NCBI GenBank assembly: GCA_051294905.1
Contig: CM119372.1
Span: forward strand, 37,758,001-37,822,000
DNA length: 64,000 nt
From: Botryllus schlosseri
Lineage: Eukaryota
Direction of reading: 5' to 3'
Of this stretch, positions 1-64,000 are shown piece after piece; positions within the stretch are counted from its first letter, which is position 1; the number at the start of each line of letters is the position of its first letter. The notes beneath the pieces were generated by a model that had not been told where the DNA came from, searched no databases, and was given only the letters and a program-made list of their open reading frames with translations. Position numbers and translations under genes: made by a program.

Positions 1-1224
1 GCAGTTGTTCTCAACACTGTGAATTGCCTGACTGTTGCTCATCCGGCAAAGGATATTGGAACTGCACAGGCTTTGCATAAGGGTTATGCAACTCAAATTA
101 GTGTCGCAGTGTTATGATGAAATTGATGCTAAAAATTGTATGTTTGGAAGATGTTGGGGGGAAATATGTGTGTAGTATCTTGACTCATACCAACTGAAAT
201 GGGTATTTTGACAATGTCACAATATTCTTGACATGTTGTTCCATTTTCACAACATCTAACTGATGTTTAGTTCAAGGTTTGCAAATTTTTCGACTATGGT
301 ATGGCAGTTTTGAGAAAAAATCATCAAATCAATCATACTTTATACGACTTATTTTGCATTTAGGCACATTCAATTGTCTTCAAATTTGGCTATATACTGA
401 TTAAAGCATGCCTGCAGCATTTGAAAGCAACAAATTTCAAATACCTGCTTTACTTTTTCACCAAAATATTTTTCAATTTTCAAAGTTGATTTTCTCCCAT
501 TTCTAGTTTTTCGTAATATGATGTCACGGGGACAGGAAATTTTGATATCAGAAGACCTTCAATCCTGATCAAACTTGGCTCAGTACAAGCAGTAAGACTG
601 TTCTACCTGCTGAATTTATTGTTTTTGCTATAGGAGTTTAGGTGTACCTTCTATGTTACTTATGATCTGAATTTTATGAAAAGAAATTGAAAATTTGGCA
701 CCGTACTGGTACCAAACAAATATTTTGGTAATTTTTTCGAAAATTCGTTAGTTTCAAGCAGTTCAGCAGGTGGTTAGAGATCTCAGGACACTTTATGAAG
801 CCTTGGTTAGAATCTCTCAGCATCCATCGATGAGACAGGCGTTTCCCCGTGCTACCCGTCCGATTCACCAATCTCCCCCCCGATTTGGGCCCAAGGAATT
901 ATTGTGAAATGCTGAAATTTATACAGTATATGAAGTTGGGTATGAACAACTTACACACCAATTTTTGAGAATCTAGGATTGTCTGTTTATAAAATATCGC
1001 AATTTGAAAATTTTGCGAGTCTAGCTGCACCTTAGGGCCTTAAAATCGAACCAAATATCACCGAAAAGTGCCGTTGCAGTTGCACAAATTATCAAGTTTT
1101 TATGTTTTCGGACCATCACAAAGTCAATTTCTTTTTGTGACTACAGCTTTCATAATTTTTGTCAACTAACATGTCTAAAAATTGAATAGAAACGTGATTT
1201 TTTAAGTAGATCTACAGGAATGTC

Positions 1225-1312
1225 GGAGTCAGTGAATTTGAAAATGACGGAGTCGGAGCTGGAGTCGGAGAATTTGAAGTTCCCTAAATCGGAGTCTGAA
1301 TTGGAGTCGGTG
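1225..1312. repeat. Degenerate (GGAGTC)n tandem repeat
   Basis: Repeated GGAGTCGGAG units. Confidence 0.7.
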
Positions 1313-1769
1313 ATGAAAGGAACCGACTACACATCCCGGGTGACAGAGGTTCTTGAAGTATGGACCGCGACCCAAACGTAGGAGTGTGCAACATGCAGGT
1401 GAGGGATTATTACACACAGGTATCTCAGGCCGACCCTTTACACGCCAAGACATGGCATGAGAGCATGAGAACATGCATCTGGACAAAGTGTGGTGACGAA
1501 AAAACCGGCGATGTTAAAACCTAAGCAGTAAATGACCGTTGCTGGCTGGCCAAAACCTTCGATCTTAATAATCACGATTGTTGAAATGGTCAAAACCGAA
1601 TAATCGCTATACCATCACTTTGAAATCGCCTTCGTCACACATGTTTCTCAGAACTGCTTTTCGTACAGCTCTTTATTAATATGAGACCGTACGCTTTCTC
1701 TTCAACGAATCAGTCTCAGTCTCTCTCTCTCTCTCACTCTCCTCTCTCTCTCTCTCCCATGCGTCTTTC

Positions 1770-2574
1770 ATCTTATCTTTGCTTCCGACTTATAGCTCGG
1801 CTCACTGGTATTTCTGAGCTTTCTTGGTCACTGGAATCGCAGTGAATTGCAGGAGACCAGAAAATCCTCCAACGCATAGAAATTGGGAAGAAACGATGCT
1901 CGAACCAGCAACAAGCATAGGTGTCGCTTAGCACACTGCGTCACTCGCTACCCGTTGCGTACAACTGGTTATCTGAATCTATCATTTTATATATAACCGT
2001 AAAGCTGTATCATACGAACATTGAAAATGCATTATTTCGATGTGCTATGCTTGGGTCGCGAGATGCCAAAAAAAGACAAATTTGGTGGCGGTCTAAAAGA
2101 AACTACGATATCATTGATTCTGGATACTTTGCTGGAGATATCACACTCTTAAGGCTGCTAATAGTATATAGTCTCACCTCCATGACCGCTGACGGCTTGA
2201 CCTGGAATTAGGCTATCATAAGAAGATCGTGAGCTTTTGTTCTCGCGCATAGTTAGTCATTGTTACAGTTAGTCATTCCTGAACAAACTGCAAATGACAT
2301 TTGGTTTTAGCGCTGTCAAATTGTTCCTGGCTTCAAAACATTTTCTAAACATCCTTACTATACTGGGTGGGAAGATAACCGAGTGGCACAGTGTGCTAAG
2401 CGACACCGTCGCGACACCAATGGTTGTTGTTTTTAGTCTCGGCACTGTCAAGTTTCCGTAAGTCGGAGGTTTGTCTGGGGTCCTTATCGCTGATCTCACA
2501 ACGCATGCAATGTTGTACGAAAATCCCAGACGGATCGAGTAAAGTGGAGCTTCGAAAATCGGAAGCAAAAGACA
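1770..2574. repeat. Two inverted copies of a dispersed repeat (~1770-1975 and ~2375-2574); related pieces at ~14440 and ~15780
   Basis: GGTGTCGCTTAGCACAC and TTTGCTTCCGA occur in opposite orientations; (CT)n tract at ~1715-1757. Confidence 0.55.
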
Positions 2575-2800
2575 NNNNNNNNNNNNNNNNNNNNNNNNNN
2601 NNNNNNNNNNNNNNNNNNNNNNNNNNNNNNNNNNNNNNNNNNNNNNNNNNNNNNNNNNNNNNNNNNNNNNNNNNNNNNNNNNNNNNNNNNNNNNNNNNNN
2701 NNNNNNNNNNNNNNNNNNNNNNNNNNNNNNNNNNNNNNNNNNNNNNNNNNNNNNNNNNNNNNNNNNNNNNNNNNNNNNNNNNNNNNNNNNNNNNNNNNNN
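2575..2800. other. Assembly gap (226 N)
   Basis: Run of N. Confidence 1.
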
Positions 2801-3047
2801 TTGATTGAAAGTCGTCCGTAAAGCGTACAAAAATCATGGAAATAATGAAAATTACAACATTCATTATCGTGCACAAATGACCTGAACAGACGCCAAACAT
2901 TGTTCAATAAACAAAGAAACAAAAAAACTGGGTACGAAAAAGATATTTGTGAACCGAAAACCGGCACTGTATCCCAATATTATTCAGCCGCCAAGATATT
3001 ATAGGAATTTCACGGGGCTTTGACACCAGTGACACATGACTACTCAC

Positions 3048-6000
3048 GTTAGCAACTACTACCCGGACAACATATTTTGCAGGTAGAGATGCAACACAGT
3101 GCTTTGTGTGGCAATTAGCATTGTAACGTCTCAAGAGCACAACTTTTATCGAAGGTTATTTTCACACGAACCGAAACCTCTCAGGAGTTCGAACCATCCC
3201 TAATGATCAATTGATCATGAATCGTTCTCATACCTCTGTTCCGATTGTGGTAATCTCTCGGTGACATGGTTCCATCCTGTAAGTCATTATCTCCATACGC
3301 CCAAATCACAGTCGTAGCTCCTTCCTAAATGGACAGACATGTACGAAATGTGACGATTGCAACAATTTTCACGCATTCTGGCATGCCTTAATCATAGCAT
3401 CATCCTTGTCACCCGTATCAAGTATCCGCAGAAAAGTCACTGTGGTGCGGGAGCCTCTTTCAGAAAAGTCATACCATTCGACATTCGGAACACGGTCCAC
3501 TGCGGGTACCCCATTTCGTTCGGAGTGAGCATCCTTACAGAATAGAATAAAACGAACATGAAATAGTGCATACATTTCATCTTGCTAATACAGAATATAA
3601 CTTGAAGACGCCAATTTTTTAATCAAGTCGCAGTCAAGCATAGAATTCATTGAAGGAATTGCATACGTGGATTTACAATATGGAAGAACAAATATCAATA
3701 AAAGGAATCAGATCCGATCGACATGGGCATTTCTGATACAAACGTAGACCTTTGTACGTGGCACAGCACAAATTTTATTTTTACGTACATCTGGTGCTGT
3801 AATTTGTTGAAAATAGTTTCCAGATCCGGGATTATTACCGGAAAGCATTGGATTTCTCTTCGGGTATGGGAGGTCGCCTATATGAGAGATCCTCGGAGTT
3901 CGAAGTGAAATCAAAATTATGAGTCGCTGTTACTCAGCTTCTTGGTGACAGCAAAAATAGGTTCGATATAAATATTCCGCTTCAATATTCTGTATCGTCT
4001 TTAGACCACATCTATTAGTTGCGAACATCGTTTCACCTACTGTGCAATCTACTTCCATCCTGATTGATAGCCAACTGCAAAAGTGAAATGACACTTGTAA
4101 TTAAATTCGGCCTAGGAGTATGTTGAGAGGCAATTGCGCCGTATATAAGCCAAATAGATTGTTTGTGTTCAATAAAATCTTTGAAAATGATAGTCATTCC
4201 ATATGTGTTAATAAGCCTAATGGATTTTGAAGTAGATACATCTTCTAAGCCAGGCCTGGGCAAAGCGCGACCAGCGGGCCAAATGCGGCCCGCGAAGCCA
4301 TTCTGTGCGGCCCGCGAAAGGTTGCTTGGAATTCATAAAATTAAACCTGCTTTTTGAATGTTCATGAATGGTCTAAAACCATAGGCTGTACCAACTAAAC
4401 AGTAGCCTAAACAGGTAATTCGTTTACTTTGAAGCCTGTTCATTCATATGCCACGATTACGCTGCCTATATACGTAAGCTACCTCGCATGCGTAATCCAG
4501 ATGCAAAATAAAGGCAATGTGGCAAAGTATTGAGTAACAATTATATTCACAAGAAATCACTATTTCAATATAGTTTAGGTAAAACCTTCTTTGTGGCCAT
4601 TGTCGGATAGGCTACGTGTTTCAAATTGTTACGTGAGGCGTTTCCAAATCCCTAATTCGAAAACAAGTCAATCAGTGCTCGCGATTACTATATGACTCAT
4701 CATATCGATAACCGATAAAGGATGAATGTCAAAAAGAGAAAGCCGAAAGCTGAAATTCAAAGAAGGTTTAGAGCACTAAATATTTGTATACTGGAGTTGG
4801 GGTAAACCCGTCCTTTTAGTTTTTACCGAGCACGAAACACTCTGTCTGGCTGAATTTAAGAAAACTTCGCTCAATATCAAGGCTATTTGAGCTGCACACT
4901 GTTCGGAATGCAGCAATCAAGACAAGCTCTGTACTATCCCATATACATCACAGTGCAGTTGTTCTCGAACTGAGGGGCGTGAATGCATCTGAAGGGAGGC
5001 GCGAAGCTGAAGATAAATGAAAAAATTTTTCGCGCTTCGCACGATTCAACCCCAGCTTCTACTTTATTGCTCTGTTTATTGTCTCATTTTAATATTACAG
5101 AATTCTCTCATTAACAACCATAACCTTCCATGTTATCAAACTATCCGTCGGGATTGCTAGCATGCTGGTTGCTCTTTTTAATATGTTGTGATATCGTGAT
5201 AAGGGGGTGGGCGCGAAATTTTTCACCATCATAAAGAGGTGTGTCTAAAAAAGTTTGAGAACCAATGTTTAGTGTGGATGGGTGGGTATTTGAGTTGAGT
5301 GGTGCTTAGCTGCCAAGGCTTTGTGGACCAGAACCGCCCATATCGCTCCCTTGAGCCCAGCGCCCCCCATATCGCCCACTCAGCGTTTCCGCCCCCTTCA
5401 AAATCTCCAGCGGTTAAGAACCACTGTTCTAGAGACTAGAGGTGGGGAATGGGGCTTCGGAGCATAGTGCACAAGTTAATTACTTAAGTGGCCATAGGTT
5501 GGCAAGCACTCGATTGATGTGTGATTGCATGTATTAATTGCTAACATCGTCTCCATTCCTGCCCAATCTACTTTCATGTAATTTCACCCTAATGAATATT
5601 CAACGGCACATTTAGAGTAACACCAGCAATTTTATTGAAGCATTCTAGGGGTCAAGTGGGTAGCAATAGCATCAACGTCGTTTATGTTTGGGTTCATTAA
5701 ATCTTCGAAAGGATAAATCAAATAAATGTGCTAAAGTCGCTTAATGGAATTTAGAGTAGACAAATTTTTTAAGCCATCATCAATTCACCATGCATCATAT
5801 TCGTTGAGCTGTAATGTATCTAATGATCATGCGAACACTCTACGGGTGACTGTTGCAGTGTTGCTGTTTGATTCTAAATGCATTCCTATCTGGGTATAAA
5901 TGATACCTGCATCCGTGAATTTGTAGTTGATACAATTTATAAGCAATCATATTGAATCATAATCATTGAGCCAGAAGATGTATTTAATGATCTCACGAAT

Positions 6001-9000
6001 GTCGCTATTGACAGAGTAAAACTGATTGATTCGAAATACATTCCTATCCAGGTATAAATGAAGCACTTCTAATTTGAAGAAGCCATAATTTGAAGAAAGA
6101 GCTCAGCGTCTATGGTGTACTCAGCCATGGCCCGAAGACTTGAATGTCATAGGGTGTAAGTATTTAGATTACTAATAGTTATTGCGTGCGAAGGAGCTAA
6201 CTTTCCATTATTTTAGAAAATTCTAGATTCTTGCTTCCGCTTCACGGGTGAATCATGACGAGCTCGCCATCGTTTCTTCAAAACTTTACGGCAAAGTCTA
6301 GCCCTCAAACACCATCAGCAGACATCAGCCCGCATGCGGTTGCTGTAGTATGGAGTGTATTTGGAATGCTAGCATTCGTAGGAATAATTGCGAACATCAC
6401 AATTATCATTATCCTGCTTAGAATGAAATCCAGTAATTTCACTTTGATCGTGACCGGCCTTAGTTTTTCTGATCTTGTGTCGGCATTAAACAGTCCTTTC
6501 TATATCTACTCGACTCTAAACTGGAATCACTACGAATTGCCATGGGTATTTTGCTACACGACACTTCCGTTTGACATCGGAACCTCCATGGTGACGGAAC
6601 AACATGTATTACTGCTGAGCATAATCCGGCTTCGCAGTTTAGTGTATGCCTTCGATTCTCGCCGTGATAGTATGTCCGTACAGTCGTGTCGCAAACTGAT
6701 CCAGGTATCATGGTTTATTTCATTTTCTCTCATGATTTTGCCGATGGTATTGCAAACCCAGCAAGTGAGTGATGATGATGGTAGCATGTGCACTTTTGGA
6801 GAGAAGGGGTTAGTGTGGTTGAATGTGGCTACAGCAATCTCGGTGACAATAGGAATATTAGTACCGATACTTTTGATTGTCGGCACCTGCGTAGCGATCG
6901 TTTTCTTACTCCATCGCCGAAGAGCATCCTCCATTGCTCCGGCTACCAGCAAGATGTCGAAGAAGAGAGAAAATCAAGCGCTTTTTCAACTAAAAGCCAT
7001 CATCGTTTCTTTTCTGCTAGGGTACGGCATCAATTATTGTGCACAAATGTCCTTTCTCGTCAATATGAGTCACGCACCGAACCTCTTCCTGGCATTAGTT
7101 TTTGTGCCGCACGCGGCGCTTCGCGTGACCGAATGTCTCAACCCGTTTCTCTACTATTTCGCGTCGAGCGAAATTAAGAAGGAAGTGCAACGCTGCAGAA
7201 GAAACTTGGTCAAATTCGTCAGACAACGATTCATTTTTGCTGCAAATGAGACTGCTACTAATACTACTACTACTATCACAACTATTGCTAGTAATGAAGA
7301 GACTGGTTAAGCAATTATTAACTGATGAATTTGTTTTACGGAAACGATTCCTTTTTCTATTCCTGACTATATACATAGGGTTAAAATTAAATGAAACTGT
7401 ATTCGAAACACATTTGTTTAAAACCTGATTCAAGGGTTGTTGATTTTAGCCATAATCAACACCTGTATGTAAAAAGACCACTTGAGGCCACAATATTTGT
7501 TTCAATTGTACGCATGTCTACGACATACATTGCTCAAGTGCTATATTGTATACTTATATTGAAGAGGTACTATCTGTTGATATAGAGAGCAAGATGGATT
7601 GGAATTAAAATGGAATTGTAATTGAAACACATTTCTTTAAAATCTGTCCTAAAGTAGGCCTACCTATTCGTGATTATTATGCCAGTGTCATTTAATATGT
7701 AATTACGTGTTAATGACTTCTTGTGCAAATTAACGTCACGGTACATGGTCGAAATGAATTATTCTATTATGACCGGTTTTCAAAATGCATATATTTATAA
7801 CCTTATTGTTATACATTTTTAATCGGGTAAGATTTAAAATACAAAATATTTTAAATGATGCCCTCACTATATATTGCAGTGAAGTGAAGTGAAGTGCATT
7901 CTTTCATGGTACATAAATATACTCATTGCAATGTATTTATGTGTGTCCCATTTTGGGAACGAAACTAGGATGGAAAAGGCCACCGTTGCACAACTGCACA
8001 ACGTGAAACAGGATTGAGGGATTTATCGTAGTAAATTGACGTATAGTGGGAAAGGATCCAAACACACGGGTGCTCAGAATAGTCTAGTCCAGGGCTCAAA
8101 CTCTTTGTGACTGCGCAGCGCGCACCCTTTCGAAATTATCTGCCTGTATGGCGTACCCCTTAAAATAATGATTCATAAAGTGCAAGCAACTGAGAAACTT
8201 AACACAACAACCTACGTCTTTACAACTCCAAACATTATTTCACTGTGATTTATGAACTGGTCGCCACTCCACAAGTAAATCTTTTCTTGGAAGTGTTTCG
8301 GGAAGACACACCCGTAAATGCTGGATACGCTATTACCATACTAGACCAGTCCGATAAGCTATAGCCTGCTAATCATATAATTGTACATGTAGGCGACTGC
8401 GGTTGGTTCTGGTAAAACTAATTTGAAGTACATAGTAGGCTACGGAATAAGTCTCGTCACCTTGAAAGTAGAGAAATAGAAATTCGCTACAATTAATGAG
8501 GATAAAGTGAATAAAGTTACACGGCAATATAAAAGCATAACGATTTAAGCCTTATAAACGATGCGATCGCAAAAATAAATTATCCCAGAACTGTGGTCGG
8601 TTTTACAGCCTCATAGACTACATGCCAGTCTGAGTCCTTCTGATACTCTTAAATCATAATTCCAATCGAAGTTAGAATGTGACATCATCTGTGGGGGGCT
8701 GCCAGTAAAACTACACTGAAACCGCTGCAAAAACTACAACATCAGGCTCTACGTATCACAGCCAGGACCCCAACGGGACCAGGACGTGTGTCCCACAAAT
8801 CACTCCTCAAAAGATTCCGTGTTCTAAACATAAACCATTTTCGGAAACTAGAAATTCCCAAGTTTATGTATCAGTTCCACGGCGGCCACGGCCCCGAAAA
8901 CTTCAATGACTTCTTTACGTCTGTATCAAAAGTGCATCAGTACGGCGCTCGTCCACGTCGTCGAACCATCATACGGTGGACAAAAATATTATCGCTCTAT

Positions 9001-12000
9001 CAAATATGCCGGACCTGATTTGTGGAAGAGTATCCCGCCGGATATTCGACAGTCATCGAACATGTCTACGTTCAAGTCAAAATACAAATCATTTCTGCTG
9101 CATCAATACTAGTTAGCCCTCACCGGACCACGACCTGACCTATCGATCTCGCCCTCTGACACATGACATCTTTTGTATCACCTGTCCGTTGATAATATCT
9201 TCTTTTACTTTTCATTCAGTGTGGATGCCTTTTTTATATAGCATAGATCAGGTATGTATCTGATTTCGAAGACTACTCCAAGTCGCTTCGTGACCTTCCT
9301 ATCTTTCATTGTATCGCAGTCTTATATGGTGTATTGAAATGATGGAATTCCTAGCAATAAATTGAATTGTATTTAATTGAATTGATTTGTCACGTAAACG
9401 TTAAACTCGCTATTGTAGAAAAGTTTTCTGCTTAACCCTGTAAATTCTCTCGCGTACCCCGGTGTCAGAACCCCTGGTCTAGTCTAAAACTAAAGCAAAA
9501 CATGACCATGCTAATGTCAGTTGCTCACGAGTCATCAAATATATCGGCTTAGTGTTTAACGTGCAAGCCTGGATGTCACATATGCTCCTTGAATTGCTCT
9601 CGACCATCTGATAGAAATCAGTTTTATATGCAGTTAGGAATGATGACTATAGACATGTATCATATTGACATTTCATCAAAGTTTGTCAATCTGAGCAAAC
9701 GGATTTTAATTTCGTTTTGATTAATTAATGTCCAACGAGAAATTCCATTCAATAAAATGACATTGGAACATGGTGATCGATAAGACTCAAGTCACATATT
9801 CGGTATCCGATTCGAGTTTGCTGTGATTCGATTTTGGCCATTTCTATTCAGATGTGACTTTTTCCCATGTCCCCAGCTTCACAGCCGGCGGTTCATACCA
9901 AGCTGTAAAAAGTGGTCCGATACCCATTTGGAGTTGGTAAGCCATGACTTGAAGTGTGAATCATGCATTAATTGCATATATCGCTTCGATATCTCTCCAA
10001 TCTGTATTTTCGCAGTAATCATCATTCGAATGCAATTTTATGGTAATAGATGTAATTATATTTGGCTTGAGAGCATTGCCAGCACCAATTGCATAAGAAT
10101 AGCATCAAAATCATTGATGTTCGATTTTATCAAAATCTTTGAAAGGATTGATCTATTGACATGTGCTAATTTAGCTTAATGTGATCTGGAGTAGATACAA
10201 TTTCCAAGACATCATCACGCAACACACTAATTCAGCTATAGATATCTAATTATATCAGGAGTGTGGAAAGCGCATGACTCTTGCTGATTGATTTTAAATA
10301 TATTCCGATGAGGGTGTAAATGAAGCTGATATCCGTGCTGAAGATGCCATACTTCGCCGATGGAGCTCAGCGCATATGTGGTACTCGAGACGGCCCAAGG
10401 CGATAAATTTGAATATCGTGTGAGTATTTCGATTAGGCTACTTAGCAAGGTACTGACTGTGAAGGCGCTAACTTCTCATTCCATTAGCACATTATAGATT
10501 CGTTCTTCCGCTTGGTGGCTGATTCATGACGACTTCGCCTTCGTTACCTCAAAATATCACGACAAATTCGAGCATTGAAACACCATCATCAGACATTAGC
10601 CCGCATGCGCTCGTTGTAGTATGGAGTATATTTGGAATGCTGACAGTCGCTGGAGTGATTGCAAACATTGCAATGATCATTATCCTGTTTAGAATCAAAG
10701 CCAGTAACTTTACGTTAATCGTAACCGGCCTCAGTTTTTCTGATCTTGTATCTGCATTAAACAGTCCTTTCTATGTATATTCTAATCTGAACTGGCATCA
10801 GTACGAATTGCCGTGGATATTTTGTTACACGACACTTCCCTTTGACACCGCAACCTCAATGGTCACGGAACAACATGTATTACTGCTGAGCGCAATCAGA
10901 CTTCGAAGTTTAGTGTACGCGTTAGATTCTCGCCGTGATGGTATGTCTGTACAGTCGTGTCGCAAGCTAATCCTGGGATCGTGGTTTATTTCGTTTTCAG
11001 TCATGATTTTGCCAATGTTCTTGCAAGCGCAGCTCATATATGATAGTTATGGCAGCATGTGCTCTTTCGGAAAGAAGGGGTTAGTGTGGTTGAATGTGGC
11101 TACTATAATTTCGGTGACAATAGGAATATTAATACCTATGGCTTTAGTCGTCGGCATCTGCATAGCGATTGTAATCTTTCTGCGACGCCGCAGAACGTCC
11201 TGCATTTCCCAATCTACCAGCAAGTCGTCAAAGAGAAAAGAAAGTCACGCCCTTTTTCAACTAAAAGCCATTATCATTACCTTTCTGGTGGGTTACGGCA
11301 TTAATTATGGTGTACAAATGTCCTTCTTCGTCGATAGAAGTCATGGGCCGAATTTGTTCAAGTTATTGGTTTTCGCGCCGCACGCAGCTCTTCGCGTTAC
11401 CGAATGTCTCAACCCGTTCCTGTATTATTTTGCGTCGACCGAAATTAAGAAGGAAGTGCAACGCTGCAGACGTAGCGCGATCGAATTCTTCAGGAAACGA
11501 TTCATTTGCGCTGGGATATATCCTGCTGCAAACACTTCTAATACTACGGCCACTGCTAGTAGCACAGAGATAAGTTAGTTATTTCGTAAATGATCGATTT
11601 GAACCACGGGAATGGGCTCTTTTCTGTCCATGGCTGAATTTAAAACACGGAAGATGAAAAGTGACCGTGTTTAATCAATCATTTTTATAAAAATAGCATT
11701 CACAACTACAATATTTGGTTTATCTATGTATACATACACGACATAGAATCGTCGTAAGTTACTCTATCCTTGTAATAAATAAATATTTTATCGTGATAAA
11801 ATAAACATGAGCTTTACTAAGCTGTAACTCAGTTGTTCTCAACCTTTTTGTGTTCGCGGACCCCTCTTGAACCTTCACGGACACCCCCCTTCCCCCCGGA
11901 CCCCCAAAATTTTAGAGCACGTCTTGCTCAATTATCGCGAAACCATCATATGTCTTGTGCAAATATTAACCGTATAGGCTAGTGATAAACAGCAGCAAAA

Positions 12001-15000
12001 TGTCTTTTCTTCAAAAATCATCATACTATTTATGTAGAAATTGGGTGGACTATTATTTGAAGGCGATTTCTGTAGCAGTGTAGCTGCATTTCTTGAAATC
12101 CGTGATTTTGTCTCGAAAATCTGCGTTTTCGATTTGATATGAACGAGTGCCGAAAATACATTTCCGCCAATATATATGATGGCGAACATAATAATAACGC
12201 GAACGCTTCCGATTCCGACGAGACATTTGGGTATGATAGTCAAGGATGTAGCTCATCTTTATAAGTTATTCCGGAATATTGGCTACGTATAGGCTATCAC
12301 AGGAGAAAATGGGTTTTGCAAACATTTCGAAGTCACCCTGATTGACCTGCGCGACTGCGACTTATATATTTTACAAGCCCAGCAAAATGTCCATTCTGTT
12401 GATGTGAGTCGTTTAGCAGCGATGAAGTGAAAGTGCCTCGTGATTTCCCCAATTTAAAGAAATACAAATTAAGTAATTAATCATTTTGCAAATTTAGAGG
12501 CTTCGCAGATCCCCTGAAAATGCTTCGCGAACTCCCGGTTGAGAACCGCTTTTCTCTCGCTATCTATATTATTGCTATCTATAAACGGTTGTGCTGCATC
12601 ATGAGAAGATACCGAGAGTTATTACGCATAGTGTATATTCCAAATGTGTCATAATGATGATGATAATACCTGTTTAGATATCACAGGTGCACCTGTGTAG
12701 TTCGCGAAGGTTTATTCCATGTTATGATATCACAAATCGACACGTGTCGTTGTTTTAGTAGTAAGGTTCATATAATGTTGAATGTGACCAAAGTCACATC
12801 CGTCGTTCAACTGCATGACTTTGAAGATAGTTTTGCTGATGTCAATAAGGAGCTGCTGAAATTTGATATATTTAATTGTCAATTCCGATGAAATCACTGA
12901 AAACTATGCCACTTTTAGCCTACGTTATGTGTTGATTATGTCGATTTGAATCCATGAAGACACGTCACTGTTGCGTAACTTGAACCAGGGATATTTGGGT
13001 TACCATATTGCATACTACCGCTATTTCTAGAGCACGTAGATGTCATGATCATGCTGTATGGTCGAAAATAATGAAGCCATTATATGATAAAACTCCCAGC
13101 TCATTATAAGGCTTGTGCTTATAACCTTGTATAGTATATTCATATTGAAATGAAACCGAATACCTTCAGCTGACACTCGTGACGGGTAATCGTCAGCAAC
13201 TAGTAATTAATTGGAAAAAACATTGTATATCAACAATCGTATCTCTTATAACCTTAAATAAAGTACGATTCAATGTAATTTGCATATTGCGAGCTTTCTT
13301 TCGTTCTTTCATTTTACATAAATATACTCATTGCAATGTATTTGGATCCGTCTTAGTTTTGCGTACGAAAGATAAGTGGAAAACAGTCACTACAGTCACA
13401 GGATTGAAGGATTGTTCAGTTTAAATTGATGTATGGGTTGCTAGTACGTTTAGAACGGCAGTTGACCGTGCTCGTATTGGTTTGCTGTAAAATTATAATT
13501 TATGTCGAAAAATATGAATAGTCAATAAAATAATATCTGATATTTGCTGTGGGCGCGCGGTAACATTCCAGAAATTTATTTATATATAATAATGAATTCA
13601 TAATTTTATTGTGTCCTGTATAGCATTATCCTATACTGCATGATTTATCAGCATCGATGCAGTTCAATTTACTGGCTGTTTTACCCGATTTCTCAAATTC
13701 CCTACGTCGGCATACGATACGGCGTGTATATGTGTGTGTAGCTAACGGATACTAGCCGATTAAACCACATATATGAAGGTACATACAACTGTTAAGCTTC
13801 ACAATTTTCCTACCCATAACGGTGGCAATTTCCAACGGATTATTTGTTCTAATGTCGAAGTTAACATTATGCGCTTCATATATCGCGAGGATCAGCTTCA
13901 CTTACAGACAATGCATTGCCATTACTAACGCAACACAAACTTGTACAGAATATTAGTATGAAAAACTTCACGCAATCCAAATCAGCAACATACATCACTA
14001 CCATATGTGATCGAATTATGCTCTGATTAATATTTCTTTTGTTGTTGCCCATAAGTCCGAAACGCGGATATCAATCAGTACTCACAATTAAATAAATGTC
14101 ACCATCTTTCACGCCTGTAACGATGATATCGGCTTCTTCCATCGTCCCTGACTCGGCGAAACCCAAACCCATCCATCCGTTTGTGGGAGCAGTCATCTAA
14201 AGTGTTCACAAATTCAGATAACATCTAGTGCATCAAGCATAACTACAATAGAGATGATCGTATATATATTTTTAGATGTATTCCCAATTTTTAAGGGTAA
14301 GTTTAATGTCCTACTACAAATGTAGATCCTATACTCCATTAACTATCACACCAAAATCCAAGATCGAATCCATAAATAATGAATCAGGATTCATTGCAAT
14401 ATCGCATAGTACTTTGTTAATGTTTTCAAATTTTCGGGGAAAAGATTGGCGGAGTGTGCTAAGTGACACGGTTACGACAGCATTGGTTGGTTGTTCGAGT
14501 AACGGCTCTGCCAAGTTTCTATGTGTTAGACTGCAGAGGTCTCAAACACGCGGCCCGCGAGACCATTTTGTGCGGCCCGCGACGGCATTTTGGATTTCGT
14601 AGTCTTCAACAACATTTATCTACCATTTTATTTTTTGATTCGAGAACTTTCGATCTGAAACTACTCCAGAGGCCAGAAACTACTCATCAACTTCACTATT
14701 ACATCACTTTCAAAAGTTACGACGCAGTCGAAGATTACCTATTACGTGACATTACTTGTTTATGGTGGTTATTGGTTACACATGACCCGTTGATGATCCG
14801 TACTGAAAATTGTGATTTGGATTTGGGGGTGACCTTTTGTAGAATTACTCGAACTCGAACTCAGTGGGTGATAAAATAAAAATATCTCGAGTTGAGTTGC
14901 GTCAAAAGATACAATCAGAGAAGGAATTTTGTGACGCGGAACGCCGTGACTTGGTACAACCACGGACGCTACAAACTATCAAACTGGTATGGAAAATAGT

Positions 15001-17204
15001 AAATTATCAAAAGGTCGTAGCTTGCATTTCGTAGCTTATTTAGATATCTAATCAGCTCGGTATGGCAACCATTGGCATGATTTTGTCCTCTTGGTGTATA
15101 GTTGGTTACATCCTGTGTCATCCTGGGTATCTTTATCCATGTTATTATCCCCAATTAAATGTGGCGAGCATAAAGTAGTCGTAATCTACGCTTCACAGCT
15201 GTAACACAAATGGATTCTTTGGCGATTGGACATTTCTATTGCTATGGCACAGTAATCATTATATTCAAGTTGTTATTGATCTGTTCAAATATTCGAAGGG
15301 AAATCTAACACTGATTTAATTTGACTCTGGTAATGACATGATCAATAGCTTAGTTATCAGGAGTATACCCGAGACCCGGATTTGGCTGTACTGCTCCAAT
15401 GCTCTGATATCAGATCACTCTTTGTAAAATTCTAAAATTCTACCGCCAGCTGCAAAATTATAACGCGACAGCTTTTACGATGTCCTGATGCGTTTGTACT
15501 CTCGCACGGTGTCTACAACTACTTATTTTGGCAACTTGTGCCAGGTACAGCAACAAATTTATTCAAATATCTAAAAATGTTAATTTTCGTGCCAGGCGTG
15601 AATTCACAATAGTAAATCACATTTTACGTGCGTGTGGAATGTCAGTCTGCAAGGTCCCGTCAAATAAGGCCTACTTGGAAATACATTGAATTCCCCAATT
15701 ATTGGTGCTGCGGCCCGCGGCGCCATCAAAAATAGGAAACTGGCCCGCGAGCACATTTGAGTTTGAGACCTCTGTGTTAGAGGATCTGGGCTCCTCATCG
15801 CTGACCGCAATGCATATACAGTACGAAAAGCCCAGATGATAAAGCGAAGTCGAGCTTCGAATATCGGCACCAAAATACACTTACGAGCGCGCATGCAAGC
15901 AAGAGAGATAGAGGATGAATGGGTTCGTGGCTTGAAGTCTTTCGAATAGAGTACAGAACGCGAAAGACAATGAACATTAGAACAATCATTATCATGGCTC
16001 AAATAACCTGATTAGGCTATAAGCGCCAAAATTGTTCAATAAAACAAAATTACAAATTTCATGTCCAAGTCCAATTACAAATAGTGATCACTGCTTATCT
16101 TTAATAAATACTAATGCAGAATCTCGGAGAGGTTAATAGGTTTCGTACTTCCAAATTTGTGACAGCCTGTAGACAACGAGTATCCAACATTTTTACGCCG
16201 TATCTCCCTTTGAAAAGATTCGAAAAATAATTGCGCCCCAATTTTCAATATTTAAAAAAGAATTAAGAAACGTTCTTTTAATAAGACAAATAGTTTTACG
16301 ATAACAAGTAGTTAAAATGATGAAATGATAAAGATAAAACAACTAATAAACATGATTGTAGATTAATTAGCTATAACGTATTCAGTTAAAGTGATGGTTG
16401 ATCTTGTTTTGCTGGTTTGGAGGCGGAAGGATGAAAGAAAAGTTAAGATCAAGAAGTAGCTGATTGCTCTACCATTGTTTTTTATAATATAATTTTTTTG
16501 TTGTTTTAATGGAGTAGACTTAGATATGATGCATTTTAAAATAATTTCATTGACCCCTTGAACAAAACGTTAAACAAGGTGAAAAACTGCTATAAAGTTG
16601 ACAATGTCAATTAAATTTAAAGCTCGTAGTTTCGCAATGCTAATCGAATTTTACTCACCTTCGATTCTAAATATACTATTTTTGATATACAATTGTTTCC
16701 TATCCTTTACTAATTGTGGACGATTTTCCCTAAAGAGTGTCAGCCGAAAGTATTTTGGTTCATTTCAATGTGAATATACTATTACAATATATTGAAGTTC
16801 TGTACCTCCAAGAAGCTCTTCGAATATATATATATATATATATTGAGGTCGCGTACCACTCTCACAAATATTACAAACTAGGACATCAAAATGTAACAGT
16901 AGAGTATAAAACAACAATGTACATTCTACGAATGATATAGGTCTCTACATGGTGTATTTTGCTGGATAAAAACAGCGTCAAAAGGAAATTTGCGCTAGCT
17001 CAAATATGTAACGAAAGTAATTCCTGGCTGAGCGAAGAAATCAAACAAACTTACCTCAATGAGCAATTCATTGCGGTTGACTATCCAATGTATGGCAACA
17101 TCTTCACTCAAATCTTCCATATACTCAAAGGTAGAACTCGTACTCTTTTGTCTTGCAACGCATGCTTTTATCAATATCAATAAAAAAATACACCTCCAAA
17201 TCAT
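3048..17204 (-). CDS. Second DOMON-domain (MOXD/DBH-like) gene A, 5' portion; 3' exons not found in the window
   Basis: Exon 1 17055-17204 (signal peptide MIWRCIFLLILIKACVA...VAIHWIVNRNELLIE|gtaagt). Exon 2 14086-14196 (MTAPTNGWMGLGFAESGTMEEADIIVTGV...|gtgagt). Exon 3 3387-3533 (DAHSERNGVPAVD...FLRILDTGDKDDAMIK; 147 nt, the same length as gene B exon 3). Exon 4 3234-3324 (EGATTVIWAYGDND...YHNRNR). Tentative exon 5 3048-3142. The first three intron positions and phases match gene B. Confidence 0.8.
4956..5267. mobile_element. hAT MITE, same family as 24371-27851
   Basis: CAGTTGTTCTCGAAC...GTTTGAGAACCAATG; shared internal sequence ATCAAACTATCCGT; TSD degraded. Confidence 0.7.
5820..6226 (+). 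promoter_or_regulatory. Putative GPCR1 promoter (TATAAA at 5895 and 6053) and 5'-UTR intron 6156-6226
   Basis: GTAAGT...TTCTAG intron with equivalents upstream of GPCR2 (10420-10497) and GPCR3 (20552-20619); the block CATTCCTATC..GGTATAAATG occurs twice. Confidence 0.5.
6255..7310 (+). CDS. Class A (rhodopsin-like) GPCR, 351 aa, uninterrupted ORF, orphan
   Basis: Seven hydrophobic segments; TM1 GIIAN, TM2 LSFSD, TM3 Cys (FCY) plus ECL2 Cys (MCT), TM4 Trp, TM5 Pro (LVP), TM7 NPFLY; N-terminal sequon NFT. Confidence 0.93.
   Translation: MTSSPSFLQNFTAKSSPQTPSADISPHAVAVVWSVFGMLAFVGIIANITIIIILLRMKSSNFTLIVTGLSFSDLVSALNSPFYIYSTLNWNHYELPWVFCYTTLPFDIGTSMVTEQHVLLLSIIRLRSLVYAFDSRRDSMSVQSCRKLIQVSWFISFSLMILPMVLQTQQVSDDDGSMCTFGEKGLVWLNVATAISVTIGILVPILLIVGTCVAIVFLLHRRRASSIAPATSKMSKKRENQALFQLKAIIVSFLLGYGINYCAQMSFLVNMSHAPNLFLALVFVPHAALRVTECLNPFLYYFASSEIKKEVQRCRRNLVKFVRQRFIFAANETATNTTTTITTIASNEETG
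8090..9476. mobile_element. hAT non-autonomous element containing a LINE fragment
   Basis: Termini CAGGGCTC... and ...GAACCCCTG; TSD GTCTAGTC (8082-8089 and 9477-9484). Confidence 0.8.
8690..9385 (+). mobile_element. 5'-truncated LINE 3' end (L2/CR1/Crack-like ORF2 C-terminus + 3' UTR)
   Basis: WGAASKTTLKPLQKLQHQALRI...FMYQF...SIKYAGPDLWKSIP...FKSKYK; AATAAA and an (ATTGA)n-like tail. Confidence 0.8.
10526..11578 (+). CDS. Class A GPCR paralog, 350 aa, uninterrupted ORF, orphan
   Basis: Collinear with 6255-7310 with the same motifs (LSFSD, LSAIRL, ECLNPFLYYF); flanking DNA is also homologous. Confidence 0.93.
   Translation: MTTSPSLPQNITTNSSIETPSSDISPHALVVVWSIFGMLTVAGVIANIAMIIILFRIKASNFTLIVTGLSFSDLVSALNSPFYVYSNLNWHQYELPWIFCYTTLPFDTATSMVTEQHVLLLSAIRLRSLVYALDSRRDGMSVQSCRKLILGSWFISFSVMILPMFLQAQLIYDSYGSMCSFGKKGLVWLNVATIISVTIGILIPMALVVGICIAIVIFLRRRRTSCISQSTSKSSKRKESHALFQLKAIIITFLVGYGINYGVQMSFFVDRSHGPNLFKLLVFAPHAALRVTECLNPFLYYFASTEIKKEVQRCRRSAIEFFRKRFICAGIYPAANTSNTTATASSTEIS
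11830..12551. mobile_element. hAT MITE, family shared with 37859-38611
   Basis: CAGTTGTTCTCAACC...GGTTGAGAACCGCT; internal sequence is the reverse complement of the 37859 copy. Confidence 0.75.
14534..15774. mobile_element. hAT non-autonomous element; internal ~1 kb repeated at ~17870-18846
   Basis: TIR CAGAGGTCTCAAAC...GTTTGAGACCTCTG with GCGGCCCGC subterminal motifs; near-TSD TGTTAGA(C/G). Confidence 0.75.
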
Positions 17205-17379
17205 TCTGCGCCGATATCAAATCTATCATGTATATTCCTTAGCCGATGCGCTTTGCTATTCACCGTAGGAATCACAATGCCATAATATCTTACTCCTGGA
17301 CTTTGGTGGAGTCGTTTTGATGACGTACAAAGTTTGTAAATCGAACTGCGTAAATATGCCCTAATAGGCGTCGAATTCT

Positions 17380-17600
17380 AGCAATTTTTAAGTAATCGTT
17401 CGTTAATGAGCGTGAACGCAGAATTCAATGCGGAAGCCGTCATAGACTTCGTCCTTTTTACTAACCAAAGGCCATACTTTGTCGCGACATGTATGATCGA
17501 ATAAGTTTTAATGACATAATTGATACCACACCACACAAAATTTAAAACTGTGTTCATGACAGATTCTCCACTTCGTTCCGAATGTGCGTCTTTAATGGCG
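17380..17600 (-). pseudogene. Relic DOMON exon-3-like segment, paralogous to 3387-3533
   Basis: FILAIKDAHSERSGESVMNTVLNFVW versus FILFCKDAHSERNGVPAVDRVPNVEW. KDAHS codons differ only at third positions. Similarity is lost downstream. Confidence 0.5.
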
Positions 17601-17869
17601 AGGATAAATTTCGAAGAAAATATTACCATTATTGAAACAATTGAAGTGACATTTATCCTTTTCGCACCAATACGCCACAAATATCGTCACAACTCACATA
17701 TATTGTCACGTATGGTGACGTACTGAATCAAATTGAGAGAATATTATATGGAAAAAGAACATTTGGTGCTGGGCCAGTATTGTTTGACATTCCCATTCAC
17801 TGGTATATCTGTCCGTCTCCTATCACAGCAACGGTACCATGCGGTGGAAGATTAGCAATTGCGTCGCAT

Positions 17870-18846
17870 TGCCTGTTTATGACGGCGCGACCTTTCGTAG
17901 AATTACTCGAACTCGGACTGAATGGGTGATAAAATAAAAATGACTGGAGTTCAGTCGGGCCACCCGTTATAATCAGAAACGGACTTGTGACTTGGAACGC
18001 CGTGACTTCGTACATCCACGGACGTAACATTATTATCAAACTTGGATGGGGAATTGTAATATATCAAAAGGTCGTAGCTTGAGTTGCGTATTAAGCTGTC
18101 TAAGCAGGTCGGTATGACAACCATTGGCATTCTGTTAACCCTATTGATGTATAGTCCCTGGTCAGTTACAACCTGCGTCATATTGGCACTCTTTATCCAT
18201 GTTATTATTGCCAATTAAAGGTGACGAGTAGGTATAGTGGTACACGCTTCACGATTCACAGCTGTAACACCAATGGATTCCTCGGCGAATCGACATTTCT
18301 ATTACTATGGCACATTGATCAATATATCAAATTTGTTTTTGATCTGTTGCAATACTCGAAAGTAAATCTAACGCTGATTTAATTTGATTTTCGTAATGAC
18401 ATGGTCAATAGCCTACTTATCGGTATATGCCTGAGACCCGGATTAGGCTACACTGCACAAATGATCTGATATCAGATCAATCTTTGTTAAATTCTAAAAC
18501 ATCTACCTATAATATTGGTACGTCAAATGTTCTCTAGCTGTGAAATTGTGACGCGACAGCTTTTACGATGACCCGATGCATTTGTAACCTTGCATGGTCT
18601 CTATAACTAATTATTTTGACAAACTATGCCAACAATTTTATTCGAATATTTAGAAATATGATATCTGTCGTGAACTCACAATAGCAAATGACATTTTATA
18701 CACGTGTTGTAATGCCAGCCTGCAAGGTGCCTTCTAATAAGCCATACTTGGTAATACATATAATACCCCCATATTGTTGCTGCGGCGCGCGGCGCCTTCA
18801 GAAGCTAGGAAATTGGCCCGCTAGCACAGTTGAGTGGGAAGCCCCT
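17870..18846. repeat. Diverged second copy of the 14.8-15.77 kb segment, retaining the right hAT-like end
   Basis: Shared blocks GTAGAATTACTCGAACTC, ATCAAAAGGTCGTAGCTTG, GACGCGACAGCTTTTACGATG; ends ...GGAAGCCCCTG. Confidence 0.75.
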
Positions 18847-20788
18847 GTTTCACGCTCGGTTAGTGATAGGTCGACTCGAGTAATGACTTGTGACTTATGT
18901 AAAGTTGAAAAATATTTCCGTATTATCGGTGGTTAGACACCAGAAAGTAAGACACTGTCACTTTGACCCCATGTTCGAAACAATATTTTGTCAGTCTCCA
19001 CTGCATCACACCCTCAAAAAGCGCTTGTCGTGCCTTCCCATCCCCTTGCAGGAATCAAGTAAAATTATTTGGAGATTCATCTTCCTCACCTCATTTCTTT
19101 TTCTAGTCATTTCATCAGCGTGACTTCTAGATGCGATTCAGTGTGCCTAACGGCGAACGCAAGACTTGTTTGTTTCAATAGGTTTACTACGTACAAACAT
19201 TGCAAGTATCAATGTTTTTTTTTCAAATCATTTAGCATGAACTGCCTAGTCGCGCAAAGAGCGAAATGTTTCGAAGTATAGATGAATGACATTTGTCAAA
19301 AATATCAGTGCATTTCCATGACCATTCCATGTTGTCGTGCTGAAATTTGTGTATGGAGAGACGTGGAACCGATGGATCAAAAATTGCAAAATGATATCTG
19401 CCCCTCAAATATTCAGCCAAGAATAGCAGATCTTTTGATGGCTCACAACACTTTGATCCGAGCTCTACCCATCGCGGATATTTACATGAATATCCGCATT
19501 TTCATGAAACAGTTATGAACGTTCCAAATTTGTTGCTTGAACGTATCATTGGTCCCCACCCGGTGGGTCTAAAGGCACACGACCATGGGACCTATGAGAC
19601 ATACGCTCATAAACTCGAATTATTCATCTTGTTTTGTTGTGTACTGTCATCTAAGCTACAGCTAGCCAATGGAGGCTCTTTCGTCGCCACCTTCAAGAAT
19701 AAACTGGATTATATTAACTCAACTTCTGGCGCAAAATCACGTTTCGATTTACGCCCAAACTTATGCAATTATTGGCACATACATATTATCCGTAAATCGA
19801 CATTTTGACTTTCAAATACCTCGTTATAGCGATAAAACACCACAGCTAATTATGATTTGCGGCCTCTATATATGAAGGCGTGTTTCTGTTGTTAAGTGAT
19901 TAGTTGGTCCAACTATTTTGCTTGATTTGACTATAGTACCATAGCCCCCCTCACAAGGATATGTGACAAATTATCATCAGGAGATCCCGCAATGCGTGAA
20001 GAAAAATCTTCATTCACAGGAAATTCAGAAAATATTACATACCTATCTATGAGGCGATCGCGCGGTCGCGACCCATACTTTAATAACCGCCCTTATAAAG
20101 GTATAATACATGGCCAGGAAACTGGGCAGTGGGCACCAATTGACATGCGACGACGAATGTTATGCAACAGAACAAGTGTGATCATATTTAGCTTGAAAGG
20201 ATTTTAGCATGTCGATATCTCAAAATCTCATTCGAATCATGGAAGTGTGACTCCATCGAACTTTCTGATGGGATTAAGAGATGTGTATATAGGCTACCAC
20301 ATTAGCTTTTAATGGAGCTGACAATTTATGCATTTTCCAAATCAATCTTAAAGCATTAGTATTTATTGGGCCAGCTGCATATCAACATTTCAACAGATAG
20401 CTCTCTGTGATTGATTTTACATTAACTCCAGTGAGGATTTGCCATATATGAAGCTCGCAACGATGTCGAAGACTCCCTCGTTTGTATCTCAAACTCGGGT
20501 GGGCTACTATATACGCATGGCATAAGATGGGATAACTATGATCAATCTGACGTAAGTATTTTTACTCCCCAGATTTTTTGATTGGAAGCACCGTAATGTC
20601 AGTAATTCTATATTAACAGAATCTGTTAGCAGGCTGTAGGTTCGTGCATCAGCCACGCCTGGGAATCATGGCCAGCCTACCTTCGTCGTTTCCTCAAGAC
20701 ATAGCAACACCATCAAGCAATCAAACATCCCTCGATCTCGGCCTGACTACGCTTACTGTAGTATGGAGTATTTCTGAGATTTTGACGA

Positions 20789-21672
20789 GTCCACGTCGTC
20801 CAAATATCATATGATCGACCGAAAAGATCATCGCTCTATCAAATATGCCGGACCTGATGTGTGGAACCAGTGGTGGCCCTACGAACGGGGGGGGCCTGGG
20901 CGAGACTTACCGGGGGGGGGCTATAAGTATCTATTCGTAACTTCTGGGGGGCTCCGCCCACCTTCCGCATCGGTTATTATTAGCTATCTATCTTTCACCA
21001 CCGCAAAAGGTTTGCCCAGGTCCTGGATTCGGCCATGTCTGTTTTGCATGTGTGCAAGGATAGACTACATCAAAACTAAGTAATTCTACCGCATGCAGAG
21101 GCGTGATGATTATCGGGATACGGGACTTTTCTAACAAATCCAGTGATTTGATGATGATTGACACATCTGTACTGAATCATATTCTTGCTTGGTACTCGGA
21201 TTTCCATGTTTATTCGTCATTCTCCTTGAAAAAAGCGCAAAATCCAAATAGGGGGGGCCCCTTCGACCAGGGGGGCCCCGGGCGACCGCCCACCTCGCCC
21301 ACCCCAAAAGCCACCACTGTGTGGAACAGTATCCCGATGGCCATCCGGCAGTCGACGAGCATGTCCACATTCAAGTCGAAATACAAGCAATAATTACTAA
21401 ATAAATACAGTCCATCCTCAAGATTACCGGACCACGACTGACCTATCGATCTCGCTTCCTATGACATGCCGCCCTATTTCTTGTCGCTTCCTTTTTCTAT
21501 ACTATCTTCTTTACTTTCATTCCGTGTGCATGCCTCCTCTTTACATCGCCTAGGCCAAGGTGGGTGTCTGATTCCATAGACAACTCCTATAGTCGCTTCG
21601 ACATCTTCCTGTCTTTTCATTGTATCGCATTTTTTGTGGTGTATTGAACTGATAAAATTGCTAATAAACCAA
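20789..21672 (+). mobile_element. LINE 3' fragment (same family as 8690-9385) inserted in GPCR copy 3
   Basis: CGCTCTATCAAATATGCCGGACCTGAT and GACCTATCGATCTCGC are shared with the 8.9-9.3 kb copy; AATAAA at ~21663; possible short TSD TGACGA. Confidence 0.8.
20868..21319. mobile_element. hAT MITE inserted in the LINE fragment
   Basis: TIR CAGTGGTGGC...GCCACCACTG; perfect TSD TGTGGAAC. Confidence 0.9.
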
Positions 21673-23100
21673 TGACGATGATGATTGTAGGTTTGCTTGA
21701 CAACACAGCGATGGTCATTGTCCTGCTTAAAATCAAGTCCAGTATATTCACCGTGATCGTGACCGGACTATGTTTTTGTGATCTTCTATCAGCTTACAAC
21801 AGCCTCTGTTATGTAGGCTATATCAGTCCACATACAGAGATAGTTTTGAATTACCGTGTTTGTTTGTTTTTTGCTACACGATCATTACCTGTGACGTTGC
21901 GACCACAATGGTGACGGAACAACACGTACTGCTTCTGAGAGTAATACGGTTCCGTAGTATAGTGTATGCTCCCGATTCTCGAGGTGATTGTATTATTGTG
22001 GAGTCGTATCGCAAACTGATCATATGATCATGGTTTCTATCGTATACCGTCGTGATATTTCCAATTATCGTTCAATCTGAACACGTATATGATGATGGCA
22101 GTAGCATGTATTGTGCACTTTCGGGAAACACGGATCCATGTGACTGGCATTGCCAGCTGGAATATCGGCATCGGTAGGAATAATAATACCGATGTTACGG
22201 TTGTCAGTCTGCCCGTAGTGATAGTAATCGTCTTAATACGCCGCAGAATATCCTCGGTCGCCGATTCTGTCAGCAAGTCGTCAAAGGAGAAGAACCAAGC
22301 CATTTCCCAACTAAAGGCAACGGTTATTAATTTTCTGATAGGTTACGGCGGGCTAATATTGTACTTTTTCTAAATTGATTACCACCAGAACACGTTCTTT
22401 GCTTTGATATTCGTGCCACACGCGGTGCTCCGTGTGACGGAATGTGTTAACCCTTTTTTGTACTATTTCGCATCTGCCTACATTAACAAGGAAGTGAAGC
22501 TATTGAAGAGCAATGCGCGCGAGTTCTTTACCTAGCGTTTCGGCTCTGCTGTTGCGCAGACTACTGCGGAATGTGCGGATGGTGCAACTGCGGCCACTAC
22601 CAAGTAGACCAGTGATAAAAAAAACCTTTTACGGCTTGCCTATCATTAGTGATCAATATCCCGCCCTTGACTGCGAATCTTGTCGCTTTTGTTTTTCTCG
22701 AATATATTCCTTGTATTGACGTCATGGGTTTTCTCGTTTGGAGGTGATACGAAGAATCCGATGGTATATTTTGCAGTCGACCAATTGCATTCCTACCGAC
22801 AGTAACCCAGCAAAGAATCCCGTATTGTATCATGTCGTAGTGAAATGACGTAATGAAGTAATGAAGTAATTAAGATCGAATGCAAGTTTAATATATTTGC
22901 TACCTCGGAGGAAGTAAAAACGCAGTTTTTTTCGCATGTCGGATCGCGGCGCTCTGACGAGAGAAATGCGACAGAATTGACTTTTAGTAACCGCATAGCA
23001 ATTATTCACCACCATAAGGGTTTTCTATAGGTCATGGCTTTTGAATCCTTTGTCCAGGGCCCAGTACCGGGCCACTGCGCTATTTTCAGAGGCCCTAGAG

Positions 23101-23882
23101 CAGGGGTGGCCAACCTTTTTGTTATTCACGGCCGCATTCCAGGTCATAGTCGTAATGAACTAACTGGACGCCAAATGTTCATGATAAACTGTCCATGTCC
23201 ATTTCCGGCGAACTGCAGACTAAGCCACTTTTTCATATCGACTTACTATACGCACAGATGTCGCTAGTGTTCATGTAATGAAGAGTTACTGGAATCGGTT
23301 ATGGTCGCGCGAAGCGATAAAGATTTTAACTTCAAAAATGACTTTCGCATGTTACTACCAGATATTCAGCTTTTCTCAGTCGATTTGATCAGATTCACCG
23401 GTCGAATTGATGGAAAGAGTATCTTCGAAAATTAAGTGTAAATTGAGTTAATTCAATTCGGTTATACATGATGATGCATCTTCGGGTGGACCAATTTTTA
23501 TTAGTCACTTTGCTGCATGTTGTTATTTCTTGACCTCCCATCAGGATGGTCGGTATAATGGAAATATATTAGAATCGCCCAAGTGAATCAGGAAAAAATT
23601 CCTTCTTGAGGAGCACACGATTCCAAGTTGGTAATTCTATATAGGGTGCATCATTTCCCTCTGCTGTTCGCATATGTATTGTGTGGCCCACGTTGAAAAA
23701 GGTGCTACTATATTAAATACTAAAAATGAAGTCGCGTGGCGCTAAGAAAATTTCAAGATATATTCGGGAGTGAATACGTAAATACAATTTGCATGAGGAC
23801 GGCCACCAAGTCATACTAATTGAATTACGTATGTCCACAGCCGAACAAATTTCCCTCTACGGCCGCAAGTTGGCCACCCCGG
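23101..23882. mobile_element. hAT MITE
   Basis: CAGGGGTGGCCAAC...GTTGGCCACCCCGG; TSD CCCTAGAG; related to 46407-47242 and 36203-36727. Confidence 0.88.
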
Positions 23883-24511
23883 CCCTAGAGCATGGTAGAC
23901 AGTAATATCTGAAATCATGTTATTATGATAGTATAAGACTTCGACAGTTAAATAGTAAACATCATTGACCCAATGTTTCGTTTGAGACTTCGGTCTGCCT
24001 AAAATTGTAGCAAACCATCTTGGTTCACTACAAACTGGGCTCAGATCTTACTTTACAGAGATAGGCAAATATGATTCCACACTACTGAGAAATCCATTTC
24101 GTGTTGATGTTAGGCAAGTGGTTGACGACTGGCAAGATGAACTATAATCTGCCCAGAAAGCGATTCAAGATGTCGTACCCTATTCTAAGATGGTGTCACC
24201 ATGACTGAATTCTAGATCCAGTAGTTCTTGTCATATTTACAAATCAGCACAAATTCCAACGTCGTGATTGTAAAAGTTAGTATTTTCTTTCCCGTTGAGC
24301 ATAACGTTTAGATTGTGCTACGCGCGTGATGTTCATGCTGACAAATCCTGCTCACTGCTATCGTCTATAGCAGTGGTTCTTAAACTGGGGGCACGAAACT
24401 GCGATGAACTGCAAAAAAAATCGACTTACCTCCAATTCATAGTTATTGCTCTGTGTATAGTCCCGAATTCATATTTGAGAATTCGGTCATCAACAGTCAT
24501 AACGTCTATGC

Positions 24512-27500
24512 CAGTGGTTCCCAACCTTTTTTGTGGTTTTCCCCCTTTTCGGCAATATTCGAATGGAATTCCCCCCTAAAAACTTAGTTTGCTAAAATGT
24601 GGTTGGCATTGAATATCTTAATGTATTTCTCAGTGGTTATAAGCTCTTTAGTCTCTTTGTTCTAAAGTTGATGGTCATGAACGTTGCTGAAACGAATTTT
24701 ATTCAAGGAATGTGTGCAAAATATAAGAGGCATTCCATATAACAATCAGTGTGAAGCTTGTGATTGCTTTTGTTTCGACAACTCATGAATGCGTGGAAGA
24801 GTATTGGACAGAGCGCAGCGAATATCGTTCTCCACGTTTAACCTGTTTCTTTGCTTTGTTTTCATTTGTAAAAGCGTTGAAAATCCTGATTCACATAGGT
24901 AAGTGGAGACGTACGGAAGGATAGTTCTAATAGCTCTCTCGGCTACTTTGGGATATGAATCACACATCAATGGCCAAAATTCGGTAATTGACTTTTCCCT
25001 AAACAAGTCTCTTGCGCGAGAATCCGTTTTGAGTTCTAAAAATTCATCCTGCAACTTATCAGGAACTTTTTCTACCGGCAATGTGAATGGACATCGGATT
25101 AAATCAAGCTCATCGTCATCAATTTCGGGAAAATATCGAATGAATTCTGATTCCAGAGACGCCAGATGTTGCAAAATCAATTCTTTTTCCATCTGTGGAA
25201 TAATTTGTTCCTTGCCATCAACAACCAGGACTGATGATAATACTTCAAACATTGCAACATTGCTCAATCGAACTATTCTCTTCCAGTTGTCCAGTTTGCT
25301 GGTGAAAGCTTTCAAACCGTCTTTAAATAGTATTATATTGGTGCTTTCCCTTGCATCTTCAGATTTAGTTTATTCAATTGACCAAACATATCTACCAAAT
25401 AAGCAAGACGTCTAATCCATTCATCATCATTCAGCAATGCAACAAATTCCGATTTCTTTTGAACCTCAAAAAATAATTTAAGCTCGTTTCTCAGCTCGAA
25501 CACACGTTGGGTAACATTTCCCCTTGAAAGCCAACGAGTACTCGTATGAAAAAGAAGTACCTGGTGATCTGCATCCATATCATTGCACAGTTTCTTGAAC
25601 AATCGGGAGTTAAGAGCACTTCCTTTAACGAAGTTGACCATTTTAACTACCTGATCAAGAACTTCGCGTAAAGGAGCAGGAAGCGTTTTAGAAGCCAGCG
25701 CATGACGATGAATCATACAGTGAATACCTTTTACATTCGGACTTTGTCTTTTAACATGAGCTTGAAATCCAGATCGGGATCCTAGCATAGCAGGGGCTCC
25801 GTCTGTACAACACCCACATACGTTTTTCCACAAAAGATCTTCGGATTCAAAGAACGAAGAAACTTTTTCAAAAATGTTAACAGCTTTAGTAGTTGTTTCC
25901 AGACAGGAACAAAAAAGAAGCTCCTCTTTGAATGCATTTGAATGGACATACTTTACAAATACCATTAACTGGGAACACGATGCAACATCAGTAGATTCAT
26001 CCAGTTCAATCGAAAAGACGTCAAACGCAGAAGACTTGATCTCCTGTATAACTTGATCTTTTATATCTAACGCCATGTCTTCGATCCTTCTCTGAACTGT
26101 ATTATTTGATAATGAAACGGCAGCAACTTTTTCTTTCCCTTCGTTTCCAAGCACAAGTTCAACAATTTTTAATGCACAAGGTTTTATCACATCTTCACCA
26201 ATCGTATGAGGCTTTTTATTCCTCGCTATTTCCAAAGCAACATAGTAAGAAGCTTCCACTGCATTTCTGCTTGTTTCAGTATGGCCCATTTGAATCTAGT
26301 CTCATCTTTTTCAAAGCACAACTGTGACGCTCGAAAAATATTCTACTTTTATCCTTGTGTTGTGAGTGAACATTTTGTAAATGCTGTTTCAACTTTGTTG
26401 GTCTCAAAGAATCGTTTGTCAGAACTTTATCGCATAACACACATTGAGGTCTCTCTCAATTTTTATTGATACATATAAAGCCATATTCAATATATGAATT
26501 GACGTATTTTCTCTTTTTGATACTCATGTTAGATAAAACGTAAAAGGGATATTTCTTTTTAACGCTGCTGAACAATATTAGGCTTACTTCCTATTAATGA
26601 AAATTCAGAAACGAAAGTTGGAACACACAACAATGATTGTTAATGAGCACAAAATTGAAAGCTGTCACAAATACAGTTGGAAACGTGATCATATTATTTA
26701 CAATGTGTACTTGTACAAACATTCAAAGTTTGGTAATATTAAGATTAGATGATGACCAAGACAAGACACGGAGCTCGCGATGAATTTGTAATCGTGAAAC
26801 CCCAGTTCAATATACTCATAACCTTTCGATACTCTCAACCAAGGGCGTTTCAGACGAAAGCAAAGGGGGTTCACTTTGATCTATATGTTTCGTCGTTATC
26901 AAGTATTGAGCAAGCAAAGACGTCCTGGTGCCAGTTTTAACGTTTTCTCAAGATTTGATTTGTAACTAATCAATAACAACTGCGCACTCTCGCATAGCCA
27001 AATTTAATTGCGTAGGAGCAGCCAACCACGACCACCAATTGCAAATACAGAGGCGTCTGCCCATGAATACCTCAATTGTTCTGTAGGCAGCCAGGCATGG
27101 TTCAATCATCTCCTACTAACCGGGAAAACAATTTCAGCAACAGAGTAAATTGTAAATTGGTTACCGTTACTATTCACGAAATCCTTCCGCGGTAATAACC
27201 GCTGCGCTAAACTGACACTGCTCAGCGAGCTACCTAGCAATCGCGAATGTGAATGGTTGTGTTGGTAATATGAGTTTGTAAATGTGATTGTCACTTCCAA
27301 GGCCAATGGAGTTCATATCTCACCTATTATTGCGAAGACAATGTCGATTTGAACACTGGATTGTCATACAGGTGCCGTATAGTGTCTGCTTTTCTCCGGA
27401 AGCAGAGAAGACATTGCGCAAGCCTTGATTCATTTCAGAGGGCTCGGGCGAAGGGAATTCGCGTGTGATATTCTGGTCAGCATGACAGCAACTTTGTTTT

Positions 27501-27723
27501 TGCAAGCAAAACTCATTCAGTTTTTCGCCTGAGTATAATTTGAAACTGTGGTATTTGACAAACTGCAAACCCAAGCTTCTTAAATAATGCAGTACATTTC
27601 ACAAGCTATTCGTACTTTACTTTATATACCGTGTAAGTTTGACTCATCGGGAAGCCAAATTCCCCCCTAGAAATTCCAAAATTCCCCCCAAGGGGGGAAT
27701 TCCTCCCCGGTTGGGAACCACTG
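24512..27723 (-). mobile_element. hAT (Buster/Charlie, ZBED5/SCAND3-like) DNA transposon, 3212 bp
   Basis: TIR CAGTGGTTCCCAACC...GGTTGGGAACCACTG; perfect 8-bp TSD GTCTATGC (24504-24511 and 27724-27731). Confidence 0.95.
24746..26527 (-). pseudogene. Buster-type hAT transposase with a nonsense codon and two frameshifts
   Basis: MSIKKRKY...*ERPQCVLC...KLKQHL..VH (BED finger), then FSIELDESTD, CTDGAPAM, HCMIHRHAL, TRWLSRG, then YLCESGFS. TGA at ~26456; frame changes at ~26290 and ~25330. Confidence 0.92.
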
Positions 27724-29201
27724 GTCTATGCCATCAAACTATCCGTTGGTATTGCCAGCATTCTGGTTGCATTTTGTGATATGGAGATAAGGGGGATGCG
27801 AAATTTTTCACTATCATATAGCGGGGTGTCTAAAAAGTTTGAGAACCACTGGTCTATAGCCTCCAGCAAAATTGCAGAAGAGGAATGCAAGGATTTCTGT
27901 AGCAGTATATGTGAGCATTACAACGCATAATCAACTCGATATTCGTTACTCGATTCAGACATGATGGCAACTCAATCTGTAGTTCAATCATCTCGCCAGA
28001 TGCAGGGACTTGACTTGGCTTGACTTGACTTGACTCCCAAGTCACCTTCTCAAATCAATAGACTTGACTTTACTTGACTTACCTTCAAAAATTGAGTCAC
28101 TTGACTTTATTCGAGTCTAAATCTGCAAGAGTTGTAACTTGATCCCAAAATCGATTTGTTTTACTGTTGAAACTCGGTGCCTTTCATTGAACACTATCTT
28201 TCACTAATTAGGTCGGCCATAATCAAAAAAAGGTTGCTATTCTGGAGTGCCTTTATTTCGTCGTATAGTAGGCTCACGTATCACTAACCGATATTTTCCG
28301 ATCGCTCGGATGCCGACGGTCTTGGCAATGTTGCTGCAACCGCGCTGACGCAGAGCTTTGAAATCGCTATCTCTAATATCGTCACAGTTCTTATGCCATG
28401 CATTCTAGTTACAACTTGCATGTGCTCGCACATACTATTCAAAAACTAAAACATGCACATGTATTTGTATGGAGTTAGGAATGTATGATACTAAACTACT
28501 ATTCCTTGGTGATTAACCTATCCTCAAAGATGTTGTTGATATATATTGCAAAGAGTCGTAATACAAAATCGTCAATATATTTGAAAACAATAACGTTGAC
28601 AGTATAATGGAAGAAAAGCACACATGGGGTAACTCTAAATAGTGATGAAGGGCTGTGACAGATAAATAATAAAATGTGGTCTGTTAATCGGGCAGCTTAA
28701 TCAAATATATGATATAATACATACAAAAAGACCAGAATAGAAACTAAAACAGGGAAATTGCGTTGAAGTAAATATCAATTGTTTGTTGACGAATAAAATA
28801 TATCCTAAAGATATCCCTCATCCTTGGGCGTTAATCATGCTGACTACGCCGAAGATAGTTCTTGGGCGTTGCTTGATAGTTTTACCGCGTACATAAGGAT
28901 AAAGTAGAGCAATAATGATTAAATGCTTTCCACAGGACCGGCTAACGAGTCTAAAAATAATTCATTTTACTCAAATCAGTGATAATCTATTAGAGAAAAC
29001 TGCTTCCTGCTTTATCAACACTTGAAAGGACACGCATGGAGAATTGGAGCCATATCCCCCCATAAATTGGGGCAGATTGAATGAGAATTGTACGGAGATA
29101 GGCAGCTGTTAGTGGATTTCATCTGACATCATATCAGTGAACCCGCGGTGTCTATTGCGATTTGATATTAATCTACGTCTTTAATAACTATCCATTACCT
29201 C

Positions 29202-32200
29202 CTACGTATCTTGTAGTCTTGTGAGCAGCATCAGTACAATGTATGGACAAAATGCGATCGATATGAGTGGAATACACCGAAATCCACTTGACCCAGTTGT
29301 CAGCTCGATGGGTACAATCAAGCTGGCTGTATTCGGGTACGATACAGTTATAGGAGGGGAAGGACACTTTTCACTATCGTCGTAAGCTTTCTTTATTTGT
29401 GGCACCGGTCTGGGCTCGTCGAACTGAAAAATATCAGGATTGTAGGAATGTGAAGTAGGCCTATCACACCAATATCATATCCCAGCTCTCGATGAAGTGA
29501 AATCACCTGCAGGAGCTGATAGAAATACTTTTATGTAACCTGTTTTTCGGCTGCTGAAGATGTTAACAATAGCAGCTGCTCTAATTTCAGAGCAATTGTT
29601 ACAAATGTTAGCTTCTGGCCCCTCCAAATTATCGTTTTGAAGTCATATCGTATAAAACATTCCCTTGTGAATATTCATACTCGTTACCGAAATGGTCATA
29701 TGTATCACAACCAAGATGTTTCCCCGAGTCCAAAAAGTCCTTGCAAAATCAGTTAGCGATTCATACCGTTTCAATATTGTGTTTACATATCTGCCTGTTA
29801 AATGCGGGAGTGGTGGTTTGCTGGCGGCATCGCCCACAATGCTATCAAAGCCCTGAGCAGCTGTATTACATGCTTGAGTACAATTGGAAATCTAAGAATT
29901 AACGTTGAATACAGTTGTCGACACTACGTTTCTAGCAGACATTCATTAATGTTGTCACCAACGCAGAGCAATCACGGCTATCTACAAAGCTTTGTACGTA
30001 GTTTACTCATCTATGTGACCTGATTCAGTGCCCTATACGGAACGGTCAAAATTTTTGGTTCCATTGCCTTTGTTAAATTCCAATTACCATCATACGTGAG
30101 ACAAGATTTAATGCGTAATCTACCTGGATTGGTCCGCACTGAACGTACACTTGAGTTCTCAACACTTGTTCATTGTAAATGCGGATTTTCTCTTTAGTCC
30201 ACTGGAACTGAAATGAAATCAGAATACTTTGAAATTTCAGCCGAAAGCAGTTCAATATGGCGTAGTAAATGGTAATTCGGCAAAGCTAGTGCATTGTTTT
30301 TGAAAGAAGACTTATTACCTCAAGTCTGCAACTCATGGCCATAAGAAGTAGCTATTATTCAAATTAAATTTTTGACTAGATACTTTCTTGATCCGCTTCA
30401 AACGAAATACGTGGTTTTATCTTTCACAATTACGGTGATACTATTTTTATACACTAATTCTGTAAATAATGCTACACTTGAAACAGACTATGCTCTTATG
30501 ATTCTAGATAGAGAAGGAAGGCAAATATTTTGCAACGATGAAAATAAAACGTCACAAATAACGTGTTGCGTCAATAATGGATATTCGATACATAAAAGTG
30601 CCTTATGCCTTTAAAATACTAACGTCGATAGTTAATACCTGTTCAGCAACTTTTAGTAGTTCATCGGTCTGTGAAGCTCCAACTGTCCTGGTAATCACTA
30701 CAAAAGTACTGACATGACATATAACGTTCGGATAATATATAGGTTTCACTTTACCGCTTTCAGTCGGCGCTGTTTCGCATTCGGTTAAATTCACTTTCCT
30801 AGGATAATACCCAAGATGTGCTAAGCACGACTCGCCACCTTGCGAGTTGTTGACCTGGATAAAATATGCATTGTATAGAGATTGTAAAGATTGTCCTCTT
30901 TTCAGTATATCCAATGTCATACTGTCCTACCACACCAATTCGAATGAGCTCAAGACCAATCAACTTCAACTCATTTACATCACTCGATATACTTTCCGCA
31001 TATTACTAGCACTAATAGGACCATCATAAATTCACTTACAAATGTGATTTCGTCGCGTGTCTCGGTATTGAAGGTACATTCAACGATCAGATTGTCGCCC
31101 TTTCGCAATTGCACATTTCCCGGTAGATATGCAGTTTGGAAGCTCTCATGTCGGAATGCATTATCCGTAGCTACAGGACCCAATTCTACGCCATTTCTAT
31201 AAGATATCAGACTTGTTAAATAAACTAACTTAAACGAACGAGATGCCCATTTCTACACAATACGATAGATTCATGTTTCTAAATACGTATCATAGATCTT
31301 TACTAGTTTCAGATATCTAATAGTTTCTTCTTCACTAGCTCAAATTGATGATAACCAGAACATTTAAACAACTATATTAGCATAGTATACACCAGTGGTC
31401 AGGAACCTTTTTTGTCCGAAGAGCCATATTGGCCCTATTTTTTCCATTTTAACTCCCAAAGAGCCATACTTGTAGATCGACTGTTACGTCACAATTGAAA
31501 CTTCGTGACGTCGTGGTAGCACTAATTTCAACTAACTACATGGGAAATGTCGCGTGCGCCATATTTTCTCTGTTAAAACCCGTTCTAATCATACTGGTTA
31601 CCTTATTTAAGCATGCAAAACATGAGTTACTAGAACGTAGGCTCGTCGTGATTGTCCTTTTAAATGCGAGAACTCATGATCACATGCGTAAGTGGAGTCA
31701 AACATGGCCACTACAGCAGTAATATGCCTACCAATCTAAAATTTGTGATACATCAGTGACGTCGGGTTAGGGGAGGCAAGTGAGGCAGTACCTCACCTGT
31801 CGTCAGGATGAGTGAACGAAAATTGTGAAACTTTCAATTACTTTTGGTATCTTCTATCGATGTTCATGAATGACACGATTTTTAACATTTTTTTCCCGAA
31901 ATCACACAATTAGCATATTTATTGTTCGGAAATAAAGCGCGAAACGAGAGGCAAGGTACAGACGCAGACACAGACCATTGATTACACAATTCATCGTAAA
32001 CAGCTTATGATTTATTATAACTGATATTAATCTAGTCTAATTGTCACCGAGATTCCGAAGATCTAAATCCTCAAAGTAATCGGCAGTTACATATAACGCT
32101 GCGCCGCACGCCTACGTCTTATAGCCGGTAGTACAGAGCGTATTGGGCCTACCAATCAAAAACATGGATAGCTACTACATTTTTTGTAATTTGAGTATTA

Positions 32201-35200
32201 TAATTGAGAACGTAACGTCCACGGCAGTTCATTTCGCACCGTAGATCAGTAAGATAATATGTATTTGAAAACTGCGTTGTCATATGGGCGTCGCCATGTC
32301 TGCTATTCTCTTTGATCAATCAACGTATTGTGCAATCCAAAAATTTCGAGTCGGGCACATCGAATTCGGGAGTTATATTGGTCGCCGGCGAGACAGTAAC
32401 TTAAATTTGATGATTTTGAAAAGAGGGGGTTCCTGCCCCCAAACCTGAAGACGGCGTTGTATTTACCTCTCAAAGCCATGTGTATATTGCCACGAGAATA
32501 CTTATTCTGGCCGTGATGAAAATTTTCTAGAAAGTTGCTGCAATATTGATCAATTTAGTACAACAATATATATTTGGAAAAGAGGCATATTTTATACCCA
32601 ATAGAGCTATATATGGCTCGCAGTGCCTCACCTGTGTACTAGATTTTGAACATTTTTACTACCAAAATCACGTAACTTATTGCCTATTTATTGTCAGAAA
32701 ATAAAGTTCGAAACAGAGGACAAGACATTGTGATAGGGCAATTCACCGTAAATATCATTGAATGTATAATGACTGATATTATTCGAATATAATTGTGTCA
32801 CTGATTCCGATTCGGCTTCTTAATTCTCACGTGTTCGACGGTAGCATTTGCGCAACACGCCTACATTTTAACAGCGTCTACAAAGCTACGTTATCAATCA
32901 AGAACGTGGATAGCTATCGCGTTGTTGGTAAGTTCAATTTGTAATTGTGAATGTCACTTCCACCGCAATTTATTTCTCGCCGCAGATCAGAAAGACAATG
33001 CATATTTGAAAATTGCATTGTGATACAGGCGCCGCCATCTCACCTCGTCTCTTTGATCAATGAATGCATCCTGCAATTCAAGATTTCGTACCGGGTACAT
33101 CGAATTTATTGCGAGTGATATTGGTCGCCGGCGCGACAGCAACTTAAATTTGAGGATTTTGAAAATGGGGCTAACCTTGAATACGTCACTGTAATAACCT
33201 CTCAAACACATTTTATACTGCCACAAGAATAATTTATACTGCTCGTGCAGAAGATTTAATAACTCGTTGCTGCAATATTGATAAATAAGGCACAAAAATG
33301 AAAATTTCGCAAAGAGCCATACCATATGCCTAAAAGAGCCATATATGGCTCGCGAGCCATAGGTTCCCGACCACTGGTATACACGATGTATCTATTGTAA
33401 TTTGATGTAATAATATTACAATGATCAACATTAACATCCATTATATTATTTTATGATGATGCCTATGGCGATTTTTTACATGTAAAAAAGGTCACAATTT
33501 TGTCGAAATAGGTGCGTTGGGTAAAAAAAACGTCAAAATTGTTTACGATGTCAAAAAAAATTGCAACCTGCATTTTGTTTGTATCGTGGATGTTTGCCCT
33601 GACGGTGAACTTATCATTTCACATTTTGGATCTTGTAGCCTACTTTATAGGTCTACTGTTGTAGACGGTCCATTGTCTGCTCATTGTAAATCATAAACGG
33701 TCAAATGAAATAAATAGTTTGACATGATGGTATGCTCAACGTAGCGCCATATCCAAACTGAGGCAGAGTCACTGCGTGGACATTGGTGCTTATACCAAGA
33801 AGCGCATGATGAAAAATTGTGACGTAGACAACATTGTTAGAATGAAGCAACGCAGTGTGTCACCAGCAGTTTACGCACAACTTCAGTGTTGCCAGCCAAC
33901 AACTGCTACAGTGGAACGTTTTTTCTTCATTCTTGGCAAGTTACTTTGCAAATACAGACACTTTATCCCGATAATGTTGGAAAGTATCTTTCGTCGTGCT
34001 ACAACGAATTTTAGCTATTTCTACCATAATGCGTGACGAAACTACTGGAATTCTTCATAGGTTCGTTAAAATATAGTTTTTTCATGTAAACATTTGTCAG
34101 TCTTAGGATAAATAAGTTTTTTCAGGTCAAACTACTTCGTAAGGACAGACAGTTCCAGCCAGAAATGTAAATAAGTACTACAATTCTTACGTTATGTGCG
34201 AAAACACCCCTAATTTACATACATGAGGGCAAAATTATGTAAAAATTAAAATTCAGGTCAAAACATATCAAAATTTGATTTTTGCGTCAAAATCTTCTGT
34301 TTTTAGGTCAAAAAATCGCTTAATGATCACACATTAATAAAACTGCTTTTTTCGTATGAAATGAAAACTGCTTTACATTTAGGAGACACGCTCGTCTGTT
34401 TCAGATTATAGTAGGCCAGTATATGATAGTATTGACTTTTCAGTATATACATATAAGTGTGCATTGAATTTTTGCGTTTTTGAAGAAAAAAATCAGTGAG
34501 ACTGGGAGTGTGTCTGTTTGCAATTCAATGTAGGCATGCAGTGGAACGGGAAATAATTTAATCTAGTTACACGTATTCACCCCAATGCCAATATAGAGAT
34601 AGAACTGTAGTACGATAAGCGGACAAGTTATGTATCTTATATGGCTCATTGCTTATAATCGTAGAGTATTAAAAATAAGGATAATATGACTACTGTTGAA
34701 GTGCGTCAGTAGAATTTCCCTCTTTAATTACTGGAGATAGTCAGGCGTGTCACCAGAGGTGGTCAGTAACGAAGTACTTCTACTTTTTCGAAGTACTCAT
34801 GTAGTTTAACCCTACTTCTGGCACTTACTCAAGTAGATATGTTTTTCGCTACTTCTACTTCTACTTCGTGATATTTTGTGAACGACTTACTTACTTTTCG
34901 ATATTTTGAATCTGTCAAGTATAAGTAGTTTTATCCCCCAATAAGAAAGATAGCCTAAGGAATTTCGGGGCTGTTTTCACGTAGTACCAACATTTAATTT
35001 TCATAAAAGTCATGTATTACCCGGAATTTTCGTCGCGCTTCGCGTACAGTAGATATGCAGTAGCAAATATGTTTTAACGAAAGTGTCGCTGAATATAATT
35101 TAGAGGCCGGATTGCGTGGTTCCGTTCACACCGCATTGTCGCCTATATCAAATATTTCATCACAATAAGTATGACCCCCCTTAACGTTTGAAACTGCCGT

Positions 35201-38200
35201 TTCGCAATCTAGCAATTACCTATCATACCTAGCAGCTCATGGCGTGTCCTAATCTGGAAAAATGAACCTGTTTAAGCAGACCGCCGTTGAAACTTTCTGG
35301 ACAAAAGACTAGAACTATATTTTACTCTTTTTAGAAGTGGTATTTGTATATTCTTTCAATGATGAGTATTATACGATGACTTCTAATTATAGTTTCAGTT
35401 CTTTTGCCTGGAGAACATACATGTTGAAGCATAAAAGCAAGTGTAGTAATGCCTTAAATTTTCCAGAAATAAAGCTATACACCAGGGGTTCTCAACCTGG
35501 GGGGCGCGCCCCCCTTGGGGGGCGCGGGAGGCTCTCAGGGGGGGCGCGAAAAATTGACGAAGTCAGTATAGGGGGGCGCGAAAAATTCACAAAGTCAGTA
35601 TAAATTGTACGTGTCTGAACATGTGTTTCACATCCATTATGAGAAGACGATGAATGAAGATGAAATTTATTCCATATTCAAGAAAGCTTGCAAAATACAA
35701 ACTCTAGCAACAGCGCTCAACTGAGTATAGTCTGATTTCAACTTCATCTGAGCAAATTTTTAAAATTCTTTGGAGATATAGAGAGCAATTCTCACGTGTA
35801 AGTCATTCATTGCTTCATAGCTTTGACAGTAGCCTAAAGCTTGTCGCGCTGGGCAGCTCTTGTTAGTAGCTTGCGAACTGCACTGCCTAAGACAGACTTA
35901 GATGCAACATAGGTTACCCGGTTTCGCCCTCAATTAGGCTATAAATCAACACAATTAATTCATTTCGAAAACTGATCAAATTTAGCCTGACAGGACAGAA
36001 CGACGCCTTGCTCTCTGTACTCACTAGCAGCATCAGGATTAGTCTCAGGGTGACCTACATTGAAGTTAATTGGATGTCTTGTTCAATGTTTTTTGTTATT
36101 TTCAAACAAATTTGAAGAAATTTGTCAGCAATGTAAAAGACTCAACAACTGGAATGCAGATTCAAAATTTGCGTAAGATATACCTTATGTATACTATTAG
36201 ATCAGGGGTGCGCAGCCTGCAGCCGTAGAAGGGAATTTGAGCGGCCGTCGACGCCTAATTCAATTAGTATGTGTTTGCGGCCGTAGACATGCAAATTACA
36301 ATTACGAATTCACTCCCGCATTTTTGAGAGATTTTAATTAATCTTGAAATTTTCTTCGCCCTCCACGCAATTCAACAAGACTTCATTTTTCTATTTTAAT
36401 GCAGTAGCGCCCTTCTTAATCTGAGCCGGAATGGGAATTGGCAAGAAATAGCAATTCGTTCGCGGCCCTGCAAAATTTTCGCGCCCCGCGCGACAATATG
36501 CACATCCCGGCAACTATTCATAACATTGCCACTCGCGATTTCGGTGCGTACAATTGGCCATTGTGAAAAGTAGAATAGTCCGGAGTTCACTGGGAATGGA
36601 TATGGACAGTTTACCGTAGGAATTTTGCGTCCAGATCGTTCATTGCGGCTATGCCCTGGAATGCGGCCTTACGCTACATAAGCAATCGAAATGCGGTCAT
36701 GATTATTAAAAACGTTGCCCACCTCTGTATTAGATGATGTGCTCTTTTTGACATGACGATGAATGCAAGGGGGGTCAGGGGGGCGCGAGTTTTTTGACCA
36801 TCTCCAAGGGGGGCGCGTGTCAAAAAAGGTTGAGAACCACTGCTATACACTATATGGAATTTTTACGATCTGCCATATTTTTAATTATCGTATACTAATC
36901 ACGCAAAGTTTTGAAGCCGTATCCGACACAACTTCTCCGTATTGCTCTTCGAATGAACTAAGGGCCTTATATTATCGGGGAGGGCGCCATGCCATGATAT
37001 TCTCTAAAACGGGGTGTTCGGGTAAACGAAGTATTAATATGGCATTTCTATATCAATACTATCATTTACATCCCATGATATGGACGAATGCTTATTCTGT
37101 CAAAAATTGACACCTCCTGGGATACATCAATATGAATCAAGCAATCTACACTTTCCGCATAGCTCCATTTGCAGCTTTTGCCAGTCCATGCGAACGAATT
37201 ACGATCGTTTTCGCAACTACTTACTTACTTGAGTAGATTTAAAGTCAATCAATTCTGCTTCAAGTAGGTTTTGGTTGCTTATGAAAGAAGTTCTTCTACT
37301 CGTACTTAAGTAGATGTTTTTCGTCGCTACTTCCACTTCTACTTGAGTAGCTTTCTTGACTACTTTGACCACCTCTGCGTGTCACATAGTTCCATGATTT
37401 TGTAGTGAAGAAATTCAGCCCACCTGAAATGCCGCAAACGTATCCGCTTTCCTAGCTCCCTCGTATATACGGTAGAAGTAAACAATGTTACTGGAGTATC
37501 TTCGGAAATTGTCTGGAAACATTTTGTTTGTATTTGAAATATGCCGTGGAATCTCCATAAGTAAGACCCCGCACTCACCAACCGGATGCATTCTGTAATG
37601 CAGTGTCCCTGTAGTTGGAAATCTGGTGCCCTGGGTGGAATGATCTGGCTTTGGTGAACTAGGCTTCCTGTGGTCAAGATTCCCGCGTCGAATTCGCGCA
37701 ATGTGGATGTGTAATGTATTTTCATGCCCGACGAATCTTCAAACGGTGATATATGTAATTACAGTAACCGTTGAATAAATATCATCGCATTGAAATTGGA
37801 CTAACGTTGTATTACAGATGTATCTATTCATGATACTACGATTGTAAGTCCACTAGACCAGTAATTCTCAACCGGGGTCCGCGAAGCCTCCAAATTTGCA
37901 AAATGGTTGATAACCTAATTTGTAAATTACGAGGCAGTTTCGCTCTATAATTGCCCAAACGTCGGGACCCAAATAAACAGAATGGCCATCTAAAATGATA
38001 TATTCTACTGTGCAAACTCATTTTAATTGCCAATAGCCTAAACCTATTGCTGTTTAAAGATGTTTTGTTTGGGTTTTGGAAAAATTTGTTTGAAAAAACC
38101 ATATTCTCTGCAATCTCCGGTGATGTACATAAACGCTGTTCCAGAATAACTACATGATGACTTGCTAAATAGAAATAAGTAGGCTGAATGTTGTATGTTT

Positions 38201-41200
38201 ATTAAAAATATGTTACCAAATTTTGGTGCGATATATGTTGCGACTTGCGATCATAGCCGAAGGTGTCGTCGGAAGTATTGTTATTACATTCGTCCCCATC
38301 TTTGTGAAAATGGATTTTTGGCACTCGACGGCGCGGATTTTCAAGAATCGGCCGCGTATTTGAAAAAATGCAGCTACAGAATTCGCTTTGATATAATAAA
38401 AGATTGCCCAATTTCAACATAAATAGCATGATGTTATTTTCAAGAAAAATCATTTTATTGCTGTTTGTCACTAGCCTACAGTTAGTATTTGTACAAGACA
38501 GATGACGGTTGCACGATAATTGAGTTAAATGTGTATTAAGACTTGAGGGTCCGCGGGGGTCCTTGACGGTGCACAAGGGGTCCGCGAAGACAAAAAGATT
38601 GAGAACCACTGCACTAGACACTAGGCAGTGGACAATTGGACAGCTATCGCATTACGTGTCTAATTGGTAAACCGCGATCAAACTTTTTTTCTTCTTCAAA
38701 TGTAAGATTTGCAACTGACGTTTGCATCAAAGACGATGTAGAAAAGGTTGGAGTAATATACAAATTTCCTGAAACTCCCAAACAAATATTTTCGCCTGGA
38801 GCAACACGATAACGGTTTTGATGATGGTAGAAATCCGCGTTGTTTGGTATAAATTCAGTTTATCATCGAATAGAGCACAGGAACAGGACATCAGCTACAG
38901 CACAATAACAGTTATATTTGCTAATAAATCATGATGTGAGCAAGGATCCTTGGTTTTCGATCTCATGGTTGAGGCATTAAATCAGTTACCTTGGACTCAT
39001 GATATGTTTTCATGTTAGTGATTATTCCTAACACGCGGCAGGAAATATGTTTCACAACGAACCTAAATTTGCCCCATCGACACACATTTACAGTTCAGAC
39101 CTGTGATTCCCAAACTGTGTGCCGCCACGAATTTCCGGTCGTGCCGCGAATCCTTTTGTAAATTTTTAAAGTGAAGCATTTAGGCTAGCATATGCGACTT
39201 GAACGCGCTCAAATTTCTTCACAGTTGGTAAATGACAACACGTGGCCATTAGTTACAAACCCAGCCAATCCAATCATCGCACTGTCGATGAGTTTGGTAA
39301 TTGGAACATCATAAGCGGGCTGCTATGTGTCGAAAAATGTTTTTATTGATTTCACGCTCCTAATTAATCAACTCATGAACAAGGATTTCTCCGCAAAATC
39401 TTGAGCACACCGCCTCGACTGCATCGGATACTGTGCTATCACTTATCATTACGGCGATTTTTGTAACCTGAAAAACTAAAGATTTTGATATAAAAAAGCA
39501 AAATTTTGACATTTTTTGACCTTAAAGAACTTAATTTTGACCAAATGTTAACAAAACGTATGCAAATTAGGTGTTTTCCCACATAATGTTAGAATTGTAC
39601 TACTTATCTTCATTTCTGGTTGGAACTGTCTGTCCTTACGAAGTATTTTGGCCTGCAAAATACTTTTTTTACTCAAAAACTGACAAATTTTTACGTGGAT
39701 AAACTTCATTTCAACAATATCTGGCCCTATGAAGAATTCCAGTAGTTACATCACGTATCATGGTAGAGCATGGCCTACTAGTAGGCTATGCGTTGAAATG
39801 AATAAAATTTGTTGTAGTACAACGAAAGTTACTTTTCTATATTCTCGGGTGGAAAGTGTCTGTCTTTACTAAGTAGCAAGCAAACCTTCAACAGCAGCAG
39901 TTGTTGGCTGACAACACTGAAGTTGTGCGTACACTGCTGGTGGCTCACCATGTTGCTTCATTCTGACAATGGTGTCTACATCACAATCTCTCGCCATGCG
40001 CTTTTTGACATAAGAAACATGCAGTGCCCACGCAACCTTGCGTCAGTTAGGATATGGCGGTGCGTTGAGCATAACACTGTGTCAACCTATTTGTTTCATT
40101 TGAATGTTTATGCTTCACAATGAGCAGACAATGGGCGGTCTACAACGGTAGGGCTAAAAAAGTTGACTGCAAGCTGTAAAATGTCAAATGATATGTCCAC
40201 CGACAGTGCAAAATCTACGATACAAACGAAATGTAAGTTGCAAAAAAATTTGACATTTTTTGACCCAACGCTACAATTTTGACAAAATTTCGACTTTTTT
40301 GACATGTTAAAAAGTCGCTCTACTTATCAGGATATTTTTTTTATTTACGTGGGTAGAGAGTCCATTTGAAACTACAGATGCAGCAATCTTTTTGCAGAGG
40401 AGCAGCTGATTGATTTACGAAACTCCCCGTTTATTAAAACGCTTTTTTCAAAGAATTAGTGAGTTTCGACTTTCTCGTTCCAAATCTCATACGATGATAG
40501 GTACAAAATCAATCAATTTCGATCTTCTTGACTATGTGAACATTGCATTATTGTTGCGACCGAAATTAAAAACTGTAGACTGCACGAGAGAGACTGTTTG
40601 GAGTTGACGACGAATTGCGGATATGTTTGTCAACAATGCAGCCTCGTTTCAGTCGTAGAATCCTCGTTTCATTCGTATAAATAACCATTACCATCGCATT
40701 ACCACGTTATAATTTTTTTGGTGTGCCACCAGTCGAAAAAGTCTTTGAACCACAGGTTCAAACCTATCTGTCCAGCCTTCGCATGTTGAATCATACTATA
40801 CGATAGTTTGATTGACGTGATGAATATGACAACTCAAATAACCCGGGCCAAATTCTCCTATCAGCCTGCGGCAGAATAATAGCAGAGTATAGTCAAACTC
40901 ACACAATATTCATGACTGGCTTCAAATACAATTACAAGTGTCTGGCTGTATCTGTCTCATATACATTCAGGATAGGCCCCTACGTCATCTTACAAGGCTA
41001 TTTCAAGTAATATTAGTCGAATTAGCTCACATGAAAAGATAATTTCCAGAGTTATTTAGGCTACGCACGTATTCCCGCACTTACACACAGATGTGATGGT
41101 CAAAGTAATAAGCGTTGCCAATTAACTGGAAGTAGAATAAGCGCCGCAAACTTCTACTTAGTCACAAGTAGAAGAAAATACTTGAAGTGGTAGTAGTAAG

Positions 41201-44200
41201 TGAAATTATGAAATACGGTCAAGTAAGTAGTTTCAGAAAGTAGATTTGATCGAGGAGTCGCTTACGGTTCACAGTTGATCTGAGCTGGCTTCTTTGGTAG
41301 GAATAAATAAGAAGTATTTCGTGAAAGTCTGTTAATTTTAAGTGTAAGTAATCCAAAATCACAACCATTTCAATAAGCATTGCTTGCTGTAAAAATCTAC
41401 TACACATGTGACTTCTTACCGTCGATCGCAACTTTCTTGTATAGGATTTCCATGACAAAATGCGAGTCGCTTGTGGCAACGGGGTAGCCCACATTTGTTG
41501 GAAACGCGAAGTTTTTCATCCCTAAACTCCATGCGAATAAGATCGTTCCACATTTCGCTCGCTGCCATCCTGATTCGCAAGCGATAGGGCTAGACTCAGA
41601 CGAGGTCAATACCTGGCCGCGATGATGTCAGGTTAATTATAAATGTTAAGAAGTTATATATACGCGTAATGAAATGTCGGCAGAACCGATTGAAAGCCAA
41701 CCCGCTAACATTTTTTATCCCGTTCGGGACGTCACGGATGCTCCTTGAAGTTATTCATGAGCTGATGTCGCACTGGCCATAGTGATTCCATTGAAAACAA
41801 TAATTCGGAGTGATTCGAATCATGTTATTCCAACACCAAATAGGCCTACTGAGCCAGGGGTTCATAACCTGTGAGACTTGCCACGAATAAGCCCTGAATA
41901 AATCCGCCATCAATACGCCTACTTCACCGTAACAATGGAGATAAATTAAGATTTTACATAAAAAACTGATACATCGATAGTACAGCATGTTGCCGTGCTA
42001 TTCCTTTTCCTTTCCCGTGGTCTTATACTTGTGAATGCGGTTATTTAACAATCTTATTTCTGAAGAGAAGGCAGGGATATTCAAATTGACACGCGACTGG
42101 CTCTAGCCACCAGCAAACCCAGAATTAAGACATTGTCAGAGCAAAACGAGCTCAAACATAACATGAACTGACATCAGTGTGGAATTACGTTTATTGTGTT
42201 GTAGGCCTATTTGAATTATTTATCATTCTAACTAACAGTTACTGTAGAGACAGTTTTTTTTAATTAGAATAACGTGTCTTAATTTTTACAAAAGTCTGAA
42301 AGAATAGGTGGTAGGCCTACATAAATTTTTCATGACTTTCAAATGAGGTCAGCGTATGAAAATGGTGTGAAACCCTTGTACCAGATTCCGAAAAAAAAAT
42401 GATTCAAAACTATTTTAATAAATTTTAATAATACTGTCCATCGACGACAGTGTTTGAAAATAGTGACAGCTATACCACGTCAGGGCATTCCATTAACATT
42501 TATATCAAAATTGAATGTATAAAGGAAGTATACTGACTTCAAGGTAACGTAATAGGTAGCTTAACCGATCTCACCTGAAATCTCCGGCGACATTCCCTGA
42601 TAATAATTTGAGCGACATTGTATTCCTGGCCTCTTCGAAAGAGTGGTTCGAACTGAAATTGCGAAATACATTTTACAAAGATACTTTGACTACGTAGGCT
42701 ACTATGTCCCAATACAATATCTATTCATATTGCTAAATTTATTCAATTCAAGCTTTTTGACTGACTCTCATCAGAATCGATCATTATTAAATCGCCGCGC
42801 ATGGGACTTGAGACTGCTTTGATAATTAATTGGAGATTGTGTAATGGTTATGCGTCCGGCTTCTCGATCGGTAGTTCGTGGGTTCGATCCCCGGCCGGGC
42901 CATACCAAAGACCCGAAAATTGGTATCCGCAGCTATCCTGCTTGGCGCTCAGCAATCACGGATAGCATGGAGGAGAAAAAACGGGAGCGCAGACTAGATG
43001 ACCTCACGGCCGTATCGCAACTCCGTCGTCAAAGCATCTCGATGGTGCAGGCGAAAAAGAATATAATATCTCTCTCTCTGTTGTTGTTTGTGGTATTCAT
43101 TGTGTTGGTCGACTACTATGGTCTTTTACACCATGCCAATTTTCTTCATTTTTAATCTGTAGCTGCAGTGTTATAGCACGGCCCACATGATGTTTGGTGA
43201 AAAAAATGTTCCAATTTAGTTATTTATGAACATTGATGTGTACCATCAATATAATCATCGACTCATGGAGGTGTTTCACAATTTTGACTTACTCATCCAG
43301 ACGGCAGGTGAGGCACTGCCTCACCTGCGCCTTATTGGACCGCACGTCACTGCTGCAGACACTTAATTACCGGAAATTTAACTACCCAAGGGTAGGCAAC
43401 AATTATCGTCACTATAGCCTACGTGCCTTGTGTGATATATGCGAATTCATGTGAGCCCAAAATGGGTGCTATGTTTTACCAACATCAAACCGCAAATGTG
43501 AATTTGTTGCTCATGAAGCACAAACACTCTAGAGACTGCCGACAATCCCCGGCATATTATGTTAGTTAGAATGTCACAGCCGCCTAATAAGAGACTGGTC
43601 ACAAGAAAGTACCTATTTTCCACCTGCGATATCCATTATTCGAGGTAGGCTACATACGGGATTGCATTCGTATTGTTACTCGCGGTAATAATTATATTAA
43701 GTCCTATTATTACCTATTAATATCCCTCCATGTGATTGTGAGGAGAACCAATGCTCATTTCCTTTAGTCACAATACAGCGATTCAATCCTAAACCCAAAC
43801 AATCGAATGAGACACCGAAATGAATCGGAAATGATCTGGCGAATCGTGGATTACACCGGGTTGCTATCAATTCAAATTGGCTTAATTGGACATGGCGCGG
43901 TTGATGCAGCGCCGCGCTGGCGGTGTAGAGAAGCACTTCCTGAGGAAATGTTGTTTAAATGAACACCCGTCGCTGAACGAAAATGTTTACACCTTGTACC
44001 GATAATATATTATTATCGACGTCAACTTCATTAGCGGTTAATGACTTTCAGCTGACAATGCTTGGCTTGATATGATAAAGGATATTGCCAATTATTTGGA
44101 TTGGGATAGCAAAGAATAATAAAAATGAATTAAAATAAATAGCTACAGTATGATGCCTAGCAATGTGTCCCAATCCAATCTACAATGTGAACTATACTGA

Positions 44201-47200
44201 CTTATTCTATATAGTATATTGGATTGATATAAACAGAAAAATGATGTGCGAAATATTTTTAGCAGATTGATTGCTTTCCTGATTAATATTTATAGCAAGT
44301 TACATTTTACACGGGTTAAATGTACGTCTATGCGGATTCCCGCACAACCTCTTATATAAGTATACGCTGACATGCCATTGACCATTGAAAATTTTTGTGA
44401 ACACCGCCATTTTAAAATTGAAAATGTCTGAGGAACACAAGCCATGTCGCTTGAATCTTTCAATGATTGAATAATTTGATACTAGCTCATCTGGTCCTTT
44501 GTGCGTCCAACAAATGCCCGCTTTAATTTATAGGTCTATATCACATGCACTCACATGACACCCATTCATACGCGTTATGGTGAGATAGAGTTCGACTCCA
44601 GACTCATTTCCCAAGTGTTGTAAGTTTATCTGGGCTCCTCATCGCCATATCATCCGTGTAAGCGGTGTCTTATAAAAAGCATACAAGCGGGCCGTGCTAC
44701 AAGTCGTCTGCTAGGGAATACAACAATTGGCCTGGTGTAAATGACCATAGTAGTCGATAAACGCACTGAATACCACAAACAACAACTACAACAATCCATT
44801 CATACAAAGTATTCATTTATCGAAGTGACTTGAGATGAATCATCTTACAATAATTACATCCTTACCGATTGACAGGATGGAATTCTAATCATTCCTTAGC
44901 ATTGTCGCGTTTATTATAATGCGTTACGGATGTAACACCTGCACGGTAAAGCCGCGGCGCAATCACACGAATGCTTCCAGGCGAGTGGTTAACGCATGTC
45001 ACGACTCACAACAAATACCATAGAAATGCCGGTAGATAGATCTCAACGCTATGTAATCCGACAACTGCAAACACGCTTTCCTAGCTGTACGATCGTCAGA
45101 TCCGCACGCTTAATTTTTCTTCCATTCTTCCGATTCGCATTATATCGAACCGTTTGAAAACAGTTGAAAATGCTATCATCAAAATCGCACAGAACACAGT
45201 GCTGTGCTAAAGTTTTACAAAATTTAATTAGCTGACGTTGGCCCTTTATACAAACATTTACCAATTTACCTATAAGATGCGTACTTCTCGACATCACTGT
45301 TAGCATTAGCATATCATAACTTCTATACATAGTCCAGCCGCTCGTCCGTTGAAACATGTTACGCGGAGGTGGAATAGGGTAGATTTTCCAAATTCCACTG
45401 ACTATAATTGAGAAATTGTCTGGGTGCCCAAGTAAACGCTGCACACAAAATTTGAGTCAATTCCAACCAGTAAATGCGAAGTTATTACGATTTGAAATAT
45501 TAATCATTTTTGGTAGTTATAGTATTTACGGTGGCAAATTACGTTACTTCACCATGACCACTTCGTGTCCCAGGCATGCCTTAAGGAAGGATTCCTGACA
45601 AGCCGATATCAAATGCATTGTAAAGAATTCCCCCAAAGTATGTTCTGATTTCGTGAAATCTACATTGACGAGACAAATGATACTCCCAAATATTGACTAT
45701 CCCTTGGGAAAGACATTTTCCTACATTTTTGATCAGCCCTAGTGTACTATGTGAAACTGATTGTGATCTGAAAACTGGAATAAATTATACATAGTAGATA
45801 TTTCTAGTGAGCATTAGACCCGATTAAAGCGCGAAATATATTCCAAAGTGGAACCCGTGGGGAACCCTACTCTAATTTATCCTGAACCGACCCGAAATCA
45901 ATTCGTACATGTATTATTTTTTTCGTCTTGGAAATTTTAAATCGACTCCATTCTTAACGCTGTTCTCACCTCGGTAATATGAACTTTATTTGCAATTCCA
46001 CCAAATCGAAAAGCCTCGCAGTGACGCCTGCCCTTTCGAAAGGCGTCATGATGTGATGCTCTCACGGTGACGCTTTTCCCCTCCGTTGCCACTGCAAGGA
46101 AGTTGACTATCAATGAATGAACAGATATCTCAATTTACAAGATATTGAGATGTCATAAAAAATGCAGATTAGACCTCCTTTGCGCTCTACCTAGGCCGTA
46201 TAATTTTTCCACTGAACATACGACAAAATTCCATGGACTTTGGTTTACTAAGAATCCACGTCAACACGAATACGATAAGTATTGATCCTATTCTAGCGAT
46301 TGAATCACTATGCGGATCCAAGGCGGCGGGACAGCGTAGTGGTAGGTTGCACAGCTGCAACACCATACAGTATTTCTGTACTTAACTGTTGAGGGTTTAT
46401 CTAGACCACGGGTGTTCAACCTTTTTGCTATTCACGGCCTCATTTCGATTACATATATGGCGTACGGCCTCATTCCTACGAACATTCGTAATGGTCCACT
46501 TGGACGGAAAATATTCAAGCTGAATTTGCTATCGGGAGACTTGTCATCGCGGACAGCCATTGCTGTGTTCCGAAGCATCAATGTTGACTTGAAAAATACG
46601 TAGCGCACGAACGTTTTTAATTGTAGAACAACAACGCCTCGGTGAGCTTTACACACGTACCGAAATCGCGAGTATCAATGGTATCAAAAGGGATTACGAA
46701 TCGTTGTCTAGTAGTGCCAGGCGCAATTTTTTCATATTTATGAAAGAATTTCGTCAATAATAATGGTAGTTGCACGTATTACTATCAAATATTTATCTTT
46801 TTTCCGCTCATGTAATCAGATTTACCGATATAGAGCAGATTGAAGGGGTGTCGTCGAATTTTAGGGCATGATGACTCATCTTCGGGTAGACCCAGCATTG
46901 TTAATGATCATTTTGTTGCATTTTGTTATTTCTTGACCTCCCATCAGGATTGTCGGTATAATCAAATTATATTGGAGTCGCCAAAACGTACGAAAAAAAA
47001 CTTTTGTGAGACGCACGCGATTCCAATGTGTATTTCTTAATGGGGTACATTTGCGGTTGGCATATGCACCGTGTGACTCAGACTGCAAAGACACTACTAC
47101 AATAAAATCGAATATTGAAGGAAGCAAATTTGAATAAAAATATCTCACTAATTTTGGAGCTGATTAGTACATTCAAATAGCACGTTGATGACAACCATGC

Positions 47201-50200
47201 TATTTGAATTACTTGTAGATGGCCGCAGATTGGATAACCCTGATCTAGACTCTGCCTCGCCACCCAAGCGGCGTCTTGCAAAAAGCCTAGAACGAGAAGT
47301 GAACGTTTCTATAGCTCGGCAGTTCAGGAATGATAAAAGGTAGTATCGGCGTTACGACGATTGACCATTGATGCACAACTAATTGCGCATGCCACCGACA
47401 GTTCAACAAACTATTTCAAAGGACTGTACAGTATATTACGCTGCGTTCTAAAATACTTTGAGACCCACCGTGATGAGTGTTGGTTGTCTGCGTACCTCGC
47501 GTGAATGACATATACTTCATATGTGCTGCATAATGACATGCAGCAGGTATGGACTTTAGGTTACGAAAACGCTTTTACCACACGCCTTCAAGTAGGGAGT
47601 AGAGTAGAGAAGCAGAGAAAGTAGAGCAAGTAGAGAAATAAACAATAAAATAAGTCACCATACCAAACACCGGATTTTTATAACTGAATTCTCCAGTGGG
47701 TGAGTTGAGCAGTTTCAAGTAGAGGTCGCCTAAAAAATACACAAAATACATCCAATGTTTCAGGAAGTGCACAGCACACATTATTCAAATGACACCCAAC
47801 AAACAATATATATTCATCCTAAACATTAAACAATCCAACCAACATTATAGGAAATATTCAAAGTAGCTGCTTGTGCTGTTGCTGTTTTCCTGACTACTGC
47901 ATTAGAGTTTGTGACACCAGAAATGTTGTCCCGTCGCATTGGAACAGTATAACGAATTCACAGTGGAAATGTTTTTTTTCATTGGATTGCCTCCTCCACT
48001 TTCATAACCATATACCACATACGCCACGACGCTTATATTTAGGAATACGTTGCCAAATCGAAATACAAAATGTCGTCGACCGCTATCACTGACAGGGTAT
48101 TAAGCTCTTCACGATACACAATGCGCATTTGTAACATTTGATCATGTGTTTTCACGTTAATTACTGGCATCCGTTCCAGACATATCATTATTAGGTTTTC
48201 GATAGTTATTTGCCAAGTTACGACACTCATTATATCACCCGCGATTCGTGCTGCGCTCGTGACCGCAGACACGCTCAGCTTTTTTATTGAAACAACATAT
48301 AGGCTATTCACGATACATAGCATGAGTGTAATCAATATGTCTACAGGACTTGCACTTGCTGCCATAAATCTAGCACACGGCGAGTAAAGGAACGTTGTTC
48401 GAAATGATGGTTAAACATCATTTCACGTCGCGTTTAAAGTATTCGTGGTCACTAGAATACATGTATTAAATACCGGATGATCGGACTATATTTGCATGTG
48501 TGCATTGATTAATGATCTTGAATACAAGCCTATCATTATCTGGACACAACCAAAAGTTTATTGTGTCATGAAATATGCATGTGAATGTACGAAACATCAT
48601 GTTTAGTTAATATAAACGTCGATGTATACTTATCATCACTAGAAATGAAATATTTAAACATTCATTATCATTTCTATATCGAGAAGAGCAACAGAAATAT
48701 AGAAATTGATAGCGGATTTATATTTTGGCAAATGATTCTGTTAGTTGCTTTTGGTAACGACGACAAACTCTCAGCGGATCATGACTCTGTAATAATCAAG
48801 AGAGCTATAGGTTACCAGATTCTTTGACATCGCGTGTCTGCTCATGAAGAGGTTTTGTTTCGTCAATGTCCGTCCCTCCGTACGCCCAGAATATGCGGAA
48901 AGTGTCGTTCTAAGCAGATAAGTAAGTGACTAAGGATGAATGTCAAATGATAATGCCCATAAAAATCCGCTCAAACCAGAGTGCGATTCCGCTACAATCG
49001 GGATATTCCTAAGTATGTTGTAGCTGCACAGAAACACATTGTTGGTACCTCAATATCTTAGACGATATCCGTTCGTTCGATACGTAAGATTAGGGTAGGT
49101 ATATTTATATCGAAATGAGTCAAATTAGTAGTTGAAAATCGCTTTTTACATTTATAGTGCGACTATTTTGAGTTTTATTCCGTCCATTGCTATTTGACTG
49201 ACACCCTCGGAATGCAGAGAAAACTATTCATATAACACTATATCATACTTATTACTGCTACATCCAAAACTGATCCCAGTAATGCTAACAGAAATATATT
49301 TGCTGAACCGTATATGACTATATCATGCGCAATGGCACATTTTAATGATCGCGAATGAAAGAACAAATCATTGAATTACACTCGAACGATTGTCAGGTGA
49401 CATTCTAACATATTCCTACGATAAGGGTGCGCAGTTAAGATATCATTTTTAAAATGGCGAAAACTCCGCGGTATTGTGATCAAAATGTTGGACTTGCGTC
49501 GGGGCTGGAAACCAATGGAAACTGTAGCAAAAATGGTGGAAAGAAAAAAACATCCTAGTGTTGGCATGCCTTGTTCGCGTACGGCTGATAGTCCTCAGTA
49601 CTATATTTGACTTCAAAATCGGTACATTTATACTTTGTCCCGTCGCATGCAGTCCTGGACTAGTTTGATGAAATGCTTTATTTGTACATGTGATACTGAG
49701 ATGTATCTCTATCACATAAGCAAAACCACTTATACTAATGTATCTGTATCTACGACTTTGCGATCATTATGAGCTCGGCCTTAATGATGATACTATAAAT
49801 TTGGGATTGTGAAACCTGTACTTAGGGACTAATAAGAGTATTTGTTTTAGGGGCAGGCCAAAACACCATATAGTTTTAACACAAGCATACAAAGTTTTCA
49901 GCTACTCAAATAATTAATCAAATATTAAGTGATACGCTGGTAGAGCAGTGGTCCGTATAAATTGAAAAGACAGGATCATCGCTTCAACCAGCGATTATAT
50001 GTAGCCGATAAGTGAGGGAAGGGACTTAAATCATAAGAGCAACCATACAGGTGGAATTTCGGAACTATATCAACATATTTTTGATGCACCGGATTCAGTA
50101 GTTTAGGTCGTGACCAAATGCTCCACAAAAAAAACTCAAATAATTTCGGAAACTAGTCTTCAAATGAAATCATGTCATCATGTCAATCATGTCATAATTT

Positions 50201-53200
50201 CCAAAGCGTCCCACTCACCACGTGCCTCTACCTCATTATTTTCCAAAACATGCTTCCATAATTGCGTAACCACAGATATAGCGCACTGAAGTCGTATACA
50301 TAAATGTATATACTATATGCTATATATAGGTAGTTGGGCTATGGAGTATTGACAGAAGTAATGGTGCGGTCCCCGTTGATTCCATGTTTCATTGGAATTG
50401 GTGCACCGAAAAACTAATTAATAGCTTATGTTATTTGCGGCTTGAGGCTCACCGTAATGTCTACGTCGTGTCGGTCACAAGTGATCAAGGGTCTCGTGAT
50501 AATTGCTTCTCTTCTAAACATCGTTTCCCAGACTTTTGACTGTACAACGTCTTGTGTGGAATCCCTTACGTACGTTTTATTATCGCTGACGTAAGCATCC
50601 TAAAGTGATAGAAAGCAAGTCGTTATGTATAACTTAAGCATAAATGAAATATCCATAAACATGATTATGTTACATTATTCGGTTGCTATAATGCTAATAT
50701 ACCCTTCCATAATATGCATTCATATTTATCTTAACCGAAACTTAACTAGATATGTCATACATTCGAGCATCGACCATATACGTAGGCCTATATATTAGCC
50801 TAACTTCAAATTCATTGGCGATTTACAGGGCGTTCGGGTGCTCTGAAATTAATAATATTTTGGTATCTGGAATCAGTGCGACAACAGCATTCGATTATTG
50901 CCATAAATTACACTGGTCAACACATATTTTTGGGCAGACAAAGTGAGAGTGGTTTCGGGGGTTCTGAAGGGCACTGATTCCGAATATGACCTTAGTGTTT
51001 TCAAATTGGTTCTTGTTGTGGAGATAACCCATTGGGCTGTTTTGACCAAAATCTCCCATTTTGCGGTAATGACTGGATATGAAAATCGGCTATGTGGTAC
51101 TATAAAGTTTAGAAATTCAATCTACTTGTTATTTTTACACACAGAAGACTATATTAAATCAAAATACAGCAACAGCACTATATTTTGGGGTATTATATTT
51201 ATCATAGTTACAGACTTTCACGGATATCATGTACGTGAATAAACTCCTGTCTTGTATAGAAGTATTCACCTAGATACTCAAATAACGTGGCATTAATTCA
51301 ATCAGTTTTACGTCAACCACCTATTTGTAAATTTGAAATAATCAGTTGGAATACAATATTATTGATATATTTTAAATCGAAATTGTTTTTTTTTGTACGA
51401 TTTTCGCCTATAAGCTATTAAGTGCAGTTTCTCGAAAGGTTCCGGCAACGGTCTGACATAATATGATCAATGGTTCATCTCATCTGCACTGGTATCTTTC
51501 TATTGTTGTTCTGATGTCTTGTTAGAACCTCTCCCCTTGCTAATCAACATGATGATCGGGAAATATATCAAGATGACTGAACAGGAAGTGAACTTTTATG
51601 CACATGTTTGTTCCAAGTTTTCGATATGCACATACGAACTTTCGGACCTACTGTTTGTAGATGGGTGCTTTGTGATCAGCTAAAAAGTCTTTTTTACTAC
51701 ATCTTAGGAGAAATTACATGCTGTGAACTCCTCCTAATGTGAAATTGGAATCTTTCATCGGTATTCGAATATACCAGATACCAGATTTAAGCTTCTCGTT
51801 TGATAGGGCTACTAGGTATACCCACTTCGTTGACTCAGTGTAAAATTATCCATTTACATGTCAAAAGAAATGGGACACATATAAGTATTGTAGTTAAGTC
51901 TTTCAAGGACAAATTTTATAGTTTAATACTCCTCTTTAGTCTTGGTAGAATGACCAATTGATGCAAGAGAAGATGAATTTCCATTTTGGAAAAGTACAAT
52001 TTTTAGGCTTGACAAACTGCTTTTTGACAAACAAATATTTCGCATCATGCCATGTTAATATTGATAGAATGACTGAGAATGACATGAAGGTTCTTCATAG
52101 TCAATCGACCATTTATGCGCAGCATAAAATTAGAAAAAAACTACGATTTTCTTCCCACCTGGTGAAATATTTATGGCTAAATACCGTAATTTTGGGCATT
52201 TTCAGGGTTATAATTATTTTCTAACAGAGAGCCAATCTGACAAAACTAATGTGATATTCGTAATCAGCAACCTCAAAAACCCCAGAAACGGCTCTCAGGT
52301 GTTCTGCCTGAATTTGTTTTCATTTTGTTTACCAGTGTTATAAATTCGAAGCTGTTTATGATGATTGCCACTATCACAGGTGAGGCTAGGTCCGTCTCTG
52401 CCCCATCTCTCGTTTTGCGCTATATATTTGGATAATAAATATGCAAACTGTGATATTGTGGGAATAAATATGTTCGATAGAAAATGTTTAGAAAATATGT
52501 TTAGAAAATATGTCCTCGATAGAAAATATCAATAATCACTGAAGGTTTCACAATTTATTTATTCATCCTGACGACAGGTGAGGCAGTGCCTCACTTGCCT
52601 TTCCTGGATGCATGATCCTAGAAGTAAGGTGCATCGAACGACCTTCTATCTTAATATGCCATGGACAGATTTCAGAAAATATGCAATAATCTTTGAAGGT
52701 TTCGCAATTTATTTTGCTGATCCTGACGAGGGGTGTGGGACTGCCTCATTTTGCCTCTCCTTGCCGCACCTCCCTGGCGTATGTCCATGAGAACAACATG
52801 CTTACCAGTGATTTTATGAGGGGATAAAGGGGTGGTTGCGAGGGAAGGGGTTCAAAGCTACTATTTTCTATGATGTTTCACAATCACACTGTATCAACAC
52901 TCTGCATCTTTCGAATTCTGCTGAGACGTCGAGGAATTCGAATATTGCAAACATGAGGTCACGCAAGTTTTTCGCGTGTAATATCGACCTTTTCAATCCC
53001 GATTCGACCTCCGTTGACCAATAAAAACAGCTTATATTTATTTTCTGTTCTGACAGCTCCGATGAGGAATAATGTCAATTCTATATGCGGTTGATAAATT
53101 AATCGGATGATTGCGTGCACAATTATATGAATTCTTGGTGCTGACATTTGTATCCATTTTGATCACAAGACCTGTCATCTGCACAGTGCATATGCGACCA

Positions 53201-56060
53201 TTTGTACCCGGCAGATTCGACAACATCATATTTATGGCGTAAATAAACTTGACACAATAAAGCATCTGCATCAAATCTGATCCGAGCTAATCCATTGAAG
53301 GTGTGGTTGGATAAATCTGATGAACGTGACGAGACGAACCCATACGCATGCCCGATTCCAAGGATTACTGTTCCGTTAAACTGACTTAAGAACGAATAAC
53401 ATACTAAGAACTGAAATCTAATCCGATATATCGCCTAGGAGTAACGCCACTATCATATAAAAAGCTGTACTTTTATAACTGGTTGCTTTGTAATATTCAT
53501 TTTATTCAAAAGTGTCATGCTGGTAATTACTGCAATGTCCAATATAATAATAGTTGAGAGCTTTAGAAACCGCTAAGGTCCCAAGAGTGGCTAGATGGCC
53601 CTAATTCTGTTGGCCGAGTTTGAAAATTAAGTACAGGTGTGGGCCTACCCCCAAACGCGCATTTATTTTCCTCCAAGTCCAGAATGGGTAGGACTATAAG
53701 ACAGGTTTACAATCTTGCTAATGGGGCACTGCTATCTAAATGTGACGTGGTCTCAAATTATAGATGAAAGTGTTCGACCCTAAACTGCCTTGACTGCATC
53801 AATTCATATTATTTACTGCGCATTACACTGCTTTCTTCGTCCACCATTTCAACACTACAGAGTAGCCGTCATCTAAACCTATTCCCTCTCCATTTGTTCT
53901 AAGCGCTCCTACCGCACAATTTATAGCCTGCGTCCCCCTAACACGTGCCAAAGCGGGAGATGATGTTGTCCACTTTAGAAATAAATTCATTATTCGGATA
54001 TAGAATGTAATCTAGAACGTCATAGCTTAATCCATTACTTGTTAGCAGTAGCCATAATTATTTTTGAATGGGGGTAATCTATAATTAGTCCTTATAATTC
54101 AATACAGGGGGTAATGATATAAGCGGTAAGTCTATCCTTAAGAAATGTATCATCTACAGGCATGCCAGCTACCCAACGTCAAATCAGCTGATTATAAACT
54201 ATTGTCTCATATGCAATCGCGGGCGATACCAGTCCTAGTACGGCCATCATATAGGCCTATACTTACAATCACGTAAGATATTGTGTTTATAACTCCCATG
54301 AATAGGTAGTCCGTTTCATGACTATTTTGACCAGCTTTCGATAGTCCAATTGCCATCCAACCCGACGTGTCCATCGACAACTGAAGGGAAATAGAAGTCA
54401 GTTGTATGTAATATTAGGATTATCATATTTTGAGATCCGTAAAGAAAGACACGATTGACAGGCTTCAAAAGTCAATATAGCGGATGAGTAAATGGAAGAA
54501 CACTCTTCTCCGTGACATCTTGGACCATTTTAGGCTAAAAAGGAAGACATTTGGGCGAAGGGAGGACATTTCATGAAAAAGGAGGACAAATTCTCCTAAA
54601 GGAAAACGTATGGTAACCCTACTTAATATCATATAACCTATTAAATTGGGAATGAACAATACAAGGAATACAGTATAGCTTGGAGGCGTAAGTAACGGTA
54701 ATGTACCGTGATCCACGTAAAAATTGTATTGTAAAATTGTATTGTAAAATTGTAAAAGATATTGAGATATGGGGAAACGGGGTAGCCTACTTTGGCTCAG
54801 TTGTCATGACTATTTCCATCATACTCATATTAGTCATGCAAGCATTTTCTAATTTACTTTCTAATTTTTTAATACCCAAAATGCAAAAAGCAGATAGCTT
54901 CGACTAAAATCCGAAATACTCCTTACACATAACCATTTGAGTAACTAGTACAAGTAGTTGTAATGACTCGAGTCGCAATTTTTCGTTGACTCGTCTGATT
55001 TTATCAAATATGTAAAATGACGCGACTCAACTCGAGTCAATTTGTCTACTAACTCACCGTGCAGTCAATTCATTGCTCGTGACTCAACGTCGACACATTC
55101 TATATGACTTATTCGTGTCTCGGATATCAGGACTGATAATTGAAAAATAGGCCCAGAAACAGTTTTTTTCATTTGAATAAAATTGTTTAGAATGAGTAAA
55201 ATGAGTTCATTTTGAATCCGAAGGTCTACGATATCCCCCAGGGGGTTTACAGAAGTGACTTGAGCCTGACTTGAAGTTAACGCTGAACAGTAAACAACGT
55301 AACTTGGACTTGGACTGAAGTCTTAACACTATGACTAAGACTCAACCCGTTGCTCCCTGACTTGGAATCGGACTGGGCTCGGTTGTGAATTGAAAATGAC
55401 GGGACTGGACGTGAGTTTAACCAATAAAAGTGAAATTGACTTGTGGCTAGGGACCGTGTGGCTTGGTTACAGCCCTGCCTACTAGTGGACTCGGAAAAAA
55501 GTAGAAACACTTCATTACTGTAGAGTAGGGTTACCATATTTTGGAATTGGGAAAGGAGAACACTTTTACCAAATCAGAAAAGTTAGACGATCTCGATTAA
55601 GAACAGCCGATTTTGCTATTTTTGGTGGAAAATTTGTGAGTTGACTAAAAAAAAGTCATCACTTTCGTCGGATAGCCGAATGACCCGTTCGGACGTCCGT
55701 TTAAGCTAGCGTCATTCAAGCCCATTTGCAGTCGAATCTCTCCATTATCCTACCTGTAAAAGCAGCAAGGACGCATGGTAACCCTACTATATAGTATACC
55801 TTGAATGTGATATTCTCCTCGTTAAATGACCAAGCCAGTCTTTCCGTCCCGGACTTGGTCAGAACAGTGTGGTAGTCATAGTAACTTCTGTCCAAATCGT
55901 CAAAAGGTTCGTTACTTCCAGATTGCATGTGTGCCCCAGAACTGTTCCAAAGACCAAGGTCGGCATAATTCAGATGTATTGCCGACTGCCATTGTCCCAG
56001 TGTATTCGTAACGCAGCACAGTAATGTGACGAACAGGAGTATGGCTTGAAAAAGTTTCAT
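29202..56060 (-). CDS. MOXD1-like: DBH-like monooxygenase (MOXD family) gene B: signal peptide + DOMON + Cu type II monooxygenase N and C domains + hydrophobic C-terminus; ~647 aa; all copper ligands substituted
   Basis: 15 GT-AG exons with consistent phases: 55800-56060 (MKLFQAILLF...LAWSFNEENITFK), 54267-54380 (LSMDTSGWMAIGLS...), 50453-50599 (DAYVSD...RPLITCDRHDVDIT), 48816-48909 (NDTFRIFWAY...), 47664-47729 (DLYLKLLNSP...), 45970-46091 (...HCEAFRFGGIANKVHITE), 42575-42652 (FEPLFRRGQEYNVAQIIIREC), 41420-41612 (...CGTILFAWSLG...FVMEILY), 37579-37736 (DSSGMKIHYT...IIPP...GHCITEC), 37424-37512 (...LGKRIRLRHFR), 31040-31196 (...GDNLIVECTFNT), 30755-30854 (...GESCLAHLGYYPR), 30639-30697, 30124-30207 (FQWTKE...VQC), 29202-29423. 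Total 1944 nt with no internal stop. Collinear with MOXD1 as I recall its sequence. The 37736 acceptor (AAG) and the 48816 donor are the least certain boundaries. Confidence 0.9.
31393..33376. mobile_element. hAT non-autonomous element with internal direct repeats
   Basis: CAGTGGTCAGGAACC...GGTTCCCGACCACTG; TSD GTATACAC; ~31850-32500 resembles ~32640-33280. Confidence 0.88.
33465..34325 (+). mobile_element. hAT derivative carrying a C-terminal dimerisation-domain remnant
   Basis: ORF 33776-34036 ...CCQPTTATVERFFFILGKLL; homologous copies at ~39451-40323 and ~61688-62345; boundaries approximate. Confidence 0.7.
35483..36842. mobile_element. hAT element, middle layer
   Basis: CAGGGGTTCTCAACC...GGTTGAGAACCACTG; TSD CTATACAC. 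Confidence 0.9.
36203..36727. mobile_element. hAT MITE, inner layer
   Basis: CAGGGGTGCGCA...TGCCCACCTCTG; TSD TATTAGAT. Confidence 0.85.
37859..38611. mobile_element. hAT MITE
   Basis: CAGTAATTCTCAACC...ATTGAGAACCACTG; TSD CACTAGAC. Confidence 0.88.
39451..40323 (-). mobile_element. hAT derivative, second copy of the 33465-34325 family
   Basis: Reverse-complement similarity including the dimerisation-domain remnant at ~39800-40030. Confidence 0.7.
42832..43080 (+). mobile_element. tRNA-derived SINE
   Basis: A-box-like TGTGTAATGGTT, B-box GGTTCGATCCC (42881), then GGGCCATACCAAAGAC...TGGTATCCGCAGCT, resembling the Meta-type SINE core; ends in (TC)n. No intact acceptor stem, so not a tRNA gene. 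Confidence 0.75.
46407..47242. mobile_element. hAT MITE
   Basis: CACGGGTGTTCAAC...TTGGATAACCCTG; TSD ATCTAGAC; internal match to 23101-23882. Confidence 0.85.
50911..52337 (-). mobile_element. Internally deleted Chapaev3-like (CMC superfamily) DNA transposon
   Basis: TIR CACTGGTCAACA...TGTTTACCAGTG; 3-bp TSD TTA; subterminal inverted repeats; decayed transposase YRKLGTNMCIKVHFLFSHLDIFP...QGERF*QDI at ~51480-51630. Family assignment is from recalled motifs. Confidence 0.65.
55526..55786. mobile_element. hAT MITE (TAGGGTTACCAT type)
   Basis: TIR TAGGGTTACCAT...ATGGTAACCCTA; imperfect TSD CTGTAGAG/CTATATAG. Confidence 0.8.
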
Positions 56061-57195
56061 TGCAACTCTATGTGCAATTGATAGAGTCTAGGCAGTCTGA
56101 ACACGTAAAAAATGGTTGATGATTTGACTAACGAGGAAACCGAACAGAATTATCGAAATATTCCATATTATCTCTGACAGGTACGGGTCCACACATGAAA
56201 TGTTAAGAAAACTTTTTCATCACAGTATTGTAAAAAAAGTCTCAAAATACTTCCTATAGCATAAATACTGGTCAAGCTATCTTTCAGCTAGGCAATGAAC
56301 TATTAGAACAGCTCCGCTGTTTGCGAATAGGGATTTCTTACCTAATGCAGTGGATTTTGTTAAAATATCATCCTTGAGCTTATTTACTCTTCACTGGTGC
56401 AAATATAAATAACTATAAATGTACGTCAACATACATGTCCTTTTCTTCAGCAGTAGCAAATACCAGCAATCAGTCCGTGCATGGATATTCACGAGTCTAA
56501 AAGTACACTATTTCTTTCGAACATCATATTTCTTTATTTTGCCTGAATAACTTAACCGTATCATAAAAATGATCGATTTCGTGAATAAATCATTTCCACA
56601 CTCAGATAATCAGACTACTAAGCTAACAAGTACGTATAGCTTTATGTAGTAGAACGACACGCTTAACACAGGACTATAAGGTATTTCTTATACATCAAAT
56701 CTTAATATAACTTTAGTGGAACACCTTGGTGCTTGAAAGGACAAGGTCAAGCTGCTGCGGATCAAAAACAACGGGATGACGAAAACAATAATTGGCACTC
56801 ATCAACGCGTTCGAATGTCGAGCAGAAAGTGACCTTTCAGTAACCCAGCTACATCGCAGACGCGGAATCAATCTATATTTATGATTGCCAGACAAATACG
56901 CGACAACCTCGCTTTTATAGTAAGAATTGATGAAAGAAAAAGTTACGGAGATATTGGGAATTCTCGCGGTTTATCGTGTTACCTCGTCTATCTCGACTAT
57001 CGCCATATCGACTTCGCTATTTCCCCGGGATATATATAGCCTATGTTATATAACGTGATAGTTAAGCTTGTGTCTTCTGCCTGTGCTGATGTGTATTGTA
57101 GATATCACGCCATTTGGCATAATTGTGTTCCAGTTCGATTACCTACTGTCATATTGCTGGGTATGGAGCAGTGATTCCAAACCGATACACTATAT

Positions 57196-58815
57196 CAGTG
57201 GTTCTCAACCGGTGTGCTGCGGCACACTAGTGTGCCAATTGAACTGCTCAGGTGTGCCGCGAGCAAATGAGGTAAACTAGGTCGAAGTATAACAAAAATC
57301 CAAATTTTGAGTGTGTCATTGTTGGTTTTTCTATTGAATTTGCCCGATCAAGACATGCGATGTACAATCGATCCAGTGAACAGATACAAGGATGTCGAGA
57401 CGACCCTAGTTACGGTATCACAATATGACATCCCCATTAGTTAATGGATCGGGTCTTTCTCTGGCTTTTTTATTGTAAAGACGCTCTGAGTACAGCAACG
57501 TATAGGGTCGGACAATCTCATAAATCTGCGACGCTTCGTTACTTGCTACTGCACTCCCATGAATCAAACTGGGGCCTCCGCCGTCAATTGGTATGATACG
57601 CTAGTTTACCCACATATAGTAGCATTTAGGACGATGATAACTTGAGTCGTACAATTGGACCGTGATGTTGAGGCCCATCAGATCCGGAGTCAGAACAAGG
57701 ACATGACGCAGGTTGATGACATTTTTCTGTTTCTTTTTCTGGTCGTATTCTTGCCATGTCTTCGTCATCTATGATCATTTTATACCATGCCGATATTACT
57801 AATTTTGATTCCTGAGATGAAAACTTATGGAACGGCCCACTTTTTGTAAGACACTGCTTTTGCAGATCGGAGGACAAGTAGGAGCCTTCATAAACCTCAA
57901 TAATCTAGGAGGGCATTCCACCATCGAGAAATGAAGTCATTTGAATGTGATGTTCACATTTACAACTAGAATTGGCAACATATAGCCATTCACATTGCGA
58001 ATGTTAGGTATAGCGTGCCAGCACTGCAAGTAAAATGTAGGCTCAGGGCGCAACGTAATTGTGCAGGCGACAAATTTGAGAATTGAGAAGTAAAGTTGAT
58101 CAAATTACATCAGTTAACAAGATTTCACCGCCGCTGAGGTTTATTATCCCGGTTTGTTGGGGCTACAATTGAACAGCGGCTGGCTGCCAGTAAGACTATT
58201 GAGGTATTGCTATCCTCACAGGAGCTATTACACGATCTGCATGGAAATGCCATACACCTCTGGTTAGTGGCGATCGTGATTCGACTCTTCGATGTGACGG
58301 TTAATTACATCGACAATGAGGCAGTGGGCAGATTTTATTGTCCAGCCAATCTTATGAAATTAACCTCGAGCTGAAGTTTCAACGAAATCTCAGTAGGCCA
58401 GTTATGTGGTAACAGAGGTAATAGCTGATAGTTCAAAACCTCACACGGAATCAGAGAAAGTTCTTATTCCAGCCGGCATTCAAATTGTAGAAAAAATGTT
58501 TGATAAGAATTTAAAACCATCCCCATGTCAAATGATACCATTCGTAGACGTATTTGTGACATGTCCGCCGAAATAAAAGAAAACCTAATTTCTTCTCTGA
58601 AGAAGAGAAAAGCCTACTTGAGTGCTTTGAAAAGGTAGAAGTACTTCGTCAGTGACCACTGACCACCCATGTAAGACTGTGGTTGCTGCTATACGCATTC
58701 TGCTAGTTTGCCTTTCCCGTGAGCCCAAAGAGTTCAGAACCACTGTGCTAGTGTGCAGCGAACTAATTTTCATTTTCAAAGTATGCCGCGAGGTCAAAAA
58801 GGTTGAGAACCACTG
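57196..58815 (+). mobile_element. Buster-type hAT deletion derivative, 1620 bp
   Basis: CAGTGGTTCTCAACC...GGTTGAGAACCACTG; TSD CACTATAT; transposase remnant IPMSNDTIRRRICDMSAEIKENLISSLK at ~58520-58600. Confidence 0.9.
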
Positions 58816-58945
58816 CACTATATCGTTGCGCCTCATCTGTCTCTTTTTAGTGATCACAGGTAGCCTTGTGAACGAACCCCGTGGCCTTGAAATCAAATTC
58901 GTGACGGGGTCCATGCAATGAATTTAACAACATATAGGTTACAAT

Positions 58946-60193
58946 TAGAGCCCGACCGATATTGGATTTTTGAGCCGATACCGATAAAACCGATATCCAG
59001 TACCTTCACCGATAACCCCGATATATTCGGCCGATATTCAAAAGATATGGAATCTAGCTCAAGGCGCATATTCAACACCTCAAGAGTATTTAATTGAAAA
59101 TGTTTACAGCCATTGCTATACTAAACATGAAATGAATGATCTGGGGGGCAATAAAAATATATCAGTAGCACCAGTCTAGCAGTTGCAGATTACAATTCAC
59201 GAAGCATAATTTCTCTGCGTTTTCTCCAGGGAGTGAACTTGTGTGGTATTCATAAATGATGAAAGCTATACGGTACTAAACACAGTGAACAGTCTTTCCC
59301 TTGGTACCGTAGTTGGTAGCACAGCAAGAACCGGGAATCTTTGTTTATTTTGGTTCCACGACTGCAGGGGATCTTTTCTTCATTGGTTCCACCAAATATT
59401 GATATTTTTCTGGCAGTGCACCTGGAGCCTTCAGAACATCATTAACAGCTGAAGAGAATGTGCAAAACAACTCAAATTGTTCACGTCAGCTCCACCCATC
59501 CCCTTGACTATGAACAGCATTTCAACAATCAGCTGAGCAATCTTTTACACACGTCAGAATTGGCCCATGTCATTATGGAATCAAAAATATTCGTATGAAT
59601 TATTGGCTCTTTTTGCTTGGTTTTCTTGCACTCTATGCCCGCACATTACTTATCACGGAGGCCCCTCAGTCAGATGACTCCATACCTTACCGGTATTTTT
59701 CGCTTTGTTGGTACTGAGCCTTGGCTTGTGAGCTTCCTACACAGACACCAACAGCACTACCTACAGGTAAATGTTTACACACGACCTTTTTTCTCTGTCA
59801 TCGCGACGGTCAGTCCAACTTGAATGAAGTTTTCATTTCTCAAATGAATCGATTGAAATCTTCTGCATACATTCTATTCACTCGATGTCTGCTCTCCGTC
59901 TCTTGTGTTCGATTACCGAAGGGGATTCCCGCTGAAGTCACTGGGGCATAACGGTGAAATTATATTTTTCACGTAGGGCTACGGGCTTGTGTGCATTGCA
60001 GCTTGGCCATTTATCTTTATAATTTACTGACATTCAGTGAAGACTTTGCGTCTTCTCTGAACCCTTACGACCACGTTGTGACGTCACGAAAATGGCTGAT
60101 ATTTTTTTACCTCAAGTGGCCGATACCGATATTTCTTTCCAAGTGTGATATCGACTCGATATTATCGGCGAGCCGATAATCGGTCGGGCTCTA
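58946..60193 (-). mobile_element. Ac-type hAT deletion derivative
   Basis: TIR TAGAGCCCGACCGAT; TSD GTTACAAT; minus-strand remnants LSCFAHSLQL and DPLQSWNQNKQRFPVLA...VPRERLF. Confidence 0.85.
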
Positions 60194-60859
60194 GTTACAA
60201 TTGATTAGTCGAACGCTTGCATCCATCCATATATCAGAACTAATCAATGACGCAATACCGTGCTTGTATTTTTTCCTAATATTCATGGGGATTTTGCCTA
60301 ATTTATACCACTTACTCAATGGGCCATGTTTTTAGACTATTTACTTCTACTTCTACTATCAGCTATTTCTGCTAAACTACTCTTACTTTTGATACTTGAA
60401 AATAATATTTTTTTTGAGTTAGCATCAATTTATATGGTGAAATTGCTATAAGAACCCAGCAAAATACCCCTGTATCACGGTATCTGAATAAATGTTACAT
60501 ATCTATTGTGTTATTACTTACGTGGCGTTAGTCGAGAAGAATAATATTCCATTTCTAATGTATCCGCCTCCGACTGTTATTGACCTCTAAAAGTATACAA
60601 TCCTTGACCGAATCTACATTTTGAAACAAATACTTGAGTACTTTTCATGCAATCATTTTCTACTTCACCTTCAATTGGTTTTGACTTGTTTGGGAGCTCG
60701 ATACTTCTACTTGTTTTCAGTAAAAAAATTGCGTTGTTATTTCTGCTTTTACTTTTACTTACCAATGTTGAATTCTGTGATGACCGCACTTATTACACAA
60801 GCTATTTGTTTGTTCTATACAGGGTTCAACAGTGGCAATAGACTCTCGTATATATACAC

Positions 60860-61581
60860 TAGGGGTGGCCAACCTTTTCAGCCAAAGGGCCACATTTGAT
60901 TGTCGAACCATCGCGTGGGCCACTAGTCGCGCCAAGCGCGAAAATTTTTCGAAGTTCATAGGTCAATAATATTGTCACTTGACTATATTTCGGGCCTGCT
61001 GTATATCGCTGGGCTCAGTTTGCAATGAATGGACTATTCGGCGCCCATAGATATCGATATCGAAGGCTTCGATCAACATGCGTCAATCATTTTGTCCTAG
61101 GTTTCATAGTCGACGGTCTTCCTGCGTGCGCAAATGCAAGGTCGCATGTTGGTGAACGACACTTTATCTCGTAATCGCGAATATAGTTAGACTCAGTCTG
61201 ATACATTAGGCGCTCTTTCATTTTCACAAAGGGGTAACAATATGAAGAGAAAGAAATCGAGTGACAACATGTTGCGCGCAGCGCAGAAAATTTTTACTTT
61301 TGATAAATCTATCGCAAATTATTCTGCTCTATTGTAGTGTAAGAAGATCTACAAAAATGTGACTGGCTCATGGATCTGCCAATGCTTCGGAACTGATATT
61401 TCAGTCCTCACATCTCAAGTGTTGTGACCAGACAAATCAAATTTTTGGTTGGCGTTGCTAGTTCACAATCTATGCAATCCACTTTTGATAATATTACTAA
61501 TTTCGGAAATTACCTCGCGGGCCACTCTAGACCTTCTCGTGGGCCACATGTGGCCCGCGGGCCACGGGTCGGCCGGCCCTG
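60860..61581. mobile_element. hAT MITE
   Basis: TAGGGGTGGCCAACC...GGCCGGCCCTG; TSD ATATACAC. Confidence 0.85.
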
Positions 61582-61687
61582 ATATACACCTTACATTCTC
61601 TCATCATTGACATTTTAGAAAATTGTTATTGTTAGATGCCACTCGCTAGCGTCTATTCGAACTGTGCTGCCACATTCTTATATATTA

Positions 61688-62345
61688 TAAGAGCGATTTG
61701 TTTACCTAAAAAACGGAAGATTTTGACCTAAAAAATCAAACTTTTGACATTTTTTGACTTCAAAAAACTTAATTTTGACCAACTTTTGACCTCACGCATG
61801 CAAATTACGTGTTTTCGCACATATTGGTAAAATGGTACCACTTAACTGTCTGTCCTTACGAAGTAGTTTGGCATGAAAAAACGTTTTTGACTTGAAAACT
61901 GACAAATTGTTACATGAACAAACTTTATTTTAACGAAATCTGGCCCTATGAAGGATTCCAGAAGTTACACCGCGCATTATGGTAGAAATAATTGAAATTT
62001 GTTGTAGTACAACGAAAGATACTTTCCTACATTCTCGGGTAGAAAGTGTTTGTCCTTAGTAAGTAGCCTGCCAAGAATGGAGAAAGAACGTTCAACAGCG
62101 GCAGCTGTTGGATGACAACACGGAAGTTGTGCGTACACTGCTGGTGACACACCGTGTTGCTTCATTCTGACAATGTTGTTTATATCACAATTTTTCATCA
62201 TGATATAAGAATCACGCAATGCCCAAGCAGTCTTGCTTCAGTTAGGATATTGCGGTACGTTGACCATAACACTATGTCAACTTAATTGCTTAATTCGACC
62301 GTTTATGATTCACAATGAGCATGGCAATGGGCCATCTACAACAGT
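61688..62345 (-). mobile_element. hAT derivative, third copy of the 33465-34325 family
   Basis: ORF 61977-62219 ...CCHPTAAAVERSFSILGRLL. Confidence 0.7.
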
Positions 62346-63051
62346 AGGCGTATAAAGTAGGCTACAGGCTAGGGATGGTGTGAACCTCTGAAAGGTTCGG
62401 GTTCGTGTGAGCGCGAACCTTTTTGAAAGGTTCTTTATGAACGCGAACGTGAACCTCGTGACGTCACGTGACGTTATATTGCTAATTCCAACCCTATATT
62501 TCAGTGAAGTGATAGCCTTGCAATATCTAGCGACGATTCGGGCCGCATATTGCCACAATGCTGAATACCTATTGATACTTTAAACGTCTACAGATGTATC
62601 AACTGGGGCAATCAATTGATATAATCATCCCAGAAAATCAATATCTTGCGTCGCTTTACCACAATTTCGGCGTGATCTTGCAAGGAAATATAAGCTTATG
62701 CCTCAACGGTCAAGGTCAGACCGGACAATTTATTCGGCGTCCCGAGTATTGCTACGTTGATGTTGAGCAGAGTGTAAAACGGGTTTCCCTACTAGCTACC
62801 GACATTACCCCTTTAACAAGTTATACAGCAGTAACCAACACCCCAATCCACGAAGTTGGTTTTTATGATACAATAAACATATGAAATCGAGATGGACCCC
62901 CTACGCCTGCTAGATTTTTTACATCAGACAACGATATCAATTTCGTTGATTAGTTGGATAAGAGTCATTCGCTGACTACCTACATGTACTGTTTCGCTCT
63001 TGATGTTGTATGATTGCGGGTCAAGCTCACAGCAGAGATTAGTCACTAAAT

Positions 63052-64000
63052 CAGTGGTTCCCAACCGGTGTGCCGCGGCACACTAGTGTGCCAATTGGAC
63101 TGCTCAGGTGTGCCGCGAGCAAATGCGCTAAACTGGGTCGAAGTATAACAAAAATCTAAATTTTGAGTGTGTCATTGTTGGAGTTTCTATTGAATTTACT
63201 ATATCAAGACACACGATGTACAACCGATGCAGTGAACAGATACAAGGATGTCGCGACGGCCATAGTAACGTTATCTTAATTAGGCATCCCCATCAGGTCA
63301 TGGATTGGGTTTTTTCTGGCTTTTTTATTGTAAAGACGCTCTGAGAACAGCAACGTATATGGTCGGAGAATCTCATAAATCTGCGACGCTTCGTAACTTG
63401 CTACTGCACTGCCATGAATGAAACTGGGGCCTCCACCGTCAATGGGTGTGATGCGCTAGTTTGCCCTCATATATTAGCATTTATGACGGTGATAGATAGA
63501 TAACTAGACTCGGGCTATTGGACCGTGATGTTGAGGTGTGGCCGAAGGTGTCCTCTTACTTGTCCCCCCATTAGAACCGGAGGCAGAGCAGGGACGTGAC
63601 GTAGTTGGTGACCTTTTTCTGTTTCTATTTGTAGTCGTATTCTTGCCATGTCTTCGTTATCGATGATAATTTTATACCATGCCGATATAACATATTTTGA
63701 TTCCTGAGATGCCAACTTATAGCACGGTCCACTTTTTGTAAGACACCGCTTTTGCAGATCCGAGGACCAGTAGGAGCCAATATAAACCTGCAACACCTAG
63801 GAAGGCATTCCCACCATCGAGAAATGTATACTCATTTGGAAGTGAGGTTCACGTTTACAAATTAGAATTGCCGACATAGCCATTCACATTGCGATTGTTA
63901 GGTAGCGTGCCAGCATTCCAGGTAAAAGTAGGCTCAGGGTGCAACGTAATGTTGCAGGCGACAAATTTGAGAATTGATAAGTAATGTTGATCAAATTATA
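63052..64000 (+). mobile_element. Second copy of the 57196-58815 element, truncated by the window end
   Basis: CAGTGGTTCCCAACCGGTGTG and collinear similarity to 57196-58120; left flank CACTAAAT. Confidence 0.88.

What the first reader, a model, noticed from the sequence alone, without database searches (positions are those of the whole stretch)
3534..14085. Two GPCR genes nested antisense inside intron 2 of DOMON gene A
Seen: exon 2 (14086-14196, phase-0 donor) and exon 3 (3387-3533, phase-0 acceptor) join as ...DGDIYLI|DAHSERNG..., matching gene B's ...TISYVI|DAYVSD... junction. No other exon 3 was found between them. Both intact GPCR ORFs lie in this ~10.5 kb interval on the opposite strand, and tandem duplication of the receptor appears to have expanded the intron. 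Inference: nested antisense arrangement allows transcriptional interference or shared regulation.
Basis: partly seen in the sequence, partly recalled or inferred. Interest (0 to 1): 0.7.

Follow-up and report, generated by a model that had tools for sequence, protein, structure and literature searches.

The report
Two receptor genes inside a DOMON-gene intron
Two intact single-exon receptor (GPCR) genes lie on the opposite strand inside a 10.5-kb intron of a large multi-DOMON gene of a tunicate; this is an ordinary nested-gene arrangement, it is absent from the matching gene of Styela clava, and RNA has not yet shown that the host is spliced across it.

Summary
The sequence observation holds. 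Exon 2 (14086-14196, -) and exon 3 (3387-3533, -) are adjacent pieces of one DOMON domain with compatible phase-0 splice sites. Two intact 7TM receptor ORFs (6255-7310 and 10526-11578, +) lie between them.

Family profiles found 15 exon-2 and 15 exon-3 pieces in 252 kb, strictly alternating, and nothing family-like inside the intron. The spliced product aligns without gaps at the junctions to the N-terminus of a Styela clava 12-DOMON protein (46% identity, E 8e-49).

- 'Gene A' is not a small gene. It is the signal-peptide-bearing first module of a roughly 10-DOMON gene that continues about 76 kb beyond the window start.
- Its exon-3 donor is GC, whereas all 14 paralogous modules use GT.
- The intron grew through an old receptor duplication plus at least three transposon pieces.

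The orthologous Styela intron is about 0.4 kb and empty, so the nesting is lineage-specific.

RNA check: four bulk RNA-seq runs (about 33 million reads sampled) gave zero reads on exons 1-2, so the splice is unconfirmed. Transcriptional interference or shared regulation is untested.

The scan noted nested GPCRs at two other places in this genome. This is a known kind of arrangement and of low interest.

The parts
17055..17204 (-). Host gene exon 1 (coding part): ATG, signal peptide MIWRCIFLLILIKACVA and the first DOMON strand (VAIHWIVNRNELLIE). Donor is GAG|GTAAGT, phase 0.
   Evidence: Sequence read. Exon-1 motif HMM hit at 17052-17099, E 0.0013. Met plus hydrophobic run, with no phase-1 acceptor upstream. 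Aligns to residues 9-55 of Styela P0002.
14086..14196 (-). Host gene exon 2 (37 codons), DOMON profile positions 26-59. Acceptor ttAG, donor GTGAGT, phase 0 at both ends.
   Evidence: The leave-one-out family HMM score is 56 bits, third best of 15 modules.
3534..14085 (-). Host intron 2, 10,552 nt. It holds both receptor genes and transposon pieces. The same intron is 60 bp to 3.8 kb in the 14 paralogous modules here and about 0.4 kb in the Styela clava ortholog.
3387..3533 (-). Host gene exon 3 (49 codons), DOMON profile positions 61-110. Acceptor tgtaAG. The donor is the non-canonical AAG|GCATGC.
   Evidence: Leave-one-out HMM score 55 bits.
3325..3386 (-). Host intron 3, 62 nt, GC-AG. All 14 paralogous modules have GT at this donor.
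3234..3324 (-). Host gene exon 4 (EGATTVIWAYG...YHNRNR + G). It ends in phase 1 at G|GTATGA. It joins a 1545-nt acidic exon outside the window (L003:4708-6252, -; G000:C2:37752708-37754252).
6255..7310 (+). GPCR1: intact single-exon rhodopsin-class receptor ORF, 351 aa.
10526..11578 (+). GPCR2: intact single-exon paralogue, 350 aa, 72% identical in protein to GPCR1.
5498..7275 (+). Tandem-duplication unit 1 (upstream flank plus most of the GPCR1 ORF). It is homologous to 9933-11546, with a period of about 4.3 kb.
9933..11546 (+). Tandem-duplication unit 2 (upstream flank plus most of the GPCR2 ORF).
4246..5275 (.). Interspersed repeat inside the intron. Copies elsewhere in the genome are up to 90% identical, and the first look found thousands of candidates.
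8566..9391 (.). Interspersed repeat inside the intron, 76-83% identical to many copies elsewhere. It also explains the similarity of 9021-9353 to 21320-21663.
11819..12555 (.). Interspersed repeat inside the intron, with a short repeat at 13132-13241. Repeat-derived RNA reads lie here only partially.

Best explanation
Two paralogous single-exon class-A GPCR genes lie on the plus strand inside intron 2 of a minus-strand gene. That host gene encodes a secreted protein made of many DOMON domains.

Exon 4 ends in phase 1 and splices to a 1545-nt exon about 7 kb downstream, outside the window. That exon supplies the last DOMON strand (SKKVTFL) and a 514-residue linker that is 50% aspartate. The gene then runs on through about nine more DOMON modules. 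It is the ortholog of Styela clava LOC120338002.

The ancestral intron was short: about 0.4 kb in Styela and 0.06-3.8 kb in the sister modules. A receptor gene came to lie in it, duplicated in tandem long ago (dS about 0.45), and transposon pieces were added. The intron is now 10.5 kb.

Shown here: the anatomy, the family-wide conservation of the splice sites, collinearity with the Styela protein, purifying selection on both receptors, and the absence of decay in the host exons.

Inferred: that the host pre-mRNA is actually spliced across the 10.5 kb, and that host and receptors are transcribed independently, as is usual for opposite-strand nested genes.
For: - Exon 2 and exon 3 are contiguous in the DOMON profile.
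- Splice signals are canonical at both ends of intron 2, and the intron position and phase are identical in all 15 modules.
- Exon-2 and exon-3 pieces alternate 1:1 over 252 kb, with no exon-1, -2, -3 or -4-like piece inside 3534-14085.
- Both exons are nearest to the same paralogous module, N-20.
- Leave-one-out HMM scores of the host exons are typical of the family.
- Spliced exons 1-5 have no stop codon. Residues 4-174 align to residues 9-184 of Styela XP_039261856.1 at 46% identity, E 8e-49, with no gap at any junction.
- The modules are collinear with the Styela modules 1, 2, 3, 4, 4/5, 5 ... 10, 11, 12.
- Exon 4 ends in a phase-1 donor in every module examined (10 of the 15), most downstream modules have phase-1 acceptors and no start codon or signal peptide, and the acidic exon is phase 1-1.
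- The top database relatives carry 2-20 DOMON repeats.
- GPCR1 versus GPCR2: 72% protein identity, dN/dS 0.30-0.41, dS 0.42-0.53, flank divergence about 0.45.
- The duplication is therefore old, yet about 500 nt of host coding sequence and 7 of 8 splice signals are intact. This argues that the host stayed under selection with the receptors already inside.
Against: - There is no transcript evidence. Four bulk RNA-seq runs of the same species label (33.5 million reads sampled, 6-13% of each run) gave zero depth on exon 1, exon 2 and the 3' end of GPCR2.
- The exon-3 donor is GC with further mismatches to the consensus (AAG|GCATGC), while all 14 paralogous modules have GT. It may be a weak or disabled site.
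- Intron 2 is by far the longest of its kind.
- An N gap (2575-2800) lies in intron 4 and could hide sequence.
- Orthology with the Styela gene rests on best-hit collinearity, not on a tree.
Confidence: 0.7

Rival explanations
1. The first module is no longer used. Growth of intron 2 and/or the GT-to-GC change at the exon-3 donor has recently inactivated exons 1-4. The multi-DOMON gene would then be dead or would start from a downstream module, and the receptors would simply lie between relic exons rather than in a working intron.
For: Read depth on exons 1-2 was zero. Only this module has a GC donor. Its intron is 25 times longer than the Styela counterpart. The next module, N-7, has an in-frame Met (MSVIMICGSYS), although it makes a weak signal peptide.
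Against: All four exons are open. The signal peptide and family-conserved residues are retained at typical leave-one-out scores, with 46-52% identity to Styela module 1. The receptor duplication inside the intron is old (flank K about 0.45), so any inactivation would have to be recent. GC-AG introns do work in animals (own knowledge). The acidic exon has no start codon and needs a phase-1 upstream partner.
Confidence: 0.2
2. Exons 1-2 and exons 3-4 are fragments of two different family members brought side by side by rearrangement. They were never one transcription unit.
For: A short relic of an intron-2/exon-3 boundary lies upstream of exon 1 (17527-17608). This shows that partial copies do exist here.
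Against: The parity of exon types is exact. Both halves are nearest to the same paralogue. Together they match module 1 of the Styela ortholog, including its module-specific N-terminus (YMEDL...), in one collinear alignment. Two orphan halves would not both stay intact.
Confidence: 0.05
3. The 3.5-14 kb interval was placed between the two exons by an assembly error.
For: There is none beyond the unusual intron length. The one N gap in this stretch of the window (2575-2800) lies outside the interval.
Against: There is no N run in 3534-14085. The two receptor copies are only about 78-80% identical, too different to be mis-joined or collapsed. Two DNA runs hold part of the adjoining stretch 11400-17399 (shares 0.44 and 0.22).
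Confidence: 0.03

Closest known systems
Opposite-strand nested (intronic) protein-coding genes of animals, for example the TipE/Teh cluster in the last intron of Drosophila CG18675 and the GMC oxidoreductase cluster in a Flo-2 intron (PMC3240667)
   Same: Several homologous genes sit inside one intron of an unrelated host. The arrangement was gained in one lineage and is absent in relatives. [quoted passage not shown] 2005).
   Different: Here there are only two nested genes, host splicing is unverified, and nothing is known about expression. The host is itself a highly repetitive multi-domain gene.
Styela clava LOC120338002 (XP_039261856.1 and isoforms, 'uncharacterized protein', 12 Pfam DOMON domains)
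   Same: The N-terminal module is collinear with gene A (46% identity over 177 residues). The module order and the four-exon module structure are the same, and there are acidic or Ser/Thr-rich linkers.
   Different: The Styela gene spans 27.7 kb. All its intron-2 equivalents are 84-572 bp, it holds no nested gene, and there is no GPCR-like sequence within 47.7 kb.
DBH-like monooxygenases (MOXD1/DBH), DOMON plus Cu2_monooxygen domains, such as gene B in this window
   Same: The DOMON domain is of the same subfamily, with the same intron positions.
   Different: No Cu2_monooxygen or Cu2_monoox_C exons lie anywhere between G000:C2 37.66 and 37.775 Mb. The host is a DOMON-only repeat protein, not an enzyme of this family.

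Membership tests
Nested (intronic) gene pair, opposite strand | The nested gene lies wholly between two consecutive exons of the host, on the other strand. | tested here: met
   Both receptor ORFs (6255-7310 and 10526-11578, +) lie between host exon 3 (ends at 3533) and exon 2 (starts at 14086) on the minus strand. The extent of their UTRs is unknown.
Nested (intronic) gene pair, opposite strand | The flanking host exons are joined in mature mRNA. | tested here: inconclusive
   Four RNA runs gave zero reads on exons 1-2, and the reads tool was then exhausted. Indirect support comes from conserved splice sites, 1:1 exon parity and collinearity with the Styela protein.
Nested (intronic) gene pair, opposite strand | Both host and nested genes are functional genes rather than relics. 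| tested here: inconclusive
   The receptors show dN/dS 0.30-0.41 and intact ORFs. The host exons are open with typical family scores, but one donor is GC and no expression was seen.
DOMON domain (PF03351) | Significant match to the family profile across the domain. | tested here: met
   Exon 2 covers profile positions 26-59 (E 2e-7) and exon 3 covers 61-110 (E 0.02). The spliced module aligns over its full length to Styela DOMON modules.
Rhodopsin-class GPCR (PF00001, 7tm_1) | Full-length match to the 7TM profile. | tested here: met
   Profile positions 2-260 of 260 are matched, E 1.3e-17 and 1e-16. NPxxY is present (NPFLYY), and the DRY position reads IRL (alignment). The nearest solved structures are MCHR1, P2Y12 and SSTR3, only at E 1e-9 to 1e-7.
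DBH-like copper monooxygenase (MOXD1/DBH) | Cu2_monooxygen (PF01082) and Cu2_monoox_C (PF03712) catalytic domains follow the DOMON domain. | tested here: not met
   Own-genome scans find these domains in gene B (window 41430-41588, 37576-37692, 31037-31210). None lies between C2:37.66 and 37.775 Mb, where the host gene is.

The most novel reading that the evidence does not exclude
Antisense transcription of the receptor pair controls whether the signal-peptide-bearing first module of the multi-DOMON gene is included. Receptor-expressing cells would then switch off, or re-start downstream, a secreted DOMON-repeat protein. This would be a functional coupling selected in this lineage after the receptors entered the intron.
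Probability: 0.04. Interest if true: 0.5.

Novelty: new member of a known kind. Interest (0 to 1): 0.2.

Why it matters
This matters mainly for annotation.
- Gene callers are likely to break the host at the 10.5-kb intron, or at the 7-kb intron that contains an assembly gap. They would then report a small 'DOMON gene A' instead of the first module of a roughly 10-DOMON secreted protein.
- The locus is a clean, datable example of how a short intron (about 0.4 kb in Styela) becomes a gene-bearing intron. A receptor gene arrived, duplicated in tandem, and transposons were added.
- It tells us nothing new about nested genes in general.

Tried and rejected
- RNA test: only repeat-derived partial reads were laid. 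Depth was zero on exons 1-2 and on the GPCR2 3' end, so there is no junction information.
- tblastx of the gene A region against the gene B region found no exon similarity; the two are too divergent.
- Searching GPCR1 in the 5.8-billion-protein set gave one distant hit at 37% identity. This genome's proteins are not in that set.
- Idea: an older duplicated unit [exon 3 + receptor], made of the relic at 17.5 kb and the degraded receptor at 21.7-22.5 kb. Rejected. The degraded copy is sister to a chromosome-13 pseudogene (80% nt identity), not to GPCR1/2 (61.5%). There is no collinear non-coding homology. The one shared flank is a transposon.
- Idea: gene A is a stand-alone 183-aa protein ending at the TGA at 3181-3183. 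Rejected in favour of the phase-1 splice to the acidic exon. The read-through tail fits the conserved last-strand motif poorly, whereas the spliced 'NRGSKKVTFL' fits it well.
- The closest receptor paralogues outside the intron (about -141 kb, intact; about +81 kb, pseudogene) are not inside DOMON genes.
- The 339-aa single-exon neighbour of a Styela multi-DOMON gene is not a GPCR.
- P0004 was not on record for a contig look-up, so its longest isoform was used instead.
Full report
**1. What is in the sequence**

The window is G000:C2:37758001-37822000 of a 495-Mb eukaryotic genome.

On the minus strand, 14086-14196 is an open 37-codon piece. It is preceded by ttAG and followed by GTGAGT. 3387-3533 is an open 49-codon piece preceded by tgtaAG. 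Pfam DOMON matches the first at profile positions 26-59 (E 2e-7) and the second at positions 61-110 (E 0.02). They are consecutive parts of one domain and both boundaries are phase 0.

Between them, on the plus strand, lie two intact ORFs of 351 and 350 aa (6255-7310 and 10526-11578). Both match the rhodopsin-class 7TM profile end to end. There is no N run in the interval; the only gap in the window is at 2575-2800.

**2. Is the exon 2 to exon 3 pairing right?**

The own-genome DOMON scan showed a dense minus-strand array of DOMON exons just below the window. I fetched 252 kb around the window and built HMMs for the four exon types of a DOMON module.

- Exon-2 and exon-3 pieces occur 15 times each. 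All are on the minus strand and they alternate strictly.
- In the window the only pairs are gene B (54.3 kb to 50.5 kb) and gene A (14.1 kb to 3.5 kb).
- No exon-1, -2, -3 or -4-like piece lies inside 3534-14085.
- The intron position and phase are the same in all 15 modules. Every exon-2 donor is GT(A/G)AGT or a near variant of it, and every exon-3 acceptor is (C/A)AG|GA.
- Exon 2 and exon 3 of gene A are both closest to the same paralogous module, N-20, at 61% and 48% identity.
- In leave-one-out tests gene A's exons score like ordinary members: 56, 55 and 42 bits.
- Exon 1 is at 17055-17204. It has an ATG, a signal peptide and a GTAAGT donor. Exon 4 is at 3234-3324.
- One blemish: the exon-3 donor is AAG|GCATGC, a GC donor, whereas all 14 other modules have GT. 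Intron 3 is 62 nt.

**3. What the host gene really is**

Every exon 4 examined (10 of the 15 modules) ends with G|GT inside the Gly codon of the YH..NRG motif, which is a phase-1 donor. Most 'first exons' of the neighbouring units have no start codon or signal peptide. Instead they have good phase-1 acceptors and long acidic or Ser/Thr-rich stretches.

A profile of the exon-3 peptides was searched against 1.84 billion representative proteins. The top hits carried 2-20 matched stretches. Most of the top hits looked up are Styela clava RefSeq proteins, so the window comes from a tunicate. P0002 (XP_039261856.1) has 12 Pfam DOMON domains. In these proteins NRG is followed by a conserved last strand (for example TKKVELL or AKKMVL) and then a linker.

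About 7 kb downstream of gene A's exon 4, outside the window, lies a 1545-nt open piece, L003:4708-6252 (-).
- It is preceded by ctgacAG.
- It begins GT|TCA AAG AAA GTC ACG TTT CTG, which makes ...NRG-SKKVTFL...
- It ends GAG G|GTAAGC, so it is a phase 1-1 exon.
- Beyond the last strand it encodes a 514-residue linker that is 50% Asp.

Spliced exons 1-5 contain no stop. Residues 4-174 align to residues 9-184 of P0002 at 46% identity (E 8e-49), with no gap at any exon junction. The alignment includes the module-specific N-terminus, FEYMEDLSEDVAIHW against YDYMEDLEDDITLYW.

The modules A, N-7, N-16, N-20, N-23, N-35 ... N-47, N-52 and N-57 best match P0002 modules 1, 2, 3, 4, 4/5, 5 ... 10, 11 and 12, in that order.

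'Gene A' is therefore the first module of a roughly 10-DOMON gene. It spans about 76 kb and is orthologous to Styela LOC120338002. It has no copper-monooxygenase domains, unlike gene B.

**4. The nested genes and the history of the intron**

- GPCR1 and GPCR2 are 72% identical in protein. dN/dS is 0.30-0.41 and dS is 0.42-0.53. Their non-coding flanks differ by K of about 0.45 and carry indels. The tandem duplication (period about 4.3 kb; 5498-7275 against 9933-11546) is therefore old, and both copies have been kept by selection.
- They belong to a family of more than 100 single-exon receptors in this genome. The closest relatives are an intact copy about 141 kb below the window and a pseudogene about 17 kb beyond its end. 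Neither lies inside a DOMON gene.
- The nearest solved receptors (MCHR1, P2Y12, SSTR3) are distant, so the receptors are orphans.
- The rest of the intron includes interspersed repeats at 4246-5275, 8566-9391 and 11819-12555, plus a short one at 13132-13241.
- In the Styela ortholog (27.7 kb) the same intron is about 0.4 kb. All 15 equivalent introns are 84-572 bp, no nested gene is annotated, and no GPCR-like sequence exists in 47.7 kb. Two other Styela multi-DOMON genes show the same pattern. On present evidence the nesting arose in the window's lineage after it split from Styela.
- The receptor duplication inside the intron is old, yet about 500 nt of host coding sequence, the signal peptide and seven of eight splice signals are intact. 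The host has therefore most likely remained under selection with the receptors inside it. This step is inferred.

**5. RNA**

One run search and one read-laying run were allowed. Four bulk RNA-seq runs of the same species label (33.5 million reads sampled, 6-13% of each run) were laid on 11400-17399. Depth was zero on exon 1, exon 2 and the GPCR2 3' end. Only partial reads at 95-99% identity were laid, on repeats. This neither confirms nor refutes the splice. It shows only that the host's first module and GPCR2 are silent or very low in those samples.

**6. Verdict**

The nested antisense arrangement is real at the level of gene structure, and I put it at about 0.7 that it is a working intron. 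The main rival, at about 0.2, is that the first module has recently fallen out of use; the points in its favour are the GC donor, the giant intron and the absence of reads.

Interference or co-regulation is speculation. For known nested clusters, expression is usually unrelated or inverse to that of the host (PMC3240667, PMC3192792).

Nested opposite-strand single-exon genes are common in animals. This scan's first readers also noted nested GPCRs at two other places in this genome (I did not check them). Interest is low. The useful outcome is the corrected host gene model and a dated example of intron growth.

Noticed in passing
window 17527-17608 (-): A relic of the intron-2/exon-3 boundary lies 330-400 bp upstream of the host start codon. 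It is an 82-nt ungapped match to 3470-3551 (score 20 against 10.9 +/- 1.4 in 300 shuffles). It encodes DAHSERSG right after an AG, compared with DAHSERNG in exon 3. Its origin is unexplained; it may be a partial duplication or a dead module.
   Followed up: partly
L003:4708-6252 (-) = G000:C2:37752708-37754252: A 1545-nt phase 1-1 exon encodes a 514-residue linker that is 50% Asp and 14% Arg, built of DDDF/RRDRDDD-type repeats. It lies between DOMON modules 1 and 2 of the host gene.
   Followed up: partly
window 21678-22526 (+): A degraded third receptor copy with several frame breaks lies between the host gene and gene B. It is 80% identical in DNA to a pseudogene on contig C13 (19116800-19117828) but only 61.5% identical to GPCR1/2.
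   Followed up: yes
window 24746-26289 (-): Two adjacent ORFs (318 and 189 aa) carry DUF4371 and hAT C-terminal dimerisation domains. This is a hAT-type transposase split by a stop.
   Followed up: no
window 31037-56060 (-): Gene B is a DBH/MOXD1-like gene. It has a signal-peptide exon at 55.8-56.0 kb, DOMON exons at 54.3, 50.5 and 48.9 kb, a Cu2_monooxygen exon at 41430-41588, and Cu2_monoox_C exons at 37576-37692 and 31037-31210.
   Followed up: partly
G000:C2:37667000-37686000 (L004-L006): A second multi-DOMON gene seems to start at module N-72, which has the signal peptide MIFKAILVCLLLANC, and to include N-76, N-81 and N-87. Module N-43 also carries a hydrophobic Met-led stretch, so the exact gene boundaries in the array need RNA.
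   Followed up: no
window 14831-15775 and 17889-18848: A direct repeat, 76% identical over about 950 bp, flanks the host's exon 1. Partial RNA reads at 95-99% identity suggest a dispersed repeat family rather than a local duplication.
   Followed up: no

Follow-up and report, generated by a model that had tools for sequence, protein, structure and literature searches.

An intact DBH/MOXD-family gene of Botryllus schlosseri that has lost all six copper ligands, most likely a binding pseudoenzyme

DBH, PHM and tyramine beta-hydroxylase are two-copper enzymes, and MOXD1 and MOXD2 are orphan relatives for which we know of no substrate. In DBH, the copper ligands are H262, H263 and H333 at the CuH site and H412, H414 and M487 at the CuM site (PMC4846438). 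Here, we analyzed a gene of this family in a 64,000-nt window of the Botryllus schlosseri genome (the whole stretch of DNA under study: assembly GCA_051294905.1, contig CM119372.1, positions 37,758,001-37,822,000 of the forward strand), whose own coordinates are used throughout. MOXD1-type proteins, both vertebrate and from Clavelina (P0155) and Glandiceps (P0045), share with the Botryllus protein the same layout of signal peptide, DOMON, Cu2_monooxygen, Cu2_monoox_C and hydrophobic anchor, as well as the same cysteine framework, at approximately 30% identity. Unlike them, however, the Botryllus protein has all six copper ligands replaced, and the clade to which it belongs sits on a long stem branch, is fixed for other residues at ten positions that are nearly invariant among canonical members, and is more conserved on the CuM face but less so in the DOMON domain. 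Similarity also extends to human DBH (4ZEL), with which the Styela clava ortholog aligns over 460 residues (E = 2e-64) and whose conserved DOMON Asp columns and disulfide Cys columns are present in the Botryllus protein as well. In place of the six DBH ligands, the Botryllus protein has A/Q/L and Y/R/S, so that no dopamine hydroxylation would be expected, and whereas human DBH is soluble or secreted, the Botryllus protein appears to be membrane-anchored.

Two further systems are informative about the loss of ligands itself. Engineered PHM mutants (H107A, H108A, H172A and M314I; 5WJA, 6ALA, 6AMP and 1YI9) are among the structural matches, and in these proteins the two-domain catalytic core folds despite the absence of a single ligand or of a whole copper. 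Each of these is a single mutant made in the laboratory from an active enzyme, whereas the Botryllus gene carries six natural replacements, kept by selection in several species. A natural parallel is found in the hemichordate Ptychodera flava (XP_070555180; P0031), which has also lost the six ligands (T/Y/A and D/Q/K) and kept the architecture, although its replacement residues differ from those of the Botryllus clade. This loss is independent, because the sister of P0031 is a canonical hemichordate protein (support 98) rather than the Botryllus clade, and it suggests that the route to a pseudoenzyme is recurrent. Partial ligand losses occur in P0066 and P0127. In the literature that we searched, there is no description of a naturally copper-free, selected DBH/MOXD clade, which agrees with the initial annotation, to which no described fully ligand-less MOXD clade was known.

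The gene model was built from spliced alignments with P0001 and P0002 (Styela clava), the closest two proteins. The gene lies on the minus strand (56060-29202) and comprises 15 exons (Table 1), with a 1944-nt coding sequence that encodes 647 amino acids with no internal stops and with GT-AG boundaries at all 14 introns of the spliced alignment. The rebuilt model thus reproduces the unbroken frame of about 647 residues over 15 exons that was first described for this locus. The junction of exon 5 is ambiguous by itself and was settled by its length, since exon 5 of Styela is equally long.

Table 1. Exons of the copper-free DBH/MOXD-family gene, in coordinates of the 64,000-nt window
Feature	Position	Strand	Content and basis
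Exon 1	55800..56060	-	Start codon, signal-peptide-like N-terminus, start of pre-DOMON region; aligns to P0001 and P0002
Exon 2	54267..54380	-	DOMON; Pfam match E 4e-4
Exon 3	50453..50599	-	DOMON; 147 nt, against 150 nt in the Styela exon
Exon 4	48816..48909	-	End of DOMON; spliced alignment and Styela exon layout
Exon 5	47664..47729	-	Linker; 66 nt, the length of Styela exon 5
Exon 6	45970..46091	-	Start of CuH-like domain; clade-specific RHC motif replaces canonical T-x-Y-x-C
Exon 7	42575..42652	-	Former CuH His-His, now V-A-Q; A282 at 42611-42613, Q283 at 42608-42610
Exon 8	41420..41612	-	Remainder of CuH-like domain; third CuH His replaced by L351 (41442-41444); PF01082 E 3.9e-9
Exon 9	37579..37736	-	Start of CuM-like domain, DSSG...IPPR block; PF03712; aligns to 4ZEL residues 304-363
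Exon 10	37424..37512	-	Former CuM His-x-His, now Y-T-R followed by E; Y427 at 37465-37467, R429 at 37459-37461
Exon 11	31040..31196	-	CuM-like domain; PF03712 E 4e-7; 157 nt, the Styela exon length
Exon 12	30755..30854	-	Former CuM Met replaced by S502 (30828-30830); NNS-x-GGESCLA ... CETAPTE; most conserved exon of the clade
Exon 13	30639..30697	-	Start of C-terminal (dimerisation-like) region; 59 nt, the Styela exon length
Exon 14	30124..30207	-	C-terminal helical region with one conserved Cys; 84 nt, the Styela exon length
Exon 15	29202..29423	-	Ser/Thr/Gly-rich stalk, C-terminal hydrophobic anchor (residues ~622-644), stop codon

Transcript contigs from three studies (runs X16, X18 and X20) contain the joints 41612|42575, 37736|41420 and 37512|37579 with GT..AG ends, which are exactly the predicted exon 7/8, 8/9 and 9/10 junctions. 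The loose ends of these contigs read into the 3' end of exon 6 on the 42654 side and into exon 11 on the 37424 side. Direct splice support thus covers exons 6-11, and exons 1-5 and 12-15 are drawn from homology, from conserved exon lengths and from the lengths of contigs, one of which, at 2085 nt, would fit a span from exon 3 through the 3'UTR. Words from exon 15 are present (0.8-1.0) in 20 runs from seven studies of the same organism, and raw bulk RNA reads of run X23 leave a trace on exons 7-8, too few for junctions, which fits low expression there. A Botryllus preprint gives 'MOXD1' as a cluster marker, but it leaves the paralog unspecified and was therefore set aside. The run type behind the spliced contigs was guessed, but RNA is their only sensible source, because the joints are GT-AG and there is no genomic retrocopy. 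A processed retrocopy was ruled out as their origin, the genome being without a second P0002-like locus. The gene is intact, transcribed and correctly spliced.

These data also bear on whether the gene model could be an artefact, with the true mRNA drawing on different exons in which the His and Met ligands are present. Such a risk attaches to any ab initio model, and exons 1-5 and 12-15 are without direct junction reads. However, exons 7, 8, 9 and 10, which bear five of the six substituted positions, are exactly those found in the transcript contigs, and for them an artefact is already refuted. The same substitutions also occur in P0001, an independent transcript, and in the Styela gene. Moreover, tblastn with eight family proteins turned up no further family exon within the gene on its own strand, and within the gene span Pfam scans of the genome matched the modelled exons only, so that these searches revealed no alternative His-bearing exons in the introns. 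We therefore assign a negligible probability to an artefact.

The assignment of the six ligand positions was made in several ways. When 47 full-length members of the family, including the Botryllus protein, were aligned with MAFFT, 33 had HHH/HHM and the Botryllus protein had AQL/YRS, while seven further members depart from HHH/HHM by gaps or missing stretches only. A profile HMM made from 22 canonical members alone aligns to residues 58-611 of the Botryllus protein (E = 9e-111), with high posterior support at the ligand columns (VHH/VAQ, iHY/ILY, HaH/YTR and EMC/ESC). In HMMER comparisons with solved structures, Botryllus exon 8 covers the PHM H172 column directly, and the Styela ortholog aligned to human DBH 4ZEL covers all six positions. 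Exons 7 and 12 searched singly against solved structures gave nothing usable, and the mapping therefore leans on the family alignments and on the alignment of the ortholog to 4ZEL. All six codons lie exactly where they had first been reported as substituted (Table 1). The alignments show that neither copper site would be able to form, as the CuH site would consist of Ala, Gln and Leu and the CuM site of Tyr, Arg and Ser. Both copper binding and ascorbate- and O2-dependent hydroxylase activity are predicted to be absent.

The remainder of the protein is that of a family member. Exon-wise Pfam searches matched, in this order, DOMON (PF03351; E = 4e-4), Cu2_monooxygen (PF01082; E = 3.9e-9) and Cu2_monoox_C (PF03712; E = 3-4e-7). 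The Botryllus protein has the architecture of the copper type II ascorbate-dependent monooxygenase family but neither the CuH nor the CuM site. Eleven columns have Cys in 80% or more of 18 canonical members, and all 11 are Cys in the Botryllus protein. Hydrophobic 17-mers are found at residues 1-22 (signal-peptide-like) and within residues 622-644 at the C-terminus. Both results bear out the earlier observation that the structural cysteines, signal peptide and hydrophobic C-terminus have been kept. There are six N-glycosylation sequons. An AF2 model was made of the Styela ortholog rather than of the Botryllus protein (pLDDT 85.4, pTM 0.80), and its best Foldseek match is human DBH 4ZEL (TM 0.81) over all four domains. 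The four-domain DBH fold is thus confidently predicted for the ortholog, and we infer the same fold for the Botryllus protein because it is 42% identical to the modelled ortholog and has the conserved cysteines.

Among 1.8 billion representatives, the only close relatives are P0001 (a transcript) and P0002, which are 42-44% identical to the Botryllus protein, compared with roughly 30% for canonical members. The three form one clade (SH-aLRT 100) with a stem branch of 1.32 substitutions per site, known from three species only. The single good match to P0002 in the Botryllus genome is the ligand-less gene, and its 15-exon layout recurs in the Styela gene, with 7/15 exons identical in length. Five of the six ligand losses are common to Botryllus, Styela clava and P0001. 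P0001 and P0002 retain one CuM His, and the change of the first His of H-x-H to Tyr is found in the Botryllus lineage only. The initial description of a fully ligand-less protein thus holds for Botryllus, in which all six are lost, but not for the clade as a whole, in which five are. The loss of these five is ancestral to the three-member clade. A word-indexed protein search (with P0002, a P0001/P0002 profile and the clade-specific region 425-535) returned canonical MOXD-like proteins only, and it is uninformative on the distribution of the clade because it missed even the known member P0001. NCBI already lists the Styela ortholog under the generic name 'DBH-like monooxygenase protein 1 homolog'. 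DNA lying 11-13 kb ahead of the window start matches the upstream flank of the Styela gene strongly, but this was rejected as synteny, as it is a hAT transposon (DUF4371, Dimer_Tnp_hAT).

Pairwise maximum likelihood gave dN of 0.44-0.51 and saturated dS of 4-7, with omega of approximately 0.06-0.12, far from 1 but, given the saturation, an unreliable point estimate to be read as a rough bound. NG86 and YN00 fail through dS saturation, and the omega given here comes from pairwise maximum likelihood only, on three sequences. Third-position identity is 0.35, compared with amino-acid identity of 0.42-0.47, and the two SNPs present in all three runs are both synonymous. These comparisons show a signature of purifying selection on the clade.

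Our results support a model in which this gene encodes a conserved, copper-free DBH/MOXD-family pseudoenzyme, most likely binding rather than catalysing. The ligands have been lost and the determinants of the fold kept, in an intact, spliced gene under purifying selection together with its orthologs, and we observed none of the stops, frameshifts, damaged splice sites or missing transcripts that would mark a pseudogene. The initial annotation had likewise argued for selection over random decay, and this view stands, because the gene is expressed, its orthologs share derived substitutions and exon layout, and protein divergence is far below synonymous divergence. The roles that it had suggested, namely small-molecule or amine binding, scaffolding or regulation of an active paralog, are candidate functions. 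A unitary pseudogene in early decay, in which stops have merely yet to accumulate, could account for the loss of all six catalytic ligands, for the length of the clade's stem branch and for two nonsynonymous SNPs (R312Q and K314Q) carried by one run. However, 647 codons have stayed open across 15 GT-AG exons, transcripts from several studies are correctly spliced, dN is far under dS, and frame, cysteines and exon structure have been kept in three lineages despite saturated synonymous sites. The five ligand losses must also be old, because they are common to the clade, which counts against early decay. This explanation is largely refuted already, and we regard it as extremely unlikely.

The protein would enter the secretory pathway and sit on the lumenal or extracellular face of a membrane. 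Lacking copper, it would receive no electrons from ascorbate and would not activate O2, and no hydroxylation would follow. In PHM and DBH, substrate is bound on the side of the CuM-domain segment around the Met ligand. The former active-site cleft may instead hold a substrate-like small molecule, a peptide or a protein partner such as an active paralog, and we propose a binding role because constraint peaks around the former Met, on the substrate side, and because the replacement residues are fixed in the clade. Three-way identity in exon 12 is 74% in the clade, compared with 36% in canonical trios, whereas that in DOMON exon 2 is 0.18, compared with 0.35-0.43; the C-terminal exons 13-15 belong to the stretches with the lowest conservation. 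At ten positions the clade is fixed for residues that depart from a strong canonical consensus, and the ten lie clustered at the former copper sites. Residues fixed across the clade include His250 of the RHC motif, Gln283, Arg429-Glu430, an Asn-Asn pair and Ser502. Constraint has thus moved to the face of the CuM domain, an indirect hint at function. Some of the strong conservation of exon 12 may, however, come from structural packing and not from a binding site.

A more specific proposal is that the clade-fixed residues, together with the highly conserved exon 12, make up a new binding site that needs no copper, on what was the substrate face. We consider this possible but doubtful. If true, the ascidian lineage would have a receptor or carrier that takes up an amine, catechol or peptide resembling a substrate, or even a new catalytic site without copper, and the site could show which molecules the orphan MOXD enzymes recognise. 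The same clustering of ten non-consensus positions at the former copper sites, together with the exceptional constraint around the former CuM Met, would also be expected of a protein that is still an enzyme and performs another reaction, with a new metal site or cofactor (involving His250, Gln283, Arg429/Glu430 and Ser502) or a redox cofactor in the DOMON domain, a domain that in other proteins binds heme or sugars (PMC4846438). However, neither A/Q/L nor Y/R/S contains a recognisable metal-binding triad, the DOMON exons are less conserved than in canonical trios, and the literature searched holds no precedent for such a change in the family. We therefore judge continued catalysis to be quite improbable, although less so than early decay.

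Within the binding model, the protein could act more narrowly as a regulatory or scaffolding subunit that pairs through the C-terminal dimerisation region with an active MOXD-like paralog and modulates how active it is, how it is trafficked or how it is loaded with copper. In DBH, the C-terminal domain joins the chains into a disulfide-linked dimer or tetramer (PMC4846438), and the C-terminal helices and Cys columns have been retained in the Botryllus protein. Pfam scans also located many MOXD-like paralogs in the Botryllus genome, several of them on the same chromosome, and those that could be scored have intact ligands. Conversely, conservation is highest on the CuM face and low across exons 13-15, and we consider a subunit role unlikely, somewhat more so than the new binding site.

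A selected, copper-free branch of the family has implications beyond this locus. It shows that the DBH fold has a use independent of copper and oxygen chemistry and that the annotation 'DBH-like monooxygenase' overstates the chemistry of such genes. The clade offers a natural apo form for structural work, and because its strongest constraint is on the substrate-side domain, it could help to identify what MOXD-type proteins bind.

All six copper ligands of the DBH/MOXD family have been replaced in the window protein. In DBH, CuH is formed by His262, His263 and His333, and CuM by His412, His414 and Met487 (PMC4846438). When 47 full-length family members, including the window protein, were aligned with MAFFT, 33 carried the HHH/HHM set and 7 more differed from it by gaps or missing stretches alone; the window protein read AQL/YRS at these columns. 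A profile HMM of 22 canonical members only aligned to residues 58-611 (E 9e-111), with VHH replaced by VAQ, iHY by ILY, HaH by YTR and EMC by ESC, and with high posterior support throughout. Against solved structures, a Leu in the exon 8 stretch aligned at His172 of rat PHM, and the Styela clava ortholog, in a 460-residue alignment to human DBH (4ZEL), had R-Q, R, H-x-R and S at the six ligands. The family alignment, the canonical profile and the structure alignments thus uphold the complete ligand loss proposed in the initial annotation, whose coordinates for the six codons were all exact in our spliced model.

This model was built from Pfam matches to DOMON, Cu2_monooxygen and Cu2_monoox_C, all found in minus-strand open stretches of the gene; from HMMER, run exhaustively with the stretch of exons 9-10, which returned two close full-length relatives, P0001 (a 1704-nt transcript contig from run SRR32906208) and P0002 (XP_077973645 of the ascidian Styela clava); and from tblastn of both to the window, with splice sites picked for reading frame, agreement with the relatives and GT-AG consensus. 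The gene has 15 exons, all GT-AG, and a 1944-nt CDS encoding 647 aa with no internal stops, so that a homology-guided model reproduces the unbroken 15-exon, ~647-aa frame first annotated. The window has a G+C content of 39% and a single N run. The Styela gene likewise has 15 exons, seven of which match window exons in length (66, 78, 89, 157, 100, 59 and 84 nt), and homology together with the Styela gene structure supports exons 1-5 and 12-15. Alternative His-bearing exons in the introns would have undercut the ligand loss, but tblastn with eight family proteins revealed no additional family exon within the gene.

Positions of features discussed (window coordinates unless a contig or segment is named)
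Feature	Position	Strand	Remark
Window gene	56060-29202	-	15 exons
A282	42613-42611	-	ligand-position codon, CuH
Q283	42610-42608	-	ligand-position codon, CuH
L351	41444-41442	-	ligand-position codon, CuH
Y427	37467-37465	-	ligand-position codon, CuM
R429	37461-37459	-	ligand-position codon, CuM
S502	30830-30828	-	ligand-position codon, CuM
Exon 7/8 joint	41612|42575		transcript contigs
Exon 8/9 joint	37736|41420		transcript contigs
Exon 9/10 joint	37512|37579		transcript contigs
Variants, all three transcript runs	42617, 42623		synonymous
R312Q, K314Q	41560, 41555		run X20 alone, exon 8
High-depth stretches	38462-38638, 39524-40408		intron 8
N run	2575-2800
Tandem family cluster	C2:36.83-37.00 Mb
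Further family loci	C2:31.03, C2:31.85-31.89, C2:14.54 Mb
Further family loci	C12, C16, C1, C83
L032	G000:C2:31878728-31882000		family locus
DOMON-like units (window kb)	~14.2/3.3, -7.0/-7.6, -15.9/-16.2, -20.4/-20.7, -22.9/-23.4, -35.4/-35.7, -47.2/-48.3	-	downstream of window gene
7tm_1 ORF, 351 aa	6255-7310	+	E 1e-17
7tm_1 ORF, 350 aa	10526-11578	+	E 1e-16
hAT-type remnant	24746-26289	-
hAT-type remnants	L061:6925-8639; L060:494-2033

Transcript contigs from three runs (three studies, same organism) confirm exactly the three junctions between exons 7 and 10 predicted by homology, the exon 7/8 joint being given after a 2-base ambiguity reported by the tool. Read on the gene strand, each skipped stretch is bounded by GT..AG (CT..AC on the plus strand), and loose contig ends run into exon 11 (translated N-G-V-E-L-G-P-V-A-T) and the end of exon 6. 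One contig of 2085 nt holds exons 7-10 at positions that fit a transcript from exon 3 to a ~550-nt 3' UTR. For the last exon, 0.8-1.0 of its words were present in 20 runs from 7 studies, with assembled sizes of 8-135 Mb against 495 Mb for the genome. A processed copy is ruled out as the source of the spliced contigs, since the genome holds no second P0002-like locus. Two variants were common to the three transcript runs and both are synonymous; the two found in X20 alone are nonsynonymous and sit in a poorly conserved loop ahead of a conserved Cys. All four runs showed contig depths in the hundreds to thousands over two stretches of intron 8, where chimeric joints were also numerous; these stretches look like expressed high-copy repeats.

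The ligand loss is largely old. In an ML tree of 42 proteins, the window protein, P0001 and P0002 formed a clade (SH-aLRT 100) on a long stem branch (1.32 substitutions per site); membership so far is three sequences. The window protein is 42-44% identical to its two relatives, which share 47% with each other, and ~30% identical to canonical MOXD-like proteins. Because P0001 and P0002 both read RQ(Q/R)/HRS, five losses are common to the clade and old; the sixth ligand, the first CuM His, became Tyr in the window lineage alone within the clade. Ligand loss recurs in the DBH/MOXD family: a hemichordate MOXD1-like protein (Ptychodera flava XP_070555180) has lost all six (T/Y/A, D/Q/K) independently, its sister in the tree being a canonical Glandiceps protein (support 98). 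The P0001 transcript reaches a stop at 551 aa, past its counterpart of exon 13, and so lacks the C-terminal region and anchor; a retained intron, a soluble alternative isoform or faulty assembly may explain this. Partial losses were seen in P0066 (QHH/YHT) and P0127 (KNH/HHT), other family members.

Selection was estimated by pairwise ML over the 531 codons common to the three clade sequences. The dN values were 0.44-0.51 and dS was saturated at 4-7, so omega (0.06-0.12) is a bound only; that dN lies far below dS is nonetheless robust. Third codon positions were 35-36% identical and amino acids 42-47%. Retention of a frame of 550-650 codons, 14 introns and every cysteine in three such distant lineages is not due to chance. 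The window protein keeps 11 of the 11 canonical Cys columns, the conserved DOMON Asp/Gln columns, a signal-peptide-like N-terminus and a hydrophobic segment (residues 622-644) preceded by a Ser/Thr/Gly-rich stalk, and has six N-glycosylation sequons; the cysteines, signal peptide and hydrophobic C-terminus listed as kept in the initial annotation are thereby borne out. It carries predicted secretory-pathway and membrane-anchor features. A confident AlphaFold2 model of the Styela ortholog (pLDDT 85.4, pTM 0.80) had human DBH as its top structural match, with all four domains covered (TM 0.81); the DBH-like fold is thus predicted for the ortholog, and for the window protein via the ortholog only.

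Many other DBH/MOXD-family loci are present in the Botryllus genome. Ligand motifs (HH, H, HxH, M) are intact at the scorable loci, a compact DBH/TBH-like gene on C12 among them, with two exceptions, and the dead copy therefore coexists with paralogs that are active by sequence. One exception, the paralog fragment L032, has a Cu2_monoox_C match with two in-frame stops and Tyr at the Met-ligand column, and may represent either a genuine pseudogene or another dead copy; the other, L004 on C83, has a Y-M pair aligned at the His-His motif.

Homology places the window protein in the copper type II monooxygenase family. It lacks both defining copper sites, with no side chains predicted to be capable of forming CuH or CuM, and for this reason should not be classed as a monooxygenase; the protein would be unable to carry out ascorbate- and O2-dependent hydroxylation. 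Constraint has been relocated within the protein. Overall three-way identity is similar in the clade (0.32) and two canonical trios (0.29, 0.24), whereas exon 12, around the former Met, stands at 0.74 against 0.36, exon 9, at the start of the CuM-like domain, at 0.54 against 0.42 and 0.29, and DOMON exon 2 at 0.18 against 0.43 and 0.35. Ten positions are fixed in all three clade proteins yet unlike strong canonical consensus, and include changes of T-x-Y-x-C to R-H-C, H-H to x-Q, H-x-H-L to x-x-R-E, G-G ahead of the Met motif to N-N, E-M-C to E-S-C and C-x-S to C-E-T. In PHM and DBH, the CuM domain provides the side on which substrate binds. With the strongest constraint on this segment and replacement residues fixed, the former cleft would most likely bind a substrate-like molecule or partner protein. 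The protein may also pair with an active paralog by way of its C-terminal region, although low conservation of exons 13-15 disfavours this, and a new non-copper catalytic site may have arisen. Binding at the former cleft remains the likeliest mode of action.

The window protein is an expressed, conserved family member that qualifies as a pseudoenzyme by all criteria assessed in sequence and transcript analysis. The selected, non-catalytic reading originally put forward is thus strengthened by spliced transcripts, by orthologs with five common losses and by dN far below dS. Pseudoenzymes are common in general; this one lies within a well-studied metalloenzyme family whose MOXD branch has, to our knowledge, no known substrate. 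No ligand-less DBH/MOXD clade was described in the literature searched, and the NCBI entry for the Styela protein already bears a generic enzyme name ('DBH-like monooxygenase protein 1 homolog').

Downstream of the gene, at least seven DOMON-like units lie on the same strand, from window 3193-14205 to ~48 kb before the window start (read there on L061, L062, L064, L065 and L066), uninterrupted by Cu2_monooxygen or Cu2_monoox_C exons; they make up either one multi-DOMON gene or several clustered DOMON-only genes. Apparent synteny with the Styela locus was rejected, being mimicked by a related hAT element adjoining the Styela ortholog (57-76% translated identity). Remnants of hAT-type transposases (Dimer_Tnp_hAT, DUF4371) occur in and beyond the window. 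The interval separating the 14.2-kb and 3.3-kb DOMON exons contains, in antisense orientation, two intronless, closely similar ORFs matching rhodopsin-family 7tm_1.
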